50,173 nucleotides of DNA, taken from Nanobdellota archaeon. GTDB taxonomy: Archaea; Nanobdellota; Nanobdellia; Pacearchaeales; GW2011-AR1. Below are positions 1 through 50,173 of this stretch, piece by piece. Both the position numbers and the translations under genes were made by a program. Under the pieces are notes generated by a model, which saw nothing but the letters and a program-made list of their open reading frames with translations, was not told the origin of the DNA and ran no database searches. How positions within the stretch are numbered: the first letter of the stretch is position 1; each line of letters starts with the position of its first letter. The stretch is from the NCBI GenBank assembly GCA_039714095.1, contig JBDLJZ010000002.1, positions 1 to 50,173 of the forward strand. The letters are read 5' to 3'.

Positions 1-142
1 CTTCTTCACTATCTTTCCTTTTCAAAATAATTATTTTCCCAATCTTTCTATTTTTATACTCTTCTTTAGCTTTCTTTTTTCGTTCTTTTTGTATTTCTCC
101 ACCACTATTTGGAATTACAAGATAATCAAGCTCTTTTTTCAT
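1..142 (-). CDS. 5' part of an unidentified ORF running off the left edge (47 codons visible, MKKELDYLVIPNSGGEIQKERKK...)
   Basis: ATG at 142..140 on the minus strand, open to position 1. No recognisable motif. Confidence 0.25.
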   Translation of the reverse strand, partial: MKKELDYLVIPNSGGEIQKERKKKAKEEYKNRKIGKIIILKRKDSEE

Positions 143-223
143 AAATTAAAAACTCTTTTCCCATATAAAAACATTCTCAAAAATCACAATAATTCTTATA
201 AACAATTCAACTTTCATTTGAAA

Positions 224-1318
224 ATGGAAGATATATATCAAAACCCTTCAAATTCTGTACAACCAGAAATAAAAAATATTGACCACGAGTTGGCAGAATT
301 AATAAAATATCAAGCAGCAAAAATCAAAGTAATTGGTGTTGGAGGGGGTGGAAATAATTCTTTAAGTCGTATGAGAGAAATTGGAATTAAAGGGGGAGAA
401 TTAATTGCAGTAAATACAGATGCACAGGATTTATTGTATGCAAATGCAGACCAGAAAATTTTAATCGGAAAAGAATTAACTCAAGGACTCGGGGCAGGAA
501 GTAAACCTCAAATTGGACAAGAAGCAGCAAAAGAATCAGAATCAGAAATAAAGAAAAAAATTTCAGGAAGCGATATGATTTTTATTACTTGTGGTATGGG
601 GGGTGGGACAGGAACAGGCGCCGCACCAGAAATAGCAAAAATGGCAAAAAAACAAGGGGCTTTGACAATCGGCGTTGTAACTTTACCTTTTACAATTGAA
701 GGAAAAAAAAGAATTGAAAACGCTATGAATGGTTTAGAAAAAATGGAAACTTGTGTTGATACATTAATAGTTATTCCAAACGATAAATTACTTGAACTTG
801 CACCAGATTTGCCTTTACATACAGCATTCAAAATCTCAGACGAAATTTTAACAAATGCAGTAAAAGGGACAACAGAACTTGTAACAACTTCTGGTTTAGT
901 AAATTTAGATTTTGCAGATATAAAAACAGTTATGGTTAATGGAGGAGTTTCACTAATTGGAATGGGCGAATCTGATACAGCAGACAGGGCAATTGATGCA
1001 GTAGAAAAAGCAGTTCAAAATCCTTTGTTAGATGTTGATATCTCAAACGCAACAGGAGCGTTGGTAAATATTATTGGGGGACCTGATATGAGTTTAGACG
1101 AGTGCAAAATAATTATTGAAACAATTGGAAATAAACTAAATCCTGACGCCAGACTTATTTGGGGTTCTCAAATTGCAGCAGATATGGATAAATCAATAAG
1201 GGTTTTGCTAATAGCAACTGGTGTAAAAAGTTCGCAAATTTTTGGACATAAGGATTCTTTAGAAAATATAAAACATAAGGAAATTGAGGACGAATTAGGA
1301 ATAGAATTTTTTGAATAA
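224..1318 (+). CDS. ftsZ: cell division GTPase FtsZ
   Basis: IKVIGVGGGGNN N-terminal motif and tubulin signature GMGGGTGTGAAP. The track ORF starts at TTG 89, but the first ATG (MEDIYQ, 224) gives a normal FtsZ N-terminus. Confidence 0.93.
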   Translation: MEDIYQNPSNSVQPEIKNIDHELAELIKYQAAKIKVIGVGGGGNNSLSRMREIGIKGGELIAVNTDAQDLLYANADQKILIGKELTQGLGAGSKPQIGQEAAKESESEIKKKISGSDMIFITCGMGGGTGTGAAPEIAKMAKKQGALTIGVVTLPFTIEGKKRIENAMNGLEKMETCVDTLIVIPNDKLLELAPDLPLHTAFKISDEILTNAVKGTTELVTTSGLVNLDFADIKTVMVNGGVSLIGMGESDTADRAIDAVEKAVQNPLLDVDISNATGALVNIIGGPDMSLDECKIIIETIGNKLNPDARLIWGSQIAADMDKSIRVLLIATGVKSSQIFGHKDSLENIKHKEIEDELGIEFFE

Positions 1319-1348
1319 TTTTAAAAACTCAAAACTTCTTATTTTTTT

Positions 1349-1525
1349 ATGACATTATTAACAAAATCAAAATCATTTTTTATTAAATGCAAACGGGTTT
1401 GGCACACTTTAAAAAAACCTTCAAGAAAAGAATTTTGGATGGTGGCAAAAATTTCTGCTCTTGGAATTCTCGCATTAGGTATTTTTGGATTTTTAATTTC
1501 AATAGTAATGAAAAGTTTTTTTTAA
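1349..1525 (+). CDS. secE: protein translocase subunit SecE/Sec61-gamma (58 aa, below the ORF-track cutoff)
   Basis: Own translation: MTLLTKSKSFFIKCKRVWHTLKKPSRKEFWMVAKISALGILALGIFGFLISIVMKSFF. Basic N-terminus plus a single C-terminal TM. It sits in the conserved archaeal ftsZ-secE-nusG-rpl11 position. Confidence 0.6.
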   Translation: MTLLTKSKSFFIKCKRVWHTLKKPSRKEFWMVAKISALGILALGIFGFLISIVMKSFF

Positions 1526-1598
1526 CCAAAAATTTAAAAACCATAAATTTTAATTATTAATACTACTTCTTAGAAAGTTAAGAGGTAGACGAAGTAAT

Positions 1599-2057
1599 AT
1601 GATATTTATTATAAAAGTAATAACAAACAAAGAAGAACGAGCAGTAGAAATGATTTCTGAACGAGCAGAAAAAAAGAACCTAAATGTTTTTACAGTGCTA
1701 AGACCTCACGGACTTAGAGGCTATATTTTATTAGAAGCTGAAGACAGAGATTCAGCAGAAGAAGCTGTGTTTAATTTACCTTATGTAAAAGGAATAATTG
1801 GAAAGACAATTGATTATGAAGAAATAAAAAACATGATTGAGCCAACTGCAGTTACGATTTCAATAAAAGAAGGAGACATAGTAGAGATAATTGCAGAACC
1901 TTTTAAAAAAGAAAAAGCAAAAGTATTAAGAATTGATAAACAAAAAGAAGAAGTAGTTGTGAGTTTGCTTGGTGCGGTTGTTCCATTACCAGTAACAATT
2001 AAATTAGACAATGTAAAAGTAATAAGACGTGAAGAAGGAGACGAAGACAATGAATAA
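1599..2057 (+). CDS. nusG: transcription elongation factor Spt5/NusG
   Basis: NGN-like N-terminus (MIFIIKV..GLRGYILLEA) and KOW motif (GDIVEIIAEPFKKEKAKVLRID). Synteny with secE and rpl11. Confidence 0.8.
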   Translation: MIFIIKVITNKEERAVEMISERAEKKNLNVFTVLRPHGLRGYILLEAEDRDSAEEAVFNLPYVKGIIGKTIDYEEIKNMIEPTAVTISIKEGDIVEIIAEPFKKEKAKVLRIDKQKEEVVVSLLGAVVPLPVTIKLDNVKVIRREEGDEDNE

Positions 2058-2080
2058 AATCAAATTAATTAAATCAATTC

Positions 2081-2170
2081 CTACGCGATTTTCGTCAGAT
2101 TGCACGAAAAAAATCGCCCAACCGCAACGAGAGGGAAGGTTACGCGAAGGAAACCGTAGGTGTCCTCGCA
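2081..2170 (+). repeat. G+C-rich structured repeat, family 1, copy A (hairpin H1 + tail, abuts the rpl11 ATG)
   Basis: H1 hairpin gcgattttcgt-cagattgc-acgaaaaaaatcgc at 2085..2117. 35 nt are identical to copy B. The tail ggaaaccgtaggtgtcctcgca lies directly before ATG 2171. Confidence 0.6.
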
Positions 2171-2821
2171 ATGCAGATTAAAATTTTAGCAGAAGGCGGA
2201 GCAATGAAGCCAGGACCAGCTTTAAGCCAAAAGCTTGGGCCAGCAGGAATTAATATTAATGAAGTTATTCTAAAAGTAAATGAAGCAACAAAAAATTTCA
2301 AAGGATTAAAAGTTCCAGTTGAATTAGAAGTTGATTTGGGAACAAAAGAATTTGAAGTAAAAGTTTCTTCACCACCAATGTCAGAATTAATGAAAAGAGA
2401 GCTTGGAATTGAAAAAGGTTCAGGAACACAAAAGAAAATGCAAGTAGCAAATGCATCTATTGAACAAGTTATTTCTGTAGCAAAAACAAAATTGCCAAAT
2501 CTTTTGGCTAAGGATTTGAAAGCAGCAGTAAAATTGACTATTGGAACTTGTACAAGTTTGGGAGTATTAATTGAAAATAAACCTGCAGTTGAAGTGGCAA
2601 AAGAAATTGAAGAAGGAAAATATGATAAAGAAATTCAGGACGAAAAAACAGAAACTTCTGAAGAAAAGAAAAAAGAACTGGACGAATATTTCTCAAAGAC
2701 AAATGCAGAACAGCAAAAGATTTTGAAACAAGAAGAAGCTGTTAAAGAAGCTGAGGCAGAAAAGAAAGCAGAAAAAGAAGTTGAAAAACCTGCCGAGAAA
2801 AAAGAAGAACCTAAAAAATAA
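2171..2821 (+). CDS. rpl11: 50S ribosomal protein L11 (uL11) with a Lys/Glu-rich C-terminal extension
   Basis: GGAMKPGPALSQKLGPAGININEV matches the uL11 N-terminal domain motif. At 216 aa it is longer than the roughly 160 aa I recall as typical, and the tail is EKKKELDEY..EAEKKAEKEVEKPAEKKEEPKK. Confidence 0.9.
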   Translation: MQIKILAEGGAMKPGPALSQKLGPAGININEVILKVNEATKNFKGLKVPVELEVDLGTKEFEVKVSSPPMSELMKRELGIEKGSGTQKKMQVANASIEQVISVAKTKLPNLLAKDLKAAVKLTIGTCTSLGVLIENKPAVEVAKEIEEGKYDKEIQDEKTETSEEKKKELDEYFSKTNAEQQKILKQEEAVKEAEAEKKAEKEVEKPAEKKEEPKK

Positions 2822-2871
2822 TTCTAATAAGAAGATTTATTAAACTAAAATAGGTATGTAATTTTATGTAT

Positions 2872-2944
2872 GGGGTTATGGGGTAGCCTGGTAGCCTTTC
2901 AGGTTTGGGGCCTGACGACCCCGGTTCAAATCCGGGTAACCCCA
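2872..2944 (+). tRNA. tRNA-Pro (anticodon TGG)
   Basis: Hand-folded cloverleaf: acceptor GGGGTTA/TAACCCC, D-arm GGGT-AGCCTGGTA-GCCT, anticodon stem TCAGG/CCTGA with loop TTTGGGG (TGG, G37), T-arm CCCGG-TTCAAAT-CCGGG, discriminator A. 73 nt, no encoded CCA. Confidence 0.85.
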
Positions 2945-3143
2945 TTATTACAACATTCTCCGAATGTTGTAAATTTTATTAACCCAAGGATTTGATATCC
3001 TTCAAATTCCGAGCACCTCTGAAATTTCTAATAAATGAACAGAAATTCAAAAGTGAATTTAAAGAAAATTTTACGGGTTGGGAGTTGGTAACCCCATATT
3101 TTAAAACAAAACATTTTAAAACCAAATTCATTACTTATTTCCA

Positions 3144-3362
3144 ATGGCAACAAAATCAAAAAAAACAAAATCAGCAGGAAGATTCGGAGCAAGATATGGT
3201 AAACGAATCAAAGATAATCTTGTAAAAGTTGAAACTAAACAAAGAGTAAAACAAAAATGTCCTTTTTGTGAAAAACTTGGAGTAAAACGACTTTCAAAAG
3301 GAATCTGGAGCTGCTCAAAGTGTGATAAAAAGTTCGCATCAAATACTTATCATTTAGATTAA
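3144..3362 (+). CDS. rpl37ae: 50S ribosomal protein L37Ae (eL43)
   Basis: AGRFGARYG N-terminus plus zinc ribbon CPFC..CSKC. 72 aa. Confidence 0.9.
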   Translation: MATKSKKTKSAGRFGARYGKRIKDNLVKVETKQRVKQKCPFCEKLGVKRLSKGIWSCSKCDKKFASNTYHLD

Positions 3363-3507
3363 ATTATTTTTGAAGCATAACAAAAATTTCAAAAATAATC
3401 CCAAAGGGCGAGTGTTTCAATGATTACGAGTATAAAGATTTTTAAAAAAATCTACAATAAATTTAAATACTTAAAATAATAAAAAACAAAATGGACAAAA
3501 AATTAAA

Positions 3508-3654
3508 TATGCGATTTTCGTCAGATTGCACGAAAAAAATCGCCCCCCAAATGAAGGGAATGGTTAAGCCGAAGTTATTGGAAAGCGACAAAAGTCAAAC
3601 ACTAATAACGACTTTTCAATGGCTGAGCCAAAGGAAACCGCAGGTGTCCTAGCA
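3508..3654 (+). repeat. G+C-rich structured repeat, family 1, copy B (H1 + H2 + tail, abuts the rpoP ATG)
   Basis: H1 at 3511..3543 is identical to copy A. H2 is an imperfect long hairpin at 3571..3629. The tail aaaggaaaccgcaggtgtcctagca precedes ATG 3655. Confidence 0.6.
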
Positions 3655-3792
3655 ATGACAACTTACAAATGTTTCAAATGCGGGGAAAAAATAAAAAACC
3701 AAGATTTAGATAAAAGATTTGTTTGTCCACATTGCGGAAGTTTAATTTTTTTTAAATCAAGAACAAAATTAAGAACACTAAAAACAGACTAA
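3655..3792 (+). CDS. rpoP: DNA-directed RNA polymerase subunit P (Rpo12), 45 aa, below the ORF-track cutoff
   Basis: Own translation: MTTYKCFKCGEKIKNQDLDKRFVCPHCGSLIFFKSRTKLRTLKTD. CxxC..CxxC zinc ribbon. The stop overlaps the next ATG (TAATG). Matches the rpl37ae-rpoP-pfdB gene order I recall for archaea. Confidence 0.75.
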   Translation: MTTYKCFKCGEKIKNQDLDKRFVCPHCGSLIFFKSRTKLRTLKTD

Positions 3793-4106
3793 TGGAACAA
3801 AATAACTCTATACAAGAAATGCAAATGATTGAACAAAACCTTCAAAATATTTTAATGCAAAAACAAGCTTTTCAAATGGAATTTTCTGAAACACAAGGCT
3901 CATTAAAAGAAGTAAAAGAATCCAATGATGAGGTTTTTAAAATTGTAGGACAATTTATGATAAAGACAAATAGAGACAAAATAACAGAAGAATTAACTAA
4001 TAAAGAAAAAATAATTGATTTAAGAATTAAATCTCTTGAAAAACAAGAAGCAACATTTTCAGAGCAATTGACAAAATTAAGGGATAAAGCACTAAAGAAG
4101 AATTAA
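3792..4106 (+). CDS. pfdB: prefoldin beta subunit
   Basis: 104-aa coiled-coil / beta-hairpin / coiled-coil pattern (..DEVFKIVGQFMIKTNRDKITEEL..). Position is immediately after rpoP. Confidence 0.7.
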   Translation: MEQNNSIQEMQMIEQNLQNILMQKQAFQMEFSETQGSLKEVKESNDEVFKIVGQFMIKTNRDKITEELTNKEKIIDLRIKSLEKQEATFSEQLTKLRDKALKKN

Positions 4107-4126
4107 TATACAAAAGTCACGAAATC

Positions 4127-4134
4127 TTTATAAA
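4127..4134 (+). promoter_or_regulatory. putative TATA box (TTTATAAA) about 26 nt upstream of the sepF ATG (leaderless-type spacing)
   Basis: The sequence ctTTTATAAAtat is centred 26 nt before ATG 4156. The same box and spacing recur before other genes. Confidence 0.4.
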
Positions 4135-4155
4135 TATCTTACATATAAAATTAAT

Positions 4156-4548
4156 ATGGTATTCAATAAAATAAGAAAAGCCTTGTCAGATTCTTCTGTT
4201 GATTCTTTTGAAGATGAATATTTAGAAATTGATTTAGAACAACAAAATAAAAAAGAAAAAAAAGTAATGGTAAAACTTTTCTCATTAAAACAATACGAAG
4301 ATGTTAATGATATTCTAAATTCTTTAAGAGAAGGCTATACAATTGCAGTTATTGATATACAAGTTTTGAGAAAAAAAGATTCTATTGAGTTAAAACGAGC
4401 AATTTCTAAATTAAAGAAAACAACAGATGCTCTCGAGGGAAACATTGCAGGATTTGGAGAAAATATAGTTATTGTAACTCCTTCTTTTGCACAAATACAC
4501 AAAGAAGTTTTACAGCCAAAAAAAGAAGGCGGATTTGATACTTATTAG
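4156..4548 (+). CDS. sepF: cell division protein SepF (FtsZ anchor)
   Basis: C-terminal SepF-like core: LREGYTIAVIDIQVL..LKRAISKLKKTTDALEGNIAGFGENIVIVTP. ftsZ is present in the same window. Confidence 0.7.
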   Translation: MVFNKIRKALSDSSVDSFEDEYLEIDLEQQNKKEKKVMVKLFSLKQYEDVNDILNSLREGYTIAVIDIQVLRKKDSIELKRAISKLKKTTDALEGNIAGFGENIVIVTPSFAQIHKEVLQPKKEGGFDTY

Positions 4549-4556
4549 TTCAAAAC

Positions 4557-4564
4557 TTTTATAA
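4557..4564 (+). promoter_or_regulatory. putative TATA box (TTTTATAA) about 27 nt upstream of the dph2 ATG
   Basis: The sequence acTTTTATAAct lies before ATG 4587. Confidence 0.4.
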
Positions 4565-4586
4565 CTCTCTCTAATTTATTTCTTAT

Positions 4587-5198
4587 ATGAAAACTTTGTT
4601 TATTCCAGCAAAATCAACTTTACAAATTACAGATTTAGAAATAAAATCTCTATCAAAAAAACTTCCTAAAAATTTCACAATTGCTTATTCTATACAATAT
4701 AAAGAATTAGCAGAAAAAATAAAATTAAATCTTTCCAAAAAACACAAAATAAATTCATTTATTCAAGTCTTAGGTTGTAGTAAACCAAAATTACCAAAAA
4801 GCACAAAATCAGTCTTATTAATAAGTGATGGAAAATTTCACGCAACTTCTTTAGCCTACGAAACAAAAATTCCAGTTTACCTATTTACTAGTGGAATTTT
4901 AGAAAAAATTTCAAAAAAAGAAATAGAAATTTTTTCAAAAAAACAAAAAGGCGCTTACTTGAAATATCTTCACGCAGAAAAAATAGGAATTTTAATTTCA
5001 ACAAAATCTGGACAAGAAAATCTCAAAAAAGCAATAGATTTTCAAAAGAAAATAAAAAATAAAAAATCTTACCTATTTATTAGTAATAATATAGATACAA
5101 ATGAATTTGAAAATTTTCAAATAGATTCATGGATTAATACTTCTTGTCCAAGAATGGATATGAATGAAGGTTCTATAATTAATATTAGCAAGATTTAG
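4587..5198 (+). CDS. dph2: compact Dph2-like protein (diphthamide synthesis, radical-SAM-type 4Fe-4S)
   Basis: VLGCS, DGKFHATS and NTSCPRM resemble the three Cys-containing Dph2 motifs as I recall them. At 203 aa it is shorter than I recall for archaeal Dph2 (roughly 330 aa). Confidence 0.5.
   Translation: MKTLFIPAKSTLQITDLEIKSLSKKLPKNFTIAYSIQYKELAEKIKLNLSKKHKINSFIQVLGCSKPKLPKSTKSVLLISDGKFHATSLAYETKIPVYLFTSGILEKISKKEIEIFSKKQKGAYLKYLHAEKIGILISTKSGQENLKKAIDFQKKIKNKKSYLFISNNIDTNEFENFQIDSWINTSCPRMDMNEGSIINISKI
5154..5198. repeat. direct repeat copy 1 (functional dph2 3' end)
   Basis: ATGGATATGAATGAAGGTTCTATAATTAATATTAGCAAGATTTAG matches 6529..6573 at 41 of 45 positions. Confidence 0.8.
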
Positions 5199-5199
5199 T

Positions 5200-5487
5200 C
5201 TAATATTCTGTTTGCATATATTCGCAGACTATATTTATTATTTTTTTAATTGTTTCATTGCAATTTTTAAATTTTAAATCATTCAAGATGATAACCCCAA
5301 ATTCTCTTATAATATCACTTATTAATGCATGTATAAACGATTGCGTTGCAGACTCAACTCCTTCAAAATCTAAAATAACTTCTTCATTTTTTCTTAAATT
5401 TGGAATGATTTGTGATACTCTAATTTCTTTAGCAGTATCTTTATTTTCTGCAAAATTTCCTACTTTGTCTAATAATTTTATTTCCAT
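5200..5487 (-). CDS. STAS-like (DUF4325-type) small protein
   Basis: 95 aa. ..EVILDFEGVESATQSFIHALISDIIREFG.. is typical of DUF4325/anti-anti-sigma-like folds. Separated from the upstream GHKL ATPase by 1 nt. Confidence 0.6.
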   Translation of the reverse strand: MEIKLLDKVGNFAENKDTAKEIRVSQIIPNLRKNEEVILDFEGVESATQSFIHALISDIIREFGVIILNDLKFKNCNETIKKIINIVCEYMQTEY

Positions 5488-5488
5488 A

Positions 5489-6448
5489 TTAAATGAACTT
5501 TGGTCTTTTGTATCTTTTTTTATTTAATTCTTTTCTTGTTTTTGAATAAACAGCTTTGATTTTATCTAAGAAATTATTAAAATCTATATTTTCATTTAAA
5601 CATAAATCAATAGCTACAATAGTTCCATTCCAATTTGGCAAATTTTCTTCTACTGAATAATGATCTTTTAATGGGTCTGATATAAATTTAATAGTTTGTT
5701 TTTTAGGTGTTTTTAATAATTTATACATAGAATCTCCACTATAAATTAAGAAATAGTTTCTACTTAATTTTATTAATGATTTTATAAAAAATAATCCTGC
5801 ACCTGCATTTTGTTCACTTCCTCCTATTTTTTTTGTAGTTCCAGTTATTCCTGGTTGTAACGCAAGGGATAAAGCTTCTAGATTTGTTTTTGGATTATAA
5901 TTATTTAGAGATTTTTTTATTCCTATGCCAATATCTACAACGCCAATTCTTATTTTATTACATTTAGGGTAATATTGCGCACATATAATAGCACCTTCTT
6001 TTGAATAAGAATGCTCAAGGACATTTCTTACCAATTCACTAATAACATATTCTATTGATTTTAATTTATCTGGCTTATGTAAAAGGGGAATCATATCTCT
6101 TATAAAATTCTCAAGTTGATTAGAATTTTTAATTAATTGAATCGGGATGAATCTTCCAGATTCTTCATGCTTGTTTATACTCATTTCAGAATTTAAATTC
6201 AATAATTTGAAAACACCCATCCTTTCTAAATAATGTTTTGATTTAGCTTCCATTTTATTAAAATGTAAATTTTTTTTATTTTTTAATTTAAGTCCCAGTG
6301 CCACAATAATACATAATACGAAAGGGTGTAGAGAAACCCATTTCTCATGTGAAGTTATAATTAATTCATCTTCGTTATTTGTATCAAGAGATTTTAAGAA
6401 ACTATTAATATTTCCAATCCATGCTCCTGCAGGTAAGTGTATTTTCAT
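5489..6448 (-). CDS. GHKL (histidine-kinase-like / RsbW-SpoIIAB-like) ATPase with an unknown N-terminal domain
   Basis: N-box ELVRNVLEHS, G1 box VDIGIGI, G2 box GAGLFFIKSL. The roughly 130-aa N-terminal domain (YLERMGVFKLL..GRFIPIQLI) is unassigned. Confidence 0.7.
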   Translation of the reverse strand: MKIHLPAGAWIGNINSFLKSLDTNNEDELIITSHEKWVSLHPFVLCIIVALGLKLKNKKNLHFNKMEAKSKHYLERMGVFKLLNLNSEMSINKHEESGRFIPIQLIKNSNQLENFIRDMIPLLHKPDKLKSIEYVISELVRNVLEHSYSKEGAIICAQYYPKCNKIRIGVVDIGIGIKKSLNNYNPKTNLEALSLALQPGITGTTKKIGGSEQNAGAGLFFIKSLIKLSRNYFLIYSGDSMYKLLKTPKKQTIKFISDPLKDHYSVEENLPNWNGTIVAIDLCLNENIDFNNFLDKIKAVYSKTRKELNKKRYKRPKFI

Positions 6449-6488
6449 ACTATTTAATAAATATAAAACTTATTAAAACCTTTCTTTT

Positions 6489-6505
6489 TACCAGGATTCC
6501 TGGTA
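6489..6505. promoter_or_regulatory. palindrome TACCAGG-att-CCTGGTA upstream of the GHKL gene promoter
   Basis: 7-bp perfect arms. It lies about 40-55 nt upstream of ATG 6448 on the minus strand, just beyond a TTTTATATTTA box. Confidence 0.3.
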
Positions 6506-6528
6506 AAATCCACATAACATCTTGCCTA

Positions 6529-6573
6529 ATAGATATGAATGAGGGTTCTATAATTAATATTAGTAAGATTAAC
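6529..6573. repeat. direct repeat copy 2 (displaced relic of the dph2 3' end, still reads IDMNEGSIINISKIN-stop)
   Basis: ATAGATATGAATGAGGGTTCTATAATTAATATTAGTAAGATTAAC. Weaker similarity continues about 20 nt upstream (catcttgcctaat versus cttcttgtccaagaat). Confidence 0.8.
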
Positions 6574-6796
6574 TAAATATTCCATGTTCAATTCTTTCAA
6601 GTTCTTGTTCAACCTGAAAATATTTGTTTGCTTCACAATATTCATTAGGAGATGAATTTCCTAAGGCAATGCAAGGTGTATTATACCATTCTATTGCTTT
6701 ATTAATTTCACCTTCAAAAACATCAACAATTTTTTCAGCAAATTTTTTCCCTGCTGTTTCACACATATTTTCAAGTTTTTTATTTGGTTTATCCAT
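6569..6796 (-). CDS. DUF2384 (Xre/MbcA/ParS-type) antitoxin-like protein, no RES-type partner nearby
   Basis: AIEWYNTPCIALGNSSPNEYC....ELERIEHGIF matches the W..P...LgG.sP / L.rie.G pattern of DUF2384. Confidence 0.5.
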   Translation of the reverse strand: MDKPNKKLENMCETAGKKFAEKIVDVFEGEINKAIEWYNTPCIALGNSSPNEYCEANKYFQVEQELERIEHGIFS

Positions 6797-7182
6797 TAAA
6801 CTTTAGCTATTGAGAAAACAGTCTTCAAAGCTACAATAATTGTTGCTGGAACAAATAATACTAATAATGCCGCAAAAATAGAAGAAACAGTTTCCCCTAT
6901 ACCAATACCTATTAATGAGCCTGTTACACTCTCCATACCAAATTTACTAACAATAACTAATACTGCCCCTGCTAACATAAAAGTTTGAGATTCCTTGCCT
7001 GCAACATTTACAAATCCTACAATTAAACCAAGGATTAACAAAATCCCATAAATTTGTGCACTATATGCAGTTAATGCAGGAATAGGTATTAAAGTAGCTG
7101 AAATCCCAATAATCAACGCCAAAATAACCCCTATCAAGAATGCCCATGCCCCAATAGAATTTTCCTGAGATTTAATCACCAT
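6796..7182 (-). CDS. small polytopic membrane protein
   Basis: Four hydrophobic helices. Start moved to MVIKSQEN (ATG 7182) because a TTTTATATAT box lies 26 nt upstream, inside the track's N-terminal extension. Confidence 0.5.
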   Translation of the reverse strand: MVIKSQENSIGAWAFLIGVILALIIGISATLIPIPALTAYSAQIYGILLILGLIVGFVNVAGKESQTFMLAGAVLVIVSKFGMESVTGSLIGIGIGETVSSIFAALLVLFVPATIIVALKTVFSIAKV

Positions 7183-7293
7183 TTTGTTAAGATAAATAAA
7201 CCTTTCAAATATATAAAACTTTTTATATGACATTTTTCCATTAAAATAACTCCAAATAATCCAAAATCAAACATATTTTCAATTACAGAAAAC

Positions 7294-7301
7294 TTTATAA
7301 A
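7294..7301 (+). promoter_or_regulatory. putative TATA box (TTTATAAA) upstream of the 716-aa surface protein gene
   Basis: The sequence aacTTTATAAAcc lies about 30 nt before ATG 7329. Confidence 0.35.
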
Positions 7302-7328
7302 CCATAGTAACTCCCAAATGACTACAAA

Positions 7329-9479
7329 ATGAAATCAAAAATACTAAGCTTGATAAGTTTAAGCATTTTATCGTTGGTGTTAATGGTTAGTTGCGTAAGT
7401 GCAGATGTTCTTGCTGAATGGGATTTAACAAGTACTGGAGCTGGTGAAGTTATAATTCCTAAACATGAAAATGTTACTGCTGATGCTTTGATTACTGGAG
7501 AGGTTATTCTTGAATTTTATGCAGGCGCTCCTTTTGGTGCTTATGCTAGTGGTTGGTCTCTTGTGGAATTAGATGATACAAAATATTTTCAAATAAGATT
7601 AAATCCTAAAACTGATAGTGGATTAACAATTAGCGAAATTAATTTTGAGATTGGAAAAACTATCGATGGCCCACAAGATTATCAAGTTCAATGGTCAAAA
7701 GAGTCTGATTTTAGTTCTCCTAAAACAATCGCAACAGAAAATCTTGGAACTGATGCAGTTACTGGAATAGATAAAAGTATTACTGGGTTGGATATAAAAA
7801 TAAATGAAGATGAAGAAATTTATATTAGATTATTTGGTTATAATGCAAACAATGCTGGAGGAACGTTAAGAATAAATGATAATACTCTACAAGTTCAAGG
7901 AACTGCTACAGCAAATCCTTCTCTTACAATTTCAAGCACGAATGAATTAACAAAAATACAAAACGGAACAGTAAATGTAACAAACAACGGAAATGTTATT
8001 CTTGAAGGTATTGATTTAGAAGTTGTTTCTACAGCAGACTTTGAAGTATTATTTGATAATGAAGCTCCTTTTAATTTAAATCCAGGTGAATCAATAGAAG
8101 TTGAAATTTATTCAACAAATATTGATGGTGTAAATTTTGATGAGGATAGAGCTTTTACAATAAAAGCAACAGATAGTGTTACAGAAAGCAATACTCTTGA
8201 TTATAAAGTTCCAATGGATTTCTACGAAGGAGAAAACAAAGGAGAATTAGATGTTTCAGATATTGAATTTGATGTTTTAGAAGGGTTTGGAGACGATGAA
8301 GAATACTGGTATCCTTTTGATGAAATAGAAGTAACTTTTAATGTTGATAATGAAGGAAAATATGATATTCAAGATATTGAAATTCAAGTTTGTCTATGGG
8401 ATGAGGATGCAAAAGAATGTATTCTTGACGAAGATGATATGGAGATAGATAAAGATAAATTTGATTTAGATGACGGAGATGATAGAGATGTGGTATTAAC
8501 TTTTAAGATTGATGCAAAGGATTTAACTGCAGGAAACTCAGATTATATTTTTTATGTAAAAGCAATCGGAGAAATTGATGGCTCAAAAGCTAAAGATGAT
8601 GGATACGATGGGGATGAAACAGGAGATTCAGATTCACAAGATAATATAGAAATAAGAACAGATGATAACTTTGTAATTTTAGATGATTTTGAAATTAACG
8701 GAATGACTCTTAATAATTTAAAATTAGTTGATGCAGTTGCTTGCGGAACAGAACTTCAAATTGTTGCAGATGTCTGGAACATTGGAGATAGAGATGAAGA
8801 TGACGTAACTGTATTGATTAAGAACAATGAATTAGGAATTAACAAAAAAGTTTTAATTGATAACATAAATGATTTTGATGATGAAAAATTAGAAACAATG
8901 ATTGAAATTCCAGAAAACGCAGAAGCTGGAGAATATACTATAGATTTTTTAATTTATGATGAAGATAATGATTTGTTTGAAAATGATGAAGATGATAAGG
9001 CAATATTCAAAGTAATGATAAATGTTGAAGGAAATTGTAAAATTATAAACTCAGCAACAATCACTGCAGCTTTAACTTCTGAAGCAGAAGCAGGAGAGCA
9101 ATTAATTGTAAAAACAACAATTACAAACACAGAAGACAAGACAGTAACTTATGTTCTTAATGTAAAAGATTACGAAGAATGGGCAACTTTAGAAGATGTT
9201 GAAAAAACTTTAACTCTTGTAGCAGGTGAATCAAGAGAGGTAACACTAACTTTCAATGTGAATAAAGGTGTTTCAGGAAATAAAGTTTTCAATATAGAAA
9301 CAATCTCAGACAGCGAAATTGTAACAACTCAACCTGTATCAGTTTCAATTGAATCCCAAAAAAGTTTATTAGGAATTTCACTTCCACAAAATAACTTATA
9401 CTTATGGGGAATTGGAATAATCAATGTAATTCTAATCTTATCAATAATTGTAGTTGCAATAAGATTGTCAAAGGATTAA
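7329..9479 (+). CDS. large acidic cell-surface protein (signal peptide, repeated beta-sandwich-like units, C-terminal TM anchor)
   Basis: Signal peptide MKSKILSLISLSILSLVLMVSCVSA. Very D/E-rich. C-terminus is LPQNNLYLWGIGIINVILILSIIVVAIRLSKD. Confidence 0.6.
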   Translation: MKSKILSLISLSILSLVLMVSCVSADVLAEWDLTSTGAGEVIIPKHENVTADALITGEVILEFYAGAPFGAYASGWSLVELDDTKYFQIRLNPKTDSGLTISEINFEIGKTIDGPQDYQVQWSKESDFSSPKTIATENLGTDAVTGIDKSITGLDIKINEDEEIYIRLFGYNANNAGGTLRINDNTLQVQGTATANPSLTISSTNELTKIQNGTVNVTNNGNVILEGIDLEVVSTADFEVLFDNEAPFNLNPGESIEVEIYSTNIDGVNFDEDRAFTIKATDSVTESNTLDYKVPMDFYEGENKGELDVSDIEFDVLEGFGDDEEYWYPFDEIEVTFNVDNEGKYDIQDIEIQVCLWDEDAKECILDEDDMEIDKDKFDLDDGDDRDVVLTFKIDAKDLTAGNSDYIFYVKAIGEIDGSKAKDDGYDGDETGDSDSQDNIEIRTDDNFVILDDFEINGMTLNNLKLVDAVACGTELQIVADVWNIGDRDEDDVTVLIKNNELGINKKVLIDNINDFDDEKLETMIEIPENAEAGEYTIDFLIYDEDNDLFENDEDDKAIFKVMINVEGNCKIINSATITAALTSEAEAGEQLIVKTTITNTEDKTVTYVLNVKDYEEWATLEDVEKTLTLVAGESREVTLTFNVNKGVSGNKVFNIETISDSEIVTTQPVSVSIESQKSLLGISLPQNNLYLWGIGIINVILILSIIVVAIRLSKD

Positions 9480-9541
9480 ATTTATTTTAATAGAATTCTG
9501 CTCAAAGAAAAATATATAAATAAAAAAGCATAAATGTTTGT

Positions 9542-9937
9542 ATGAAATCTTTTTATAGAATTGGAATAATTTTCATAGTAATTATACTTTTATTTCTGCT
9601 TGTTTTTTATTTTTTTGGAAATTCATCAAATGAAAACAAACTTGAAATCAGAGTTGAAAAATATTATGAAGCACTTAAAAATCAAGATTATGCGACAACT
9701 TACGATATGGAACACCAGTTTATAAGAGAGAGTTTCATAAAAGATGAATACATAAATTCTGATAATAAAAATACTTATGGAATTGTATACTTTTTAATTG
9801 ATAATATTACTATAAAAGATACGACAGCAAAAGTAGAACTTTCAATGGAGGTAATTTACAATCATGAGAAAATGTATACACAATTTAGCGATTACTGGAT
9901 TTATGAAAATAATAATTGGTATCATGCTCCAAATTAA
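9542..9937 (+). CDS. N-terminally membrane-anchored hypothetical protein
   Basis: TM helix IGIIFIVIILLFLLVFYFF followed by a 100-aa soluble domain. No motif recognised. Confidence 0.4.
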   Translation: MKSFYRIGIIFIVIILLFLLVFYFFGNSSNENKLEIRVEKYYEALKNQDYATTYDMEHQFIRESFIKDEYINSDNKNTYGIVYFLIDNITIKDTTAKVELSMEVIYNHEKMYTQFSDYWIYENNNWYHAPN

Positions 9938-9949
9938 ATTTTATTTTTT

Positions 9950-11230
9950 CTAATCCTTATACAAAAAAACAAAAGTTTTTCCAGAAAGTTTTTTATTGAT
10001 CAATCCATTTTTTTCTAAAAGAAATAAATCAGTTCTTGCAGTTTGATAAACAATGCCATAAGTTTCAGAAATTTCTTTAATAGTAAATAATTTTGATTGA
10101 TATTTTGTAAATTCTTCAAAAATTAAAGCTTGCCTCAAATTTAAATCTGGATTATTTTTTATTAATTCTTTTGTTTTTTTCTGTTCCTTTTGTTGTATTT
10201 TAATATATTCAATTAAGTCATTTAGAGTATCCTCAACACTATTTAATATATATTTTATAAAATATGTTAAATCCATATTATCATATTCTGTGTATAAATA
10301 AGATAAATCATAATTCTTTCTAGAACGAAGAATTCTTTTAGAAACTGCCATATATTCAAACAACCAATAACCTTGAGAAATCATATACCAATAAAAAATA
10401 CTTCTTGCAGACCTTCCATTTCCATCATTAAAAGGATGAATATATCCTATTAGAAAATGTAAAATAATCCCTTTAACTATTGGGTGAATAAATTCTTCTG
10501 AATTGTTATTAGCAAAATTGCAAAATTCATCAATTAAATTTTGTACTTCCTTGTATTTAGGAGGAATATGAGCAATTACTTCATCATCTCTAACCATTAT
10601 GTCATCATTGTCTCTAAATTTTCCTTCATCTGCAGAATCGTCTAAAGTGTTTTTAGTAACGGTTTTTTGTATTTCTAAGATTAGCTCAGGAGTAATTTTT
10701 TTATTTTTTTGTTTATGTATAAATTGCATTGTTTCATAATTATTAGAAATCATTTTTTCAGACTCAGTTCTTGGTTTTCTTTTTTCCCTAAGCATAGCCT
10801 TGGCAACTTTTCTTGTTGTTATTGCACCTTCTAATTGGCTAGATGCTATAGCTTCTTCCATTAAAGAACTAATTAGATAACTTTCTTGAACATTTAATGA
10901 TTTTCCATCTAACTGAATATTTCCAGCTAAATTTTTATCAAATCTATGTAATTTTTTATTAAAATCAGATAATAAACTATGCACCATTTTTATTCCCTTA
11001 AACTTTATTTTTTCATAGTTATCTGAACGAAGCATTTTCATTAATGCCCAAATATATTCTCTTTTTGTTTTATCAGTTATTCTGTATTTTAATTCAGACC
11101 AATATAAATATCTCTTATTATATTCAGAGGCTAATTTTCTAAAATCTTCATTTTTTATAGCCTTTGCAAATCCTTCAAAATCTTTATCAAAAAGTTCTTT
11201 TATTTCAAAGGGTTTTTCTGGCAATTTCAT
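9950..11230 (-). CDS. fic: Fic family AMPylase (class II, N-terminal inhibitory helix) with C-terminal winged-helix domain
   Basis: Fic motif HPFNDGNGRSAR (HxFx[DE]GNGRxxR). Inhibitory motif SSQLEG ([ST]xxxE[GN]) lies upstream of it. The C-terminal LRQALIFEEF...TARTDLFLLEKNGLI is wHTH-like. Confidence 0.85.
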   Translation of the reverse strand: MKLPEKPFEIKELFDKDFEGFAKAIKNEDFRKLASEYNKRYLYWSELKYRITDKTKREYIWALMKMLRSDNYEKIKFKGIKMVHSLLSDFNKKLHRFDKNLAGNIQLDGKSLNVQESYLISSLMEEAIASSQLEGAITTRKVAKAMLREKRKPRTESEKMISNNYETMQFIHKQKNKKITPELILEIQKTVTKNTLDDSADEGKFRDNDDIMVRDDEVIAHIPPKYKEVQNLIDEFCNFANNNSEEFIHPIVKGIILHFLIGYIHPFNDGNGRSARSIFYWYMISQGYWLFEYMAVSKRILRSRKNYDLSYLYTEYDNMDLTYFIKYILNSVEDTLNDLIEYIKIQQKEQKKTKELIKNNPDLNLRQALIFEEFTKYQSKLFTIKEISETYGIVYQTARTDLFLLEKNGLINKKLSGKTFVFLYKD

Positions 11231-11235
11231 TTTAG

Positions 11236-11329
11236 TTTATCTACTAATTTAGTATTCATTAGTAGATTTTAGTAATTAGGACTATTTAAATTTATCTACT
11301 AATTTAGTATTCATTAGTAGATTTTAGTA
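11236..11329. promoter_or_regulatory. two perfect 39-bp direct repeats, each containing a 10-bp perfect palindrome (candidate operator pair upstream of fic)
   Basis: tttatctactaatttagtattcattagtagattttagta occurs at 11236..11274 and 11291..11329. Palindrome arms are ATCTACTAAT / ATTAGTAGAT with a 9-nt spacer. Confidence 0.5.
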
Positions 11330-11935
11330 TCTCCTTAAAACCTTTTCATAAACTTTCTTCCCCATTCCATATTTCTCTTCAAATTTAATCATCCCCCAAC
11401 CTAAAATTAATCCTAATAATCCTCCTACAATTACATCACTCAAGAAATGCAATCCAAAATAAACTCGTGAAAACGCAACTAATCCCGCAAAAATAATCCA
11501 AACATATTTGAATTTAGGAAATTCTTTTGCTAAAATAGGAATTGCACAAAATACAAGCATTGCTTGAAATGAGGGAAAACTAAAATTCCAAGTCAAGTGA
11601 CTACTTTTTTCTAAGAGAGGTAAAACAGAAACTAATCCTTGCTGAAAAGGTCTCGCCCTATGAATACTATATTTCAAAACAAAACTAACAACTACAGAAA
11701 AGAAAAGAGTTAACCATAAAGGCAAAATCCATCTTCTTTTATATTTTTTCCATAAAAATAAACTTGTTAAAAAAAAGAAAATAATCACTTCAGAACTCAC
11801 AAAAGTTATTCCTAAAAAAAATTCATTTAAAATATTATTTCTAAATAAAGACACGCCTTGAATTATTTTTTTATCAAATACAAAACTAATTGCCACAGTA
11901 AAAATACTCAAAATAATTATCAACTCTTTTCTCAT
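11324..11935 (-). CDS. PAP2-family (polyprenyl-diphosphate / lipid) phosphatase
   Basis: Motifs KYSIHRARP (Kx6RP) and SRVYFGLHFLSD (SRx5Hx3D). The middle PSGH motif is degenerate (PSFQ). Six TM helices. Confidence 0.75.
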   Translation of the reverse strand: MRKELIIILSIFTVAISFVFDKKIIQGVSLFRNNILNEFFLGITFVSSEVIIFFFLTSLFLWKKYKRRWILPLWLTLFFSVVVSFVLKYSIHRARPFQQGLVSVLPLLEKSSHLTWNFSFPSFQAMLVFCAIPILAKEFPKFKYVWIIFAGLVAFSRVYFGLHFLSDVIVGGLLGLILGWGMIKFEEKYGMGKKVYEKVLRRY

Positions 11936-11956
11936 AAATTAAACAACATCAAATTA

Positions 11957-11964
11957 TTTAAATA
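11957..11964 (+). promoter_or_regulatory. putative TATA box (TTTAAATA) about 24 nt upstream of the archaeosortase-like gene
   Basis: The sequence tatTTAAATAg lies before ATG 11984. Confidence 0.35.
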
Positions 11965-11983
11965 GATTTCCCATTTATTTTTT

Positions 11984-12502
11984 ATGCAACAAAAATACTT
12001 TTTAAATTTAACATTAAGATATTTAATTTTAGTGTTAATCGCTTTGCCGAATTTATATTTATTCTATTTAATTTTTATACCTCTAACTGTTTATCCAGTT
12101 TATTTTATTCTTAATTTATTTTTTGGAGCAACACTAACAGGAACAACTATATTATTCAAGGATTTGTCAATAGAAATAATAAAATCTTGCGTTGCAGGTT
12201 CTGCTTATTATCTATTGGTTATTCTTAATCTTGCAACTCCAAAAATAAAATTAAATAAACGAATTAAAATGATTATAATTTCTTTTGTAGCTTTTTTATT
12301 TCTAAATATATTCAGGATAATAATATTATCTTTCTTAGCTTTGTCAAATTTTTCTTTCTTTGACATAACACATCAATTATCTTGGTATATACTAAGTATA
12401 CTTTTAGTAGTTGGAATATGGTTTGCCGAAGTTAAAATATTCAAAATAAAAAGTATTCCTTTTTACACAGATATGAAATTATTATATAAATTTATAAAAT
12501 GA
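11984..12502 (+). CDS. minimal exosortase/archaeosortase-family protein (ArtE-like)
   Basis: 172 aa, polytopic. Ordered Cys / Arg / His candidates in the expected contexts: IIKSCVAGSAYY, FLNIFRIIIL (NxxR), FFDITHQLSWY. Confidence 0.55.
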   Translation: MQQKYFLNLTLRYLILVLIALPNLYLFYLIFIPLTVYPVYFILNLFFGATLTGTTILFKDLSIEIIKSCVAGSAYYLLVILNLATPKIKLNKRIKMIIISFVAFLFLNIFRIIILSFLALSNFSFFDITHQLSWYILSILLVVGIWFAEVKIFKIKSIPFYTDMKLLYKFIK

Positions 12503-13158
12503 TTTCCAAATTAATTGAATTAGTTTCTCAACTTACAATTTTATTATTAGAGATAATAAATGAATTAGGTTATATTGGAATATTTATTGGTATGACAATT
12601 GAAAGTTCATTTTTCCCCTTTCCCAGCGAGGTTATTTTAATTCCTGCAGGAGCTTTAATTGCACAAGGTAAAATGACTTTTGGATTAGTTTTTATTGCAG
12701 GATTATTAGGAAGTTTAGCTGGAGCATTAATTAATTTTTTCTTGGCAATGTATCTTGGAAGAACAACAATTGATTTACTTGTTTCAAAATATAAAAAGAT
12801 ACTTTTTTTAAACAAAGAAAAAATAAAACAATCTGATAATTATTTTAAAAAACACGGAGAAATAACAACTTTTGTTGGAAGATTTATCCCTGTAATAAGA
12901 CAATTAATTTCTCTTCCAGCAGGATTTTCAAGAATGAATCTTTTCAAATTCTGTCTTTTCACAAGTTTAGGAGCAGGAGCATGGGTAGCAATCTTAATTT
13001 ATCTTGGATACTTATTTGGAAACAACGCAATACTAATTCAAGAGAATCTTCATATAATTATGTTTATTTTATTAATCGTTGTAGGAATTATATCAATTCT
13101 TTATATATTGTTAAATAGAAAGCTCAAAAGAAAAATCATTCCTAATAATTTAAATTAA
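12499..13158 (+). CDS. DedA / SNARE-associated family membrane protein
   Basis: GIFIGMTIESSFFPFPSEVILIPAG and FVGRFIPVIRQLISLPAG are classic DedA motifs. 4-nt overlap with the upstream gene. Confidence 0.8.
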   Translation: MISKLIELVSQLTILLLEIINELGYIGIFIGMTIESSFFPFPSEVILIPAGALIAQGKMTFGLVFIAGLLGSLAGALINFFLAMYLGRTTIDLLVSKYKKILFLNKEKIKQSDNYFKKHGEITTFVGRFIPVIRQLISLPAGFSRMNLFKFCLFTSLGAGAWVAILIYLGYLFGNNAILIQENLHIIMFILLIVVGIISILYILLNRKLKRKIIPNNLN

Positions 13159-13891
13159 CCAAAGTTTCAATTAAAAATCTCTCAGTTACTTCAAGAACTT
13201 CACAATCTTTTATCACAAAATCATAACAAATTGGACTTGTCTGAACGATTTTTGTTTCGTCCCCAGATTTCCATTCAAAATAATTATATCTTCCCTGCTC
13301 ATCACAAAACGAATACTCTGGGTCTGTTGTAACAGTAGTTCCCATTGCCTTAATGATGTTATTAAAGTTAACGTTGGCAATATTTCCGTCCCCTTCACAA
13401 TTAAAATTATCTCCTTCAGCAATTGCAACAACCCCCATTTCTAGCAAATTCAAATTTCCTTCAAAAGCAATATTTTTTAATTCCCGAGGGTCAGTTCTTA
13501 GATAAAGATCATACTTAGTAAGAACTCCGGGGTTATAATATTTAGAAGGAAAACTTGTGTGATAAAAAGTTACATCTTTTTCTTTTATAATATTATATTT
13601 CACACCTTCTAATTCAAAATGCGACATTGAATAAAAAATCATTAAAATTAAAATAAACCCTCCCACAAAAAACCCAATTGTAAGAAGTATATTTCGTAGT
13701 AATTTATTTTGGTGAGCAATCTGGTCTTTAGTTGCAAATTTTACTTCTTCTTGTCCACAAGTTCTTACAATTTTTTCTTTACCTTCTTTTTCAACTTCAA
13801 AAATTTCACAAACCGTTTCCTTTTTTGTTTTAGGAATTTTCTTGCCCTTAGTAGAAATTTTCTTTTTTGACTTATCTTTCTTTTTTACCAT
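13142..13891 (-). CDS. membrane-anchored hypothetical protein with a Lys-rich N-terminus
   Basis: MVKKKDKSKKK.., a single TM (ILLTIGFFVGGFILILMIFY), and a 160-aa C-terminal domain with 4 Cys. Confidence 0.45.
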   Translation of the reverse strand: MVKKKDKSKKKISTKGKKIPKTKKETVCEIFEVEKEGKEKIVRTCGQEEVKFATKDQIAHQNKLLRNILLTIGFFVGGFILILMIFYSMSHFELEGVKYNIIKEKDVTFYHTSFPSKYYNPGVLTKYDLYLRTDPRELKNIAFEGNLNLLEMGVVAIAEGDNFNCEGDGNIANVNFNNIIKAMGTTVTTDPEYSFCDEQGRYNYFEWKSGDETKIVQTSPICYDFVIKDCEVLEVTERFLIETLVNLNY

Positions 13892-13922
13892 ATTTTTATT
13901 TGTTCTTTTTACTTATAAATAT

Positions 13923-14495
13923 TTATGTCTTAATCCCTATTATCTTAAACAAAACCTCGTCACTGATTTTTGTCAAATTTTCTTTAGGACCTTTAATAAA
14001 TATACAGTTATTTTCTTGCCACACATTAAATTCTCCTTCTTGAATTAAAATAAAATTATTTTCACAGGTTTTAGTAGGCCAACTACTTTCACAATTTAAA
14101 TTAAAACTATTATTAAGACAAGCATACTGAATTCTTTGCACAGAATTATATAAGTTCTTATAAACTTCTAATTCAGCTTCTTTATTTTCTGAATAAATAT
14201 ATAATGGATTATTTTGAAAATCAGATAATAAATTTACATATTCTTTAAAATAAAAATCTTCTGTTTCTAATGGATTATATTTAAACATAAATTCATCATC
14301 AAGAATCCAAAAATTATTTTGTTTTACAAATTCAAATCCATTATATTCAATATCCGAATTTTCTTCATTACCTTGTCCTTGAAAAGCATATCCTAAAACA
14401 CTTGCAAACATAATTACAATTAATACACTTCCAACAATAATTTGTTTTACTCTATCTTGTCTTTGTTGTTTTTGTTTAGAAATTAATCTTCTCAT
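13923..14495 (-). CDS. membrane-anchored hypothetical protein
   Basis: Basic N-terminus, TM IIVGSVLIVIMFASVLGYAF, and an extracytoplasmic domain with 4 Cys. Confidence 0.45.
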   Translation of the reverse strand: MRRLISKQKQQRQDRVKQIIVGSVLIVIMFASVLGYAFQGQGNEENSDIEYNGFEFVKQNNFWILDDEFMFKYNPLETEDFYFKEYVNLLSDFQNNPLYIYSENKEAELEVYKNLYNSVQRIQYACLNNSFNLNCESSWPTKTCENNFILIQEGEFNVWQENNCIFIKGPKENLTKISDEVLFKIIGIKT

Positions 14496-14637
14496 AAGTT
14501 CTTTTTGAAATTAAACTATTTAAAATTTTTCAAAAAGGACCCTGTAGGGCGACACTTCTTTATCAGGAGTGTTAAAATTCTTTTCTTGGTTTAGAAAATT
14601 TGAAGTTAATTTTATTGTAGTTTAGAGTATAAAAAAA

Positions 14638-14886
14638 TTAATTATTATAAACAGAATTTAGATGTTCAAAATTATTAACTATTATTTGATTGTTCTCTAT
14701 TTTGTAAATAATTCTAAAAGGTTTTATTCTTATAGTTCTGTAGCTTTTTAATTTATATCTTAAAGGTTTTCCAACATTAGAATTTCCTGATAATTTTTGC
14801 AATTGTTTAATTATTTTTATTCTATATTTTTTATCTTTAATTTTTTTAAAATTTTTTTTGAAATTTTCAGAAAAAATAATTTTCAT
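14638..14886 (-). CDS. RelE/ParE-family toxin
   Basis: 82 aa. ..KLKSYRTIRIKPFRIIYKIENNQIIVNNFEHLNSVY matches the RelE C-terminal pattern (RiG.yRiiY......i....hR..vY). Lies 1 nt after the antitoxin stop. Confidence 0.7.
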   Translation of the reverse strand: MKIIFSENFKKNFKKIKDKKYRIKIIKQLQKLSGNSNVGKPLRYKLKSYRTIRIKPFRIIYKIENNQIIVNNFEHLNSVYNN

Positions 14887-14887
14887 T

Positions 14888-15157
14888 TTAACACATTAAC
14901 AAATCATCAATCTTTTCAGCATCCATATTTGTATCAGCAACAATAAATTTTCCTTTTTTAATATCTTCTTCCCCCATTTCTATTTGTTCTATTAATTTTA
15001 AATTTTTTATCAAAGATTCTTCATTTAGTTGTTTCAATAAAATATTTCCTCCCTCATTGAAAACTAAAAATTTAGTTGAAGGTTCTATGTTTGCATCTCG
15101 TCTAATTCCAGAGGGAATTACAATTTGCTCATTTGAAGATATTTTAGCCTACGACAT
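14888..15157 (-). CDS. AbrB/SpoVT-MazE-type antitoxin interrupted by an in-frame TAG at codon 3 (possible pseudogene or non-AUG start)
   Basis: Own translation: MS-TAG-AKISSNEQIVIPSGIRRDANIEPSTKFLVFNEGGNILLKQ...DDLLMC. ATG at 15157..15155, TAG at 15151..15149. SSNEQIVIPSGIR is the looped-hinge-helix strand. Confidence 0.5.
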
Positions 15158-15240
15158 ATGTCAGTAGATTGCACATTATATAAAAAATTATCTAACTAAT
15201 ACAGATATCTAACATCTTCTCCAAAGCTCTCGCCAGAAGT

Positions 15241-15283
15241 TAAAAAAAAAAGAAAAAGAAAAAAATAAAAAATTTGTTTTGGT
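15241..15283 (-). terminator. oligo-T tract directly downstream of the S-layer-like gene (archaeal-type terminator)
   Basis: The minus strand reads ccaaaacaaattttttatttttttctttttctttttttttt immediately after stop 15284..15286. Confidence 0.4.
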
Positions 15284-17734
15284 TTATTCTACTTTGCTCA
15301 TAGTTGAACTTCCACTTACACCTACAGTACCAATATACTTAGTTCCTGCAGTTGTATCAACAGACACTCCTGGTTCAATCAATCTTGAAGCAGCAGCAAC
15401 TGTGTCAGCAGCATGGTAACCAGCAACTAATAATGCAATATTTCCTGATGTAAATCCATCAGCAAAGCTTTGAACAACATATTGTCCAGCTCCAACTCCT
15501 GTTACATCAGTAAATGCTCCTTCACATAAAGCACCACCTAATAAGTCTGCAGCAGCCGAATTAATACAGCTTCCACCAACAACAACAACATTCTTGTCTT
15601 GCCAAGAACTCTTCTCGCTGTCTTTGAAAACCATTTGTCCAGCAGCAGATAAAGTAGTACCTAACTCTGTCAAATATACTTGCGCATAAGATTCTGAATC
15701 GCCTTCAGGATAATATACTTCTGCATAATCTTCGTCAGGGTTAGTATAGTGCATAATTCTTGGAGCAGTTTCATTGTTAGTTCCAACAATGTATGCTTCG
15801 TAAGTGCTTGTACTATCTCCAACCTCTAAACCATTAGCTCCACCACTTCCGGTACCAACCAGATCTTTAACTTGTAGATTGTTGCTAGATGTATCATCTA
15901 TAGTAAAGTAAAAATCATGCCCTGAACCAATTGTGTCATCTTTGTCTTCACTATCCATATGTAATTGGAAAGAATCGTGACTATTTCCAGCAGCAACTCC
16001 CGAAAGTGTTTGTGTAACATTTATTCCTCCTTTAGCAGTTGTTGTATTCTCAGCTAAATAAGGTAAATAAATTTTCAATCCACCTTTTGTATAAATTGTA
16101 TCAAACTCAACATTTGATCCACCAGTAAGAGCTACTGATTCTGTTCCTCCTGAAGTATATAGAACTGTTCCAATAGTTAAAGAAACATCTCCTATATTAC
16201 AAGAATCTCCTTCTTTTTTATCTTCACAAACTTGTGTCCAAGTTCCATCAACCATTTTATCAATAGTTGTTAAATTTCTAACCGCACTTGAATCGTAAGT
16301 TATTTTAGCCCTCAATAGATAAGATTCAGCTTCTGAAGTAACTGCATATGAAGCAACCATCCAAGAATCCAAATCATTTCCAGCAGATTTTTCAGTAAAA
16401 GTAATACTTGATGTATTACTTGTAACTAATCTTTCATCTGATGCCTTCCCAAGTCCAGTAAAATTACCCGTAGTATCTGAATACAATATATTAAAGTTAA
16501 CCATTCCATCTTCAACAGGAAGGGAAAGTTGAATACTTGTATCTCCATCAGGATCAATACTTACTTTTTCTTCAGTAGACCTAACAAAGTCAGACATAGT
16601 GAATTTAATACCTCCAAATCCTGGCATTTCTAATTCTGAAGCAGAGCTTAAGAATTCTTCCTCATCAGTTCTCCACTCAATAACTATCTTATCCATTTTT
16701 TCACTTCCAGATGATCCAGATGTTTTAGTTAAATAAGCTTTAACACCATTGATAGTGTCATCATTAAGCTTAATATCTGAACCATGAGTTAATTCTAATT
16801 TTCCTGTTCCAATACTAAATGTAGAACTTCCTGTTTCACCAGAAACTTCTAATTTACTAATATCTCTAACTCCAATATAAGCACCATCAGATAATTTAGC
16901 ACTGTTCCCTTTTTGTAACTTGCTTGTTGAAGCTTCTTGTCCATTAACAATGAATTTTACTTCATCAGCATCAATAAAACTAATACTAACTTCATAAGTT
17001 GAACCTCCACTTGTTACAGTAACTGTTTCACCTTCACTAACAGTTGCAATTGATGCAGAGTCAAGTAAAGTAAGTTTACCGAATTGACCAGTAGTTGTTC
17101 CATTTTTGAAATCTGAAATATAGTAAGTTTTACCGAATAACACTAAGTCACTTCCTTCAAAATCATCCATATCTCCTGAGACAACATCTGATTCAGCATC
17201 ATCAATAAAATCAAGAGTATAGTTCATAACAAAAGTACTAGAACCTAATTGAAATCCTAATGTAGGTGTTCTTTCACTTAATCCAACTTCGCTTTCATAA
17301 TCAGAATCTCTGAAATGAGTCAAAATTGGGCTACCTACTTTTATACTTTGTTCATAATCAAAATCATCGTTATCATCTGCAGTGTAAATTCCATCTGCAA
17401 GTAATGTGGGTAAATCTGTATCATCAATTGTTCCAGTAAAAACTCCCCATGTATCTCCAATATTTAAGTTATCACTTGATTTTGCAAGTAATACACTCTC
17501 TCCAGTAGGAGCACCACTTCCAACAGTTACTTTGCTTGATAAGTAGTTTCCAATACTATTTGCTGGTGTTTGATCTAAAGCACCTGCGCCAGTTCCGTAA
17601 ACTACAGCTCCGTCTGCGCTTCCTCCGACCACAAAAGGGGCTGGGAAATTAGCAGCAGCAGCAAAACCTACAGCAGAAACAGTCATTAAACCACTAGCAA
17701 TAACCGCAGAAATTTTTCTAAAATTAAATTTCAT
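15284..17734 (-). CDS. S-layer-like major surface protein
   Basis: Signal peptide MKFNFRKISAVIASGLMTVSAVGFAAAA. 816 aa rich in T/S/G/D with few K. Visibly higher G+C and different codon choice from its neighbours, GGAGGT upstream and an oligo-T terminator, all suggesting high expression. Confidence 0.6.
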   Translation of the reverse strand: MKFNFRKISAVIASGLMTVSAVGFAAAANFPAPFVVGGSADGAVVYGTGAGALDQTPANSIGNYLSSKVTVGSGAPTGESVLLAKSSDNLNIGDTWGVFTGTIDDTDLPTLLADGIYTADDNDDFDYEQSIKVGSPILTHFRDSDYESEVGLSERTPTLGFQLGSSTFVMNYTLDFIDDAESDVVSGDMDDFEGSDLVLFGKTYYISDFKNGTTTGQFGKLTLLDSASIATVSEGETVTVTSGGSTYEVSISFIDADEVKFIVNGQEASTSKLQKGNSAKLSDGAYIGVRDISKLEVSGETGSSTFSIGTGKLELTHGSDIKLNDDTINGVKAYLTKTSGSSGSEKMDKIVIEWRTDEEEFLSSASELEMPGFGGIKFTMSDFVRSTEEKVSIDPDGDTSIQLSLPVEDGMVNFNILYSDTTGNFTGLGKASDERLVTSNTSSITFTEKSAGNDLDSWMVASYAVTSEAESYLLRAKITYDSSAVRNLTTIDKMVDGTWTQVCEDKKEGDSCNIGDVSLTIGTVLYTSGGTESVALTGGSNVEFDTIYTKGGLKIYLPYLAENTTTAKGGINVTQTLSGVAAGNSHDSFQLHMDSEDKDDTIGSGHDFYFTIDDTSSNNLQVKDLVGTGSGGANGLEVGDSTSTYEAYIVGTNNETAPRIMHYTNPDEDYAEVYYPEGDSESYAQVYLTELGTTLSAAGQMVFKDSEKSSWQDKNVVVVGGSCINSAAADLLGGALCEGAFTDVTGVGAGQYVVQSFADGFTSGNIALLVAGYHAADTVAAASRLIEPGVSVDTTAGTKYIGTVGVSGSSTMSKVE

Positions 17735-18108
17735 TTTTTTTATTTTTTAACCTCCTTTCAATTCTATACTCGTTGTCTATGACAACTTCACCTGATAAAT
17801 ATTTTTATCAGAGGAATATAAATGAAAGTATAATTACCTGTCGTATTATTTCTTTAAAAAGATTACGACACTTTTTTTTAGGTTTTCCTCTAAAAACCCC
17901 TAATTTCAAGGTTTATTATATAAATATTATGCTGTCACTAAATCATTAATACATATACAAAATTAATACTAAAACAAAATATTTATTAATAGGGTTTATT
18001 TTAGTAATATATATAAAATATTAATAGATAAGTTTAAACTATATTTTTTACTTATCTATTTAGAAAAATACTATGGCAAAACAGGAAGAAAAATATCAGA
18101 ATTTAGAC

Positions 18109-18127
18109 ATCAGATATCAGAAATCGG
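18109..18127. repeat. left copy of a 19-bp perfect direct repeat bracketing a RelE/antitoxin cassette
   Basis: atcagatatcagaaatcgg, identical to 18754..18772. Embedded in iterated ATCAGAA-like heptamers (18095..18152). Confidence 0.85.
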
Positions 18128-18162
18128 AATTCAGAAGTCAAACATCAGAATCCAATGATTGT

Positions 18163-18420
18163 TCAATAAATCTTGTCGTGATGTTTAAATCTATTAAAGA
18201 TAAGAATGTTCTTTTCAACTTTGAATATAAGAACAAAACTTCCAATATGAACTCTTTTATAGTCTTTCAGATTTCCCCTAAGATTTTTAAAATGATTGAT
18301 AGAAATAATATCAAGATTAGCAATTTGATTAATTTTTTTTTGAACCGCTTTAAACAATTGAATGTCTTTTCTTTTGAGTTTTTTGAGAGTTTTTTGAATA
18401 AGTGTAATATCTACATTCAT
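18163..18420 (-). CDS. RelE/ParE-family toxin
   Basis: ..YKRVHIGSFVLIFKVEKNILIFNRFKHHDKIY. Start moved to MNVDI (18420), which gives the usual 4-nt ATGA overlap with the antitoxin stop. Confidence 0.65.
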   Translation of the reverse strand: MNVDITLIQKTLKKLKRKDIQLFKAVQKKINQIANLDIISINHFKNLRGNLKDYKRVHIGSFVLIFKVEKNILIFNRFKHHDKIY

Positions 18421-18692
18421 ATTGAATCGCACCAATCATTAAACTTATTCAAAGTCATTGGTTTTATTTCACCAGATTTAAGTTTTTTAAAAGTTTGTAT
18501 AGTGGATTCAACAATTTCCTTAACAATAGATTCTTTAACTTCTCTAAAATCGTCTTCAGGAATTTCAGATATGCCATCAATCAAAGATAATTTTAAATTC
18601 ATTACAAATTGTTTAACAACTTTATCTAATGCTAATTTGAATTCTTCATTAAGTTCAGAAGGCACGTCAACTTTAACAACAACTTCAGTCAT
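18417..18692 (-). CDS. cognate antitoxin (family not recognised)
   Basis: 91-aa acidic protein immediately upstream of, and overlapping, the toxin gene. Confidence 0.5.
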   Translation of the reverse strand: MTEVVVKVDVPSELNEEFKLALDKVVKQFVMNLKLSLIDGISEIPEDDFREVKESIVKEIVESTIQTFKKLKSGEIKPMTLNKFNDWCDSI

Positions 18693-18753
18693 GCAAAATA
18701 ATAATAAAGAGGGTTACTTAAAACTTTCTAATAAATATTTCAAAGAGTTTAAT

Positions 18754-18772
18754 ATCAGATATCAGAAATCGG
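18754..18772. repeat. right copy of the 19-bp perfect direct repeat
   Basis: atcagatatcagaaatcgg. Confidence 0.85.
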
Positions 18773-18808
18773 TTCCCACTATGATGAGAGATAGGGGGTG
18801 TCCTCGCT

Positions 18809-19168
18809 ATGGCTAAAAACAAAACAAAAACAAGAGAAATTACAATAAAAGAATCTAAAGGAGCATTTTCATTATTAAAAAAATCTGGAGTATCAAAAAA
18901 AGATTATGATTTTTCAGGAGTTCTCGCTTTAAGACAATTATTAAGTAATGAAAAAGCAAGAATTTTAAATGTTATTAAGACCCAAAATCCCACTTCAATT
19001 TATGATTTAGCTAAAAAACTTGGGAGAGGTTTTAAATCTGTAAGTGATGATATTAAACTTTTAGAGAGGTTTGGATTTATTGAACTCATTGAAGAAAAAA
19101 CAAAAAATAGAATTAGACATCGCCCAGAAATAGTAGTAGATAGTATAATTATTAATATCAAAGTTTAG
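18809..19168 (+). CDS. winged-helix transcriptional regulator (ArsR/MarR-like)
   Basis: ..LSNEKARILNVIKTQNPTSIYDLAKKLGRGFKSVSDDIKLLERFGFIEL.. has an HTH-plus-wing pattern. The ATG is preceded by the family-1 tail ggtgtcctcgct (18797..18808). Confidence 0.55.
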   Translation: MAKNKTKTREITIKESKGAFSLLKKSGVSKKDYDFSGVLALRQLLSNEKARILNVIKTQNPTSIYDLAKKLGRGFKSVSDDIKLLERFGFIELIEEKTKNRIRHRPEIVVDSIIINIKV

Positions 19169-19686
19169 TAATAAACAACAAAATTAATGCTTATCTCACT
19201 ACCACTTCTAAAAAATTCCTGTACAGCACCCTTAGAATTAGATGTTATATTCCCTTCTTGAATAAATAATAATTCTTTACCTCCAGAGAATATTTTTATT
19301 TTCCTCCCCTTTAAAGGTCTGTCTTCTCCAACTTTCCAATACTCTTCAAAAATTTTATTCAATGTTTCTTCTAATATCTCACAAGTGTCTTGTCCATCTA
19401 AGCATTTGTCTTGATTATCACAACTAAATATAAGCTTTTGAACAGATAAATAATCTAAATTATCAGATCTTCTACATTCACTTGTGTGTTGTAAAAATGC
19501 TTGAATAAAACTCTCAATTTCATAACTTTTTATAGTTTCCTTTTCATTATTTCTTAAAGAAATACTCAAAAAAACAAGTAACACAACTGAAACTATAATT
19601 ATTATCATTGCAAATCCCACTATTTCTTCCTGCCCTTTCTTAGACCTCCGACATTCGGTATCCGATATCCAATTTTTATCCATCAT
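19165..19686 (-). CDS. class III signal peptide (type IV pilin-like) protein, 173 aa
   Basis: RRSKKGQ|EEIVGFAMIIIIVSVVLLVFL. The leader contains a G+C-rich patch (ggatatcggataccgaatgtcggaggtc). Confidence 0.55.
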   Translation of the reverse strand: MMDKNWISDTECRRSKKGQEEIVGFAMIIIIVSVVLLVFLSISLRNNEKETIKSYEIESFIQAFLQHTSECRRSDNLDYLSVQKLIFSCDNQDKCLDGQDTCEILEETLNKIFEEYWKVGEDRPLKGRKIKIFSGGKELLFIQEGNITSNSKGAVQEFFRSGSEISINFVVYY

Positions 19687-19751
19687 AACCCTCCATTATG
19701 CAAGTTTTGCGAAGCAACTTGTATGCGCGAAGCGAATGTGTGGGTAAAATT

Positions 19752-20249
19752 TTATCCATCATAACCCACCATTAATTTAACAACTTCACATTTATCATAA
19801 ACTTTTCCCTCAAATAAATCCTTCCAGCATAATGAGACGAAATTTGAATATTCTGATGTAATGTTTGAAGAATAAAGTTTTATAATATCGCAATTAGGAT
19901 AATTTCCTAAATTACACGTCAAAGGTGTTGGACTTTGTTTTCTAATTTCAATATTTGAAACTCCCCAAAAATTAACATATTTTGAAGAACTTTCTTTTAA
20001 CATCATTACTTTGTCTGCATCTACACAATTTATTCTATTAGAGCCAAATGATTCTCCACATGAAAATTCAGGTGAATTAGCAAGTCTTGAAACTAAAAGC
20101 ATTGCGTTTTTTTCTTCAAGTTCTAAAGCAGATTCTCTTAAATTTGAAGTTGATATAGTCAGTACAAACATCCCTGCCAAAACAAAAAACAAAGTAATTG
20201 CCATTAGCATAAATGCCATCTGCTGTATTTTTAATTGTCCTTTTTTCAT
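19752..20249 (-). CDS. class III signal peptide (type IV pilin-like) protein
   Basis: MKKGQ|LKIQQMAFMLMAITLFFVLAGMF. Start moved from TTG 20294 to ATG 20249 because the extension lies inside repeat copy C. Confidence 0.6.
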   Translation of the reverse strand: MKKGQLKIQQMAFMLMAITLFFVLAGMFVLTISTSNLRESALELEEKNAMLLVSRLANSPEFSCGESFGSNRINCVDADKVMMLKESSSKYVNFWGVSNIEIRKQSPTPLTCNLGNYPNCDIIKLYSSNITSEYSNFVSLCWKDLFEGKVYDKCEVVKLMVGYDG

Positions 20250-20260
20250 TTTTTTATTTT

Positions 20261-20356
20261 GAAGGGTTACGCCGAAGTTATTGGAGAGCGACAAATGTTA
20301 AAAACCAATAGCGACTTTCCAATGGCTGAGCAAAAGGAAACCGTAGGTGTCCTCGC
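20261..20356 (+). repeat. G+C-rich structured repeat, family 1, copy C (H2 + tail, + orientation between two minus-strand genes)
   Basis: gaagggttacgcc, then the H2 hairpin (20274..20331), then aaaggaaaccgtaggtgtcctcgc. The last base is shared with the stop codon of the upstream gene. Confidence 0.6.
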
Positions 20357-21282
20357 TACCATAATCTACACTGACTATTTAATTCATTATCATTAATTTT
20401 TTGTGCAATATTCCATACACTTCCAATATTAGCAGAGTCAATTAATCCATTAGCAGAATTACTTAATTGAACCAAATCATTTCCTAAATTTGAATTACAA
20501 CCTCTCTGAGAAATAAATGATTCTTTGTCTTGATAAATTTTAGATAGTTGTTTTATTCTTTTCATAATTCTTTGTAATTGACAATTATAAATTTTTTTAT
20601 CTGAAAAAATTGTAGCATACATTAATGCATCTGTTCTAAAATGCAAAATTTCTCCCTCTTTTTCAACTGTTTGTGCCCCATAATTAACTTGCACATCACA
20701 ATCTTCATAATTAAAACAAACATTTATTTTATTTGATAAATCCTCACAATCTTTTGTAAAAATATTTCCTTGGCTTAGGGTTTCTAACTCTTCTTTAATA
20801 TTTTCTGGTGCATTTAAAAAACAATAATTTTTATTTGAAGATGTTAAATAAATTAAATCTGTAACTTTAAAAGGAAATTCCAAGGGTTTTGAAAAAATGT
20901 AAAATGTTTTTCCTTCTGCATATGCTTCTGAAAAAATATATTTATTCTCAAAGCTTACTTCTACATCTGTTTGCGTCCATTTATCAAAACTTTTTTGAGA
21001 AATTTGAATTCCTTGTTTTCCAAAAACACTTAAGTTATTACATCTGTTATAAATTCTTGTTTCAGCAGGAAAAATAATTGTAGTAGTTTTTCCAACTTCA
21101 AACCCAGTCTCTAAAGGATTCAATAACACTCCGATTTCATTTGCTGTTTTAGCCCCAATAATAGTCTCTTGTGTACTAATTGTTTTTGTCACAGCATAAA
21201 TTGTTAGAGATAAAATCATTGCACCAACAATAATAGCAAAAAGCCAAGCAAAAGATATTTGTAAAAATCCTTTTTTATTCAT
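20356..21282 (-). CDS. class III signal peptide (type IV pilin-like) protein, about 308 aa
   Basis: MNKKGF|LQISFAWLFAIIVGAMILSL. Start moved from TTG 21333 to the internal ATG, which removes the overlap with the upstream gene. Confidence 0.6.
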   Translation of the reverse strand: MNKKGFLQISFAWLFAIIVGAMILSLTIYAVTKTISTQETIIGAKTANEIGVLLNPLETGFEVGKTTTIIFPAETRIYNRCNNLSVFGKQGIQISQKSFDKWTQTDVEVSFENKYIFSEAYAEGKTFYIFSKPLEFPFKVTDLIYLTSSNKNYCFLNAPENIKEELETLSQGNIFTKDCEDLSNKINVCFNYEDCDVQVNYGAQTVEKEGEILHFRTDALMYATIFSDKKIYNCQLQRIMKRIKQLSKIYQDKESFISQRGCNSNLGNDLVQLSNSANGLIDSANIGSVWNIAQKINDNELNSQCRLW

Positions 21283-21292
21283 CTTCTTAGAT

Positions 21293-21886
21293 TTATTTAA
21301 TTGTAACCAATGCTTCTCCATATTGTTTTTCAATTACAAGTTTAATTTTACCTTTTATATTTTCTACACAAAACGGATTATCTCTTAAAATTGTCTTTGC
21401 TAAATCAAGATGTTTAATCTCTTTTGAATTTAATCCTTCTGAAGACCCCCCAGGATAGAAAAACAAATTTTCATGTTCTTGATGTAATTGTTTTAATTCA
21501 CTAAAATAAATTCTATATTTCCCCCTGTCTCCTGCAGGATAAAGAGAGTAATCTGCAAAGCAAACATGACTTATTTTTGAAGGCAAAAAATATTCTTTTT
21601 CTTGAGAACTTTGGGTTCCTTTCCATGCTTTATCAATATCTGTTTGAAGATTGTTTGCAAATTTTGCAATTTGTGCTGTGTCCCCTAAATTAAGAAATTT
21701 TTTAATTGCAAAAAAAGAAAACGAAATAAAAATTATAATTAATATAATTGAAAAAATCATCCCAAAAGACAATTTCATCTGCCCTTGTTTATCACATCTT
21801 TTGCCCTTTGTAAAAATCTTCGAAGAAGATTTTTCGGGGCCTCGTAGAGGTTCTCGCACCTCCTTGGTGTACGCCTGTGGTGTCAT
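21293..21886 (-). CDS. class III signal peptide (type IV pilin-like) protein whose 5' end is occupied by repeat family 2
   Basis: ..CDKQGQ|MKLSFGMIFSIILIIIFISF. The only in-frame start upstream of the KQGQ site is the repeat's own ATG (MTPQAYTKEVREPLRGPEKSSSKIFTKGK); the next in-frame ATG is the Met immediately after KQGQ. Confidence 0.55.
   Translation of the reverse strand: MTPQAYTKEVREPLRGPEKSSSKIFTKGKRCDKQGQMKLSFGMIFSIILIIIFISFSFFAIKKFLNLGDTAQIAKFANNLQTDIDKAWKGTQSSQEKEYFLPSKISHVCFADYSLYPAGDRGKYRIYFSELKQLHQEHENLFFYPGGSSEGLNSKEIKHLDLAKTILRDNPFCVENIKGKIKLVIEKQYGEALVTIK
21802..21886 (+). repeat. G+C-rich structured repeat, family 2, copy 1
   Basis: Hairpin AAAAATCTTC-gaa-GAAGATTTTT (21812..21834), then cggggcctcgtagaggttctcgcacctccttggtgtacgcctgtggtgtcat. 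Confidence 0.65.
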
Positions 21887-21930
21887 TAATAAAAATAGAA
21901 TTTTAAACTTATAAATTTAATCAAAATTAA

Positions 21931-24354
21931 TTATAAAACTTGCTCACTACTTGGTCTTGCAATAATACTACAATCACTAGGCAGAGGAGGATTTCCAAAT
22001 TCATCTTTACATTTAACATAAAATGTTTCTTGTGAATCCCATTCAATAAAATGTTCATCTTCATCAACTGTTTGCAATTCAATACCATCCTCAAATTCAT
22101 ATCTACATCCAATGTCTTCTTGGGTGTTATAAACACACATACCTGATTCATCAGTGATTAATTTAAGATAACCATCTTCTTTATACGCTCTTATAACAAC
22201 AGGTGAGCCAATATCAGTTTCAACATCAAAAGTAATATCTTCAAATACAGCATTTCCTCCAGCATCTACACACATAATAGAATAGGCATAATTCCCGTCT
22301 GCCAAATTTAATTCTTGTGTATGTTGATAAGTCATTTCAACTGGGTTGTATAAAAATTGCACATAACTTAAAGTACCTAATGGTTTGTAAGAACAAAATG
22401 CTTTGCCATCTTCTGCACCTGAGGAAGTTTCAATTTCAAAAAGAACTTGAACAGGAGAAGTTGCATCTTTAACAGTTGTTCCATTTGGTTCTGCAAAATC
22501 AATATAAAGTGGCTGTGTTCCTATCAATGTCAATTTTGTTGATTCTTTATTTGTATTTCCACTTGTATCATTACATCTAAAATAATAATTATTTTCTTCT
22601 CTATCTTTTAATCCTGTAAGTGTTGTACTACACGGATAAACTGTTTGCGCATTTCTAACTTCAAAATTTGATGAACAGTCAAAGTCATTTTCCATTAAAT
22701 TATATCCTTTGTCTATAAAATCCCACTTACAATCTGCAGGTTCATTTATGTAAGCAGTTAAACTTGTATTACTTATATTGTATGCAACAGGAGCGTTATT
22801 AGGAATACTTGTATCAACAATTAAAGGAGCAGTAAAATCTTCTCCCTCTTCAACACAAAATTTAAAAATAAATTCTCCTGTATTTGAATTGCCGTTTGCA
22901 TCCTCGCATCTTACAAATAAACTCATATTAGTTCCTTCTTTTATTACAGGTCCTATTGCTCCTATTGAAGGTAAAATCATTGTATGTGAATGATTGTATC
23001 TTGCAAGAGAATTTGAACCAAAATAAAATGACATTTCTTCATAATTATCTTTTCTTTCAGTATCTATTTTACATGTTGCAGGTTCGTCTAAGCTAACCCC
23101 AAATTTTAATGGGGTGTATGCAGAAATACATCCTTGTTCATCACCCTGATTTTCTACTGGACGAATTATAACACCTCTATCTGGGGGTGACTGCGCATTA
23201 TCAGGAGTGTACACAAAATCTTCGTTTAATGCATCTTCCCAAGGCCTTATTTGAGGTGCTTCAGCATCGTTTCTATTAATCCATGTACAAAGTTCTTCTT
23301 CACTTCCAGGATTTAATAACTCACAACCCTTGCCCAAACTTTTACACTGATATTCACTACATCCAAAAATTTCATTATTACATTCACTGCATTTTGACCC
23401 CCCACTTGGAGCTTCCCAAACAGAACATTCAAATGTTACAGATTTGTCCTCTAAGTCTTTGTAATGATTGATAATATACCACACTGCCACTGCAAAACCT
23501 ATATAAGTGCCTGCATTTCCAGAATAACCTTTATTATATATTTTCATTATGGCATTCACAGTAGTTCCTGCTTGAATTCCTTTTTCCAACCCCTCTCCTA
23601 TTGCAACTGCTTTTTTGTCTTCTTCTCCACCCCCAGCAGCTATTATAATAGTTTTTACACCTGCCGCCAGAGTATATCCTGCCAAAAGATATTGTGCAGT
23701 ATCCATAAAACCTGCTCCTCCAACCACAGTTCCTTCATTATTCTCTAATTTTCCTAATTCTGCCTTATTTTCTACTTTTGCATCTACACCATCTTTTGTA
23801 TACATCCAATTGCCTTTATCTTTATAATAATTTTTTCCTTCGTATTCATCTCCTGATAGAGTAAAAGTTTCACTTCCTGATTTTCCAAGAAATGATTCAT
23901 ACCATGAGGGCGATGATGAACTCTCGCCTGGAGTGTCTGTTCCAGCTCCACCAGTACCTGTTTCTTGTAAAGGAGCGATAGGATAATCTCCAGGTGTTTC
24001 AAATCCTGCAGATGGTTGAGAAGGGATGTCATTAAAACTTGCGGGATTTGGAGTTCCAGAAAGACCTAAGTTTGGGTTTTGCCCTGAAGAAGAGGTTTGA
24101 GATATACCGAGTCTTCTATTTAATTCTTCTTTACCTTTTGTATTAATAGTTTTCCACCCACTCCCATCAAGTTTTTTATATTCATAAGTATTTCCAGAAT
24201 ATCTATATATGTAAGGATCGCCTGGAAAGTTGATTATATCTCCTTCTGTAGCTTCAACAACCCCTACCTCACTTCCAACAGCATAAGAAATTGCCACAAT
24301 TCCTAATAGCAAAATCATTACTTGACACACCCCAAACGTTTTCTTAATTTTCAT
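21931..24354 (-). CDS. 807-aa secreted/membrane surface protein, homologous to the C-terminal half of the 1216-aa protein
   Basis: Signal peptide MKIKKTFGVCQVMILLLGIVAISYA, two mid-protein hydrophobic helices, a Cys cluster CSVWEAPSGGSKCSECNNEIFGCSEYQCKSLGKGCE, and repeated units ending [YF]x[VFI][RK]CxDxxGN. Confidence 0.7.
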   Translation of the reverse strand: MKIKKTFGVCQVMILLLGIVAISYAVGSEVGVVEATEGDIINFPGDPYIYRYSGNTYEYKKLDGSGWKTINTKGKEELNRRLGISQTSSSGQNPNLGLSGTPNPASFNDIPSQPSAGFETPGDYPIAPLQETGTGGAGTDTPGESSSSPSWYESFLGKSGSETFTLSGDEYEGKNYYKDKGNWMYTKDGVDAKVENKAELGKLENNEGTVVGGAGFMDTAQYLLAGYTLAAGVKTIIIAAGGGEEDKKAVAIGEGLEKGIQAGTTVNAIMKIYNKGYSGNAGTYIGFAVAVWYIINHYKDLEDKSVTFECSVWEAPSGGSKCSECNNEIFGCSEYQCKSLGKGCELLNPGSEEELCTWINRNDAEAPQIRPWEDALNEDFVYTPDNAQSPPDRGVIIRPVENQGDEQGCISAYTPLKFGVSLDEPATCKIDTERKDNYEEMSFYFGSNSLARYNHSHTMILPSIGAIGPVIKEGTNMSLFVRCEDANGNSNTGEFIFKFCVEEGEDFTAPLIVDTSIPNNAPVAYNISNTSLTAYINEPADCKWDFIDKGYNLMENDFDCSSNFEVRNAQTVYPCSTTLTGLKDREENNYYFRCNDTSGNTNKESTKLTLIGTQPLYIDFAEPNGTTVKDATSPVQVLFEIETSSGAEDGKAFCSYKPLGTLSYVQFLYNPVEMTYQHTQELNLADGNYAYSIMCVDAGGNAVFEDITFDVETDIGSPVVIRAYKEDGYLKLITDESGMCVYNTQEDIGCRYEFEDGIELQTVDEDEHFIEWDSQETFYVKCKDEFGNPPLPSDCSIIARPSSEQVL

Positions 24355-24683
24355 TTTATCTTTAACATGTCTTTTATTTGTTTATCTATTTCATTTAAAT
24401 GAATCTCTTCTAAATTTCCTAATTTATTTTTGATTTTTCTATAATCAATTATTCTAAGTTGAAACACCAAAGCAATAGAATCTTCATTTAATTTATTCTC
24501 TTTAGAGCTTTTTACATTATAAGTAAAATGATATTTTAATGCAGATTTATTTGTTGTTAGAGGGATAATTGAAACAATATTAGAATTCTTTTCAGAATAA
24601 ATTATAACTGGTCTGCATCCTTGCTGTTCATGACCTTGACCAAACAAATCAACTAAATAAATATCTCCTTTAGCAAATTTCAT
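24351..24683 (-). CDS. mazF: MazF/PemK-family endoribonuclease toxin
   Basis: KGDIYLVDLFGQGHEQQGCRPVIIYS..IIPLTTN. ATGA overlaps with both the antitoxin gene upstream and the 807-aa gene downstream. Confidence 0.8.
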   Translation of the reverse strand: MKFAKGDIYLVDLFGQGHEQQGCRPVIIYSEKNSNIVSIIPLTTNKSALKYHFTYNVKSSKENKLNEDSIALVFQLRIIDYRKIKNKLGNLEEIHLNEIDKQIKDMLKIK

Positions 24684-24886
24684 AAATTTTTTTCAAAGTT
24701 TTTACAAGCTTCATCACTTAAAATCTCCCAAGCATCTAATTCTTTTTTCAATTCAATCTCATTTTTCATGCTCTCTAAATAAAAAGACATAATTGCTTTC
24801 TCTACAACTTCTCTAAAATCAAAGCCTGTTTCTTTAGTCATTGCTTTAATCTTCTCTTCTACTTCATTTGAAATATCAATTTGCAT
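24680..24886 (-). CDS. antitoxin for MazF (68 aa, family not recognised)
   Basis: Small acidic protein with a 4-nt overlap with mazF. Confidence 0.5.
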   Translation of the reverse strand: MQIDISNEVEEKIKAMTKETGFDFREVVEKAIMSFYLESMKNEIELKKELDAWEILSDEACKNFEKNL

Positions 24887-24950
24887 TGTAGTCTAAATTT
24901 TTGAAGATTTTTAAAACTTCCCTCCTTTCTAATTTTTTTAAATTTTTCAT

Positions 24951-26639
24951 CTAATCAAACCCCAAATAATTTTTAATTATATTTATTGTTTTTCTATCCG
25001 TATCTCCACTTAATTTTCCTTGGCAATCTCCCAGCGAAGCACACATTGTATTTTGTGCATCTCCCCATCCAGAAATATAATCTTTGTCCCCATCAAAACA
25101 CTCGTCTCCATCTATTTGTTTATAACCTTTTCTTTGTAAGTCATCTGCCAAACTTTTTTCATAATGAGCTGTGCAACTTGTACTGGCTAAAGAACAAATC
25201 GCAGACTCTTCTTCATTTCCTTCATTTGATTCTTTATCGGACCAAAATTTAAATCCTGGTGCAATTAAAGGAACACATTTTTTTAGAACTTCTCCATCCC
25301 CCATCTTTTCTGAAATCCACTGACAATCTCTAATTGTTGTATCCTCACAATCTAATTGTTCTGTTTGAGCAACACAATCTTGCCAAGCATTAACTCTGCA
25401 CACAGCTGACTTAAAAGTTTTTTGAATATTATTTTCATCAGTATATCTTATTTCAGATTGAATACAAACTTCTGCTTTTCTATCAGCACACGGTTCAATA
25501 GTTACTTCTCCATTATAGCAAACCATTCTAAAAAATCTACTTCCTGGGAGATTATTTTCTGTATTGTCTGATGAGCTACTTTGTTCTGAAATTTCTCCAT
25601 TTATAATTTCTAAAAAAGTTGCTCCTTTTGCAACCTCAGAACTTGCACACCATGTCTCGCCATGTAAATATGTTTCGTCATTTCCATCCCCCCCAATATC
25701 AAATTCACAACCCAAATCTCTGCAAACAAAATCCCCATATATTGGAGATACAGCGTCTTCATTTCTGTTATATTCTTTACAAGTGCTTCCCTCAAAATAA
25801 CCACAATCTCCACAAATCGCTGAACCTGCATTTCCTATTCCATCTGCACAACTAGGTGCTGTTATATATGTCCAATAAATTTTACCTTCTTCTCCATTTC
25901 GAAGTACCTGTCCTGTGCTATCATCAATCATATTTGAGTCATAAACATTCGCAACATTCCCACAACTATCTAAAAAGAAAACCTCATCTCTTCCATCTAC
26001 GCAAGTTGTTTTATCAGTTTCAGCACAATTTGTAGCAAGTTCATCTGCAGTACATAAAAATCCCTCGTGAAAGATAGCTTCACTAATTGCTTGGCATTCT
26101 GAACGAGTTATCATTTTGCAAGTTGTTTCTAACTCTCTTTCAAATACACACGCTCCTTTTGTATCTGGAAATGCACTCGCAATACAAGAAATTTCATTTT
26201 GAATATTTTGTTGAAAATGAGTATCTATTGAATACAAAGAAGCAAAACTTTTACATTTGGCTTGTGTTACAAAAGCTGCTTGGTCTCCAATCGCACAACA
26301 ACCTAACTGACACTGAGGAATATTTACAGAACTACTTTCACTCCAATAACCCATTTCTGAGTCACATTTTAATTGAGGAGTATTTTCCATACATTCACCA
26401 TCTCTTTTGTTTACACATGTTCCAAGAGCACAATAAGAAGTAGAAATACAGGCAGTAGGTTCCATTAAATAATTACTATCACATTCATTTTTATTAGCAT
26501 CAACACACCACGCTCCACCAGTTCCTTCATTATTTGGCTCTGTTTTTTCACAACAATAAGAAATTTCTCCAAGCACACTGTTAGTTAAAAGAATTCCAAT
26601 TAAGAAAATTATTCCAAACATAAAAAAATTATTTTTCAT
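24951..26639 (-). CDS. 562-aa cysteine-rich secreted protein, homologous to the N-terminal half of the 1216-aa protein
   Basis: Signal peptide MKNNFFMFGIIFLIGILLTNSVLG. YCCEKTEP.., CQLGCCAIGDQAAF.., ..SLGDCQG are collinear with TCCEKTTE.., CTLGCCQDLGT.., ..SLGDCAG of 28898..32548. Confidence 0.7.
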   Translation of the reverse strand: MKNNFFMFGIIFLIGILLTNSVLGEISYCCEKTEPNNEGTGGAWCVDANKNECDSNYLMEPTACISTSYCALGTCVNKRDGECMENTPQLKCDSEMGYWSESSSVNIPQCQLGCCAIGDQAAFVTQAKCKSFASLYSIDTHFQQNIQNEISCIASAFPDTKGACVFERELETTCKMITRSECQAISEAIFHEGFLCTADELATNCAETDKTTCVDGRDEVFFLDSCGNVANVYDSNMIDDSTGQVLRNGEEGKIYWTYITAPSCADGIGNAGSAICGDCGYFEGSTCKEYNRNEDAVSPIYGDFVCRDLGCEFDIGGDGNDETYLHGETWCASSEVAKGATFLEIINGEISEQSSSSDNTENNLPGSRFFRMVCYNGEVTIEPCADRKAEVCIQSEIRYTDENNIQKTFKSAVCRVNAWQDCVAQTEQLDCEDTTIRDCQWISEKMGDGEVLKKCVPLIAPGFKFWSDKESNEGNEEESAICSLASTSCTAHYEKSLADDLQRKGYKQIDGDECFDGDKDYISGWGDAQNTMCASLGDCQGKLSGDTDRKTINIIKNYLGFD

Positions 26640-26640
26640 T

Positions 26641-26955
26641 TTATTCTATAATCACCCCCTCTTTTAATGCTTCACTAACTATGCTTATTCTATTTTTCTT
26701 TTTTTCAAATTCTTCAGGAGTATAACAAAGAAAATCAACAGCATAATCTAAATTCCAATAATTATTCATTTTTTTAACCCTTTCAAAAAAATTCATTTTT
26801 TCAAAATCTGGGGCCACAACAATTAGATCAATATCACTATCTTCTGTTGCTTCTCCAGTTGCCTGACTTCCAAATAAAATAATTTTTTGCAAACTAATTT
26901 CATTTACATGCAACATAAAATGTTTAATGAGTCTTATAATTTTTTCTTTACCCAT
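26641..26955 (-). CDS. minimal nucleotidyltransferase (MNT), antitoxin of a HEPN-MNT pair
   Basis: LFGSQATGEATEDSDIDLIVV (GSx9-11 DxD NTase motif). Confidence 0.85.
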   Translation of the reverse strand: MGKEKIIRLIKHFMLHVNEISLQKIILFGSQATGEATEDSDIDLIVVAPDFEKMNFFERVKKMNNYWNLDYAVDFLCYTPEEFEKKKNRISIVSEALKEGVIIE

Positions 26956-27293
26956 TCTAATATTTCTTCTGCATGTTTAATTAAATTATTAATATCCTCT
27001 TTTAAATTTAACTTTCCTTCCGTATCTGGATATCTACTAAACATATACGCAGGATTTAATTCATTACAAAAATTTTGAATATTTTCTGGAGCATTAATAT
27101 CTTTTGAGAGATTTAATAGATTATGCGTCTTAACTAATTTTTTTTGTTCTTTAATTAAAACAGCTTTCAAAGCTTTTTCAGCAGACTGTTGCAATAAAAA
27201 AGCACCTATTTCCAAATAGCCTCCACTAATACTATGTTTAGCACCCTCTAAATCTTTCTCTGCATATTCTATCCATTCTTTATATTCTTTCAT
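26934..27293 (-). CDS. HEPN-domain protein (toxin of the HEPN-MNT pair)
   Basis: 119-aa helical protein. A..FLLQQSAEKALKA..H.L and ..YMFSRYPD.. are HEPN (PF05168-like) patterns. Adjacent to MNT. Confidence 0.8.
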   Translation of the reverse strand: MKEYKEWIEYAEKDLEGAKHSISGGYLEIGAFLLQQSAEKALKAVLIKEQKKLVKTHNLLNLSKDINAPENIQNFCNELNPAYMFSRYPDTEGKLNLKEDINNLIKHAEEILEWVKKKL

Positions 27294-28168
27294 TCTCTAA
27301 TCGCTCCTGATGTAATCCCATAACCTGAAGGCCAAATATAACTACGCGAGGCAAACTGAAATTTCTCTCCAGTGTCTCTGTTAGTTAAAATATAAATTGT
27401 TGTTCCATCTCCTTGTTTTTTCTTTTCAACTTTTAAATCATGATAAAAATTCATATAAGTTGTTGTCTCGCTGTCTCCATATTTTGCTTCAAAATTTAAT
27501 ATACTAATTGCAATGCTAACTAATTCATAAAGATTATTATTCAAAACTATACTAAAGTCCTTGTATCTTTCTGAATCTTCTTTTGTTAATGTTAAAGTGT
27601 GATTAAAATTAGCAACAACTCTTTCAGGAAATAATCTAATTCCCATTTTTCCTAAATTAAGTTTTACATCATAACCTTTTCTTTCGTAACTTTTTTTCAT
27701 TTCTTCAAAACATTCTCTGGATGATTCAGCAATACTGTTTTCTAATTCTTCTTCAATGTGTTGTCTTAAAAACGGTTGTTGCATAACACAAGGTTCATAA
27801 TAATTTGATGTATAACATAAATATTCTAATTTCCCTCCCCCATATAAAAAATAATGTTCAGGATTCAAACTCCCACCATTTGCAGAAATAATACCAATAT
27901 TTTCTTGTATCTGTTCTTCAAGACATAATTGAATAAATTCTGTCGGACTTTTTGCACCAATTCCTAATGTTGTTTGCAACTGAGGATAAAACATATAAAT
28001 AGCAACACCAATCCCAACAATTACAATTGATAAAATAATAAACAATGTAACCTGCCCCTTGTAAACATCTTTGGAAAAGATGTTTCGGGGCCTCGTAGAG
28101 GTTCTCGCACATCCTTGGTGTACACTAAAATATGTGTGTCCTTTTTTGTTTGAATTTTTCTCACCCAT
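27290..28168 (-). CDS. class III signal peptide protein (292 aa), paralog of 32533..33309, with repeat family 2 inserted in its leader
   Basis: ..VYKGQ|VTLFIILSIVIVGIGVAIYMF. EFIQLCLEEQIQENIGIISANGGSLNPE aligns with SFLESCIEEKINEAIDLIAIQGGNIKPE of the 258-aa paralog. Confidence 0.6.
   Translation of the reverse strand: MGEKNSNKKGHTYFSVHQGCARTSTRPRNIFSKDVYKGQVTLFIILSIVIVGIGVAIYMFYPQLQTTLGIGAKSPTEFIQLCLEEQIQENIGIISANGGSLNPEHYFLYGGGKLEYLCYTSNYYEPCVMQQPFLRQHIEEELENSIAESSRECFEEMKKSYERKGYDVKLNLGKMGIRLFPERVVANFNHTLTLTKEDSERYKDFSIVLNNNLYELVSIAISILNFEAKYGDSETTTYMNFYHDLKVEKKKQGDGTTIYILTNRDTGEKFQFASRSYIWPSGYGITSGAIRE
28053..28125 (+). repeat. G+C-rich structured repeat, family 2, copy 3
   Basis: Hairpin AAACATCTTT-gga-AAAGATGTTT (28063..28085), then cggggcctcgtagaggttctcgcacatccttggtgtacac. 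Confidence 0.65.
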
Positions 28169-28247
28169 TTTATATTTTCTCTAAGGGATTTTCGTTTATA
28201 AATATTTTTAATAAAATATGAAACCAGATATCTGATAGCTAATATTT

Positions 28248-28538
28248 TCAGGTTATTTTGGAAAGATATTTTTCTAAATCTTTATAATCTTTTTTTCTAT
28301 CTAAAAGACAAACAAGAATTATTTTTTGTGTAACAATATATATCATTCGAGTTTCTTTTGATTGAATTTTAAGTCTAATTCTAAAAACTTTTGAAAATGA
28401 TTTTGAATAAATTTTTTTATATCTAAATGGATTTTCTTTTATTAGTTGTATTTTATCAGAAATAATCTTTTTTGATTTTTCATCAACTTTTTCTAATTGC
28501 CGAAGAAATGTTTTTGAAGGGATTATTTGGAAATTCAT
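28248..28538 (-). CDS. RelE-like toxin
   Basis: 96 aa. ..FSKVFRIRLKIQSKETRMIYIVTQKIILVCLLDRKKDY. 4-nt overlap with the upstream small gene. Confidence 0.55.
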   Translation of the reverse strand: MNFQIIPSKTFLRQLEKVDEKSKKIISDKIQLIKENPFRYKKIYSKSFSKVFRIRLKIQSKETRMIYIVTQKIILVCLLDRKKDYKDLEKYLSKIT

Positions 28539-28792
28539 CCCAAGAGAATTTTATTTAATTCTTCTTCTGTCCCAAAATCTTTATTTTTTATTGTTTTTAA
28601 AATTAAGTTATCAATTAAATCAATTTCTTTTTCACTAAATGTTTCATCAAATTCATTTGCTTCAAATACTTTCATTCTCATACTTTCTATAGCTAAATCC
28701 TGAATATTTCTGTAACCAAAATTTTCTGCATAATTTTGAGCTGCTTTTAATAAATTCAATGGAATTTTCAGATTAATTTGTTGAGTCTCCAT
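28535..28792 (-). CDS. antitoxin (possible ribbon-helix-helix)
   Basis: QQINLKIPLNLLKAAQNYAENFGYRNIQDLAIESM resembles an RHH strand-helix-helix. Confidence 0.45.
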   Translation of the reverse strand: METQQINLKIPLNLLKAAQNYAENFGYRNIQDLAIESMRMKVFEANEFDETFSEKEIDLIDNLILKTIKNKDFGTEEELNKILLG

Positions 28793-28872
28793 AATATTAA
28801 TAGATATCTATAGATATTTAAACTTTTTGGAAATTCAAAGATAGAGAATAATATTTTTAATAAAAAATAACA

Positions 28873-28905
28873 CTACGCGATTTTTGTCAGAGGCAATTTA
28901 AAAAG
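28873..28905 (+). repeat. fragment related to family 1 (5' half of H1 joined to aggcaatttaaaaa as at the 3' end of copy D)
   Basis: ctacgcgatttttgtcag matches copy A's ctacgcgattttcgtcag at 17 of 18 positions. Overlaps the stop of the 1216-aa gene. Confidence 0.35.
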
Positions 28906-31900
28906 CACTTGGAGAAATTGAAACACATGTTCCAACATTTTCAAGATTATCCTTACACTTAATATAATATGTTTTTTCAGAATTCCATTCAACATAATGC
29001 TCAATTGTTGCTTCAAATCCAGGCTCCATTAATGTTGTAGTATTCATCTCAAAATTGCATTTTTTCAAAATATCATTGTTATAATAACATCTTGATTTTT
29101 TATGCGTTTCAATTCCAAGTAAACTCCCTGAACGATATATAACCGCAATCTCTGGTGAGGTGTTGTCAATTTCTAAAGTGAATACAATACTCTCCTCAGC
29201 CACATTTCCTGTAGAATCTTCACACATAATTGGAATATTATAATCTCCACTTACAAAAAATAAATTTTGAGTATGCATTGTTGTATCAGTATCAAAAAAT
29301 TCTAATTGAGGGTCTAAATCTGAACTTAATAAATCTCCCGAAGGAAAATAACATTTTGCAATACCCGTACCGTCGGCTCCACCAGATGTTGTAACTCTTA
29401 AAGTCATTTCATAATCTCCTGTAGCACTGCTCACCTGATTATATTCTGTAGGTGTGGCAGAAGTAATTTTTAATGTGCTAATAGAAGGATTTATTGTGTA
29501 TTCTTTGTAAGCTATATTTACATTTCCTTGAGTATCATTACATTTGAAATAAAGTTTATTTGGATCACTCGTACTAAGTCCAGTAATATCTGCAAAGTCG
29601 CAACCATATTTTAATCTTGGAAAACAAGAATCATCATCACGAATATATCCTTCACAAAACAAAGATTTAGTCATATCTTCATAATTTGTTGTTTCATCAA
29701 AACTATAACCACATTCAACTAAAGGCTCATTAGCATAAATTTTAGGGCTGTCTAAAGTATCATTTCCAAATATTAAATAACTTCCATCTTCTGGAGAAAA
29801 TTCCTTAATAATTGGAGGACGAATATCTGGAGTTGGATTTACACACATCTGAATATTGTATGCAGTTAATTGTGCGTTTCCTTCGTGTCCTTCACATCTA
29901 ACATAAACATTAAATTCTCCATCTTCACCAAGACAATTATCACTAAAAGAAGCAACTCTAATTTCAAAATTATTTTCTTTTGTCCAAACAAATCCCGAAG
30001 TTGGCCTGCCAATCCAATCTGTTTTATATGATGTCAAATCTGATGGAGCAGTTCCCCAGATACATCTTGCAAATTTGTTTTCTTCATCCTTATCAGTTGT
30101 TAAATTAAAATTTAATAAAGTATTTCCTTCAACACACCCATTCTCATTTGAATTATTTGTGATTATTATTCCTGTTTCAAGTGCACCATTAGATTGGATC
30201 GTTGTTGTTAAATCTCCAGAAAAACTGCCCACATTAAAATTAATAACTGGTGGCGTAGGGTCAAGTTCTTTTTTAACACAAATAACTTCATCTGTTGCAA
30301 CACCTTCTTCTTCAACTAATACTTCACAATTTTTCCCTAAGCTCCAACATTTATATTCTGTGCAAGGGAATTCTCCTTCATTACATTTATCACACTCCTG
30401 ACTTCTTGCAGGAGGTTCCCACGGCTCACACGAAAAACTAACTTCTGACTTTTCTAATTTTCCAATTTTATCACCTTGTTGCCAATTAAATACAACTAGT
30501 TCTATTATGGCTGCAACTATTGTTACAATATAATTAGCATAAATTCCTATTAATCCTCCAACCTGATTTACCTGTCTAAATTTAAGTAAACCTCTACTTC
30601 CTTCATCAAGAGTTTCTTCGCATACTTGTTCTCCTTCTATTTCAACACATTCAATTTCTCCTAATTGGCTATTAATCAGGTTTAGAATAGTAGAACTTGA
30701 AGAACCTAAACTTGAAGCTAAATTTGCAAAGGTAGGAGAATTATTTTCTTCAGGAGTATTATTTATCCTAACATATCTCTCTTTTAAACTATCTTTTCCA
30801 GTATAATTTCCAACAGTATTAACATAACCTGCACAATCTCCCAAACTCACACAAAAATCATTCATCTGACTATAAAATCTCTCTGGATTTTTATCACACT
30901 CTTTATTTGCAATATAATCTAAATAAACTCTTTCTAAAATAAGACACCCCCATATAGGTTCCCAAGCAACACATTTTGCTTTGTATTGTTGAATAATTGG
31001 ACAAGACATTGATGCAAAGCTACAAACACTTTCATCATCTTCTGCTGAATAAATTGGGTTAAATCCTTGAGGATATTTTGGAACACAAACATCAAATTTA
31101 AAAAAATCAACTTCATCATCTTTTACAACATTTATATTTTGCATTCTACAATCTGACTCATCTTCACAATCTTCTACATTCTCTATTCCAAAACAATTTA
31201 ATCCCATATTTGGTCTGCATGTTGCTTCAGTGTAAGAAATAGCACTTTCTCCTTCTCCGATTTCAACAGCATGCTCTCCACAAATATTCTCTCTATAAAC
31301 TCCGCAATTAATTGTTGTTATCTCTCCTTGAATACATGATTTTCTATAATGAGAAGAGCCAGGAATATCTGAAGAAATTTGAACTCCAGTTTCATCATTA
31401 ATATATTCTCCAACCTGTCCTTCATAAACACACCAACTCTCTCCATTTTTCCTCTCTTTATTATTATCTGTTTCATCCACACAGCTTAAATCTGCACAAA
31501 CAAAATTATCCTCTGCAACATGAGTTTCTGAACTATCAACTGGTTTACATGTATTAAATACACTATCACAATTTCCGCATGTATCTAAATTATTTGGATT
31601 ATTTACATCAATTGTGCAAACTTGCGAACCTACTATTTTTACAAATCCTTGATTCCAACTTTCATCTTTTAATGCAGGAGTATTTCCTTCATAAACATTT
31701 TCCATATTTCCACAAGAATCAAACCAATAAATTTTTTCATCTAAACAATTAATACTCTCTTGTTTAGTACAAATTGTGTCTAATCCTTCATTAGAACATA
31801 AACTTCCTTCATGAAAAGTCCTACTTTCTATACATTCTGCCCCACTATTAAATTCACAATTATTTTCTCCATTTACTTGATAAACACAAGCACCATTTGC

Positions 31901-32548
31901 ATCTGATGAAATATCTCCACATAGTTCTTCAGGTATTGTATCATCAAAAATTCCACCTTGCAAATCACACCAAGCTTGCGAATTGTATTGTGTATTTGTT
32001 CCTAAATCCTGACAACAACCAAGAGTACATTCATCTGCTTCATTAAACCATTCTCCATTATTTTCTTCACAAGTAATTCTAGGAGATAGGGCAGAGCATA
32101 AACCATCTGTACCAATACAATCTCCCAATTTACAAAATGTTGTTGAACCACAATCTGATTGCACATTTGTAGTATCACAATCCTCTTGCAATACATCTTC
32201 TTGACAAAATGCTCCTTCTGTTGTTTTCTCACAGCAAGTTGTCGCCGAAACAAAACCAATTTGATTTATTGATAAAAATCCAACTACTAAGTTTAAACTT
32301 GACTTAATTATTTTTTTAGAAATTTCACTTATCTCTGAATTAATTTTTATTTCTTCACTATTAAGATTATAACTTTGAGCAATAGTAAAATTAATTAGTA
32401 AAATTATTTGAAATATACTAAAAATTAAAATTATTTTTCTGCCCTCAGTAAAAATTTTTGCAGAAGATTTTTCGGGGCCTCGAAGAGGTTCTTGTGCTGG
32501 GAGCTTTAGCGAGGCAGTATACGCCTGTGGTGTCATCCTATAATACAC
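28898..32548 (-). CDS. 1216-aa giant cysteine-rich surface protein (a fused equivalent of the 562-aa + 807-aa pair)
   Basis: The N-terminal half is collinear with 24951..26639 and the C-terminal half with 21931..24354 (FSCEPWEPPARSQECDKCNEGEFPCTEYKCWSLGKNCE). The track start is GTG 32548. ATG 32536 (MTPQAY) overlaps the upstream stop as ATGA and may be the real start. Confidence 0.75.
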   Translation of the reverse strand: MYYRMTPQAYTASLKLPAQEPLRGPEKSSAKIFTEGRKIILIFSIFQIILLINFTIAQSYNLNSEEIKINSEISEISKKIIKSSLNLVVGFLSINQIGFVSATTCCEKTTEGAFCQEDVLQEDCDTTNVQSDCGSTTFCKLGDCIGTDGLCSALSPRITCEENNGEWFNEADECTLGCCQDLGTNTQYNSQAWCDLQGGIFDDTIPEELCGDISSDANGACVYQVNGENNCEFNSGAECIESRTFHEGSLCSNEGLDTICTKQESINCLDEKIYWFDSCGNMENVYEGNTPALKDESWNQGFVKIVGSQVCTIDVNNPNNLDTCGNCDSVFNTCKPVDSSETHVAEDNFVCADLSCVDETDNNKERKNGESWCVYEGQVGEYINDETGVQISSDIPGSSHYRKSCIQGEITTINCGVYRENICGEHAVEIGEGESAISYTEATCRPNMGLNCFGIENVEDCEDESDCRMQNINVVKDDEVDFFKFDVCVPKYPQGFNPIYSAEDDESVCSFASMSCPIIQQYKAKCVAWEPIWGCLILERVYLDYIANKECDKNPERFYSQMNDFCVSLGDCAGYVNTVGNYTGKDSLKERYVRINNTPEENNSPTFANLASSLGSSSSTILNLINSQLGEIECVEIEGEQVCEETLDEGSRGLLKFRQVNQVGGLIGIYANYIVTIVAAIIELVVFNWQQGDKIGKLEKSEVSFSCEPWEPPARSQECDKCNEGEFPCTEYKCWSLGKNCEVLVEEEGVATDEVICVKKELDPTPPVINFNVGSFSGDLTTTIQSNGALETGIIITNNSNENGCVEGNTLLNFNLTTDKDEENKFARCIWGTAPSDLTSYKTDWIGRPTSGFVWTKENNFEIRVASFSDNCLGEDGEFNVYVRCEGHEGNAQLTAYNIQMCVNPTPDIRPPIIKEFSPEDGSYLIFGNDTLDSPKIYANEPLVECGYSFDETTNYEDMTKSLFCEGYIRDDDSCFPRLKYGCDFADITGLSTSDPNKLYFKCNDTQGNVNIAYKEYTINPSISTLKITSATPTEYNQVSSATGDYEMTLRVTTSGGADGTGIAKCYFPSGDLLSSDLDPQLEFFDTDTTMHTQNLFFVSGDYNIPIMCEDSTGNVAEESIVFTLEIDNTSPEIAVIYRSGSLLGIETHKKSRCYYNNDILKKCNFEMNTTTLMEPGFEATIEHYVEWNSEKTYYIKCKDNLENVGTCVSISPSAF
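32440..32536 (+). repeat. G+C-rich structured repeat, family 2, copy 2 (diverged middle)
   Basis: tgccctcagtAAAAATTTTtgcagAAGATTTTTcggggcctcgaagaggttc...acgcctgtggtgtcat. Confidence 0.6.
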
Positions 32549-33309
32549 CCCCTAACTGCAAACCTAAATAACTTATCTATTTCTCTATTTTTTACACTAT
32601 AAATTTTTTCACCTTCGCTATCAATAAATAAACTAATTTTTATGTCAGGATAAATTAACATATAAGAATTTATATTAAATTCACAATATTGTGCTTCAGA
32701 ATTCAAAATACTATGAACAATAAGAACCAACTCATATAAATTAGTATGAATAATGGTTCCGATGTTTTGCATTTTAGAGCTTTCATCGTTTTTTATTAAA
32801 TCCAATTCCCCATCTAATATTAATTTTACTCCTTCAAAATTTAATTTAACTTCAAATCCATTATAAATTTTTTTTACATCATAATTTTGTTTTTCTAAAT
32901 TTTCTGCTAATTTATTAAAGCAAATTTTTACATCATCTCTAATATAATTTTCAATTTCTGTTTCAATGTGGCTCGTTAACATAGGAACTTGATTAATACA
33001 TCTATCATAAGAATTTTGATTATAACATAAATAAGAAATATTTACTGGCTCAGCTTCGTCTTTAAATTTAAATCTTTTTTTTAATTCAGGTTTAATGTTC
33101 CCTCCTTGTATCGCAATTAAATCAATTGCCTCATTAATTTTTTCTTCAATACATGACTCTAAAAAAGAATTTGGATTAATTTCTTTTCCCCCACCAATAT
33201 TTGGAATTAATCCTTGTCTAAAAAGAAAATAAAATGCAATTGCCACAACAATTAAAATCCCCGCAACAATAAAAATCGTTAATTGCCCCTTATTATTTGC
33301 ACCCTTCAT
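32533..33309 (-). CDS. class III signal peptide protein (258 aa), first gene of the array
   Basis: MKGANNKGQ|LTIFIVAGILIVVAIAFYFLF. Confidence 0.6.
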   Translation of the reverse strand: MKGANNKGQLTIFIVAGILIVVAIAFYFLFRQGLIPNIGGGKEINPNSFLESCIEEKINEAIDLIAIQGGNIKPELKKRFKFKDEAEPVNISYLCYNQNSYDRCINQVPMLTSHIETEIENYIRDDVKICFNKLAENLEKQNYDVKKIYNGFEVKLNFEGVKLILDGELDLIKNDESSKMQNIGTIIHTNLYELVLIVHSILNSEAQYCEFNINSYMLIYPDIKISLFIDSEGEKIYSVKNREIDKLFRFAVRGCIIG

Positions 33310-33339
33310 AAATATTAATTAAAAATAAATTATATAAAC

Positions 33340-34065
33340 TTAATCATCTGTCTCAACTCTCGGCGCAAGAATAAAACTTAATTCCATCCCGTTATCTCTT
33401 AAATCCATTCTCAATGGATGATTAGCAGCAAAATTCAAAATAGTTTTTTCACTTAATTTACAACCCTTAATAAATTTAGAAAGATATTCCAAACTATATC
33501 TAGATTTACAATCTTCTGCATTAATTTGTGCTTCATCTCCAGAAAATTCTGCACGAGCAGAATTCAATCCTTTAGCTTCAATTATAAATTTCCCTTCCCC
33601 AACAATAAATGAACAAGCCTCTGCAACAATTGAACAATCTTCAACAGAATCAATTAAATCAGAAGAATTAATTTCAACTCTTGAACTAAATTCCAAACTC
33701 GGCATTTCCTTGTCTTCGCTTTCAATATTAATCAAACCCAAACTAAAATTTCTCAAAATTCTATCTTCAATTCTAATATTTAACATATTTTCTTGTTTTT
33801 CTAAAATTAAAGAACTCTTTGTTCCACATCTTTTTAAAATTCTTTTAAAATCATCTAAATTAACTCCTAAAACTTCATCTGTTACTTCAAACATAGAAAA
33901 AAAACTCTTTGGGAGTTTAAATCCAACCATTGCAACATTTGCAGGGTCAATAGCAACAATACTCATACCAAATTCATTTACTTTTAATCTGACTTCAGAG
34001 ACTAATTCAGAAATAATCTCTACAGCTTTTGATAACATTAAAGGATTATCTAATTTAACTTTCAT
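33340..34065 (-). CDS. pcn: DNA polymerase sliding clamp PCNA
   Basis: 241 aa. ..AVEIISELVSEVRLKVNEFGMSIVAIDPANVAMVGFKLPKSFF.. and the C-terminal ..HPLRMDL...MELSFILAPRVE are typical of archaeal PCNA. Confidence 0.9.
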   Translation of the reverse strand: MKVKLDNPLMLSKAVEIISELVSEVRLKVNEFGMSIVAIDPANVAMVGFKLPKSFFSMFEVTDEVLGVNLDDFKRILKRCGTKSSLILEKQENMLNIRIEDRILRNFSLGLINIESEDKEMPSLEFSSRVEINSSDLIDSVEDCSIVAEACSFIVGEGKFIIEAKGLNSARAEFSGDEAQINAEDCKSRYSLEYLSKFIKGCKLSEKTILNFAANHPLRMDLRDNGMELSFILAPRVETDD

Positions 34066-34119
34066 TTTTTAGAAAAACCTTTTTGTCTTATAAGCATTTC
34101 TGTTATTTAGTATAAATAA

Positions 34120-34316
34120 CTATGCGATCTTCGTTGGATTGCACAAGAAAAATCTCCCATCGCAAAGGGCAGAGAAAACGAGCGATTTCATTTGCACTAT
34201 CTACGAAGTGTCGTAAGCAAATGGGGTCAGGAGCCAAAAAAAACTAGCTTAGGTGAGCAATTACACTTGCATCAAATTCCAAAGGCAATTTAAAAAAATC
34301 GCAAGCGTGATTGGGA
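34120..34316 (+). ncRNA. G+C-rich structured intergenic element (diverged family-1 copy D), candidate small RNA of unknown class
   Basis: Begins ctatgcgatcttcgttggattgcac (H1 5' half) and ends ggcaatttaaaaaaatcgc (H1 3' half). Internal hairpin CATTTGC-actatc-TACGA-agtg-TCGTA-a-GCAAATG at 34189..34223. Confidence 0.35.
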
Positions 34317-34372
34317 ATTTGTTTTTATATTTCTACAATAAACAATATAAACTTTTATACATTTAATGAACA

Positions 34373-37042
34373 ATGGAAAAATCCATTAGAGAACAACGTA
34401 TAAGAAATTTAACTCATATTTATTATTCTCGTCCAGAAGTTCAAAAAGCAATATATAAATTTTGTAAGGATAGGGAAATTTCCCCGAGGTATTTTGAAGG
34501 ATTTGGAAAACGCCCAGATTCATTTCAATATCAAGGCGACATTTTTGAACTTGTAAAAAAAGGCGCAACCTCTTTCCACTGCTCAGAAGAAATCTGGAAA
34601 AATCCTTTATCAATTTCAACAGATATGACTCCTGAGAAATACAATGAAATAAGAACTGGCTGGGATTTGATTTTAGATATAGATAGCAAATATATTGATT
34701 ATTCCAAAATTATGGTGCAGGAAATTGTAAAAGTATTAAATTTTCACGGAATAAAAAATCTCGGAATTAAATTCAGCGTAGCAGGAGAAACCCCAATATT
34801 AATAGAAAATAATAATCAAATTTCATTAATGCCAATTTCTGAAGTAATAAGTTTAATAAAAAAAGGAAACAAAATAAAAGTTTTATCCTTAGATAGAGAG
34901 AAAAAATTAAAATTATCAAAAATTTATAATTTTCTTGAACATAAAGATACTTTATATGAAATTAAACATACTCAAAGTACCTTGCCTCTTAAAGTTACAA
35001 AACACCATTCAGTATTTATTTGGGATAAGGGGAATATATTAGAAAAAAAAGTTAGTGAATTAAAAAAAGGAGATTTTTTAATTTCATTTAACACACAAAA
35101 AAATCCATTAGCTTCCCCAAATTTAAAAACTATAAATAAATTTGAATTTAGTAAAAATCAGCATTCTAAAAAAATTATTTACAAAGAAATAAAAATAACT
35201 AAAAAATTAATGAGATTAATTGGATATTTTTTAGCAGAAGGGCATACAACAGACACAATTAATCAGGTAGGGTTTACTTTTAATGTAAACGAAAAAGAAT
35301 ATATAGAAGATGTTATAGAACTTTTAACATTATTAACTAAACGAAAAATTTCAATAAGACATCCAAATCCAAATTCTACTCAAATTTTAATTCATTCAAA
35401 AGAATGGTCAACTTTTTTTAATAATTTTTGCGGAAAGAAAAAAAATAAACATGTTCCTTCTTTTTCTTGGGAATCCTCAAGAGAATTATTTTTAGAAATG
35501 CTTAAAGGATACATAAGAGGGGATGGATATAAAATAGGAGAATACGGGATTGTAGTTAAATCAGTATCAAAGAAATTAATAACAGAAATGATCTGGCTTT
35601 GCAAATTAAATAATATTTCTTGTAATTTATCTTGGGAACAGAACAAGCCACATACTTTACCTCAAGGAACTTTTTTTAAGGGAAGTTTGGTTTATATGTT
35701 AAGGATTCCAAAATCTGAACTTAAAAATCTAGAATTTCATAGAAAAAGAAATAAATTTTCTCCCTACGCAGGAGATAGAACGTTCCCTATTGATGGATTA
35801 AAAGAAGTTTACAAACAAATTAAACCAAAAATGTTTAATTCTCATAGAGTAGAGCAGATGACCTTAAGTAAAAAAGAAGCAAACTTAAAAAGGATAAGAA
35901 AGGTTTTGGATTGGTTTTATAAATTTAAAGAGGTAGAATCTAATAAAGATTCTAAAGAAATATTATCTAATTACGAAAAATTGTTCAATTTAGATATTGT
36001 AACAATTAAAATAAAAGAAATAACTAAAAAAGAAAAAGCTATGGTTTATGATGTCTCTGTTGAAAAAACAGAATCTTTTTTTGGAAATTATTATCCTTTA
36101 TTGCTACATAATTCTGGTTCAAAAGGATTTCACATAATTATTCCTTGGAAATCTTTTCCAAAAGAAGTTAATGGAATAAAAACAAAAAACATGTTCCCAG
36201 AATGGCCTCGTATTCTTCTACAATACATTAGCAAAAAAACAGAACCTTTTCTAATAAAAGAGATAACTAAACTAACAACTATAAATAAATACATTAAAGA
36301 TTTTGAAGCACCAAAAGAAGTTGTCCCAGATATTATTTTAGTTTCTCCCCGTCATTTATTCAGAACTCCTTATTCTCTTCACGAAAAAACATCTCTCGCA
36401 AGTGTTGTCTTAACTCCTGAAGAAGTTGCAAATTTTGAATTAAAAGATGCTATGCCTATGAAAGTAAAAATAAAGGATTTTATACCTAATTTAGAAGACA
36501 TAAAAGAAGGAGAAGCTTCAGAACTTTTAATGCAAGCATTAGATTGGTGGAAAGACCAAAAACCAGAAGACAACAAAAAAGCAGAAGGAAAATTTGCAAA
36601 TTTCAAACCACTTCAACTTACAAATATAAAAGAGAACCAATTTCCTCCTTGTATAATTAATATTTTAAATGGAATAAGAGACGGGAAAAAACGGGCATTA
36701 TTTACACTAATACACTTTTTTCGTTCAATAGGAACTGATAAAGTTGAGTTAGAAAAGAAAATAGAAAAATGGAATAAAAAAAATATTCCCCCATTAAAAC
36801 AAGGGTATATAACCTCGCAATTGTCTTGGGCTTATAAAAGAAAACCATTAATGCCAGCAAACTGCAAAGAATTTTATCAAGGAATAGCAGTGTGTACTTC
36901 AGATAATTTGTGCAAACAAATAAAAAATCCTGTAAATTATATTGTAAGAAAAAACTTCGCAGAAAATAAAAATTCCAAGAAAAAGAAAGTAGAAAATAAG
37001 AAAGATAAAAAGAAAACAGTGCCCAAAAACAAAAATAAATAA
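34373..37042 (+). CDS. archaeo-eukaryotic DNA primase, fused PriS catalytic domain + PriL-CTD-like Fe-S domain, interrupted by an intein
   Basis: AEP motifs GWDLILDIDS (DxD), (F)-SGSKGFH split by the intein, and SPRHLFRTPYSLHEKT. The C-terminal FPPCIINIL...PANC...VCTSDNLC gives four Cys, as in the PriL 4Fe-4S domain. Confidence 0.85.
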   Translation: MEKSIREQRIRNLTHIYYSRPEVQKAIYKFCKDREISPRYFEGFGKRPDSFQYQGDIFELVKKGATSFHCSEEIWKNPLSISTDMTPEKYNEIRTGWDLILDIDSKYIDYSKIMVQEIVKVLNFHGIKNLGIKFSVAGETPILIENNNQISLMPISEVISLIKKGNKIKVLSLDREKKLKLSKIYNFLEHKDTLYEIKHTQSTLPLKVTKHHSVFIWDKGNILEKKVSELKKGDFLISFNTQKNPLASPNLKTINKFEFSKNQHSKKIIYKEIKITKKLMRLIGYFLAEGHTTDTINQVGFTFNVNEKEYIEDVIELLTLLTKRKISIRHPNPNSTQILIHSKEWSTFFNNFCGKKKNKHVPSFSWESSRELFLEMLKGYIRGDGYKIGEYGIVVKSVSKKLITEMIWLCKLNNISCNLSWEQNKPHTLPQGTFFKGSLVYMLRIPKSELKNLEFHRKRNKFSPYAGDRTFPIDGLKEVYKQIKPKMFNSHRVEQMTLSKKEANLKRIRKVLDWFYKFKEVESNKDSKEILSNYEKLFNLDIVTIKIKEITKKEKAMVYDVSVEKTESFFGNYYPLLLHNSGSKGFHIIIPWKSFPKEVNGIKTKNMFPEWPRILLQYISKKTEPFLIKEITKLTTINKYIKDFEAPKEVVPDIILVSPRHLFRTPYSLHEKTSLASVVLTPEEVANFELKDAMPMKVKIKDFIPNLEDIKEGEASELLMQALDWWKDQKPEDNKKAEGKFANFKPLQLTNIKENQFPPCIINILNGIRDGKKRALFTLIHFFRSIGTDKVELEKKIEKWNKKNIPPLKQGYITSQLSWAYKRKPLMPANCKEFYQGIAVCTSDNLCKQIKNPVNYIVRKNFAENKNSKKKKVENKKDKKKTVPKNKNK
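34775..36112 (+). mobile_element. intein (446 aa, Ser1 ... His-Asn / +1 Ser) with a LAGLIDADG homing endonuclease
   Basis: Block A SVAGETPILI, LAGLIDADG motifs LIGYFLAEGH and LKGYIRGDGY, blocks F/G VYDVSVEKTESFFGNYYPLLLHN followed by S. Excision restores GIKF-SGSKGFH. Confidence 0.8.
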
Positions 37043-37117
37043 TTTTAATACATTTGGAGTTAAAGATATAAAATTTTAGATTGTTTTGGTGGATAAGTTT
37101 TTAAGTTTCTTTTTCTT

Positions 37118-37753
37118 GTGGTTTTTATGCCTAAAGAATGGATATTGAACACTGCAATGAATAGATTCCAATTAAATTTTAAAAGAAATGTTGGGGCCAC
37201 TTCTGAAAGCATAAGAAAGTGCTCTCCTAAAACTCTTAAAAAATGGGAAGAATATTATTATACAGAAGTTAAACCAAAAGAACACATAAATAGTTTAGGT
37301 AAAATATTATTCCAAAAAATAAAAGATATTGTTAAAAAAGAGCTTGGTGAAATAACAGAGAAAGATTGTATAGATTATATGCACAATCTTGTTATAAATA
37401 GAACTTATGATGGTTATAATACAGAAGTTTCTATGATTAAAAGCATATTAAGCAATGAATTAAATATTAATATTGAAGAATCTCCAGACGAATGGGATAG
37501 ATTATTTAATATTGATTTTTTTATAAAAGCTAAAGATAAATTTATTGGATTACAAATTAAACCTACTGGCTCAGAAAGTTCTTTTCAAGTCCAGAAAGAG
37601 AAAAGACAACAATTAGAAACCCACGAAAAATTTACTAAGAAATATGGGGGAAAAGTTTTTTATGTTTATTCAATAAAAAAAGGGGATAAAAAAATTTTGG
37701 CTAATCCCGAAGTAATTGAAGAGATAAAAGAAGAAATAAAAAAACTTTCTTAA
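37118..37753 (+). CDS. putative type II restriction endonuclease (PD-(D/E)xK-like, possibly MjaI-like)
   Basis: Convergent with the methyltransferase, with a 4-nt overlap. Candidate catalytic segment is DEWDRLFNIDFFIKAKDKFIGLQIKP. The family assignment is from memory only. Confidence 0.45.
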   Translation: MVFMPKEWILNTAMNRFQLNFKRNVGATSESIRKCSPKTLKKWEEYYYTEVKPKEHINSLGKILFQKIKDIVKKELGEITEKDCIDYMHNLVINRTYDGYNTEVSMIKSILSNELNINIEESPDEWDRLFNIDFFIKAKDKFIGLQIKPTGSESSFQVQKEKRQQLETHEKFTKKYGGKVFYVYSIKKGDKKILANPEVIEEIKEEIKKLS

Positions 37754-38790
37754 AATTTATGTGTTACTTCAAATAAATTTTCATTTATCTTAGAGATTTT
37801 TTTTATCTTTGGGATATGAATATTAATTTCTTGTCTTGTCATAACAGGAAATTTATAATTTTTACTAATATATTTTAATGTTCCTTTTTCTTCTTTTCTT
37901 TTCTTAACAAAAACATTATGTTTTTCTAATCTTAAATCTATAAACTCATTTGCAGGTTCTTCAATTTGCATTAATTTATTATTTATATGTTCTTTAAAAT
38001 TAATATCTATTTCATAACCAATACTATTTCTCCCACAAACCATAGAACCGAAGGTAGTTGTCCCTGTTCCTAAAAAAGGGTCTAAAATCACATCTCCTTG
38101 AACAGAAAACATACTAATTAATCTATAAGTTAACTCTGGAGGATATGCCGCACTTCTTTTTCTTAATTTTATGTCATTTAATTTTTGAAAAACTCCATTA
38201 ATATCTTTCCACTTATCAGAAAACCACACATTCCTTTCTTCCCAGAAGAAAGCACTTTTTTGTCTATTCTCTTTTTGTTCTTGTTTTATGAATTTTCTTT
38301 TTCCACCTTTTCTCAAAATTAAAATGTGCTCATGTTCTAAAGTAACATAAGCACCAACAGGCAACATTCCAGAGCCCATGAACTTATCAGGTTTATTTGT
38401 TTCTTTAACCCAGAGAATTTCTGGTAAAGCGTGGAAACCTAATTTTAAACAATGATTTAATATTCTTGCGTGGTTAGTATAGATTTGAAAAATTTCTTTT
38501 ATAGTTCTTGTTGCATCCCCAATATTTATACATGCAATTCCCCCATTTTTTAAAACTCTAAAAGTTTCATTCCAAACTTTATCTAATTCTTTGTGCATTA
38601 ATTCAAATGCTTTTCCTCCTTCCTCTCTTTTTAATTCATTTTTTATTTTTGGGTTTTGTTCTCCAAACATTTCATCCCACATTTTAATCATAGGGTATGG
38701 AGGGGAAGTTATCATTAAATCAACACTTTCATTATCTAATTCTTTCATATTTCTTGCATCTCTTAAAATTATTTTATGTTCTGTTTTCAT
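37750..38790 (-). CDS. beta-class DNA methyltransferase (N4-cytosine or N6-adenine)
   Basis: Motif IV TSPPYP near the N-terminus and motif I DPFLGTGTT near the C-terminus (the beta-class order). Confidence 0.85.
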   Translation of the reverse strand: MKTEHKIILRDARNMKELDNESVDLMITSPPYPMIKMWDEMFGEQNPKIKNELKREEGGKAFELMHKELDKVWNETFRVLKNGGIACINIGDATRTIKEIFQIYTNHARILNHCLKLGFHALPEILWVKETNKPDKFMGSGMLPVGAYVTLEHEHILILRKGGKRKFIKQEQKENRQKSAFFWEERNVWFSDKWKDINGVFQKLNDIKLRKRSAAYPPELTYRLISMFSVQGDVILDPFLGTGTTTFGSMVCGRNSIGYEIDINFKEHINNKLMQIEEPANEFIDLRLEKHNVFVKKRKEEKGTLKYISKNYKFPVMTRQEINIHIPKIKKISKINENLFEVTHKF

Positions 38791-38987
38791 TTTTTCATTT
38801 TTTCATTTTTAGTAAATTTAGTTTTTTTCCTATCCCAATAAGGGCTTTTACATTTTGGACAGATACGCGATTTTTCTTCTTCTCTCTGAATCCATTTATG
38901 TCTACATCTAAAACATTTATTCCCTTTAATAAAAATATTGTGACCAAACTCCTCTTTTTTATCTGCCATATTTAAAATAATGTCCAT
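38787..38987 (-). CDS. small zinc-ribbon protein upstream of the methyltransferase (possible controller)
   Basis: CFRCRHKW..(x13)..CPKCKSPYW. 4-nt overlap with the methyltransferase start. Confidence 0.4.
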   Translation of the reverse strand: MDIILNMADKKEEFGHNIFIKGNKCFRCRHKWIQREEEKSRICPKCKSPYWDRKKTKFTKNEKMKK

Positions 38988-39089
38988 TTTCTTTATAAAC
39001 CTTTTGATATATACCTAATCATATATGTTTAGTTTATTCAATTTTTCATTTTTTATCAACCCAATTAATTCATAATAATCCAAGAAATA

Positions 39090-39097
39090 TTTATAAA
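39090..39097 (+). promoter_or_regulatory. putative TATA box (TTTATAAA) about 26 nt upstream of ATG 39119
   Basis: The sequence atatTTATAAAtt. Confidence 0.4.
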
Positions 39098-39118
39098 TTG
39101 AAATATCATAATTAAATT

Positions 39119-40933
39119 ATGAAAAAAGGTGTATTATTATTTATCTTATGTTCGTTATTTCTAATTTCATTTATAATTGCTGAAGATGAAGTAAGTCAAA
39201 CAATAGATGACAAAGCTTATACTTGTTTAAAAGATAAATTAGACCAGACAAATTGCGATAGTCTTTCTTCAGAAGGAAAAATATTCGCATTGCTAACATT
39301 AGGAGAATGCAAAGATGAAGTTCTTGCGGATTCAAATTTTAAGTCAGATTTAAAATTAACTTCCCAAGCAATTTTAGCATTAGATACAGTTGGTGTTGAT
39401 ACAGCCGAAGCAGTTGATTGGATATGGGCACAAAATAAAACTCCCACAGATATGATTTGGTATTTGCAAATTGATAGTTCAGAAGCAACTTCTTGCACAA
39501 TAAATTATGAAAATAATGATTATACAATCAATATAGCAGAAGATAAAAAACTAGACTCTAATGCTGGGACTTGTCTTACTCGTGCTACAGGAAATTACTG
39601 GCTTCAAATTACTCCTAATTGTTATGATGAAGAATTTGAAATTACTTGTGGAGAAAGTACAGACTCACTAACTTTTAAAACAAATCTTTTATTTAAAAGA
39701 CCAAATGATAATACAATCCACGTTTCATTTGATACTCATTCTGGAGACGGAGGACAAACAACTACTGAAAAAGTAGAATTTCTATGTTTTCAAAAAAGTA
39801 ACAATTGCGATTATGAAGGAACTCTTTGGGCAACAATAGTTTTAGATTATCTTGGAACAACAGATGATTTATCATCTCTTGTATTTTATCTTACAACCTT
39901 AAATGATGTGTATTCTGAATTACTTCCAGAATCATTTTTATATTATTTAACTGGAGAAAATAAATTTGAGAATAATTTAATTCAAAGCCAATCTCCTTCA
40001 GGATTTTGGAAAGTAGGAACCAATAAATATTATGATACTGCTGTAGCACTTTTATCAGTTCCTTCTGGCAGTACTTCTTGGAATGACGCAATATCTTGGT
40101 TAGAAGAGGAACAAGCAGATTCAGGATGTTGGAATTCTAATAATTTTGTAGATACTGCATTTATTGTTTATTCTGCATGGCCAAGAGGAGTTAGTTTAAC
40201 AGGGGGAGAGGCATCAATTTCAGAGGGAGAAAATTGTGTTGATGCAGGTTATTTTTGTATGTCTGGAATAAATTGTGCTGGAGAAATTCTTAGTTCATAT
40301 GATTGCACAGGTTTTGATAAATGTTGTAGTAAAGAAGAAGTATTGGAAACCTGTGAGGATTTAAACGGAGAAATTTGCAACTCAAATCAGCAGTGTTCAG
40401 GTGGCACATCTGAAAATACTTTTGATTTAAATTACGGACAATCATGTTGTATTAATGGTGCATGTGAAACAAAAGTAGTAGAAGAATTTACTTGCGAATC
40501 AAGCAGAGGTATTTGTAGAATTGATGGTTGCGACGATAATGAAGAATCATCTTACGACACTTGTGAATTTGGAGACACTTGTTGCGTAACAAAAACTTCT
40601 AAAGAAAAAAATTATCTTTGGTTGTGGATATTAATTTTTTTAATTTTAATAGGATTAGTTATTTTAGGAATTTTCAAAAAAGATAAACTAAGAGAGTTGT
40701 GGTTTAGATTAAAATCTAAATTTAAAAAATCCTCTTCAGGTTCTGGCAATCTTAGAAGACCTCCAAGAAGACCTTCAACCCCTGCTTCAGCACAAAGAAG
40801 AATAATTCAGGGAAGAACTTCTCCTCCAAGAAGAGCCTTAGTAAAAAGACCTTCAAAAATAACACGACCTTCTTCAAAAGCCCCGAGTGAAATTAATGAT
40901 GTTCTAAAAAGACTTAAGGAGATGGGAAAATAA
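39119..40933 (+). CDS. secreted protein with terpenoid-cyclase/prenyltransferase-like QW repeats, three Cys modules, a TM and an Arg/Pro-rich cytoplasmic tail
   Basis: Signal peptide MKKGVLLFILCSLFLISFIIA. QW-type motifs QSPSGFWK and QADSGCWN. TM LWLWILIFLILIGLVILGIF. Tail RRPPRRPSTPASAQRR..SPPRR. Confidence 0.55.
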   Translation: MKKGVLLFILCSLFLISFIIAEDEVSQTIDDKAYTCLKDKLDQTNCDSLSSEGKIFALLTLGECKDEVLADSNFKSDLKLTSQAILALDTVGVDTAEAVDWIWAQNKTPTDMIWYLQIDSSEATSCTINYENNDYTINIAEDKKLDSNAGTCLTRATGNYWLQITPNCYDEEFEITCGESTDSLTFKTNLLFKRPNDNTIHVSFDTHSGDGGQTTTEKVEFLCFQKSNNCDYEGTLWATIVLDYLGTTDDLSSLVFYLTTLNDVYSELLPESFLYYLTGENKFENNLIQSQSPSGFWKVGTNKYYDTAVALLSVPSGSTSWNDAISWLEEEQADSGCWNSNNFVDTAFIVYSAWPRGVSLTGGEASISEGENCVDAGYFCMSGINCAGEILSSYDCTGFDKCCSKEEVLETCEDLNGEICNSNQQCSGGTSENTFDLNYGQSCCINGACETKVVEEFTCESSRGICRIDGCDDNEESSYDTCEFGDTCCVTKTSKEKNYLWLWILIFLILIGLVILGIFKKDKLRELWFRLKSKFKKSSSGSGNLRRPPRRPSTPASAQRRIIQGRTSPPRRALVKRPSKITRPSSKAPSEINDVLKRLKEMGK

Positions 40934-40975
40934 ATCCAAAGGAATTTATTTAAACTCTTTTTTTCTTAATTGTCT

Positions 40976-42283
40976 ATGAAAAAGTTTGTGATATTTGCCA
41001 TATTATTCTTATTCCCATTTATTTCAGCAGTAGATATAGATATGAAAAATGATTTTAATCAAAGAGAAACCTTAATTGCAAAATTCTCAGGAAATTTTTT
41101 GGAAAGTGTTTCTAAAGATAATGTTTTATTTTATAGAGAACATGTAAAAATTCCAATTGATTTTGAAATAATGAATGTAGAAAATAATTATTATATTTAT
41201 GCTTTAAATGATAAATCTCCTGGAAATTATTCTTTATATTTAGAAAATTTAAAATATTATAAACAAGGAGAGATAATTGAAGAACCAATTTCAAAGAATT
41301 TTACAATCAATGAAAATTTTGCAGACTTTTCAATTAATCCGGGTTTTATTATAACTAAAACTGATTTTAAAATAGAACTTCAAAATTTTCAAGACCAAGA
41401 AATAACAATAAATATCAATCAAGAGATAATAGTTCAAAATGAATCAACAGAACAAGGATTTTTTGAAGGATTATTTGGAAATTTATTTTTGAGTTTAACT
41501 GGAAGTATAACACTAAATATTGAAGAAGAAAATTCTATTACTCTTTCTCCAAATGAAATAAAAACAATAACTTTTGAAGTAGATAATATTAAAGAACCAG
41601 TTCTCAAAAAAATTTCTTTTTATTCTGAAAATAATTTTTACGAATTTTTAGTTTACATACCTTCTCCTGTAGATAAAAATAAATATTCAATTAGTTTAAA
41701 TTTTGAACCTTCAGAATTAAAAATTTCTCTTACACCAAATATTACTAAAGAAGAAATTGTAATCTTGGAAAATATAGGGGATGAATTATTAGAAAATATT
41801 ACTTTAGAAATATCAAATAATTTAGAGCCTTATGTAAATATTTCAAAAAACGAAATTTATAATCTTAATACAAATCAAAGTGAAGAAATTTATCTTTTTT
41901 TTGCACCAACAAATCAATCAATGAAAATAGAAGGAGAATTAACAGCCAAAATACCAGATGAAACAGAAGATTTAGTTATAGTTTTTGAAATGCTTGGAGA
42001 TGAATCTGATTTAATTATTCCTTCAAAATCTAAAACCTGCGAAGAACTTAATGGAACAATTTTTGAAGAACCTCAAATTTGTAATGGGGAAGAAAGATTT
42101 GCAAAAGATGGAAACTGTTGTATAGGAAAAGTAGAAGTTCCTAAAAAAAGCGATACTGGTTTAATTATTGGTTGGACAATTATTATGACAATTATTATAG
42201 CATTAGTTTGGTTTTTTAAATTCAAATACAAAAAATCAAAAGGAGAAATAGATTTATTTAAAATAGCAAAAGGAAAAAAATAA
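40976..42283 (+). CDS. secreted protein with one Cys module and a C-terminal TM anchor
   Basis: Signal peptide MKKFVIFAILFLFPFISA (ATG 40976, track start TTG 40970). CEELNGTIFEEPQICNGEERFAKDGNCC. TM LIIGWTIIMTIIIALVWFF. Confidence 0.5.
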   Translation: MKKFVIFAILFLFPFISAVDIDMKNDFNQRETLIAKFSGNFLESVSKDNVLFYREHVKIPIDFEIMNVENNYYIYALNDKSPGNYSLYLENLKYYKQGEIIEEPISKNFTINENFADFSINPGFIITKTDFKIELQNFQDQEITININQEIIVQNESTEQGFFEGLFGNLFLSLTGSITLNIEEENSITLSPNEIKTITFEVDNIKEPVLKKISFYSENNFYEFLVYIPSPVDKNKYSISLNFEPSELKISLTPNITKEEIVILENIGDELLENITLEISNNLEPYVNISKNEIYNLNTNQSEEIYLFFAPTNQSMKIEGELTAKIPDETEDLVIVFEMLGDESDLIIPSKSKTCEELNGTIFEEPQICNGEERFAKDGNCCIGKVEVPKKSDTGLIIGWTIIMTIIIALVWFFKFKYKKSKGEIDLFKIAKGKK

Positions 42284-42724
42284 TTATTCTTTTTTCTCTT
42301 CTTTAGGCAAGAGTGCTTTCAACTTATTCTCTAAAATAACTTTTTCTGTTTGCATGACTCTTGCAACTTCATCATAATGGTGTAATCTTCTAGCAAACTC
42401 ATTTAAAATATCATTCCAATCATTATTAGCAACTGCAATTAGTTCTGGCTCAATAATTTCAATATGCGCTGGCATGTATTTTAATATTAAAACTGTTAAA
42501 ATTGACATATTTTCTATTTTTATTTCAACTTCTGCAAAACTCGTGTAAAAATCTTTTTGGTCTTTCATTACAACTGGTTCATTAACTTTTTTATCTTCAA
42601 CATTTACCCCTTTTTCTTCATTAATCTTTTCAATAATTTCATTCAATGTTTTAGTTAAATATTCAGGGGGTCTACCTGCAACTTCAATAATCATCTTTAC
42701 ACATATTTTTTTATCTGAACTCAT
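42284..42724 (-). CDS. hypothetical cytoplasmic protein (146 aa)
   Basis: Clean ORF co-directional with, and overlapping, the ComEA-like gene. No motif recognised. Confidence 0.4.
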   Translation of the reverse strand: MSSDKKICVKMIIEVAGRPPEYLTKTLNEIIEKINEEKGVNVEDKKVNEPVVMKDQKDFYTSFAEVEIKIENMSILTVLILKYMPAHIEIIEPELIAVANNDWNDILNEFARRLHHYDEVARVMQTEKVILENKLKALLPKEEKKE

Positions 42725-43274
42725 TTTTTCTTGGTTTATATTTTTTAATCATAAACAATCCAAAAAGCAAAACACAAAACAAACCTAAACCATATTTCGC
42801 ATAATCACTTTTTGATTTATTTTCATTATAATCTTCGCTTTTTATATTTTGCGGAGATAAATCAATAATTTCATTTTCTATTTTAATAGTTGTTTTATCT
42901 TTCTGTATAGTTTTTATCTCTGGAATTTCAACAACTTCTTCATCTTCTTCTACACTTTTTTCTTCCTCTTCTACAATTTCTGTTTTTTGCACAATCTGTT
43001 CTTCACTAACACATGCCAAGCCCTGATTTTTTATTTTTTCTAAAGTTATATTTCCAATTCTATTCACATCTACTAAATCATCAAGTGAATTAAAATTTCC
43101 ATTTTCTTCTCTATAATCAATAACATTTTGTGCTACAATTCCTTTCCCTCCAAGTCCAATTATATTCATTAATTCATCTTTTGAAGCACTATTTACATCA
43201 ATTTGTCCACTTTCACAAACCGCAGAAATAAACGGAATAAATAATAATATCAAAATTAATACTTTTTTTAGCAT
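42711..43274 (-). CDS. comEA: ComEA-like extracellular helix-hairpin-helix DNA-binding protein with a C-terminal TM anchor
   Basis: Signal peptide MLKKVLILILLFIPFISA. IDVNSASKDELMNIIGLGGKGIVAQNVIDYREENGNFNSLDDLVDVNRIGNITLEKI gives two HhH motifs. TM LGLFCVLLFGLFMI. Confidence 0.7.
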   Translation of the reverse strand: MLKKVLILILLFIPFISAVCESGQIDVNSASKDELMNIIGLGGKGIVAQNVIDYREENGNFNSLDDLVDVNRIGNITLEKIKNQGLACVSEEQIVQKTEIVEEEEKSVEEDEEVVEIPEIKTIQKDKTTIKIENEIIDLSPQNIKSEDYNENKSKSDYAKYGLGLFCVLLFGLFMIKKYKPRKNEFR

Positions 43275-43308
43275 AGAAATTTTAAGAAAATATTTCTTTT
43301 AAATATTA

Positions 43309-43923
43309 TTACAAAAACTTGCTACCATATTTTTCCTTAAAATCAATATATTCAATTCCCCCTCTTTTGCCCTTTGTAGACATTTCCTTAGAAATGTCTC
43401 GGGGCACGCTCTTGGGTGTTCCTCCTTTTTTTGCAATCCAAATTTTAGAAAAAATATTGTTCTTTAAGTACCACGCACATTTTTCTTTTTCAATTTTAGA
43501 AAGAATTCCATTCATTTTAACTTCAACACCAATAACACTATATGATTCTTCATGAATGTGTTTAATAGAAATAAAATCAGGAAAACCTGCCCCAAGCATC
43601 ATAGCTTTAGAAAAAGGGTTAAATTTCTTTTTTGCAATAATTAATTTTCCATATTCAGGCTCACCAGAGTCATCCCTTGGGGATAAATCAACATTATTAT
43701 TCCATTTATCAATAATTCTTCCTTTGTTTTCTAAATCTCTTCTAACTTTTAATTCAAATCTTGATGCTTGTCCTTTAATTCTTTTCCCTTTTTTAACATT
43801 AGATTTTTTCTTTGAAGTAGAAAAAACCCCTGCTTTATTCCAAGAAGTTTCATATTCTTCACTCCCTGCTTTTTCAATCATCTCAATAATTTTTTCTTTA
43901 TTTTCTTTTTTTATTCTTTTCAT
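43309..43923 (-). CDS. PD-(D/E)xK nuclease, Hjc-like (possible Holliday junction resolvase) with a basic N-terminal extension
   Basis: Ordered E ... D ... ExK candidates: SRFELKVRRDLENKG, GFPDFISI, IGVEVKMNG. Confidence 0.5.
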   Translation of the reverse strand: MKRIKKENKEKIIEMIEKAGSEEYETSWNKAGVFSTSKKKSNVKKGKRIKGQASRFELKVRRDLENKGRIIDKWNNNVDLSPRDDSGEPEYGKLIIAKKKFNPFSKAMMLGAGFPDFISIKHIHEESYSVIGVEVKMNGILSKIEKEKCAWYLKNNIFSKIWIAKKGGTPKSVPRDISKEMSTKGKRGGIEYIDFKEKYGSKFL

Positions 43924-43989
43924 TATTATAAATTATCTAAATGACTTTTTATATTTTTCAGATGATTGTTTGTAACATAGGCCGAAAGT

Positions 43990-43997
43990 TTTATATA
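43990..43997 (+). promoter_or_regulatory. putative TATA box (TTTATATA) about 28 nt upstream of ATG 44021
   Basis: The sequence gtTTTATATAg. Confidence 0.4.
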
Positions 43998-44020
43998 GTT
44001 TCCACTAATTTATTTTTAAT

Positions 44021-44467
44021 ATGAAATTAGTAAAATCATCTATTTTAAATACTACTCCTGAAAAAATTTTTTTACAATTGCAAAAACCTAGTAGACTTCA
44101 AGAAGTAGCATCACCAATTCTTAGATTTGAATTCGTTAATGTAAAAAAACTTCCTAAAAATTGGAAAATTGGAAAAAAATATATTTTAAATTTGTATCTT
44201 TTTATGCATTTATATGTAGGAAAACACTCAATTATTATAAAAAAAATTGATTATAAAAAAAAGCAAATATTTTCTGATGAATCAGGATTGCTAGCAAAAA
44301 TATGGAATCACAAAATTTATGTGAATAAGTATACTAATAATAAAACTCATTATACTGATGAAGTTGAAATACATGCAGGAATATTAACACTATTTGTTTG
44401 GATTTTTGCATATTTTTTTTACAGTCATCGACAAAAAAAATGGAAGAAACTAGCAGAACAATTATAA
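44021..44467 (+). CDS. hypothetical protein, possibly SRPBCC/START-like with a C-terminal TM
   Basis: Beta-rich pattern plus the terminal helix ILTLFVWIFAYFFY. Weak recognition only. Confidence 0.3.
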   Translation: MKLVKSSILNTTPEKIFLQLQKPSRLQEVASPILRFEFVNVKKLPKNWKIGKKYILNLYLFMHLYVGKHSIIIKKIDYKKKQIFSDESGLLAKIWNHKIYVNKYTNNKTHYTDEVEIHAGILTLFVWIFAYFFYSHRQKKWKKLAEQL

Positions 44468-44486
44468 ACAGTTTTTAAAATAAACT

Positions 44487-44672
44487 TTACAAATCCCTCG
44501 CCTGTAAAGTCCGCCTTTTATTTGCCTGGGCCCTTTTGATTGCCTCAACAAGCATATTCTCAACCTTTCTTTCCATAGCCATTCCAACTTCTTCAGCAAC
44601 AGAACTAACAGAATTTTCTTTATCCAAATCTTTCACAACTTTCTTAATATTACTTTTTACTATTAGTACCAT
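44487..44672 (-). CDS. small histone-fold-like protein (DUF1931/archaeal histone-like)
   Basis: 61 aa. ..VSSVAEEVGMAMERKVENMLVEAIKRAQANKRRTLQARDL resembles the helix2-loop-helix3 of histone folds (..RKTi...Dl). Confidence 0.4.
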   Translation of the reverse strand: MVLIVKSNIKKVVKDLDKENSVSSVAEEVGMAMERKVENMLVEAIKRAQANKRRTLQARDL

Positions 44673-44770
44673 AAAAAATCAAAACCTTTCAAGTTCTTAA
44701 ATTTTCCTAAACAAAAGATTTAAATAGTATTATGAATATATATTCATAACTAAATAAGGAGTAAAATAAA

Positions 44771-44938
44771 ATGCCAAACAAAGATAAAACAGGACCAAAT
44801 GGAAAAGGTTCAAAGACAGGAAGACAAATGGGAAACTGCGAAAATGTAGAACCTATTGGAAGGTGTGGAGAACCAAGAGGTGGTGGTAGAAGATCTGGGA
44901 GAGGTTTTAGAAATCAGCCTAGAAACTCTGAAGATTAA
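44771..44938 (+). CDS. DUF5320 family protein (55 aa, below the ORF-track cutoff)
   Basis: Own translation: MPNKDKTGPNGKGSKTGRQMGNCENVEPIGRCGEPRGGGRRSGRGFRNQPRNSED. The MP..D.TGP.G.G..TGR..G.C signature. AAGGAG lies 10 nt upstream. Confidence 0.65.
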   Translation: MPNKDKTGPNGKGSKTGRQMGNCENVEPIGRCGEPRGGGRRSGRGFRNQPRNSED

Positions 44939-44939
44939 A

Positions 44940-45212
44940 ATGCCAAGACCTTGTAAGAGAAGAAGAGTTAGAGGCAGACCAAACTCTTCTTATTTTAAAC
45001 CAGCAGGAAAAAGAATCTCAGAATTAGAAGAATCTATTTTAACAATTGAAGAATTTGAAGCAATAAGATTAAATGATTTATTAAATTTAGAACAAAATAA
45101 GTGTGCAGAAAAAATGGAAATTTCCCAACCAACTTTTCATAGATTAATTTCTTCAGCACATAAAAAAATTGCAGACGCAATTATTAATGGAAAAGCAATA
45201 AAAATAAATTAA
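44940..45212 (+). CDS. DUF134 (UPF0251) predicted DNA-binding protein
   Basis: MPRPCKRRRV....YFKPAG..........LTIEEFEAIRL.D......Q..CAEKMEISQPTFHRL. Start moved to ATG 44940, directly after the DUF5320 stop. Confidence 0.7.
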   Translation: MPRPCKRRRVRGRPNSSYFKPAGKRISELEESILTIEEFEAIRLNDLLNLEQNKCAEKMEISQPTFHRLISSAHKKIADAIINGKAIKIN

Positions 45213-45251
45213 AATTTTATTTGTTCTAAAAATTGGTAAAAGAAGTAATAT

Positions 45252-46739
45252 TTATGATTGATTTTTTTTCTTCTTATCCAACTTCCTTTCAATCTTTTCT
45301 TCAGGCCTCATTAAAGGAAAAATAACACATTCTCTCATAGGCTTGTCCATTAATACTGAAAATAATCTTTCAGAAACCCCAAATCCACAAGTTGGAGGCA
45401 TACCATATTTTAATGCTTCAACAAATTCTTTATCATGTTCTTGGGCTTCAGTGTCTCCTGCTTTTTTTAATTTGGTTTGTTCTTCAAATCTTTTTTCCTG
45501 GTCAAAAGCATCATTTAATTCTGAATAACCATTACCCATTTCAGAACCAGCTAAGATAACTTGAAATTGTTCAACTTTTTTATTATCCTTAGAATCTCTT
45601 TTTGCCAATGGAGAAACTTCAACTGGTTGTCCAACTAAAAATCCTGGACCTGAAAGTTTTTTCCTAACAGTTTTCCATAAAATATCAACAAGCCGCCATT
45701 TGTCAACTTTTTTATCGTAACTAATTTTTAAATCATCAAGTTTTTTCTTAATCTCATTTTCACTTGCAGAATAAATATTTATTCCTGTATTTTTTTTAAT
45801 TATTTTTTCATAATCATAAATTTCCCATTTTTTACCTAAGTCAATCTTATGTCCTTGACTCTCAAATTTCAAATTTCCTAAAATAGTTTTAACAATTTTT
45901 TTATACATTTCTTCAACAAGATTCATGCCTTTTTTATAATCTGCATATGCCCAATAAAATTCCATCTGAGTATAATCTTGCAAATGTTCCATATCCATAC
46001 CTTCGTTTCTAAATTGTCTTCCAATCTCAAAAGTTTTTTCATAACCTGCCACCATTAATTTTTTTTGCCAAAGTTCTCCCATGGAAATTCTTAAATAAAC
46101 ATCTGCATCTAAAGCATTGTGATGCGTCATAAATGGTGTTGCCGAGGCTCCTCCAGCAGAATTTTCCAAAACAGGAGTTTCAACCTCTAAAAAATCTTTT
46201 TCTAAAAGAAAATTTCTAATTGTATTCCAAAACTTAGATTTTTTCACAAACATTTCTTTAACTTTAGGATTCATTAAAATATCCAAATATCTCTGTCTAA
46301 ATTTTTCTTCTTCTCCCTTAAGCCCGTGGAACTTTTCAGGTAAAGGCAAGATAGATTTAGACAATAATTTAATATCTTGAACTAGAACAGAAATTTGTTT
46401 AGTTTTTGTTTTGAAAATTTTTCCAGACACTTCAACAAAATCTCCAGCATCCAAATATTTTTTAAAAAATTCTCTGTCTTTTTTTGATGTCCCACCTTCT
46501 TGTAAAACAATTTGAATTTCTTCTGTTCCATCTTTTAAATTACAGAATGCTATTTTTCCCAAATCTCTTTTAGTCATCAACCTCCCAGCACTTTTCACTT
46601 TCACACCAATCTTAGATTTTAAACATTCATAGCAAGTTTGCTTTTTATCAGACTTTGCAGGATAAGGATTAATTCCTAAATTTTTTATCTCTTCAAGTTT
46701 TCTTTTTCTCTCGTTAATAATTTGTTCTTCACGTCCCAT
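45252..46739 (-). CDS. lysS: lysine--tRNA ligase, class II
   Basis: OB-fold N-domain (..VKSAGRLMTKRDLGKIAFCNLKDGTEEIQIV), motif 2 FEIGRQFRNEGMDMEHLQDYTQMEFY, motif 3 region PPTCGFGVSERL. Confidence 0.92.
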   Translation of the reverse strand: MGREEQIINERKRKLEEIKNLGINPYPAKSDKKQTCYECLKSKIGVKVKSAGRLMTKRDLGKIAFCNLKDGTEEIQIVLQEGGTSKKDREFFKKYLDAGDFVEVSGKIFKTKTKQISVLVQDIKLLSKSILPLPEKFHGLKGEEEKFRQRYLDILMNPKVKEMFVKKSKFWNTIRNFLLEKDFLEVETPVLENSAGGASATPFMTHHNALDADVYLRISMGELWQKKLMVAGYEKTFEIGRQFRNEGMDMEHLQDYTQMEFYWAYADYKKGMNLVEEMYKKIVKTILGNLKFESQGHKIDLGKKWEIYDYEKIIKKNTGINIYSASENEIKKKLDDLKISYDKKVDKWRLVDILWKTVRKKLSGPGFLVGQPVEVSPLAKRDSKDNKKVEQFQVILAGSEMGNGYSELNDAFDQEKRFEEQTKLKKAGDTEAQEHDKEFVEALKYGMPPTCGFGVSERLFSVLMDKPMRECVIFPLMRPEEKIERKLDKKKKNQS

Positions 46740-46806
46740 TAATATAATAAATAAAAATAGTTTTTATATTTAACTTCAAAAGATTTATTAACTAATATTT
46801 ATTAAG

Positions 46807-47049
46807 GTGTTTATGAAAAAGAGAAAATTGAAAAAAAGTTTATTTAAGAAGTGTAATGGAAAAAAAATGAACTATGAAAATTGCCGTAGTTCTTGCAATG
46901 AAATGGTTTATTTTATTGGTTTTATAGGTTCTTTAATTTATTATATTCAAAACGCAACTTCTTTTTGGGATGGGGTTTTAGGACTTCTAAAAGCAATTGT
47001 ATGGCCTGCAATTTTAGTTTACAAACTATTAGTATTTTTAGGAGCTTAA
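46807..47049 (+). CDS. small membrane protein
   Basis: Two hydrophobic helices (MVYFIGFIGSLIYYI, AIVWPAILVYKLLVFLG). Confidence 0.35.
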   Translation: MFMKKRKLKKSLFKKCNGKKMNYENCRSSCNEMVYFIGFIGSLIYYIQNATSFWDGVLGLLKAIVWPAILVYKLLVFLGA

Positions 47050-47055
47050 TTATTT

Positions 47056-47460
47056 TTATTCTTTCTTATCCAATTCGGCATTCAATAATCCATCAACAAT
47101 TTTCTGAAATTTATTTTCTCTAGAAATATATTTGTAAATTATTTTTTCAAAATTTTCTTGAAGCTTTTGCACCTTTAAAAATAATTCCATTAATTTAGGA
47201 TTTCTAACTTGGTATTTTCCCATTAATTGATTTACAACTAATTCAGAATCCAAAAAGCACATGAGTTCTTTATTAGTATAATTTGACGCAAGTTCCAATG
47301 CTTTAATCAACCCCTCATACTCTGCAACATTATTTGTAATATACTTTCCAATCTTTGCACTGTATTGTGTTAAAATTTCCCCATTTTTTCTAACAATCAC
47401 TCCAATTGCTCCAGGCCCAGGATTTCCTCGTGCTCCGCCGTCCGAATTTGTAAATATCAT
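47056..47460 (-). CDS. rnhA: ribonuclease HI
   Basis: SDGGARGNPGPGAIGVI, NNVAEYEGLIKALE and FLDSELVVNQ supply the D-E-D catalytic residues. Confidence 0.8.
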   Translation of the reverse strand: MIFTNSDGGARGNPGPGAIGVIVRKNGEILTQYSAKIGKYITNNVAEYEGLIKALELASNYTNKELMCFLDSELVVNQLMGKYQVRNPKLMELFLKVQKLQENFEKIIYKYISRENKFQKIVDGLLNAELDKKE

Positions 47461-47461
47461 T

Positions 47462-47737
47462 TCAAAAATGCAACACTTTAAAATTTTTTAAATCCTGAAA
47501 CCTTTCTGCTTTTTCTTCAACCCTTCTTATCTGAGAATGACGAGGTCCTTTTTTACATAATTCAATCATTTTTTTAACTTCATTAATATTTCCTTCTAAA
47601 AAAACTTCAATTCTTCCGTCTTCTAAATTTCTTGTGAATCCTTTAACATCAAGTTTTTCTGCATTCTCTTTGATAAATCTCCGAAAAAACACTCCCTGTA
47701 CTGTTCCATCAATATAAAGTCTGACTGATTTCTTCAT
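47462..47737 (-). CDS. acyP: acylphosphatase
   Basis: VRLYIDGTVQGVFFRRF signature. Start moved to MKKSVRL (ATG 47737). Confidence 0.8.
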   Translation of the reverse strand: MKKSVRLYIDGTVQGVFFRRFIKENAEKLDVKGFTRNLEDGRIEVFLEGNINEVKKMIELCKKGPRHSQIRRVEEKAERFQDLKNFKVLHF

Positions 47738-47816
47738 AATTAAAATAATAAGTAAGAGTTTATTAAATTTTAGATGTCTCAAAAATTTTAAATACTATTT
47801 TATTATAATAAAATAT

Positions 47817-48212
47817 ATGAAGAGAAAAATACATTTGATATTTTTAGTATCAACATTTGTTGCATGGTTATTATTCTATCTCCTTGGTATACAATTCAAT
47901 TATTTTCTTGACTTTAATAGCCATGAAATATTCAACCTTATGTTTATCACATTTTTTGCAGTAATCCCATTTATCACTTTATTAATTTTATCACTTTTTG
48001 GAACCGATTATATAAAAGATTCAATTTGGTTAGCCTTTTACGCTTCAGTACCTTTATTTATTTATGATTATATTGTGATTGGATTGATAAATGGAGAAGG
48101 ATTTAATTTTTTGAAAACACATTGGTTTCTTACAGCAGGATACTTTTTGGTTTGGATATTTATGCCTCTCACAGGAGTAATATTGTCTAAACTATTTATG
48201 AATAAAAAATAA
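47817..48212 (+). CDS. polytopic membrane protein
   Basis: Four hydrophobic helices. No motif recognised. Confidence 0.4.
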   Translation: MKRKIHLIFLVSTFVAWLLFYLLGIQFNYFLDFNSHEIFNLMFITFFAVIPFITLLILSLFGTDYIKDSIWLAFYASVPLFIYDYIVIGLINGEGFNFLKTHWFLTAGYFLVWIFMPLTGVILSKLFMNKK

Positions 48213-48347
48213 ATTTAACTCTGTACTATTGACAGTTATATTTTCCACGCTCTGAAATTTCTTTTACCCTTATGTTATATCTAATTCAAGAGTCTAATTT
48301 TAAAAAAATATATAAACATCGTGAATAATTAATTATAGAGGGAAAAA

Positions 48348-48761
48348 ATGAACACATTCAAAAAAATCTTTGGAAAAGAATATATGAAAGCAAAACTTTC
48401 AGTATTATGGATATTTGTAATGTTTAATTATGTTTATGCAGATATTCTAACATTAATGGATTCTTCAGTACTTAAAGAACTAATAACTGGATCTGTGGGA
48501 GGTCTTCAAATTACTCAAGGATTTTTGTTGGCAGGCGCAATATTAATAGAAATTCCAATTGCTATGGTTGTCCTGTCTTTAGTATTAAAATATAAAGCGA
48601 ATCGTTTGGCAAACATCATCGCAGGCACAATAAAAACTACAGCTGTTTTCTTATCAATGTTTGTTGGAGCGCCAACTCTTTATTACATGTTTTTTGGAAC
48701 TATAGAAATAGTAACTACTTCACTAATTGTCTGGTTTGCATGGAGATGGAAAGAAAAATGA
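48348..48761 (+). CDS. small membrane protein (DUF6326-like)
   Basis: LSVLWIFVMFNYVYADILTLMD pattern. Adjacent to DUF4386-type genes. Confidence 0.4.
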   Translation: MNTFKKIFGKEYMKAKLSVLWIFVMFNYVYADILTLMDSSVLKELITGSVGGLQITQGFLLAGAILIEIPIAMVVLSLVLKYKANRLANIIAGTIKTTAVFLSMFVGAPTLYYMFFGTIEIVTTSLIVWFAWRWKEK

Positions 48762-49468
48762 AAAACAAAATGAAGGATATATCACAACAAAAAGCTACAA
48801 CACTCTTAAGATTTCTATATGCTTTTTGGGTAATAATTGCACCGTTTAGTTTAATATATGTTCCGTACAAACTTATAGTGTTTGGAGATGCTGCAACAAC
48901 TGCCAAGAATATTATGGCTAATGAATTATTATTCCGCATAAGCATTGTTGGAAGTTTAATTACTCAATTATTATTCATATTCATAGCCCTACTATTATAT
49001 AAATTATTTGAAAAAGTAAATAAAACGCAATCAATTCTTATGGTTGTATTTGCACTAGTTAGTGTACCTATTGCAATGTTTAACACACTCAACAAAATTG
49101 CAGTAGTTATGCTATTGGATGGTGCTGATTACTTGAAAGTATTTTCAGCAGAACAATTATATTCTTTAACAATGTTTTTTCTTAATTTGAATGCACAAGG
49201 AATGACTATCGCTTCAATATTCTGGGGACTTTGGTTATTTCCACTAGGATATTTAATTTACAAATCTGGCTATTTTCCAAAATTTGTTGGAGTCGCTGTA
49301 ATTATAGCAGGTTTTGGCTACACAATAGATTCTTTTATAAAATTTATTTTACCCAACTATAAATTTACATCAGTAATTGACCTCCTAACAATTGGTGAAA
49401 TGGTATTTGTATTTTGGATTATATTTAAAGGTGCGAAACTACCTAAAATAAAAAATGAAACCAAATAG
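48740..49468 (+). CDS. DUF4386 family membrane protein
   Basis: ..LIVFGDAATTAKNIMANELLFRISIVGSL.. is the DUF4386 hallmark. Confidence 0.5.
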   Translation: MEMERKMKNKMKDISQQKATTLLRFLYAFWVIIAPFSLIYVPYKLIVFGDAATTAKNIMANELLFRISIVGSLITQLLFIFIALLLYKLFEKVNKTQSILMVVFALVSVPIAMFNTLNKIAVVMLLDGADYLKVFSAEQLYSLTMFFLNLNAQGMTIASIFWGLWLFPLGYLIYKSGYFPKFVGVAVIIAGFGYTIDSFIKFILPNYKFTSVIDLLTIGEMVFVFWIIFKGAKLPKIKNETK

Positions 49469-50015
49469 AAAAACTGCAATAATTGTAGGGGCATTAATTT
49501 TAATTGCCTATGGCGTTTTGGTTAGTATTATTACCCAATCTAAAATCCCTGTGATGATTGCAGATGTAATTAGTGGTTTTGCAGTAATAGGGATAGCTGT
49601 TTTAATATTTCCATTCTTCAAAATTAGTAATAAATTAAGAATTACCTATCTATCTCTAAAAATTGTTGAAGGAACACTCATGGTTATTGGAGGTATTCTT
49701 TTCCTTATTAACTCATCTATGCGTGATTGGATATATAGTGGAATTCATTTATATGTCTTTATTGTAAGTGCTTTCATATTTTATTATCTTTTATATAAAT
49801 CCAAAATTGTTCCAAGGTTTATCTCTGTTTGGGGGGCTATTGCGATTTTTTCGTTACTATTAATAACAATACTAAATTTAATCAATTTTAGTTATCCTCC
49901 ACTGGAATTTCTATTGATTTTAATAATAACCAATGAAGTATTTCTTGCGATATGGCTGATGATTAAAGGATTCAATTTATCTGCAATTAATTCCAAATCT
50001 ACAAAAACAAAATAG
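49455..50015 (+). CDS. DUF4386-like membrane protein (paralog)
   Basis: Similar length and helix pattern to the upstream gene. 14-nt overlap with it. Confidence 0.45.
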   Translation: MKPNRKTAIIVGALILIAYGVLVSIITQSKIPVMIADVISGFAVIGIAVLIFPFFKISNKLRITYLSLKIVEGTLMVIGGILFLINSSMRDWIYSGIHLYVFIVSAFIFYYLLYKSKIVPRFISVWGAIAIFSLLLITILNLINFSYPPLEFLLILIITNEVFLAIWLMIKGFNLSAINSKSTKTK

Positions 50016-50101
50016 ATTAAATCTAACTAATATAATTAAATGTAAATCCATGTCATTTGAATAATTACACTTTATTTATTAACTATCTCATACAATTTTA
50101 A

Positions 50102-50173
50102 TTACAATTTGTCAATTTCCTCTTCTACTTTATCTGCCCAATTTTTTATTATATTTTTTAGAATTTTTCTTAT
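50102..50173 (-). CDS. 3' end (24 codons) of an ORF entering from the right edge
   Basis: The minus strand reads ..IRKILKNIIKNWADKVEEEIDKL-stop (TAA at 50104..50102). Confidence 0.2.
   Translation of the reverse strand: MRKILKNIIKNWADKVEEEIDKL

Follow-up and report, generated by a model that had tools for sequence, protein, structure and literature searches.

A modular G+C-rich repeat cassette at start codons and other sites in DPANN archaea

Cassette copies in the window

The window, meaning the whole stretch of 50,173 nucleotides that was analysed (Nanobdellota archaeon, JBDLJZ010000002.1:1-50173), holds the Spt5-L11-tRNAPro-L37ae-RpoP cluster, pilin-like genes on the minus strand and the divergent PCNA and PriL genes. 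Most of its genes look leaderless, as described in an earlier note on this DNA. They have a TATA-like box about 25 nt upstream of the ATG and no Shine-Dalgarno (SD) sequence, and the only SD-like context in this otherwise leaderless gene set comes from a G+C-rich repeat family (family 1). A full-length family-1 cassette is approximately 120-135 nt long and is made up of an A-rich ATG head, a hairpin (H1), a linker and a 38-nt core. The head begins with ATG, typically ATGAAAATTCAAATAAATAAATTAAAT, and the core consists of an AGGGAAG box followed by a 10-bp hairpin that holds GGUG. All copies listed in the earlier note were found where it had placed them (Table 1).

Table 1. Coordinates of family-1 modules and relics in the window.
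Feature	Position	Strand	Description
Copy A head	2050..2084	+	ATG at 2050 and A-rich stretch with AATTAATTAAAT
Copy A H1	2085..2117	+	8-bp stem GCGATTTT/AAAATCGC; R3 45.6 bits
Copy A linker	2118..2131	+	CCAACCGCAACGAG; conserved CCWNCCGC motif (alignment A2)
Copy A core	2132..2169	+	AGGGAAG box and 10-bp hairpin; R1 67 bits
Copy B head	3491..3510	+	ATG at 3491, then AAATTAAAT
Copy B H1	3511..3543	+	same as copy A H1; H1 covariance model
Copy B linker	3544-3554	+	refined anatomy
Copy B core, 5' part	3555..3569	+	AGGGAATGGTTAAGC
Copy B H2	3570..3629	+	extra hairpin module nested in the core (fold)
Copy B core, 3' part	3630..3653	+	R1 score, refined anatomy
Relic of core 3' end	18797..18807	+	GGTGTCCTCGC; 0.01 expected by chance
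Copy C	20261..20356	+	core with nested H2, without head and H1
Copy C core, 5' part	20261-20272	+	refined anatomy
Copy C H2	20273-20331	+	refined anatomy
Copy C core, 3' part	20332-20356	+	refined anatomy
Relic E	28876..28907	+	H1 with truncated 3' arm; R3 21.8 bits, E=0.004
Relic D	34123..34316	+	H1-like hairpin (34123-34157), H2-like module, second H1 3' half; no core

In the case of copy A, the head ATG lies within the last Spt5 codons and opens an upstream open reading frame (uORF) at 2050-2181, and the core ends 1 nt upstream of the L11 ATG at 2171. The core hairpin of this copy, as given by folding and covariation, is GCGA-A-GGA-A-ACC GUA GGU-G-UCC-UCGC. The head ATG of copy B is located about 22 nt downstream of a TATA-like box and opens a uORF at 3491-3652, whose TAG stop is provided by a CCTAGC variant in the 3' part of the core, 2 nt upstream of the RpoP ATG (3655). 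Copy C fills the spacer separating two minus-strand pilin-like genes, antisense to both, and ends with a base that falls within the TAG stop of the pilin-like gene at 20356-21333. It looks like an antisense-oriented insertion that occupies the whole intergenic spacer, and the same arrangement may be present at locus L013; a regulatory antisense role for copy C is conjectural. Because of the refined module boundaries, H2 is seen to lie at the same point within the core in copies B and C; at four loci of other genomes (L022, L030, L038 and L042) different hairpins are found where the copy B core holds H2. The 11-nt relic at 18797 is positioned 1 nt upstream of the ATG of an HTH gene, within the 3' end of the ORF at 18073-18816. 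Of the H1-only relics, E overlaps the stop of a minus-strand ORF of 1216 aa and D is located between the divergent PCNA and PriL genes, upstream of the TATA box of PriL itself.

These copies and relics occur far above chance. The tail 16-mer has five matches with at most three mismatches compared to 0.03 expected, and GGTGTCCTCGC has four with at most one mismatch, the 18797-18807 relic among them, compared to 0.01 expected. The H1 33-mer is the same in copies A and B, and their identity runs over 35 nt. An H1 covariance model (R3) recovered A, B, D (34123-34157) and also E, which was absent from its training set, but no Rfam family corresponds to the elements: in a scan of Rfam 15 only tRNA-Pro exceeded its gathering score, nothing credible fell on the elements at E values up to 10, and known self-cleaving ribozymes gave no match on them. 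Together, the chance tests, the H1 model and the refined anatomy support the proposal that family 1 is a real modular repeat family.

A core shared with a second repeat family (family 2) had also been proposed. A match at 13 of 16 positions is seen only in two family-2 copies and is marginal (P = 0.015, shuffling), and the third copy, at 10/16, is at chance level. Family 2 works on the minus strand of the window; read in that direction, it opens with ATG, contains GGAGGTG and continues into the pilin-like genes. The 13/16 match therefore joins opposite functional orientations, and the proposed kinship was not upheld.

Hairpin covariation and occupancy of orthologous sites

Five of the eight H1 stem pairs covary across 16 genomes, and five of the ten core pairs show double changes (GCGA/TCGC to TGTA/TACA or TAAA/TTTA; GGA/TCC to AGA/TCT). 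In the core hairpin 91.9% of cells are paired compared to 76.3% in shuffles (0 of 500 shuffles reached 91.9%), and pairing lies at 36-63% of cells when the partners are slid. Diverged subfamilies maintain the same hairpin by compensatory changes. Both hairpins therefore display the covariation by which a cis-regulatory leader is recognized, and they represent a new candidate RNA structure with clear covariation. The two substitutions between copies B and C in the H2 stem are as described earlier, and each copy has three G-U pairs on the + strand. The argument that such changes identify a + strand RNA stands for the H2 stem only; it does not extend to H1 and the core, where G-U and A-C cells are balanced. 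An SD and a meltable hairpin would not require the degree of conservation seen in the AGGGAAG box, the linker and the exact sequence of the hairpin centre. A factor that binds the cassette, or an enzyme of transposition, may play a part.

Copies beyond the window were found, as the earlier note had anticipated: the source genome has at least five core copies, and other MAGs contribute 48 loci. The 48 loci carry the tail 21-mer and come from about 40 Pacearchaeota, Woesearchaeota and "Nanoarchaeota" MAGs. The 17 nt upstream of the 21-mer are also conserved, though the search did not require them; this exact-pattern search inflates the apparent invariance of the core, and the unbiased L11 sample contains many diverged cores. 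In 417 kb of DNA from relatives there were 10 R1 matches (E up to 0.1), of which just two exceeded 45 bits. Within one genome, the H1 variants are homogeneous. DPANN archaea are mostly uncultured, have tiny compact genomes and are thought to be repeat-poor. To our knowledge, a structured cassette common to dozens of their species has not been described.

The conserved Spt5-L11-tRNAPro-L37ae-RpoP cluster was compared in approximately 85 relatives. At each gene start in the cluster, the cassette is present in no more than about 6-7% of genomes; for Spt5, L37ae and RpoP, about 5-6 other genomes each have a filled start. A cassette occupies the Spt5-L11 junction in the window, in L104, L052 and L122/L126 (identical in sequence and probably one organism), and possibly in L111. 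In most relatives this junction is an ATGA-type overlap or a few nt, and at empty sites the L11 ATG is directly overlapped by the Spt5 stop. The L37ae-RpoP junction is likewise empty in most relatives. The sporadic occupancy therefore indicates an insertion and not an ordinary conserved 5' UTR, in agreement with the earlier suggestion. Presence at orthologous 5' UTRs across relatives, as expected of a conserved cis-regulatory leader or riboswitch, was not seen, with about 5-6 filled sites per gene start in about 85 genomes.

These data bear on the idea that the cassette is a cis-regulatory RNA motif bound in trans by the ribosome, by a small ligand or by an RNA-binding protein, its mobility reflecting regulon growth. 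Such a motif would place highly expressed genes (r-proteins, Spt5, RpoP, SMC and tRNAs) under common control, much as r-protein leaders or 5'TOP-type regulons do. Across subfamilies with covarying stems, the single-stranded AGGGAAG box and the GAAACCGUAGGUGUC centre of the hairpin stay invariant, the SD is partly sequestered in the hairpin, the copies at Spt5, L11, L37ae and RpoP are all sense, and an occupancy of about 6-7% compares with less than 1% per gene for a 5-10-copy element (a rough estimate, uncomputed), all of which speak for this explanation. It is nevertheless considered improbable: the same genes are without the cassette in most relatives, antisense, intron and translated copies would be unable to serve such a role, there is no Rfam match and no candidate factor is known.

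Start codons and upstream reading frames

At 21 of the 48 loci, as well as in window copies A and B, the cassette ends 0-3 nt upstream of a real start codon. All 23 start-abutting copies are in sense orientation, and the distance from the core 3' end to the host ATG is 0 nt in 15 of them and 1-3 nt in the others. Copies before protein genes are without exception sense and end within 3 nt of the ATG. The GGUG is located 7-8 nt upstream of the AUG in start-abutting copies; in A and B it is 8 nt upstream, in line with the earlier description.

An ATG-started uORF reading through the cassette is present in 19/23 start-abutting copies compared to 6/19 copies in other contexts (Fisher P=0.0014). In some copies the uORF ends 10 nt upstream of the host ATG, at a UAG in the hairpin loop (7 nt upstream); the other stops lie 1-2 nt short of the host ATG or 4-13 nt beyond it. 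At six loci (L018, L019, L027, L028, L037 and L049) the uORF start overlaps or touches the stop of the upstream gene, and the L104 uORF start has its own GGAGG. Four start-abutting copies are without a uORF (L015, L020, L032 and L042); in one of these, L032, upstream of RpoP, GGTA replaces GGTG. The layout of leader-cistron coupling, in which the leader stop lies near or overlaps the main start and the SD lies in the 3' end of the uORF, was found in the same 19/23 copies. Long ORFs arise easily in a G+C-rich, ATG-led insert and stops come quickly in an A+T-rich host, so part of the uORF pattern could be a by-product.

Of 17 independent uORFs, 13 use the same frame, even where H1 has been lost. 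Together with head lengths that differ by multiples of three, this is what a tiny protein-coding gene would show, its functional product being a basic peptide of about 36 aa (..FFATSSGGNLRSCPTASKGKVKRRKP). This explanation is disfavoured and hardly credible, as the peptide is altered wherever the stems covary, three different frames are in use, C-termini are unrelated among subfamilies and there is no synonymous variation of the kind left by coding constraint. A search of 5.8 billion proteins returned a single in-frame host protein and no family of such peptides.

The anatomy, distribution, sporadic occupancy, hairpin covariation and uORF enrichment described above, together with the in-frame copies described below, are best accommodated by a low-copy mobile leader cassette that leaves the host gene translated through uORF coupling and an SD. 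The probability of this reading is put at about one half. The cassette, presumably copied at the DNA level, would place its ATG where the host ATG had been, at the 5' end of a leaderless mRNA or on an upstream stop codon. Ribosomes would start at the head ATG and translate the short uORF across H1 and the core hairpin, melting both. Termination would follow at the loop UAG 7 nt upstream of the host AUG or a few nt beyond this AUG, on which the ribosomes would then re-initiate with the aid of the GGUG SD. Many copies would abut start codons because only those that keep the host gene expressed survive; the other survivors would occupy tolerant sites, namely tRNA introns (in either orientation) and translated reading frames that stay open. 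If this is the case, the copies offer a natural experiment in which a leaderless gene is converted to an SD/uORF-led gene.

Leader-cistron translational coupling occurs naturally at overlapping stop/start pairs, and a synthetic 'bicistronic design' based on it was reportedly described by Mutalik et al. in 2013. As in that arrangement, the 3' end of a short leader ORF contains the SD of the next gene and its stop adjoins or overlaps the next start, so that a translating ribosome would be expected to melt the structure. Unlike it, the cassette is repeated and apparently mobile in otherwise leaderless archaea, where the coupling itself is inferred.

Copies in tRNA genes and reading frames, and known elements

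tRNA genes are associated with 14 of the 48 copies. tRNA introns carry copies in both orientations, close to exon-intron junctions, and some copies adjoin tRNAs with duplicated tRNA pieces. In L038 the core 3' end lies exactly at +1 of tRNA-Val. This strong link to tRNA genes is not explained by tolerance alone. A bolder and doubtful reading is that of a mobile 'start-codon cassette', selfish and at home in archaea with leaderless mRNAs, which would target the transcription or translation start of highly expressed genes and tRNAs and would survive there by supplying a start codon, a leader ORF, meltable hairpins and an SD of its own. In a stranger version, the conserved core would be cut by, or would recruit, an activity that processes RNA and so generates the 5' ends of leaderless mRNAs and of tRNAs. 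Such a cassette, if real, would be a new class of archaeal element joining mobility to translation initiation.

In-frame copies are carried by TRM5/TYW2 (L001, L008 and L050), an NPPY-type methylase (L005), Elp3 (L007 and L043) and LigD-PE (L016, L048 and P0001). In these four host protein families, all eight in-ORF copies are in frame and stop-free through the whole element, with sequence changes that abolish the TAA the consensus would give in the frame used. A BHB intron, within which frame and stops would be free because it is removed from the mRNA, does not fit these copies; since they are open and carry stop-removing changes, read-through rather than splicing is indicated.

The same observation weighs against a processing signal or ribozyme, in which a cut exactly after ...CCUCGC would free the 5' end of a leaderless mRNA or mature tRNA. 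The sharp 3' boundary of the core at start codons, the tRNA-Val copy, the proximity of core ends to exon-intron junctions in tRNA introns and the otherwise leaderless starts of the genome would all suit this model. It is very unlikely, however, because in-ORF copies avoid stops and are thus read through and not removed, antisense copies exist, the uORF enrichment has no role in it and neither a known self-cleaving ribozyme nor any other Rfam family was matched.

Nested modules and tandem partial copies occur. Flanking direct repeats of at least 6 nt are absent from 37/49 copies; in the others they measure 6-20 nt, with one of 30 nt. The repeats of 9-30 nt that border some copies fit mobility, as do the nested and tandem modules, the homogeneous H1 variants and the tRNA-intron copies in both orientations. 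The cassette head (ATGAA..AAATTAAAT) and tail (..GGTGTCCTCGC) are unrelated, giving no terminal inverted repeats; when the two ends of copy A are compared, the best inverted 10-mer (TTCCTACGCG/CGCGAAGGAA) is internal and not terminal. With neither these repeats nor a fixed target duplication, and at an apparently low copy number, the label 'MITE-like' that the element had been given is not supported. REP/REPIN sequences, which are extragenic palindromes in hundreds of copies and often in inverted pairs, do not match either, the copies being single, few and present in ORFs and introns. The behaviour by which RPE-like elements are recognized, in-ORF insertion with an open and translated frame, was found.

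A purely selfish palindromic repeat of the REP, RPE or mitochondrial GC-cluster type, to which SD and uORF are incidental, is possible, if somewhat unlikely. Its hairpins and AGGGAAG box would be recognized by a transposase or recombinase on folded single-stranded DNA, and its positions would merely mark where insertions are tolerated. Sporadic occupancy of orthologous sites, tRNA-intron copies in both orientations, in-frame ORF copies, nested and tandem modules, flanking direct repeats and homogeneous copies within one genome are all consistent with such a repeat, as are the balanced G-U/A-C stem cells, which would follow from a role of both DNA strands or of a DNA hairpin. The low copy number (at least five core copies in the source genome; few R1 matches in 417 kb) and the lack of terminal inverted repeats and of a constant target duplication are not. 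The strictly sense placement of protein-gene copies within 3 nt of the ATG and the uORF enrichment at start-abutting copies also argue against it, and compensatory hairpin changes in orthologous copies are unexpected for resident dead copies.

Several known systems resemble the cassette in part. Rickettsia palindromic elements (RPEs), reportedly described by Ogata et al. in 2000, are likewise short palindromic repeats of intergenic DNA, RNA genes and, in frame, protein genes. RPEs inside protein genes are translated as extra loops. The cassette differs in its archaeal (DPANN) host, in showing no similarity to RPE families by eye, in its far lower copy number, in one subfamily being common to dozens of species-level genomes, and in that about half of its copies stop right at a start codon, in sense and with a read-through uORF. 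Yeast mitochondrial G+C-rich clusters and 'byp' elements are similar as G+C-rich hairpin modules in a very A+T-rich genome that are modular, nested, sporadic among relatives and sometimes within genes. However, the cassette gives no evidence of the ribosomal bypassing of 'byp' elements, as in-ORF copies remain open in frame, and start-codon placement with a uORF/SD design belongs to the cassette and not to GC clusters. REP/BIME, Correia (CREE) and other small bacterial repeats that change how a neighbouring gene is expressed, and MITEs in general, are also non-autonomous small stem-loop repeats. They can supply the gene next to them with promoters, processing sites or SD-like sequence. Unlike these, the cassette is without terminal inverted repeats or a fixed target duplication, is low-copy and is strictly sense before genes. 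Transposed BHB tRNA introns of Thermoproteales, which Fujishima et al. are said to have reported in 2010, similarly place related sequences within introns of different tRNA genes; the cassette, in contrast, forms only part of the intron, in either orientation, and also occurs in mRNA leaders and ORFs.

The cassette sits exactly at the start codons of core genes for translation and transcription, as well as in tRNA introns and enzymes, and annotation will be affected in practice. Gene callers will mis-set starts, examples being two spurious ORFs of 50-53 aa (2029-2181 and 3491-3652), and odd insertions will be predicted in Trm5, Elp3 and LigD-PE homologues.

Copies of family 1 in the window and in other genomes

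Family 1 is a real repeat family and, as far as could be found, previously undescribed: an insertion cassette of DPANN archaea that is both modular and structured. The cassette consists, 5’ to 3’, of an A-rich head with an ATG, a hairpin (H1), a linker and a core with an AGGGAAG box and a GGUG hairpin. The window has a G+C content of 28.7% and encodes FtsZ, Spt5, L11, L37ae, RpoP, prefoldin, PCNA, an intein-bearing PriL (large primase subunit; the intein has a LAGLIDADG domain), an S-layer-like protein and several type IV pilin-like proteins. Its organism is a DPANN-type archaeon, and the sole public run containing the source genome is a marine metagenome. Two 46-nt direct repeats, 96% alike and each with the palindrome CTACTAATTTAGTATTCATTAGTAG, lie in a spacer between two minus-strand genes.

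All of the copies named in the earlier note are present in the window: A before L11, B before RpoP, C between pilin-like genes, a relic at 18797 and the H1 relics D and E. The 16-mer of the tail has five matches at up to three mismatches (0.03 expected) and GGTGTCCTCGC has four (0.01 expected), one being the 18797 relic, whose end is 1 nt short of the HTH gene’s start codon. H1 is identical over 33 nt in copies A and B, and an H1 covariance model picks up A, B and D and, from outside the set it was built on, E. Copies B and C share an additional hairpin, H2, located at the same position in the core. A core model run over the window found no copies beyond those already known.

The pattern GGAAACCGNAGGTGTCCTNGC, scanned over one genome per species, returned at least 50 stretches. 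Two of the matches listed are chance matches in actinobacteria, and 48 come from MAGs with the labels Pacearchaeota, Woesearchaeota, Nanoarchaeota or ‘archaeon’, including one labelled Patescibacteria. The last may be mis-binned, as its contig has an intron-bearing tRNA like the archaeal loci. Conservation extends a further 17 nt upstream (AGGGAAGRTTAAGCGAA), beyond what the scan asked for, so that the core is 38 nt long; the exact pattern inflates its apparent invariance. In the source metagenome the genome has a depth of ~75 and a 35-nt H1 unitig one of 148, and two other contigs of the same depth also carry the core, which together give at least five core copies in the source genome. These and the loci in at least 48 other MAG stretches bear out the repeat-family claim.

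Rfam searches of the whole window and the elements, at the gathering score and at E up to 10, returned tRNA-Pro only and no family for the cassette. A weak snoZ17 C/D-box match in H2, scoring 22.6 bits where the cut-off is 44, was set aside, and a likeness of the core by eye to 5S rRNA helix III and SRP helix 8 had no covariance-model backing. Neither family 1 nor family 2 matched IMG/VR viral contigs. A metagenome scan for otherwise consensus cores with G29 changed found none, a protein-level census with the cassette’s three reading frames gave a single match, and nothing was found for L018, one of the DPANN loci, in three Saanich-type metatranscriptomes. No RNA run turned up for L020, another of these loci, and an exact-match query with the L11 protein gave no record.

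Among the 48 copies listed, 21, like A and B, end 0–3 nt ahead of a real gene’s start codon; their hosts include L37ae, Spt5 and SMC, several others being named from N-terminal sequence only. Eight lie within reading frames (hosts TRM5/TYW2, an NPPY-type methylase, Elp3 and LigD 3’-phosphoesterase). Every one of these is open in frame, with changes in the H1 loop or at the GGTTAAGC site removing the TAA that the consensus puts in that frame, which argues that they are read through and not spliced. Those in Trm5, Elp3 and LigD-PE would show up in the proteins as extra stretches of 12–29 aa. Seven are in tRNA introns, five antisense and two sense to the tRNA, with 0–6 nt (antisense) or ~9–11 nt (sense) from the CCTCGC end to the exon junction. 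Four adjoin tRNA genes, with 14–20 nt of the tRNA 5’ part duplicated on their other side, one abuts +1 of tRNA-Val and one is 1 nt from the 3’ end of tRNA-Leu; the context of the remaining six was not assigned.

A third conserved G+C-rich module, GGGGCACYAARGTTCCCCTTAYGSTAACCCCTC, occurs together with the family-1 core in a tRNA-Ser and a tRNA-Gly intron. In the window, the last 11 nt of tRNA-Pro (GGTAACCCCAT) recur 152 nt downstream, flanking a segment. Depth over 2956–3137 is 2–2.5 times that of the genome in the source metagenome, and one contig joins 3076 to 3410; the arrangement looks like another small repeat that has inserted next to a tRNA.

Features of the cassettes and their surroundings. 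L handles are loci of other genomes, from the core-pattern scan or from the metagenome set fetched with L11; rc, reverse complement.
Feature	Window	Other loci
Spt5 start filled		L020, L028, L042, L116, L127, perhaps L059
L11 start filled	yes	L104, L052, L122/L126, perhaps L111
L37ae start filled		L032, L063, L086, L114, L116
RpoP start filled	yes	L032, L064, L101, L109
Extra Spt5-L11 ORF		L056, L067, L076, L078, L080, L082, L090, L093, L096, L108, L110, L114, L124, L126, L127, L129
spt5-leader stem-loop	1563-1588	L028, L042, L116
Cassette uORF, 50 aa	2029-2181	
Cassette uORF, 53 aa	3491-3652	
H2-type modules	3570-3629, 20273-20331, ~34178-34236	L020 5032-5095; L101 3890-3960; L052; L022; L038
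Tandem partial-core arrays		L116 6780-7015; L057 3159-3253; L025 4758-4881
Third module in tRNA introns		L034 ~3270-3310 (tRNA-Ser, rc); L044 ~3400-3440 (tRNA-Gly, rc)
tRNA-Pro last 11 nt and its repeat	2935-2945, 3087-3097	
Segment of raised depth	2956-3137	
46-nt direct repeats	11229-11329	
PriL with intein	34373-37042	
Family 2 (sense = minus)	21802-21872, 28053-28123, 32440-32510	
Family 2 in other MAGs		L019 ~2400-2560; L038 1-140

Covariation in the hairpins

The H1 stem is 8 bp long and shows double compensatory changes at five pairs, with variants such as GCGATTT/AAATCGC, GCAACTT/AAGTTGC and GCGACTT/AAGTCGC, among others. The core folds as GCGA-A-GGA-A-ACC/GUA/GGU-G-UCC-UCGC. In a sample gathered independently of the search pattern, core subfamilies have TGTA/TACA or TAAA/TTTA as outer stem and AGA/TCT as middle stem; neither the AGGGAAG box nor the centre GAAACCGUAGGUGUC varies among them. 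Double changes affect five of the ten core pairs (25 cells) in a 16-sequence alignment, which amounts to about three or four subfamilies and so to few independent events. In this alignment 91.9% of cells pair; shuffles give 76.3%, with 0 of 500 as high, and slid partners 36–63%.

The earlier note had argued from pairing-compatible changes for an RNA of the + strand. Of the stems, only H2 favours this, with three G-U pairs in copy B and three in copy C. In H1 and the core, G-U and A-C cells are balanced, and the hairpins could therefore act either in RNA or in folded DNA. Some minimum-free-energy folds showed another, long-range pairing, of the 5’ arm CUUCC to the GGAAG box and of loop GCGG to linker CCGC; it has no covariation and was dropped. 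Slower evolution of the core than of its flanks (92% against 72% identity, core and downstream flank of 13 orthologous pairs) was discounted, because the search pattern fixed 19 of the 38 core positions and the H2 insert mis-registers two pairs.

Insertion at gene starts and the leader reading frame

Four of the first loci keep the conserved SecE-Spt5-L11-tRNAPro-L37ae-RpoP-prefoldin cluster, and so do 80 metagenome loci retrieved with an L11 alignment. Filled sites were called with three models (consensus core, diverged cores and H1). L122 and L126, identical in sequence, are probably one organism. All other junctions are short, the Spt5 stop typically overlapping the L11 ATG (AATGCAGATTAA). 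The idea of an insertion, and not an ordinary conserved 5’ UTR, therefore stands: orthologous junctions are short or empty in most relatives. Every cluster copy is sense to the genes. Occupancy is ~6–7% per gene start, well above the rough expectation for a 5–10-copy element landing at random, so that the cluster, like tRNA genes, is a favoured place.

About a quarter of the relatives have a small extra ORF of roughly 60–140 aa between Spt5 and L11, whose product often begins MNKLKQI.YE.RL. The ATG of this ORF sits on the stop codon of Spt5 (AATGAATAA), and the head of copy A (ATGAATAAAATCAAA) is similar to that start. A conserved stem-loop, CTACTTCTTAGAAAGTTAAGAGGTAG, in the ~60-nt spt5 leader downstream of the TATA box is found both with and without a cassette.

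Full copies open with an ATG; A-rich codons and AAATTAAAT come next, in the frame of that ATG in all cases. The ORF from this ATG (the uORF) spans the whole cassette in 19 of 23 start-abutting copies, as compared to 6 of 19 copies in other contexts (Fisher P=0.0014), and a common frame is used in 13 of 17 independent cases. The stop in this frame is the hairpin-loop TAG, 7 nt before the host ATG, or, with a GCA loop, lies 4–13 nt past that ATG; in copy B a CCTAGC variant makes a stop 2 nt before the ATG. At several loci the start of the uORF overlaps the stop codon of the preceding gene or adjoins it. The uORF of copy B starts ~22 nt after a TATA box, and that of L104, a metagenome relative, has its own GGAGG. 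Diverged subfamilies have a like layout, with an ATGA overlap in L056 and TAAATG in L116. The 50- and 53-aa ORFs of gene-caller type in the window are cassette uORFs, not conserved proteins. Most other genes there look leaderless, as had been noted earlier, with a TATA-like box ~25 nt upstream of the ATG but without an SD.

From this layout we infer that the cassette most likely works as a leader cistron, whose uORF would pass ribosomes to the start codon of the host, where GGUG may assist as a helper. A reading of the head ATG as part of a long target duplication of the host start fits only L047 (9 nt) and perhaps L126; elsewhere only ATG or AATG is common to both.

Signs of mobility, nested modules and family 2

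Signs of copying are the sporadic occupancy, H1 types that are homogeneous per genome, and both orientations in introns. Modules are nested, with H2-type hairpins within the core or within H1; tandem partial copies occur in L025, L039, L057 and L116; and direct repeats of 9–30 nt surround some copies. The cassette has no terminal inverted repeats, and there is no target duplication of constant length among the copies. RPEs and mitochondrial GC clusters are among the closest analogues of family 1, which is set apart from both by its start-codon placement with a translated leader.

The H2-type modules (typically CGAGCGATTTCG...CGAGC/GGGAGTT, with tandem G-A-like ends) act as an independent family: besides nesting in the core or H1, in other genomes they also stand alone in tRNA-Pro/L37ae or Spt5/L11 spacers. 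In the tandem partial-core arrays each flank is duplicated, and the unit of the L025 array is a 30-nt 3’ piece of tRNA-Cys, a spacer and a core.

A core shared between families 1 and 2, proposed in the earlier note, was not accepted. The match is 13/16 in two family-2 copies (P ~0.015 by shuffling) and 10/16 in the third, and it pairs family-1 sense with family-2 antisense. Judged by its sequence, family 2 reads as a second widespread cassette of similar logic to family 1, since on the minus strand of the window it has an ATG start (MTPQAYTKEVREPLRGPEK..), GGAGGTG, a hairpin with compensatory changes (AAAATCTTC/GAAGATTTT as compared to AACATCTTT/AAAGATGTT) and an in-frame run into pilin-like genes. 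In L019 it lies ahead of a Cbf5-like gene and again reads in frame into it.

Follow-up and report, generated by a model that had tools for sequence, protein, structure and literature searches.

A mobile kinase–STAS gene pair inserted at the 3′ end of dph2 in a Nanobdellota archaeon

How did two genes on the minus strand, one for a GHKL-type kinase (K) and one for a STAS-like protein (S), come to lie between two copies of the 3′ end of dph2, and what may they do there? The question is raised by a stretch of 50,173 nucleotides from a Nanobdellota archaeon, which is called the window in the following (Table 1). A preliminary description, made from the letters of the DNA, had taken the locus for the footprint of an insertion that brought along a replacement gene end, and had placed it in a context of conflict or defence.

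Table 1. Features of the window at and around the K–S cassette
Feature	Positions	Strand	Description
dph2	4587..5198	+	203 aa; target gene; PF01866, 1.7e-29; present 3′ end is copy 1
Repeat copy 1	5154..5198	+	Apparent working dph2 3′ end, ...MDMNEGSIINISKI-stop
S gene	5200..5487	-	95 aa; DUF4325 STAS-like, VapS type; PF14213, 9.7e-16
K gene	5489..6448	-	319 aa; HATPase_c_2, 6.9e-5 (weak, under the Pfam cut-off)
Cassette promoter (predicted)	6469..6485	-	TATA-like TTTTAATAAG at 6469-6478 and A/G-rich BRE-like stretch; read from sequence
Operator (putative)	6486..6508	.	Perfect 23-bp palindrome TTTTACCAGGATTCCTGGTAAAA, variant of the family consensus TACCGGGAWTCCCGGTA
Repeat copy 2	6529..6576	+	Apparent original dph2 3′ end, dead remnant, ...IDMNEGSIINISKIN-stop
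Xre_MbcA_ParS_C-like gene (former DUF2384)	6569..6796	-	75 aa; PF09722, 1e-6

Insertion at the dph2 3′ end with target duplication

The repeat is real. Positions 5154-5198 and 6529-6573 are identical at 40 of 45 positions; the 41 of 45 reported before is reached one base leftward (5153/6528), and a repeat search gives 43 nt at 93%. Just eight pairs in the whole 50-kb window reach at least 38/45, and the others belong to separate repeat families. The best 30-nt ungapped match is 29/30 for the dph2-end repeat, compared with at most 21/30 in 150 null trials, in which non-cognate flank pairs were taken from other loci. Copy 2 indeed reads through to a stop codon (ORF 6421-6576) and the weaker similarity that had been noticed upstream is also there, in gapped form (ACTTCTTGTCCAAGAATG against ACATCTTGCCT, a gap of three positions and AATA); downstream, the similarity runs ~12 nt further, into the stop regions. 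The same arrangement with both repeat copies is present in an independent Logan contig (L001, SRR27843389).

The cassette was inserted at the dph2 3′ end, with duplication of ~45-60 bases of the target. In five related genomes with a Dph2 that is 80-84% identical (L009, L010, L098, L099 and L100), the order SepF–dph2–(small Xre-like gene)–membrane gene is maintained and no cassette is present; the cassette is therefore an insertion, as the preliminary description had claimed when it pointed to relatives as the place to look for an empty site. The flanks of L009 and L010 share 82-85% nucleotide identity with the window; the left flank aligns through L009:1120 and the right flank from L009:1079, which leaves an overlap of 42 nt (L009:1079-1120).

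Copy 2 is apparently the old, dead end of dph2 and copy 1 the working end. Aligned to L009 and L010, which have the empty site, copy 2 still overlaps the Xre-like gene by 8 nt, as in the ancestral state; in CPRMDMN the conserved Met has become Ile, and 3 nt are deleted immediately upstream. Copy 1 is separated by 1 nt from the stop codon of the S gene and ends one codon before the ancestral ...KIN end; Dph2 C-termini in relatives read ...SKIN or ...SKVS, at 204 aa. A short Dph2 is typical of this DPANN clade, since relatives at 80-84% identity have 203-206 aa. No known sequence comes nearer to copy 1 over the 39-nt core than copy 2 does (2 mismatches, as against at least 3 for any other genome). 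Between the two copies there are mismatches at 5 of 45 positions, and either one shows a similar divergence from L009; the mismatches to relatives over 45 nt, counted by eye, are too few to separate a donor from a local origin of copy 1.

The Xre-like gene is a pre-existing neighbour that lies outside the cassette. Homologues occupy the same position in L009 (65% identity) and L010 (49%) as judged by tblastn, L099 has an unannotated 68-aa gene there, and L098 and L100 have no gene at this position; in the empty sites L009, L010 and L099 the gene overlaps dph2 by 8 nt. Its family had been named correctly as DUF2384, now Xre_MbcA_ParS_C, but its presence in empty-site relatives takes it out of the event to which it had been assigned.

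The kinase, the STAS protein and their predicted promoter

The ORFs agree with the earlier reading that two minus-strand genes, 1 nt apart, are the sole genes between the copies, and likewise that no integrase is found there. K is predicted to consist of an N-terminal alpha/beta domain (~residues 1-125), a GHKL kinase/ATPase domain with N-box (E138/N142), G1 (D172xGxG176) and G2 (G216AG218) motifs, and a basic C-terminal helix that ends in YK(R/K)PxFI. SpoIIAB is its best NCBIfam match (8.7e-5; 22 bits vs an equivalog cut-off of 135) and also its best sequence match among PDB structures. Closer is VapK of E. coli (L097:3103-3993), the kinase of VapK–VapS–VapC (vapKSC), a toxin–antitoxin system that acts against phages (Chambers et al., EMBO J 2026, PMC13373217): hhalign aligns 136 columns with a probability of 96.9% (E = 1.9e-10) and BLASTP finds 30% identity across 115 aa (E = 1e-11). 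On these alignments, the GHKL domains of K and VapK are homologous. The AF2 model of K (pLDDT 81.7, pTM 0.84) gave Foldseek matches to Topo VI-B and SpoIIAB. The N-domain, modelled as an alpha/beta domain (pLDDT 81.5), gave RsbV, SpoIIAA and MlaB at E > 1 and TM 0.4-0.5; PDB folds thus yielded non-significant STAS-like matches, PDB sequences yielded no match to this domain, and it gave no sequence alignment with the N-region of VapK. The possibility that it is a paralogue of S was rejected at the sequence level (hhalign probability 0.5%).

S belongs, by its profile match, to the same Pfam family as VapS, PF14213, which is carried by 19/19 VapS homologues. The S profile also matches VapS in the structure of VapS–VapC (PDB 9z7o) with E = 0.0045, and the alignment was inspected. 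Around the column of VapS Ser48 (chain residue 66 in 9z7o, assuming an 18-residue tag), Thr48, Gln49 and Ser50 of S are invariant; VapS S48 itself aligns to Gln49, between T48 and S50, both of which are invariant in 30 sequences. S ends with the STAS fold (95 aa vs 116 aa in VapS). Pfam detected no HTH in K or S, and a search of the literature for 'DUF4325' returned incidental mentions only. K and S are strictly linked: S directly follows K in 79/80 loci, counted in the best 80 of 421 related stretches, and K–S fusion proteins exist, phrog_5816 likewise.

Both the TATA-like box and the palindrome at 6489..6505 that had been described are present in the sequence. The box lies 21-30 nt upstream of the K start codon, and an equivalent TTTAA(T/G)AA box is found at the same place in the related loci L002, L008 and L093; the cassette mRNA is predicted to be leaderless or to have a short leader. 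The palindrome core TACCAGGATTCCTGGTA (6489-6505) widens to a perfect 23-mer. Its motif, CC[GA]GGA[AT]TCC[CT]GG, has 99 matches in 767 kb of loci and occurs within 200 nt upstream of K in 74/82 of them, a conservation that speaks against its earlier interpretation as an insertion scar. Two motif copies ~28 nt apart are present in 22 loci; in the rest, the palindrome is wide or a half-site stands alone. A dyad-symmetric site at the promoter is thus conserved in archaeal and bacterial hosts, and from its sequence and position we take it to be the conserved operator of the cassette.

Spread, origin and possible function

A genome scan over a collection of 185,579 species returned the 421 related stretches. 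The best 80 of these come from many archaeal and bacterial phyla, including DPANN and CPR, with 49-85% identity, and the cassette sites are unrelated to the one described here and mostly housekeeping. Relatives with 78-85% amino acid identity lie between Rrp4 and SBDS (L002), between rpl11 and rpl1 (L008) and after the stalk protein P1 (L093), the last being the one new locus among three obtained in a metagenome scan for close relatives. The GC content of the cassette is more than 5 points under that of its flanks in 33/76 loci and above it in 1/76. The K–S pair is a horizontally mobile, cross-domain module that is found at unrelated sites, and the earlier view of a mobile, self-promoted kinase/STAS module is hereby supported. 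Viral contigs gave three distant matches, PLSDB plasmids gave no real match, and Rfam detected only a tRNA-Pro in the window.

Flanking direct repeats scored above all 300 null pairs in 11/78 loci. They are locus-specific, 18-336 nt long, and span the 3′ or the 5′ end of a gene or, in L042, all of a tRNA-Val; the duplication footprint therefore recurs. It is not universal, since the two closest cassette copies, L002 and L008, have no flank duplication. Among the 146 immediate neighbours of cassette loci, most are housekeeping genes; they carry 155 Pfam families with no recurrent partner or orientation, and no conserved third gene was found beside K–S. Integrases account for 2/146 and PIN proteins for 2/146, and a few neighbours match AAA_21/AriA/GajA-like, SspH, LmuB, HamB or SoFic (raw counts). 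The association with defence genes is weak. The proposed context of conflict or defence fits the relatives, VapKSC and CapKS, which are anti-phage or stress systems, but not the immediate neighbours.

On balance we favour the view that a mobile cassette of ~1.33 kb, encoding a toxin-less phospho-switch related to VapKS and CapKS, was inserted and thereby duplicated the end of dph2. A self-contained unit of operator, promoter, K and S would have entered the last ~45-85 nt of dph2; duplication of this stretch would have left dph2 with a complete 3′ end (copy 1), and the old end (copy 2) would now be decaying beside the Xre-like gene. Most simply, the duplication would arise as a side effect when illegitimate insertion took place at offset junctions, and survival would then favour insertions that leave the flanking gene whole. 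As to function, K may phosphorylate S at Thr48 or Ser50, and a dimer encoded by the cassette (K, S or a K–S complex) may bind the TACCGGGAWTCCCGGTA half-sites and autoregulate the operon; the balance of K and S would be shifted by a stress signal, which may be ssDNA as for CapK and VapK. Since no third gene is conserved, the output would have to lie within the pair. Our best guess, and the most speculative part of the model, is an autoregulated phospho-switch in which K is held in check by S, or S by K, with a logic like that of toxin–antitoxin or abortive-infection systems; this would explain the persistence of the pair and its spread in very reduced genomes.

A different history would be the site-specific or Campbell-type entry of a circular element through a ~45-nt att-like segment of the dph2 end, by which a replacement end came in and the resident one was displaced. 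Direct repeats at a gene 3′ end, or over the whole tRNA-Val of L042, are a classic att footprint, the two copies are not identical, copy 1 is a codon shorter than the ancestral end, and a tyrosine recombinase gene adjoins the cassette in L034; the flanking repeats would moreover permit excision of a circle and its re-entry at the same locus in a related genome. Nevertheless, we regard this history as rather unlikely: no recombinase lies between the repeats, integrases are rare among the neighbours, and copy 2 is closer to copy 1 in the 39-nt core than any other genome. The dph2-end 39-mer, sought with up to 9 mismatches, is absent from all other cassette loci, which gives no evidence of a cassette that carries a fixed replacement end and contradicts what had been supposed earlier. 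A fixed attP is likewise rejected, since each locus has repeats of its own, whose distance from the cassette ends varies. For the same reasons, a local target duplication at insertion is at least as likely as a carried end; the alternative to it is a donor of the same locus with a Campbell-type crossover. It would be more improbable still that the palindrome is not an operator but a recombination site (dif-, attC- or hairpin-like) for a recombinase acting in trans. The palindrome does lie outermost in the conserved unit, and the target at the upstream junction resembles a half-site, both in the window (ATTTACCCATGAATC vs ATTTTACCAGGAATC) and in L034 (an 8-nt match, CCGGGATT). However, duplications reach the palindrome in the window and in L034 only; in the other duplicated loci 17-126 nt of unrelated, non-target DNA (~430 nt in L036) separate palindrome and junction, and the other end of the cassette has no matching site. 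The motif is often present twice, ~28 nt apart, bracketing the promoter, and there are wide palindromes with the promoter between half-sites and lone half-sites just before the ATG, an arrangement with the architecture of an operator, similar to the CapS sites in their narrow and wide forms.

CapK and CapS control operons downstream of them and the cassette sits tight against neighbouring genes, which could make the pair a CapKS-like controller of an adjacent host operon, either dph2 or the Xre-like and membrane genes. Given neighbours without a recurrent partner or orientation and an S without the wHTH of CapS, we give this very little credence; in the window, there is no downstream gene in the same orientation because S converges on dph2. 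Finally, the weak similarity to SpoIIAB/RsbW might suggest a native housekeeping partner-switching pair, and the repeat might have arisen by chance or from the assembly. Both are hardly conceivable, since the cassette is absent from the five syntenic relatives and the repeat is far above chance and reproduced by the independent Logan contig. To our knowledge, archaea have no sigma factors, which also argues against a native pair of this kind.

What would follow if toxin-less K–S were a complete cross-domain mobile module for addiction or abortive infection in reduced genomes, with an insertion that makes long duplications, rebuilds gene ends and perhaps needs no recombinase? We consider this possible, though doubtful. 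K and a minimal STAS protein would then be sensor, effector and DNA-binding autoregulator without a recognisable DNA-binding or toxin domain, and insertion would systematically duplicate target stretches, long and of variable length, by which the gene end entered is rebuilt, which hints at a recombinase-free insertion route new for prokaryotic gene cassettes. The GHKL-kinase/STAS family, which in 2026 was described as gating bacterial immune operons and the VapC toxin, would gain a stripped-down two-gene form that passes freely between the bacterial and the archaeal domain and is frequent in the smallest genomes known, those of DPANN and CPR. Since the operator travels across hosts with unrelated transcription machinery, the pair would have to encode its own DNA-binding activity; with no recognisable DNA-binding domain in K or S, this is a directly testable biochemical puzzle. 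The flank duplications are an example of how foreign genes enter gene-dense genomes and leave essential neighbours intact, and they would be datable insertion events for gene flow in uncultivated lineages.

Comparison with known systems

Classical mobile elements were considered and rejected. The cassette does not resemble an integrative element with a site-specific recombinase, as the repeats enclose K and S only and there is no fixed att core, nor an insertion sequence or transposon, as there is no transposase, duplication lengths vary widely, and terminal inverted repeats were not found in the window, L002 or L008. It is a single cassette between housekeeping genes with the palindrome 5′ of the promoter, unlike an integron gene cassette, and this palindrome, unlike attC, is a short, perfect dyad of which two copies often flank the promoter.

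A K+S region is found again at the N-terminus of the profile for DISARM DrmA variants (PADLOC PDLC02567): residues 45-247 of K match positions 49-250 (6.3e-20) and residues 24-88 of S match 326-389 (8.8e-5). Only positions 49-389 of 1750 are matched, and the remaining ~1,350, which we take to be the helicase part, are without counterpart in the cassette; no drm genes of DISARM were found among the window ORFs scanned.

The pairs SpoIIAB–SpoIIAA and RsbW–RsbV likewise consist of a GHKL Ser/Thr kinase and a single-domain STAS protein, and phosphorylation of S is suggested by analogy. Unlike these, the cassette has no sigma target and no PP2C partner, and K is twice as large, with extra domains; it is mobile and cross-domain and not part of a fixed developmental circuit. 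Anti-sigma partner switching was rejected in view of the archaeal host, the absence of any PP2C family from the 25 most frequent neighbour families listed, and the 22 bits vs 135. That no sigma-factor target is obvious, as had been remarked before, agrees with the closest characterised relatives, which act in anti-phage and stress contexts and not on sigma factors. With Type II/VII toxin–antitoxin systems the cassette shares two translationally coupled genes, a palindromic operator, proposed autoregulation and extensive horizontal transfer to scattered, unrelated loci; toxicity and neutralisation are a guess in the case of the cassette.

CapK–CapS are regulators that control downstream CBASS, Bub and Thoeris operons (PMC13373217). 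As in CapKS, the cassette may by analogy encode a kinase and its STAS substrate, and it has palindromic promoter operators in narrow and wide spacings, with autoregulation being proposed here. Unlike CapKS, it has neither the N-terminal HTH of CapK nor the C-terminal wHTH of CapS, the half-site is TACCGGGAA and not TTAA, and whereas CapKS always precedes an immune operon, the cassette has no conserved operon and mostly housekeeping neighbours.

The closest parallel is vapKSC, which is mobile, with 36% of its loci near defence genes (PMC13373217). VapK and CapK have a STAS domain ahead of the kinase domain and are activated by ssDNA, and the phospho-acceptor Ser/Thr on helix 2 of their STAS partners is absolutely conserved (PMC13373217). 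The cassette differs from vapKSC in that it has no VapC/PIN gene, S is without the C-terminal helix that blocks VapC (VapS residues 94-116), the N-domains of K and VapK cannot be aligned, and a basic C-terminal helix is additional in K; its TACCGGGAWTCCCGGTA operator is clade-specific, and it is found mainly in DPANN, CPR and further uncultivated lineages, archaea included. Nevertheless, K precedes S in both systems and the two are tightly coupled; K, like VapK, has a ~130-aa N-terminal domain and a GHKL kinase (319 vs 297 aa), S, like VapS, is of the STAS-like DUF4325 type and its predicted phospho-site, in the second helix, has an invariant Ser/Thr, and both systems are mobile. Judged from these sequence features, the pair is distantly related to the VapK–VapS and CapK–CapS modules and has no toxin.

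An insertion at the 3' end of dph2

The window has a GC content of 29% and DPANN-type archaeal gene content (FtsZ, SecE, Spt5, L11, SepF, dph2). Between two copies of the dph2 end lie exactly two minus-strand genes, K (GHKL kinase-like) and S (DUF4325 STAS-like), spaced by 1 nt; together with their promoter and an operator palindrome they form a cassette of about 1.33 kb. The preliminary description had proposed this layout, and the ORFs and Pfam matches bear out the gene pair, as the sequence does the palindrome and the TATA-like box; the same arrangement was seen in an independent Logan contig. The 45-nt repeat that it reported is present as well, but its figure of 41/45 identical positions is reached one base further left, the last 45 nt of dph2 and positions 6529-6573 sharing 40/45. 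A repeat search gave 43 nt at 93% identity. Eight pairs with at least 38/45 identities occur within the window, and all but the dph2 pair belong to unrelated repeat families; in the best 30-nt frame the dph2 copies agree at 29/30 positions, compared with at most 21/30 in non-cognate flank pairs from other loci.

Features of the window and of the loci compared with it
Feature	Position	Strand	Remarks
dph2	4587-5198	+	~203 aa; Pfam positions 64-275 of 302 covered
Repeat copy 1	5154-5198		present dph2 3' end
S	5200-5487	-	95-aa DUF4325 protein; between copies; PF14213, 9.7e-16
K	5489-6448	-	319 aa; between copies; weak HATPase_c_2/HATPase_c matches
TATA-like box	6469-6478	-
Palindrome	6489-6505 (core); 6486-6508 (perfect 23-mer)		read from sequence
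Repeat copy 2	6529-6573
Xre-like gene	6569-6796	-	75 aa; Xre_MbcA_ParS_C
Fic/DOC protein gene	9950-11230	-	HTH_DeoR-like C-terminus; PADLOC SoFic 7.8e-47
45-nt tandem pair	11229-11328		43/45
GC-rich element	~21805-21880, 28056-28130, 32427-32500		three copies
Second repeat family	~2075-2170, 3501-3650, 20261-20350
L042 flank repeat	4774-4848 and 6267-6339		tRNA-Val(GAC); Actinobacteria MAG
L034 tyrosine recombinase gene	4023-4832
L079 duplication	4490-4825 and 6291-6618		336 nt; Peribacteria cassette
L005 uncalled DUF4325 gene	1143-1458		metagenomic variant, L002-type insertion

Alignment with relatives revealed the empty site and confirmed the insertion that had been proposed. In five relatives with 80-84% Dph2 identity (L009, L010, L098, L099 and L100/L101), dph2 has no cassette beside it and the gene order prefoldin–SepF–dph2–(small gene)–membrane protein is kept. 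The cassette's left flank in the window can be aligned with L009 as far as position 1120 and its right flank from position 1079 onward, and thus 42 nt of the empty site occur twice: an insertion with target duplication. In L009, L010 and L099 the small convergent gene overlaps dph2 (203-204 aa) by 8 nt. Copy 2, which translates as IDMNEGSIINISKIN-stop, still ends in the ancestral ...KIN-stop and still overlaps the Xre-like gene by 8 nt, but the conserved Met of CPRMDMN is gone and 3 nt just upstream are deleted. It is therefore the old gene end, displaced and left as a remnant; the end in use is copy 1. The short Dph2 form of ~203 aa is common to all close relatives.

The Xre-like gene (former DUF2384) had been said to fit a conflict or defence context. 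Its homologue already overlaps dph2 in L009 and L010 (tblastn, 65% and 49% identity), so the gene is older than the insertion and does not belong to the cassette. It is variable among relatives, L098 and L100 having none and L099 a 68-aa gene without annotation at this place, and it is an orphan, with no RES/MbcT-type toxin beside it.

Other elements were seen in the window. All three copies of a GC-rich element, with the core TTTCGGGGCCTCGTAGAGGTTCTCGCAC preceded by a hairpin-like AAAAATCTTnnAAGATTTTT, lie at 5' ends of minus-strand ORFs; of a second family, GGTTACGCCGAAG...GGAAACCGTAGGTGTCCTCGCAATG, one copy stands just before rpl11 and another overlaps the beginning of ORF 3619-3792. Rfam scans of both gave no match. 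Directly upstream of the Fic gene, a tandem pair with an inverted repeat CTACTAAT..ATTAGTAG in each copy looks like a double operator. The equivalent place holds another Fic (26% identity) in L010 and an SLFN_AlbA_2/HATPase_c_4 gene in L009, which points to a variable, defence-like site that lies some 3 kb away from the cassette and has nothing to do with it.

Mobility of the cassette and its route of insertion

The cassette is a mobile two-gene unit. Its nearest relatives (78-85% amino acid identity) lie between Rrp4 and SBDS (L002-L007), between rpl11 and rpl1 (L008) or after stalk protein P1 (L093). Scanning a single genome from each species turned up 421 related stretches, and the protein database contains 2,766 relatives. 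The best 80 of the 421 match over their full length at 49-85% identity and come from Woese-, Pace-, Nano- and Micrarchaeota, from MAGs labelled Methanosarcinales or Thermoplasmata, and from many CPR groups, Elusimicrobia, Omnitrophota, Saganbacteria, Chlamydiae, Actinobacteria, Proteobacteria, Spirochaetia and Planctomycetia. A DUF4325 gene directly follows K in 79/80 loci, the remaining one ending at a contig edge; the linkage is strict, and K–S fusion proteins exist (P0253, P0362, P0369, P0384, P0386; also phrog_5816). In the metagenomic variant L005 the DUF4325 gene is uncalled but matched by tblastn at 75.8% identity, and may be an S gene disrupted in a population variant. Classed by Pfam, the 146 immediate neighbours represent 155 families, chiefly housekeeping (e.g. 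His-tRNA synthetase, RuvA, GyrB, RNase HII, Rpr2), with a few defence-like genes and only two integrases. In 33/76 loci the GC content of the cassette is lower than that of its flanks by more than 5 points; in one it lies above. Viral contigs seldom carry the cassette, and the PLSDB plasmids searched lack it.

The footprint is a recurrent one: direct repeats bracket the cassette in 11/78 loci and score above all 300 non-cognate controls. They are locus-specific and measure 336 nt (L079), 113 (L036), 100 (L039), 72 (L034), 70 (L078), about 60 (window), 54 (L072), 47 (L061), 26 (L082) and 18 (L018); in L042 the repeat is a complete tRNA, 100% identical over 73 nt. The neighbour's 3' end is covered in the window, L078, L082, L061 and L072, its 5' end in L034 and L039, and one copy always leaves the neighbour gene intact. 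The ends of the insert vary: it extends 0-126 nt past the operator in most loci (about 430 in L036) and 0-56 nt past the S stop. Some junctions show microhomology; in the window the S end has CTAA(A)TATTC and the operator end ATTTACCCATGAATC vs ATTTTACCAGGAATC, and L034 has CCGGGATT. The L079 copies show paired-looking substitutions (GGTGATCTCGATTAGATCGCC vs GGTGGTCCCGACGCGATCACC); the stretch may be a structured RNA gene, and a search for a tRNA in it found none.

The preliminary description had the insert carrying a replacement gene end. No dph2-end sequence flanks any other cassette among the loci searched. Since, in addition, the repeats are locus-specific, the ends variable and some junctions microhomologous, we favour a local duplication: target DNA would be duplicated during illegitimate, recombinase-free insertion, and events sparing the neighbour gene would survive. 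Campbell-type entry from a donor with a cassette at the same locus is possible. By eye, five aligned positions distinguish copies 1 and 2, and either copy has 3-6 differences from L009; with only 45 nt to compare, the two routes are not separable on this count. One of the two neighbouring integrases, the L034 tyrosine recombinase (C-terminal ...TTQIYTHV motif), is encoded immediately upstream of the cassette's upstream repeat copy.

Operator, proteins and relation to known kinase–STAS systems

The palindrome appears to be a conserved promoter-operator element. Its 13-mer CC[GA]GGA[AT]TCC[CT]GG was counted 99 times over 767 kb of loci and is placed no more than 200 nt upstream of K in 74/82. 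In archaeal loci it stands at about -55 to -60 relative to the ATG, directly upstream of BRE/TATA, and it occurs twice, at -53 and -25, in 22 mostly bacterial loci. The arm bases covary (G·C 82, A·T 6, mixed 9). Loci without the strict 13-mer have near-variants, wide palindromes around the promoter or single TTCCCGGTA half-sites ahead of the ATG, the last also as an extra directly before the ATG in several archaeal loci; L037 (Saccharibacteria MAG) and L069 (unclassified bacterial MAG) have split half-sites 110 nt upstream of K, TACCGGGAATT ... about 21-24 nt ... AATTCCCGGTA, with a putative promoter between. Because the palindrome moves with the cassette between hosts of unrelated transcription machinery, its binder should be cassette-encoded; neither K nor S has a recognisable DNA-binding domain.

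All GHKL motifs of K are invariant across the family. Its AF2 model is confident (pLDDT 81.7, pTM 0.84); the match to Topo VI-B is weak, and that to SpoIIAB has a target-normalised TM of 0.56-0.65; the N-domain (about residues 1-125) is modelled as an alpha/beta domain, for which all STAS-like fold matches were non-significant. The S profile has one solved-structure match, 'Escherichia VapS' (9z7o, E = 0.0045), and PF14213 was found in 19/19 VapS homologues. VapK of the E. coli vapKSC locus (L097) aligns with K in the GHKL domain (hhalign 96.9%, E = 1.9e-10; BLASTP 30% over 115 aa), the N-terminal regions giving no alignment. The cassette proteins are homologous to VapK and VapS. The VapS Ser48 column corresponds to Gln49 of S, flanked by invariant Thr48 and Ser50. 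One PADLOC DrmA profile contains K+S at its N-terminus.

We infer that K would phosphorylate S at Thr48 or Ser50, that the operon may be autoregulated via the dyad sites and that a stress signal, e.g. ssDNA, would flip the switch. As there is no conserved third gene, the output may lie within the K–S pair, and it is tempting to speculate about toxin–antitoxin or abortive-infection logic. If true, this would fit the spread of the cassette, its strong conservation (mean column identity 71%) and its persistence in minimal genomes.

Two systems of this kind have been described. CapK (HTH-STAS-GHKL) is activated by ssDNA and phosphorylates the repressor CapS (STAS-wHTH); VapK (STAS-GHKL) phosphorylates VapS (STAS with a C-terminal helix), freeing the PIN toxin VapC, whose release protects against phage (Chambers et al., EMBO J 2026, PMC13373217). 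The cassette belongs to neither. With vapKSC it shares the K–S pair, GHKL homology and PF14213, but it lacks VapC and the VapS tail; from capKS it differs in lacking the HTH of CapK, the wHTH of CapS and a controlled operon. The promoter-operator architecture around its palindrome resembles that of the narrow and wide CapS sites. The cassette is a new, toxin-less variant of the VapK/VapS–CapK/CapS kind.

Follow-up and report, generated by a model that had tools for sequence, protein, structure and literature searches.

A conserved cluster of type IV pilin-like and giant cysteine-rich surface proteins in Pacearchaeota and Woesearchaeota, a candidate attachment module

The 50,173-nucleotide stretch of DNA analysed here (the window) comes from a reduced, Pacearchaeota-like DPANN archaeon. 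An ORF check recovered all 15 consecutive minus-strand genes that the initial annotation had placed at 19165-33309 (Table 1). The whole of this array had been described as pilin-like and giant surface proteins; this is true of a nine-gene core (p258, g1216, p292, c562, c807, p197, p325, p180 and p173), but the remaining six are toxin-antitoxin (TA) insertions unrelated to it. The core falls into p258 with a giant, p292 with a split giant (c562/c807), and then four small pilin-like genes, and is flanked by PCNA and primase on one side and by an HTH regulator and an S-layer gene on the other. The winged-helix gene x119 forms the conserved end of the cluster, in a position shared by 14 related loci, and is a candidate regulator; the S-layer-like gene beyond it is a conserved neighbour, syntenic in 12 loci.

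Table 1. Features of the cluster and its S-layer-side flank, in window positions; a slash separates the N-terminal motif from the residues that follow it.
Feature	Position	Strand	Basis or remark
816-aa S-layer-like protein	15284..17734	-	S_layer_C 8.7e-6; beyond x119
x119, HVO_A0114-family winged-helix	18809..19168	+	PF25212 1.9e-16; convergent with p173
p173, small prepilin-like, KKGQ/EEIVGF...	19165..19686	-	4 conserved Cys
p180, small prepilin-like, MKKGQ/LKIQQMAF...	19752..20294	-	likely start 20249
p325, prepilin-like, F/Y/L at +1, MNKKGF/LQISFAWLFAI	20356..21333	-	likely start 21282; 7-8 conserved Cys
p197, small prepilin-like, KQGQ/MKLSFGMIFSI...	21293..21886	-	20 orthologues, [KR][GAS]Q motif, 2 conserved Cys
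Repeat copy 1	21802..21886	-	gives p197 its ATG and 36-aa leader; fold z -2.9
c807, C half of g1216, 22 Cys	21931..24354	-	Big_13 sub-threshold
TA pair: 68-aa putative antitoxin + 110-aa PemK/MazF toxin	24351..24886	-	PemK_toxin 3.6e-20
c562, secreted Cys-rich protein, 41 Cys	24951..26639	-	N half of g1216
TA pair: HEPN (119 aa) + MNT nucleotidyltransferase (104 aa)	26641..27293	-	Pfam
p292, 292-aa prepilin-like, ...YKGQ/VTLFIIL; partner of split giant	27290..28168	-	p258 paralogue
Repeat copy 2	28053..28127	-	within 39-aa p292 leader, different frame; ends at Y-K-G-Q codons
TA pair: 85-aa putative antitoxin + 96-aa ParE/RelE-like toxin	28248..28792	-	4-nt overlap
g1216, giant surface protein	28898..32536	-	1212 aa from ATG 32536; longest ORF from GTG 32548
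Repeat copy 3	32440..32536	-	gives g1216 its ATG and leader MTPQAYT...EPLRGPEKSS
p258, 258-aa prepilin-like, MKGANNKGQ/LTIFIV...; partner of g1216	32533..33309	-	motif, orthologues

Six of the core proteins share an N-terminus composed of a short basic leader (usually 4-13 aa across the six families), G or A at -1, Q (F or Y in one family) at +1 and, directly after the +1 residue, a hydrophobic helix of about 20 aa. All six of the K/R-G-Q (once KGF) N-termini reported from the first reading were located. A FlaFind-like regular expression run over the six frames of the window gave 6 matches, 5 of them inside the locus; the one quoted motif that it missed, KQGQ/MKLSF of p197, lies slightly below the hydrophobicity cut-off. 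The [KR]-[GA(S)]-Q/F motif and the helix are kept in orthologues of all six families (14-74 per family), and in 52 sequences of the p258 family Q9 is invariant and G8 is present in at least 90%. Its conservation among the orthologues of every family, across up to 74 other genomes, puts the motif far beyond chance. The N-terminal 50-85 residues are related between families (hhalign probability 91-96%), whereas the C-termini differ. The assignment of these N-termini as class III signal peptides is backed by motif conservation in six families, but no curated pilin model supports it: the window proteins gave no match at E up to 0.1 to Pilin_N (PF07790), Class_IIIsignal/DUF361 (PF04021) or the NCBIfam equivalents, and among 56 orthologues from the four small families a single one gave a noise-level Pilin_N match (E 0.056). 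In the small proteins, polar residues occupy positions +2 to +5, and the +5 Glu is absent. The four small genes are tightly packed and translationally coupled, with hardly any inserts between them (0/17, 1/17 and 2/15 junctions). The two proteins p292 and p258 are paralogues (36% identity, E 9e-47). In the AF2 model of p258 (pLDDT 89), helix 7-31 leads through a disordered linker (residues 32-45) to a compact alpha/beta domain that stands apart; a Foldseek search of the model against the PDB gave no match at E < 0.01 (best E 0.012, TM < 0.2). As modelled, the fold is not pilin-like, since the helix is neither continuous with the head domain nor packed on it.

Alignment places the three large proteins in a single family, not three, in which g1216 corresponds to c562 and c807 fused. 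c562 aligns with g1216 residues 87-586 (27% identity, E 8e-42) and c807 with residues 652-1204 (29% identity, E 5e-45). Each copy of the giant, g1216 or the split c562/c807, comes after one of the paralogous genes for pilin-like proteins of about 260 aa, and the TGA stop of p258 overlaps the ATG of g1216 (ATGA). The history of the locus, as read from its sequence, is one of tandem duplication and fission. From its N-terminus, g1216 consists of a Sec-type signal, a Cys-rich N half, a central hydrophobic, glycine-rich hairpin, a Cys knot and four Ig-like domains, while c807 has a signal peptide, a low-complexity region, the hydrophobic hairpin, a Cys knot (CSECNNEIFGCSEYQC) and four Ig-like domains, all ending in the ...C.D..GN motif. 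The description of the giants as packed with Cys and repeated [YF]x[VFI][RK]CxDxxGN units was borne out. Cys makes up 68/1216 residues of g1216 (5.6%), 41/562 of c562 (7.3%) and 22/807 of c807 (2.7%), the value for all long ORFs being 2.2%; the CCEKT, LGCC and CSECNNEIFGCSEYQC motifs are present; and the repeat unit occurs four times in c807 and three times in g1216 by regular expression, with a further variant, VYVRCEGHEGN, found in g1216 by reading. Conserved Cys, mostly in even numbers, are found in every component of the cluster, and about 45-50 are invariant in the giant family, which suggests that the components are extracellular.

AlphaFold modelling and Foldseek comparison of the giants had been proposed as a check in the initial annotation. 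The AF2 model of g1216 (pLDDT 78.6) contains four beta-sandwich domains at pLDDT about 90 and a central helical hairpin, and Foldseek matched the beta-sandwiches only to tandem Ig/FN3 arrays (E about 1e-11), among them cell-adhesion molecules, the GhpA grappling hook and phage tail proteins. Against Pfam, g1216, c562 and c807 showed neither DUF2341 nor any other domain above threshold; Big_13, Big_3_3 and DUF4625 matched weakly (13-18 bits against a gathering cut-off of 27), and precomputed PF19077 matches exist in a few homologues. The giants belong to no curated family, as first described, but by their modelled structure their C-terminal halves are ordinary, generic tandem Ig/FN3-like arrays. 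The role of tip adhesin proposed for them is doubtful: with their own Sec-type signal and a hydrophobic hairpin at the centre, the giants have the look of surface proteins anchored in the membrane and not of pilus-tip adhesins.

The hairpin is also the basis of a very improbable reading, in which the giants form a host-membrane-targeting device: the glycine-rich hairpin would insert like a translocator or fusogen and open a cytoplasmic bridge, with the pilin-like proteins as conduit or anchor. Two large ectodomains border the variable, Gly/Ala-rich hairpin region, DPANN symbionts are known to form intercellular connections, and the family profile gave one weak match over the hairpin, to the T3SS translocator AopB (E 0.032). 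However, that match falls short of significance and is probably a matter of composition, Foldseek returned Ig arrays and no fusogen or pore former, and the c562 part of the split giant has no hydrophobic segment at all.

The six non-core genes form three TA pairs. HEPN (1.6e-28, 99.7 bits), NTP_transf_2 (1.3e-13, 51.6 bits) and PemK_toxin (72.6 bits) all score above their Pfam cut-offs; the ParE-like toxin is weak (ParE_toxin E 1.1e-3, 20 bits where the cut-off is 23), and the architecture of its pair fits. A HEPN-MNT-type insert recurs at the matching junction in related loci, and TA insertion is recurrent at two operon junctions. The long, odd leaders of some core proteins stem from a structured repeat of about 80 nt inserted in-frame. 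The repeat has no Rfam family and occurs stop-free within ORFs, in all three sense frames, including those for GluRS, CysRS and a GTPase. Rickettsia palindromic elements (RPE) are selfish repeats that sit in-frame within protein-coding genes, and the present repeat may be analogous to them, being short, structured, multi-copy and found inside ORFs that include housekeeping genes; it differs from them in its archaeal (DPANN) host and unrelated sequence. The TA inserts and the RPE-like repeat in housekeeping genes bear on the tolerance of reduced archaeal genomes for selfish elements.

Three TA pairs and three repeat copies within 14 kb, together with tandem duplication and fission, might suggest a variable island in which fast-evolving surface genes and mobile elements meet by coincidence and form no functional system. 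We give this negligible probability, and the synteny analysis effectively refutes a non-functional genomic island. Comparison across relatives, as the initial annotation had advised, confirmed 502 loci among GTDB species representatives, and the core cluster is syntenic across Pacearchaeota and Woesearchaeota, lineages of tiny and probably host-dependent archaea. The order PCNA-p258-giant-p292-c562-c807-p197-p325-p180-p173-x119-S-layer is complete in at least 10 loci, and the nine-gene order and its flanks are kept across hundreds of species-level genomes at protein identities of 25-60%. The inserts differ from genome to genome while the core stays constant. The p258 family alone comprises 6366 clusters at 50% identity, and the viral contigs searched held no relatives.

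Assembly machinery was reported missing from the window, and Pfam agrees: among window ORFs of at least 90 aa there is no T2SSE/FlaI, TadC/FlaJ or A24 peptidase. Within 10 kb of about 80 related loci, too, there is no protein with a GxxGSGKT[TS]-type Walker A (secretion ATPase), the search having spanned 99 loci and 1.5 Mb, and Pfam identified no A24 peptidase among seven polytopic neighbours, all of them transporters or glycosyltransferases. Pilin loci are often apart from the machinery genes, and 'nanoarchaea' have T4P ATPases without identifiable cognate pilins (PMC4858521); T4P components have also been stated to be missing in DPANN (bioRxiv 10.1101/2020.05.14.094862).

These observations bear on a rather unlikely, though substantial, alternative: a non-filament envelope complex in which the K-G-Q helices are uncleaved signal anchors of a constitutive membrane- or S-layer-associated scaffold, working without type IV machinery and, for example, anchoring or spacing the S-layer or organising a pseudo-periplasm. 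Besides the lack of nearby machinery and the reported absence of T4P, it accommodates the unmatched pilin models, the self-anchored giants, the model of p258 as a TM helix, linker and globular domain, and a lineage-wide, single-locus cluster among housekeeping genes with an S-layer gene as conserved neighbour. However, a plain anchor does not explain why -1 Gly/Ala and +1 Gln should stay invariant across six divergent families, the four small co-translated genes with their common N-terminus resemble minor-pilin sets, and the basic leaders, 4-13 aa long with G-Q at the end, fit the published description of EppA substrates (PMC3875500).

PCNA adjoins the cluster in 55/84 loci and primase in 44/84. 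This would suit a transport pseudopilus, in which the small four act as a T2SS/Com-like piston for the uptake of DNA or nucleotides, or for secretion of the giants, and the small co-translated genes do resemble the GspH-K and ComGD-GG sets. Such uptake would fit a scavenging lifestyle, and DPANN rely on scavenged nucleotides (PMC8204110). We nevertheless regard this as decidedly improbable: the flanks showed no ComEC/ComEA, secretin or ATPase, the PCNA linkage may be simple inherited synteny, and the large Ig-array proteins are hard to account for.

The reading we prefer, at a little under an even chance, is that Pacearchaeota/Woesearchaeota have here their own version of a class-III-signal (type-IV-pilin-like) surface module, lineage-wide and hitherto undescribed, with a vertically inherited nine-gene core and most likely serving as an attachment structure. 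We propose that the six pilin-like proteins would enter the membrane through the N-terminal helix and that a class III signal peptidase accepting +1 Gln, as Methanococcus EppA does, would cleave them behind the conserved G/A. The four small proteins could then form a stoichiometric, minor-pilin-like complex, as a short pilus or pseudopilus or the base of one, and each 260-aa protein would pair 1:1 with the giant encoded directly downstream. The giants, exported by Sec and held in the cell's own membrane by the central hairpin, would expose a disulfide-rich N-terminal domain together with an arm built of four Ig-like domains, and may combine with the pilin-like proteins into an apparatus for attachment to surfaces or host cells. 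Any ATPase, platform and peptidase that the module uses would be encoded elsewhere. Of the filament with tip adhesin, or host-attachment apparatus, first proposed, we favour the attachment module and doubt the tip location; cleavage, complex formation, a filament and adhesion itself are all inferred. Conservation that is near-universal, beside S-layer and housekeeping genes, suits a constitutive part of the envelope no less than an organelle of adhesion. A bolder version is improbable: a previously unseen archaeal surface organelle, specific to Pacearchaeota/Woesearchaeota, in which class-III-signal proteins dock the giants without a conventional ATPase-driven pilus, and the giants use hairpin and Ig arm to engage the host envelope or even to insert into it.

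In groundwater and sediments, few uncultured archaea are as abundant as Pacearchaeota and Woesearchaeota. Surveys have reported T4P as missing in DPANN, or ATPases without identifiable pilins, and the cluster is a candidate for the missing surface apparatus: nine co-inherited 'hypothetical' genes that combine, lineage-wide, cleavage-type N-termini with adhesin-like giants. HMMs of the cluster would take several large families out of DPANN dark matter, and the docking organelle, if real, would be the long-sought host-contact or bridge machinery of the uncultured DPANN majority.

Among known systems, the cluster resembles the archaeal TFF 'system 1', or Epd pilus, of Methanococcus maripaludis in its short leader ending in Gly with +1 Gln, in several distinct pilin-like genes in a row with large extracellular proteins alongside, and in pilin genes possibly away from the machinery. 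EppA substrates have a 5-13-aa leader ending in Gly, a conserved +1 Gln, a +5 Glu and a DUF361 domain (PMC3875500); 5/6 families here agree with this in leader length, -1 Gly and +1 Gln, whereas +5 Glu is not conserved and DUF361 was undetected. Unlike system 1, the cluster matches neither DUF361/Class_IIIsignal nor Pilin_N, its giants have no DUF2341 (PilY-like) domain, the locus holds no ATPase, twin TadC or EppA, two of its 'pilins', the 260-aa pair, carry a novel alpha/beta domain, and all components are Cys-rich. The clade-1 model of Makarova 2016 has at least five minor pilins and two large adhesins. Under the TFF definition of MacSyFinder (ATPase, platform, pilin and class III peptidase), the cluster departs at the co-localised ATPase and platform. 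A possible analogy exists with the bacterial T4aP priming complex (FimU-PilVWXE and PilY1) and the GspH-I-J-K tip of the T2SS, where a small, coupled four-gene set sharing only the helix lies beside a protein of >1000 aa with adhesin-like architecture; here, the giants are archaeal, have a Sec signal and hairpin but no beta-propeller or vWA, and homology was undetected. PilY1-like/DUF2341 tip adhesins (arCOG03508-type) likewise differ, having no membrane anchor of their own, whereas the giants have a predicted hairpin and no DUF2341. In the Sulfolobus bindosome, class III-processed proteins of non-pilin fold form a surface assembly rather than a long pilus (PMC4858521), which may serve as a precedent for a class III signal on non-pilin globular proteins; its subunits, unlike those here, are sugar-binding and come with ABC transporters and a dedicated ATPase/platform pair. 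Finally, the giants are like Ig-repeat adhesins (Big_13/Big_3_3) in their four tandem beta-sandwiches, D-x-x-G-N strand and strong Foldseek match, and unlike them in Pfam scores of 13-18 against 27 bits, in the extra conserved Cys per domain and in the fusion of the array to a unique 500-aa Cys-rich domain and central hairpin.

The window is AT-rich (GC 24-34%) and archaeal, and it also encodes FtsZ, Spt5, L11, prefoldin, SepF, PCNA, an intein-containing fused primase, a LysRS-type aminoacyl-tRNA synthetase and an S-layer-like protein. From 33309 to 19165, 15 ORFs form an unbroken minus-strand series, made up of nine system genes and six genes constituting three toxin-antitoxin (TA) pairs, all three inside the operon. 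The system genes encode six prepilin-like proteins named by their length in residues (p258, p292, p197, p325, p180 and p173), the giant Cys-rich surface protein g1216, and its split equivalents c562 (N half) and c807 (C half). Every motif, cysteine count and repeat unit listed in the initial annotation was found in the window sequence, and the array that it described is real and far beyond chance. Residues 87-586 of g1216 match c562 over its entire length (27% identity, E 8e-42), and residues 652-1204 match the last 550 residues of c807 (29% identity, E 5e-45); judged by sequence, the three proteins are a single family, with g1216 as the fused counterpart of the two others. p258 and p292 are likewise paralogues (36% identity, E 9e-47). 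Taken together, the two paralogies show a two-gene module, a 260-aa pilin-like protein followed by a giant, that has been duplicated in tandem; the second giant is split in two, and behind it come four small pilin-like genes. The p258 stop and the g1216 start overlap as ATGA, as they do in the relative L003. Most related genomes have a fused first module and a split second one, the split being the usual state of the second module among the 83 fetched loci. A 28-nt stretch is directly duplicated (93% identity): one copy forms the 3' end of p180 (...GTGGGTTATGATGGATAA), and the other provides p173 with its ribosome-binding site and start region (GGAGGGTTATGATGGATAAAAA). A sigma-70 promoter/terminator scan was uninformative, the host being an archaeon.

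Coordinates of the array, its inserts, repeats and neighbouring genes in the window
Feature	Position (nt)	Strand	Remark
437-aa protein (o437)	40970-42283	+	neighbour
604-aa protein (o604)	39119-40933	+	neighbour
Endonuclease and methylase pair	37118-38790		beside primase
Primase-like protein	34373-37042	+	889 aa
p258	32533-33309	-	system gene
g1216	28898-32536	-	system gene; longest ORF from 32548
TA pair	28248-28792	-	85-aa protein + weak ParE-like toxin (Pfam)
p292	27290-28168	-	system gene
TA pair	26641-27293	-	HEPN (1.6e-28) + MNT (1.3e-13) (Pfam)
c562	24951-26639	-	system gene
TA pair	24351-24886	-	68-aa protein + PemK/MazF (3.6e-20) (Pfam)
c807	21931-24354	-	system gene
p197, p325, p180, p173	21886-19165	-	system genes, four small pilin-like
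x119	18809-19168	+	winged-helix protein
Candidate fourth TA pair	18163-18692	-	91 aa + 90 aa
~80-nt repeat, three copies	21802-21886; 28053-28127; 32440-32536	-	5' ends of p197, p292 and g1216, respectively
28-nt direct duplication	19671-19698; 19747-19774		p180/p173

The cluster is widespread. A collection of 5.8 billion proteins yielded 153 g1216 homologues, all of them annotated as "hypothetical" or not at all and nearly all about 1100-1400 aa long; those with source names derive from MAGs of Pacearchaeota, Woesearchaeota or Nanoarchaeota. With the p258-family profile, 6366 clusters (50% identity) were retrieved, of which almost all are about 250-270 aa long; across GTDB, sampled at one genome per species, 502 loci were confirmed. 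ORF calling and BLASTP labelling of the 83 fetched loci gave a conserved super-locus in the order o437(-) o604(-) primase(-) PCNA(+) p258 giant p292 c562 c807 p197 p325 p180 p173 x119(-) S-layer(+), which is present entire in at least 10 loci (e.g. L009, L014, L016, L031, L046, L062, L072, L076). A search of viral contigs returned no relatives of p258 or the giant, and a viral origin of either was dropped on that ground. The spread of homologues, the conserved super-locus and the lack of viral-contig relatives together identify the cluster as chromosomal, vertically inherited and lineage-wide, and exclude a variable island. That the cluster is a non-functional island is contradicted by the synteny, and we regard it as highly improbable.

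Insertions nevertheless recur at particular places. Inserted small ORFs occupy the p292-c562 junction in 19 of 49 related loci (39%), the c562-c807 junction in 18 of 32 (56%) and the g1216-p292 junction in 11 of 48; inserts hardly ever fall between the four small pilin-like genes (0-2 of 15-17 loci). Among 111 inserted ORFs were MNT (21), HepT (10), HEPN (8), ParE (4), PIN (1) and HicA (1), with TA inserts in L003, L006, L043, L044, L047, L054, L063 and L065. The p292-c562 and c562-c807 junctions are recurrent TA insertion hotspots in related genomes. Outside the array, between the S-layer gene and x119, lies an overlapping pair of small genes that may be a fourth TA pair; its 90-aa protein ends in ...RVHIGSFVLIFKVEKNILIFNRFKHHDKIY and is RelE/ParE-like by eye, and a Pfam scan of its 91-aa partner gave no meaningful match.

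A second kind of insertion is an ~80-nt repeat, to whose copies the unusually long leaders of p197, p292 and g1216 are due. An exact 22-nt core, GAACCTCT[AT]CGAGGCCCCGAAA (three occurrences in the window against none expected), leads into a variable hairpin, where compensatory changes affect four base pairs, and the repeat ends in TTACWARGGGCA. The core also occurs upstream of the g1216 orthologue in L005 (402-497) and in 15 metagenome contigs (L084-L098); viral contigs held no copy, and a viral origin was dropped. The repeat lies inside long ORFs, among them a GluRS catalytic domain, a CysRS and a GTPase, and uses all three sense frames. A conserved peptide (MTPQAYT...EPLRGPEKSS) is ruled out, as p292 reads the identical DNA in another frame and three frames are used elsewhere, and so is a known RNA, there being no Rfam family at the gathering threshold or at E up to 10. 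An intron is unlikely, since the host frame runs through in the GluRS, GTPase and CysRS copies; in these, whose hosts are recognisable on both sides, the unbroken frame makes the repeat length a multiple of three. The repeat bears a likeness to the in-frame Rickettsia palindromic elements, here in DPANN archaea. Leader peptides that are cleaved off would tolerate such insertions, which would account for the three copies in this one locus.

The flanking genes offered several further observations. The winged-helix protein x119 (HVO_A0114 family) is convergent with the last pilin-like gene, is kept in 14 related loci and is a candidate regulator of the cluster. The 604-aa and 437-aa proteins are secreted and Cys-rich, each anchored by a C-terminal TM segment and lacking a Pfam match; their genes adjoin the primase as a conserved divergent pair in 32-35 related loci, and they may be part of the same surface repertoire. 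The N-terminus of the former, MKKGV/LLFIL, is the sixth match in the window to a FlaFind-like regex. The primase-like protein contains an intein bearing a LAGLIDADG domain and has a weak DNA_primase_lrg match in its C-terminal part; its orthologues in related loci are mostly about 430-550 aa. Beside it lies a type II R-M system, with a restriction endonuclease of MjaI type (4.6e-43) back to back with an N6/N4 DNA methylase (6.9e-37).

The six prepilin-like proteins carry class III signals at the level of the motif, but not at that of the pilin family. Orthologue alignments show family-specific variants of one N-terminal pattern: [KR]GQ/[VL]TIFI in p258/p292, [KR][GAS]Q/MKLSFGMIFSI in p197, KKG[FYL]/ExSFAWIFAI in p325, [KR][GA]Q/LKIQQMAF in p180 and [KR][GA]Q/EE[IM]VGF in p173, with leaders typically of 4-13 residues. 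The Gln does not vary across 52 p258-family sequences, and the Gly is conserved in at least 90% of them; leaders of this length and the G-Q agree with the published Methanococcus EppA substrates, which have a 5-13-aa leader with a final Gly and a conserved +1 Gln (PMC3875500). By hhalign, the first 50-85 residues are related among families (probability 91-96%) and the remainder differs, the pattern seen in pilin sets. Pilin_N, Class_IIIsignal and other pilin models matched none of the window proteins or 56 small-family orthologues, the +5 Glu is absent, and Pfam, NCBIfam and PDB-sequence profile searches gave no family for any component. The main rival reading is a constitutive envelope or S-layer-associated complex whose helices stay uncleaved and act as anchors; an invariant G-Q would be superfluous in a simple signal anchor, and we consider this reading rather unlikely, if the most serious competitor.

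About 45-50 cysteines are invariant in alignments of 29-56 giant homologues. By eye, the giants' N-termini resemble Sec-type signal peptides, with an h-region and then ...AQ/S. The AlphaFold model of g1216 residues 17-1216 (pLDDT 78.6) begins with an N half rich in beta structure and cysteine (about residues 90-590, pLDDT mostly 70-90) that has no relative by sequence profile and was also left unplaced by Foldseek of the whole giant. A low-confidence spacer separates this half from a pair of helices (633-651 and 657-672, model numbering) spanning a Gly/Ala-rich hydrophobic region; a small Cys knot (CxPWxxP...CxxCN...CxEYxCxSLGxxC) and four beta-sandwich domains (pLDDT about 90) follow. The ...C.D..GN strand flagged as a repeat in the initial annotation is predicted to end each of these four domains. 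In Foldseek searches of PDB and BFVD the giant matched nothing but generic tandem Ig/FN3 arrays (E about 1e-11; PTP-delta, NCAM, cadherins, the GhpA grappling hook, phage tail and FN3 proteins), and the Pfam matches (Big_13, Big_3_3, DUF4625) were all sub-threshold. The central hydrophobic region varies across the family from one to several segments; in the model it would form a hairpin, leaving both halves of the giant outside the cell. A protein that anchors itself would be an unlikely pilus-tip adhesin, the role first suggested for it. A weak match of the hydrophobic region to the T3SS translocator AopB (E 0.03) was judged compositional; this non-significant match is the sole support for a device inserting into a host membrane, which we hold to be very doubtful.

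The claim that no assembly machinery lies nearby was borne out: window ORFs of at least 90 aa matched no secretion ATPase, TadC/FlaJ platform or A24 peptidase model. Within the 10-kb flanks searched, no GxxGSGKT[TS]-type Walker A protein above 250 aa occurs in the 1.5 Mb of 99 fetched loci, and a Pfam scan found no A24 peptidase among seven polytopic flank proteins (LysE, AI-2E, PMT_2 and ABC-type). The machinery-free neighbourhood is therefore a conserved trait of the locus. A transport pseudopilus, the remaining alternative, we likewise rate as improbable. Statements on type IV pili (T4P) and type IV filament (TFF) systems in DPANN conflict, a 2026 preprint placing TFF system 1 in "a few DPANN" whereas He et al. 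state that T4P components are missing there; for 'nanoarchaea', archaeal T4P ATPases have been reported to lack identifiable cognate pilins (PMC4858521). Castelle et al. (2021) described Pacearchaeota-specific protein-family modules, mostly membrane-bound or extracellular and without functional prediction (PMC8204110); our limited literature search found no published description of this cluster.

We tentatively favour, at close to an even chance, a class-III-signal surface module in which Ig-armed giants are paired with pilin-like proteins to form an attachment structure. Each of the two 260-aa pilin-like proteins would be paired with a membrane-anchored, disulfide-rich, Ig-armed giant, the four small proteins would be minor-pilin-like and stoichiometric, all components together would make up the structure, and the genes for processing and assembly factors would lie elsewhere. 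The initial interpretation was right in part. The protein families are undescribed; the kind of system, pilin-like with Ig-repeat surface proteins, is already known. In the AlphaFold model of p258 (pLDDT 89.2), a disordered linker joins a TM helix (7-31) to a compact alpha/beta domain, and Foldseek found no match for the model in PDB (best E 0.012, TM below 0.2); kinship with PepSY/YpeB, an idea taken from a DPANN-specific cluster of Makarova 2019, was dropped as there was no PepSY match. The nearest precedent for p258 is not a canonical pilin but a non-pilin with class III processing, of which the bindosome proteins are an example.

Follow-up and report, generated by a model that had tools for sequence, protein, structure and literature searches.

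Small in-frame structured repeats, probably mobile, in protein-coding genes of DPANN archaea

Four copies of a structured repeat in host genes

The window analysed here is a stretch of 50,173 nucleotides from a Nanobdellota archaeon. Four of its genes carry a copy of a short structured repeat, the element, whose four hairpins are named H1 to H4. Host genes, copies and H4 hairpins are as follows.

21293..21886, minus strand: host gene A, pilin-like, 197 aa
27290..28168, minus strand: host gene B, pilin-like, 292 aa
28898..32536, minus strand: host gene C, large Cys-rich secreted protein, 1212 aa
43309..43923, minus strand: host gene D, conserved DPANN protein of unknown function, 204 aa
21803..21883, minus strand: copy A, full-length 81-nt element (ACACC...GGGC), covariance model score 100.5 bits
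28054..28137, minus strand: copy B, 84-nt element with enlarged H1 loop, covariance model score 83.7 bits
32441..32533, minus strand: copy C, 93-nt variant with an H2 loop 12 nt larger and a degenerate H4, 69.6 bits
43369..43419, minus strand: copy D, 51-nt short form with H1 joined directly to CCCCGA-H4-TAC..GGGC, 43.6 bits
21812..21834, minus strand: H4 of copy A, 10-bp stem AAAAATCTTC/GAAGATTTTT, 3-nt loop
28063..28085, minus strand: H4 of copy B, 10-bp stem AAACATCTTT/AAAGATGTTT, both differences from copy A compensated
32450..32472, minus strand: H4 of copy C, 9-bp stem, 89% complementary
43378..43399, minus strand: H4 of copy D, GACATTTC / GAAATGTC, 4-nt loop

A first-pass annotation had described three copies, which we recover as A, B and C, all on the minus strand in sense orientation; it missed copy D, and a covariance-model scan of the window with filters off returns exactly these four. 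The core GGGGCCTCG[T/A]AGAGGTTCT has three matches in the window at ≤1 mismatch, with none expected from 100 shuffles. The identities reported earlier, 25/25 (between the copies at 21802 and 28053) and 12/12, hold; we also confirm the two hairpins of 10 bp whose differences are compensated, and the 9-bp stem that includes a single T-G pair. The labels of the second and third copies had been swapped relative to coordinate order; it is the copy at 28053-28125 that has the AAACATCTTT hairpin and is read in the VHQGCARTS frame. The window copies are mutually 72-90% identical, and there is thus no sign of very recent activity of the element in this genome.

Copy A lies directly after the ATG (21884-21886) of host gene A and is read as TPQAYTKEVREPLRGPEKSSSKIFTKG; with the element taken out, the leader reads MKRCDKQGQ|MKLSFGMIFSIILIIIF. 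Copy B lies in the leader of host gene B in a frame other than that of copy A (..VHQGCARTSTRPRNIFSKDVYKG) and is followed by Q|VTLFIIL. Homologues without the element begin MGEKNF..NKKGQ|(V/L)TLFIIL, and leaders in this family are hypervariable, at ~10-38 aa with or without the element, which sits upstream of an invariant Q (Q39) and of a hydrophobic start that is likewise conserved (KGQ|VTLFII). As had been proposed, gene B carries its insert in frame; it measures 84 nt (28 codons) rather than about 87. An archaeal class III signal peptide comprises a short charged leader, G|Q (or G|F) and a hydrophobic stretch, and this prepilin-like pattern is found in host genes A and B (KGQ|VTLFIILSIVIV and QGQ|MKLSFGMIFSIIL); we identified no prepilin peptidase gene in the window. 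The earlier placement of the gene B element in the leader stands in that it precedes KGQ|VTLFII within the hypervariable part, and it fits tolerance through predicted removal of the leader.

Copy C lies directly after the ATG (32534-32536) of host gene C, which overlaps the upstream gene's stop; this ATGA overlap at 32533-32536 had been noticed before, under the label of copy 2, and belongs to the copy at 32440-32536. The orthologue of gene C in the sequence L097 lacks the element and starts MKNKNILILFSLFQIFLLMNFAFAQS. Copy D is in frame near the 3′ end of host gene D and encodes TPKSVPRDISKEMSTKG; homologues of gene D are mostly ~178 aa and lack the insert. The primase gene of the window carries an intein.

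Anatomy and covariation of the element

The element starts with a purine followed by CACC and ends with GGGGC, and the next base is always A. Its full form is 81 nt (27 codons), which is the modal length, its short form is 51 nt, and tandem units are 54 nt. Each element has four local hairpins: H1 (CACC-loop-GGTG), then H2, H3 and H4, the last a variable 8-10-bp hairpin within a conserved GCCCC/GGGGC clamp stem. Predicted folds show internal hairpins only.

H4 covaries very strongly. Its pairing is 95%, double changes occur at 8 of 10 pairs, and the observed scores were reached by none of 500 shuffles, which bears out the earlier suggestion, put forward for a covariation check, of compensatory changes in the hairpin. 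We count 16 or more distinct stems, with covariation almost purely Watson-Crick and hardly any G.U pairs. Orthologous sites in different species carry differing, yet perfectly paired H4 stems, which could reflect selection on structure after insertion, not only repeated insertion. Where pairing departs from Watson-Crick, the mRNA strand shows A.C, equivalent to G.U on its complement, three times as often as G.U; in H4 of copy C the pair is T-G on the plus strand, corresponding to C-A in the mRNA. Folding energies are also predicted to favour the complement over the mRNA strand (-16.2 vs -13.5 kcal/mol).

We found no terminal inverted repeats in the element, only the internal H4 hairpin, and no target-site duplication beyond an ambiguous single A in the comparison of the empty and filled sites of copy D. 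No Rfam covariance model matched at gathering score (best E-value on the element 3.5), which answers an Rfam check that the first-pass annotation had proposed. The three frame peptides have no match in Pfam or NCBIfam even at E≤10, the phages and plasmids searched contain no related element, and we found no description of it in the searchable literature.

The annotation had also likened part of the repeat to a Shine-Dalgarno sequence and, on the other strand, to the 3′ end of 16S rRNA. The string AAGGAGGTG is indeed present in the copy at 21802, where it is merely the H2 loop and 3′ arm. It is replaced by CAAAGGGCA and AAGGGGCAC in a large subfamily, and in window copies B and C, and thus lacks the conservation of a functional feature; the resemblance appears to be incidental.

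Distribution, reading frames and empty sites

Exact matches to the 20-21-nt core are present in the genomes of 12 DPANN species (Pace-, Woese- and Nanoarchaeota) and in ~35 low-GC metagenome contigs. Across 431 kb of DPANN and low-GC metagenome DNA, the covariance model detected 68 copies, of which 65 are non-redundant. A sense ORF of ≥300 nt spans 52 of the 65, an antisense ORF spans one, and 12 are terminal, intergenic or truncated. The ratio of sense to antisense, 52:1, compares with 3:1 expected from stop codons alone (P ~4e-5). Host genes are unrelated, encoding pilin-like proteins, a probable tRNA synthetase and proteins of unknown function. The earlier picture of an element bound to one locus and to 5′ ends does not hold, since hosts are found in many DPANN genomes and about half of the 52 ORF-embedded copies are interior, including the one in the probable tRNA-synthetase gene, with 7 near C-termini. 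A start bias is nevertheless seen in part: about a third of copies lie ≤~30 codons from the gene start, some of them in pilin-like leaders predicted to be cleavable.

Frames 0, 1 and 2 are used about equally (17, 15 and 18 times). That ORFs traverse the copies in different frames, and that conservation is at the level of nucleotides or structure and not of the peptide, had been concluded from the window; both are correct, and the use of all three sense frames holds both inside the window and beyond it. Twenty-two copies are 81 nt long, and another nine beta-type copies with a leading G were scored as 80. The clearly bounded length variants, at 51, 54, 84, 93, 99, 111, 114 and 141 nt, are all multiples of three. 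The 81-nt copy of the window has no stop in any of the three sense frames, which only 1% of shuffles match, and its three frame peptides are hydrophilic and basic (GRAVY -0.9 to -1.6). With no stop in any frame and a length divisible by three, the host ORF is kept whatever the phase of insertion.

We observe precise absence of the element in orthologues, which gives back the conserved protein sequence. In a syntenic relative, Ga0392328_0000011, the positions of copies C and D are precisely empty, and one site that is empty in the window is filled. Copy D aligns with an exact 51-nt gap in the orthologue L094, with insertion into GGAGAA^AAAAGAGG. In the gene D family, the insert is missing from most homologues, filled alleles alternate with empty ones among close relatives, and decayed, shortened copies are still in frame. 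A tandem triple copy in L097 makes a 78-aa leader. Judged by sequence comparison, these empty and filled orthologous sites show a mobile element, a reading absent from the first-pass annotation.

Nature of the element and comparison with known systems

We consider it likely that the copies belong to a family of mobile elements, small and non-autonomous, that is confined to DPANN archaea (Pace-, Woese- and Nanoarchaeota) and adapted to protein-coding sequence. The element inserts into unrelated genes in sense orientation, and the host is predicted to read it as an extra segment of 17-33 residues. Copies would persist where this segment is harmless, such as after start codons, near C-termini, probably in surface loops, and in leader peptides that probably undergo cleavage, as in the pilin-like proteins of the window locus. 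The hairpins, H4 above all, may be the structure recognised by a mobilising enzyme acting in trans, probably on single-stranded DNA; because no transposase or mobilising gene was identified, we infer the transposition mechanism entirely. A bolder and still speculative version would have the hairpins selected after insertion, rather than simply passed down from different master copies, and acting on the complement of the mRNA, in a class of frame-neutral coding-sequence transposons not described before, with a hairpin-specific enzyme, probably using single-stranded DNA, that leave no duplication, excise precisely and re-use hot spots such as pilin leaders.

The sense bias is not obviously predicted by purely selfish DNA and leaves an mRNA-level function conceivable. 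The repeat could instead be a cis-acting mRNA structure, protein-binding or modulating stability, localisation or translation, that is kept by selection on the host transcript and not by mobility. Such a structure would fit the bias, the enrichment of copies just after start codons, the compensated H4 differences between orthologous copies, and the high sequence conservation between species that share only 60-75% identity in their orthologous proteins. However, the hosts are functionally unrelated, positions in genes are scattered, and close relatives have clean empty alleles without obvious compensation. The excess of A.C over G.U and the better folding of the complement argue that mRNA is not the folding strand, and H4 nearly lacks G.U, which RNA-level selection would not usually produce. 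We therefore regard this explanation as improbable.

Removal or skipping of the insert before the protein is made, through a new small intron (for example, one that the archaeal splicing endonuclease cuts) or through translational bypass of the 'byp' type, is more improbable still. Essential genes are among the carriers, the insert is G+C-rich within AT-rich coding sequence, and its precise absence in orthologues restores a conserved protein, all as such removal would have it. Yet removal at the RNA level needs neither lengths divisible by three, nor open frames, nor in-frame internal indels, all of which are seen; decayed and shortened copies remain in frame, the host ORF of one copy (L027) terminates at a stop codon within the H4 loop, and there is no Rfam intron or ribozyme match. 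A bulge-helix-bulge intron was rejected: the exon sequences that flank one copy bear no relation to those of another, so that such a motif across the junctions cannot be a feature of the family, and the folds show internal hairpins only. A conserved leader or linker peptide duplicated among paralogous genes of the pilus-like locus, as the MTPQAYT..EPLRGPEKSS.KIFT.G shared by copies A and C at the N-termini of two genes might indicate, is effectively refuted by the equal use of three frames and scarcely credible given nucleotide identity above what peptide conservation needs, unrelated hosts in many species, and peptide searches that return almost nothing and no Pfam or NCBIfam match.

To our knowledge, essentially all known cases of selfish DNA translated in frame come from Rickettsia. 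The DPANN element would be a second, unrelated and apparently more refined case in another reduced, host-dependent lineage, with three open frames, a length divisible by three and hydrophilic peptides, which suggests convergent evolution of coding-sequence parasites where intergenic space is scarce. For annotation, such inserts inflate and diversify DPANN proteins, move predicted starts and create spurious similarity between unrelated proteins; in one case, the gene caller began a pilin-like gene downstream of the 78-aa leader made by the element. The strictly Watson-Crick, highly covarying hairpin provides a concrete handle for finding the mobilising enzyme, and accumulation in pilin-like leaders provides a natural test of the maximal length of archaeal prepilin leaders.

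Our best reading, by analogy, is that the element works like the Rickettsia palindromic elements (RPEs), though unrelated to them. Both are short multi-copy structured repeats lying in frame in unrelated genes, including essential ones, of reduced-genome, host-dependent organisms; both are translated as extra peptide segments (here predicted), are present or absent among orthologues and do not encode the mobilising gene. The hosts are archaeal (DPANN) rather than alphaproteobacterial, the element is 81 or 51 nt long vs ~100-150 bp, it has several local hairpins in place of one long palindrome and, unlike RPEs, a strong sense-orientation bias. NCBIfam holds RPE domain models; membership in the Rickettsia families proper was rejected, as the element's peptides show no sequence or peptide similarity (NCBIfam and Pfam, E≤10). 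RPEs, described as 'selfish DNA in protein-coding genes', have one conserved encoded peptide per family (PMC10969869), whereas the DPANN element uses all three frames.

In other element families, some copies are intragenic and give in-frame fusions (PMC10969869, PMC2759123). A survey covering archaea and bacteria places ~89-90% of MITEs between genes (PMC11602168), whereas the DPANN element is overwhelmingly intragenic. It resembles classical MITEs (Correia, ERIC/RU and Sulfolobus SM elements) in being small, non-autonomous, multi-copy and foldable; having neither terminal inverted repeats nor target-site duplication, it was rejected as one.

REP and IS200-IS605-derived elements, which are mobilised by HUH/Y1 enzymes, have structure-conserved hairpins, no inverted terminal repeats and no duplication. 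The DPANN element is similar in all these respects, its hairpins being conserved in structure and not in sequence; additionally, a short conserved motif (GTA, complementary strand) adjoins its stem, its clean empty sites are compatible with precise excision, and its better-folding strand looks DNA-like. These relatives in form are extragenic, unlike the DPANN element, whose left end also mismatches the geometry of IS608, with H1 beginning at nucleotide 1-2. No Y1 (HUH) transposase or RAYT gene was found among the window ORFs scanned.

Finally, inteins and mitochondrial 'byp' elements are likewise selfish insertions in coding sequence that leave the host protein functional, byp elements being G+C-rich inserts in an AT-rich yeast mitochondrial genome. 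Unlike inteins, the element has no splicing domain and is too short for one; with an uninterrupted frame and a length divisible by three, it has no need to be removed.

Copies in the window and in other DPANN genomes

The G+C-rich hairpin element (family 2) forms a single repeat family by repeat search, with two further copies that are 90% and 72% identical to the first over 71 nt. The first-pass annotation had placed these three copies at coordinates that we confirm in the sequence, and the sequence identities, hairpins, reading frames and ATGA overlap it described all hold, once its interchanged labels for copies 2 and 3 are put right. Its count was short by one, as a shorter fourth copy was overlooked. 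A covariance model run with filters off finds exactly four copies in the window, all on the minus strand, which is the sense strand of the host genes:

21803-21883, minus, copy A, in pilin-like gene A (21293-21886)
28054-28137, minus, copy B, in pilin-like gene B (27290-28168)
32441-32533, minus, copy C, in gene C for a secreted protein (28898-32536)
43369-43419, minus, copy D (short form), in gene D, conserved in DPANN (43309-43923)

The elements have a G+C content of 44-56% compared with 29% for the window, and a 19-nt core occurs three times in the window at ≤1 mismatch and never in 100 shuffles.

We scanned one genome per species (GTDB) with a 20-nt core and obtained 12 matches in AT-rich MAGs labelled Pacearchaeota, Woesearchaeota, Nanoarchaeota or "archaeon", together with unrelated matches, chance or other, in high-G+C bacteria. 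A metagenome scan added ~35 further low-G+C contigs. In the 431 kb of DPANN DNA so gathered, covariance model R1 identifies 68 copies, 65 of them non-redundant. The element family is real and widespread, and apparently undescribed so far: Rfam holds no family matching the element, Pfam and NCBIfam none matching its peptides, and no such DPANN element is described in the literature as we covered it, incompletely but including reviews and surveys of prokaryotic MITEs, which leaves novelty unproven. Using phmmer with the 30-aa frame-1 peptide against 1.84 billion representatives yielded three weak matches, and a query joining the peptides of all three frames got past the word filter for a single protein; neither result says anything of abundance. 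Phage and plasmid collections and IMG/VR viral contigs contained no copy, and nothing thus points to a virus or plasmid as its vector.

Anatomy and covariation of the hairpins

In sense orientation the element starts with a purine followed by CACC and ends in GGGGC, after which the next nucleotide is always A. Between these ends lie, in order:

H1: CACC, a 3-4-nt loop, GGTG
H2: CACC-AAGGA-GGTG, or UACCC-AAA-GGGCA in a second subfamily
H3: CCTC-TNC-GAGG
Clamp and H4: GCCCC/GGGGC enclosing the variable 8-10-bp hairpin H4, then invariant TAC

The modal length is 81 nt (22 copies), and nine beta-type copies scored as 80 nt carry a leading G. In the 51-nt short form H1 is joined straight to the clamp. 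These two lengths, the clearly bounded variants (84, 93, 99, 111, 114 and 141 nt) and the 54-nt tandem units at locus L097 of a relative are all multiples of three. Copy A (81 nt) has no stop codon in any of its three sense frames, a property matched by only 1% of shuffles, and has stops in two of its three antisense frames; its three sense peptides are hydrophilic and basic (GRAVY -0.9 to -1.6).

We found no terminal inverted repeats in the element and no feature supporting IS608-like end geometry, an integron attC-like single hairpin, a DGR template/variable repeat, a CRISPR repeat, or a tRNA or rRNA fragment. A kink-turn was rejected: in the internal loop that separates H4 from the outer stem, the 5′ strand always has GA, but the 3′ strand reads UAC then AA, UA or UG, not GA. 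The Shine-Dalgarno-like string AAGGAGGTG, highlighted in the first-pass annotation, is missing from a large subfamily and has no suitably spaced start codon after it, and we discard it both as a functional feature and as an internal start.

The best-supported feature of the element is H4, which is 95% paired both in 37 and in 62 distinct copies. Both sides have changed in 8 of its 10 pairs, the alignment contains at least 16 different stems, and the observed covariation was reached in none of 500 shuffles, bearing out the compensatory changes proposed earlier. Sliding the partners by 1-3 columns lowers pairing to 33-55%. One H2 pair switches between C:G and U:A; H3 and the clamp hardly vary, so they say nothing about covariation. 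G.U pairs are nearly absent from H4 (5 of ~580 cells). Across all helices, A.C cells on the sense strand, which are G.U on the complement, are three times commoner than G.U (90 vs 28), and the consensus energy is -16.2 kcal/mol for the complement vs -13.5 kcal/mol for the sense strand. Because three polymorphic positions dominate the cell counts, folding of the complement of the mRNA is only hinted at.

Empty and filled sites in the locus

Over the whole locus, the window is syntenic with a 253-kb contig of a close relative (JGI Ga0392328_0000011, loci L094 and L097). In this relative's gene D (L094) the 51 nt ACACCC...GGGC, and no more, are missing at GGAGAA^AAAAGAGG, and the site shows no duplication. 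The gene C orthologue is also without the element and starts ATG AAA AAT.. (MKNKNILILF..); the window's 93-nt copy therefore lies directly 3′ of the host ATG. For a 325-aa pilin-like gene (window 20356-21333) it is the window that is empty and the relative that carries a 51-nt copy, right after the ATG, and the orthologues of genes A and B have short forms in their leaders. At L097 16676-16890, the orthologue of window 19752-20294 is preceded by one 93-nt and two 54-nt tandem units that form an open 78-aa leader before KGQ|LKIQQMAF; the gene caller placed this gene's start at a downstream Met (16908).

Most of the 1121 homologues of protein D are ~178 aa and without the insert, and among the nearest relatives alleles with the insert are interspersed with empty ones; there are two insertion hot spots. 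The same gene D site holds a short form in L100 and L099, a full 81 nt in L046, and nothing in L094. Three empty/filled pairs are compatible with a one-nt target duplication; in the general set the preceding A or G mismatches the invariant following A, and such a duplication was rejected. At D site 2 the H4 stems differ but are all perfectly paired (GACATTTC/GAAATGTC, GATTTTTC/GAAAAATC, GATATTTC/GAAATATC). Between the window and L097, the copy in the B leader has changed at two pairs and that in the A leader at three, each time as a compensated double change. Such differences at orthologous sites could have arisen if copies were inserted or replaced repeatedly at hot spots, through gene conversion, or because the hairpin came under selection once inserted.

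Further features of the window are:

2085-2172, 3510-3657, 20261-20356 and 34120-34300, plus, second G+C-rich repeat family, a hairpin with a common 3′ block
24351-24886, 26641-27293 and 28248-28792, minus, small two-gene modules between pilus-locus genes
24951-26639 and 21931-24354, genes for secreted Cys-rich proteins of 562 and 807 aa, in the same locus as gene C

The second repeat family, presumably "family 1" of the first-pass annotation, has a long hairpin (GCGATTTTCGT..ACGAAAAAAATCGC) and the 3′ block AAGGAAACCGTAGGTGTCCTCGC, and has no match in Rfam. Two copies stop 1-2 nt short of an ATG, which in one case (2171) opens the gene for ribosomal protein L11, and one copy lies antisense between two pilin-like genes, where L097 has the tandem family-2 elements. 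Gene D carries a second in-frame insert of 27 nt relative to its L094 orthologue (43651-43683, minus; ..CCCCAAGGGATGACTCTGGTGAGCC.., peptide SPRDDSGEPEY); other homologues have longer G+C-rich inserts there (e.g. GAPLGVPQGGARTSSPSRSERRPQSTE), making this a hot spot for several insert families. The basic Pro/Arg/Ser-rich tail (..RRPPRRPSTPASAQRRIIQGRTSPPRRALVKRPSK..) at the C-terminus of a 604-aa protein (40700-40930, plus) may be another G+C-rich in-frame insert. The DNA primase gene (34373-37042, plus; 889 aa) contains an intein with a LAGLIDADG domain, and the syntenic relative's orthologue is 438 aa. Genes for an MjaI-type restriction endonuclease and an N6/N4 DNA methylase adjoin it (37118-38790) and are not apparent at the corresponding place in L094/L097. 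The two-gene modules encode PemK/MazF and a partner, a nucleotidyltransferase and HEPN, and one further pair; in L097 the neighbouring locus genes abut directly without them. Paralogues of the 562-aa protein and of the 807-aa protein seem to be fused in gene C (~1212 aa), and the pilus locus appears partly duplicated.

Coding context and comparison with known elements

A sense ORF of ≥300 nt, often several kb, spans the whole copy in 52 of the 65 non-redundant copies, and an antisense ORF does so in one; the other 12 sit at ORF ends, are intergenic or are cut by a contig end. Of the 52 copies in sense ORFs, 17 lie within ~30 codons of where the open frame begins, 7 lie ≤20 codons from its end, and the remainder are internal. 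One internal copy (L085, L089) is probably in a glutamyl-tRNA synthetase gene, judging from the flanking sequence, and appears to occupy a loop region. The sole antisense copy (L015 3455-3530, in a 2673-nt ORF) has lost H4, and the ORF runs through it in the one antisense frame that is open. The annotated signals of structure rather than peptide, compensated stems and a tolerated leader were right; the repeat is, however, a genome-wide mobile element dwelling in coding sequence instead of a 5′ feature specific to this locus.

Six locus genes encode a short charged leader, then G|Q (or G|F) and a hydrophobic stretch, which we take to be the archaeal class III (prepilin-like) signal peptide pattern. 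Among B homologues the Q and the start of the hydrophobic stretch vary little or not at all, and leader length ranges from ~10 to 38 residues both with and without the element, which fits the earlier proposal that insertion into a putatively cleaved leader would cost nothing. Between the element and the signal-peptide core, gene C offers no other start codon, which implies that the element is translated there; the conserved MGEK N-terminus implies the same for gene B. For gene A, translation from a downstream ATG (MKLSFG..), excluding the element, is possible. The AlphaFold2 model of protein D is poor (mean pLDDT 52.5) and puts the insert in a low-confidence stretch between two predicted strands, weakly supporting a loop position; a PDB sequence search with protein D found nothing.

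Together these observations fit a mobile element, non-autonomous and translated, whose construction makes it frame-neutral. The main rival is a role at the mRNA level, since the 52:1 sense to antisense ratio far exceeds the 3:1 expected from stop codons alone (P ~4e-5). Against such a role, the complementary strand folds better and H4 is strictly Watson-Crick, which point to DNA-level structure. Removal as an intron, or skipping by bypass, is contradicted by lengths that are multiples of three, by internal indels that stay in frame, and by a host stop codon inside H4 in L027. A peptide module is contradicted by frame usage: all three sense frames occur, with counts of 17, 15 and 18, and one DNA sequence is read as ..AYTKEVREPLRGPEK.., ..GVHQGGARTSTRPRK.. 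or ..RTPRRCENLYEAPKN...

The translated mobile element that we favor is not a classical MITE, because it has neither inverted repeats nor a duplication. It shares features with systems of hairpin-dependent single-strand transposition (REP/RAYT, IS200/IS605), which we regard as resemblances. In its mode of working it would act as Rickettsia palindromic elements do, in frame and translated (PMC10969869). It has no homology to those families and its architecture is unlike theirs, and whereas they use one frame, the element described here uses all three.
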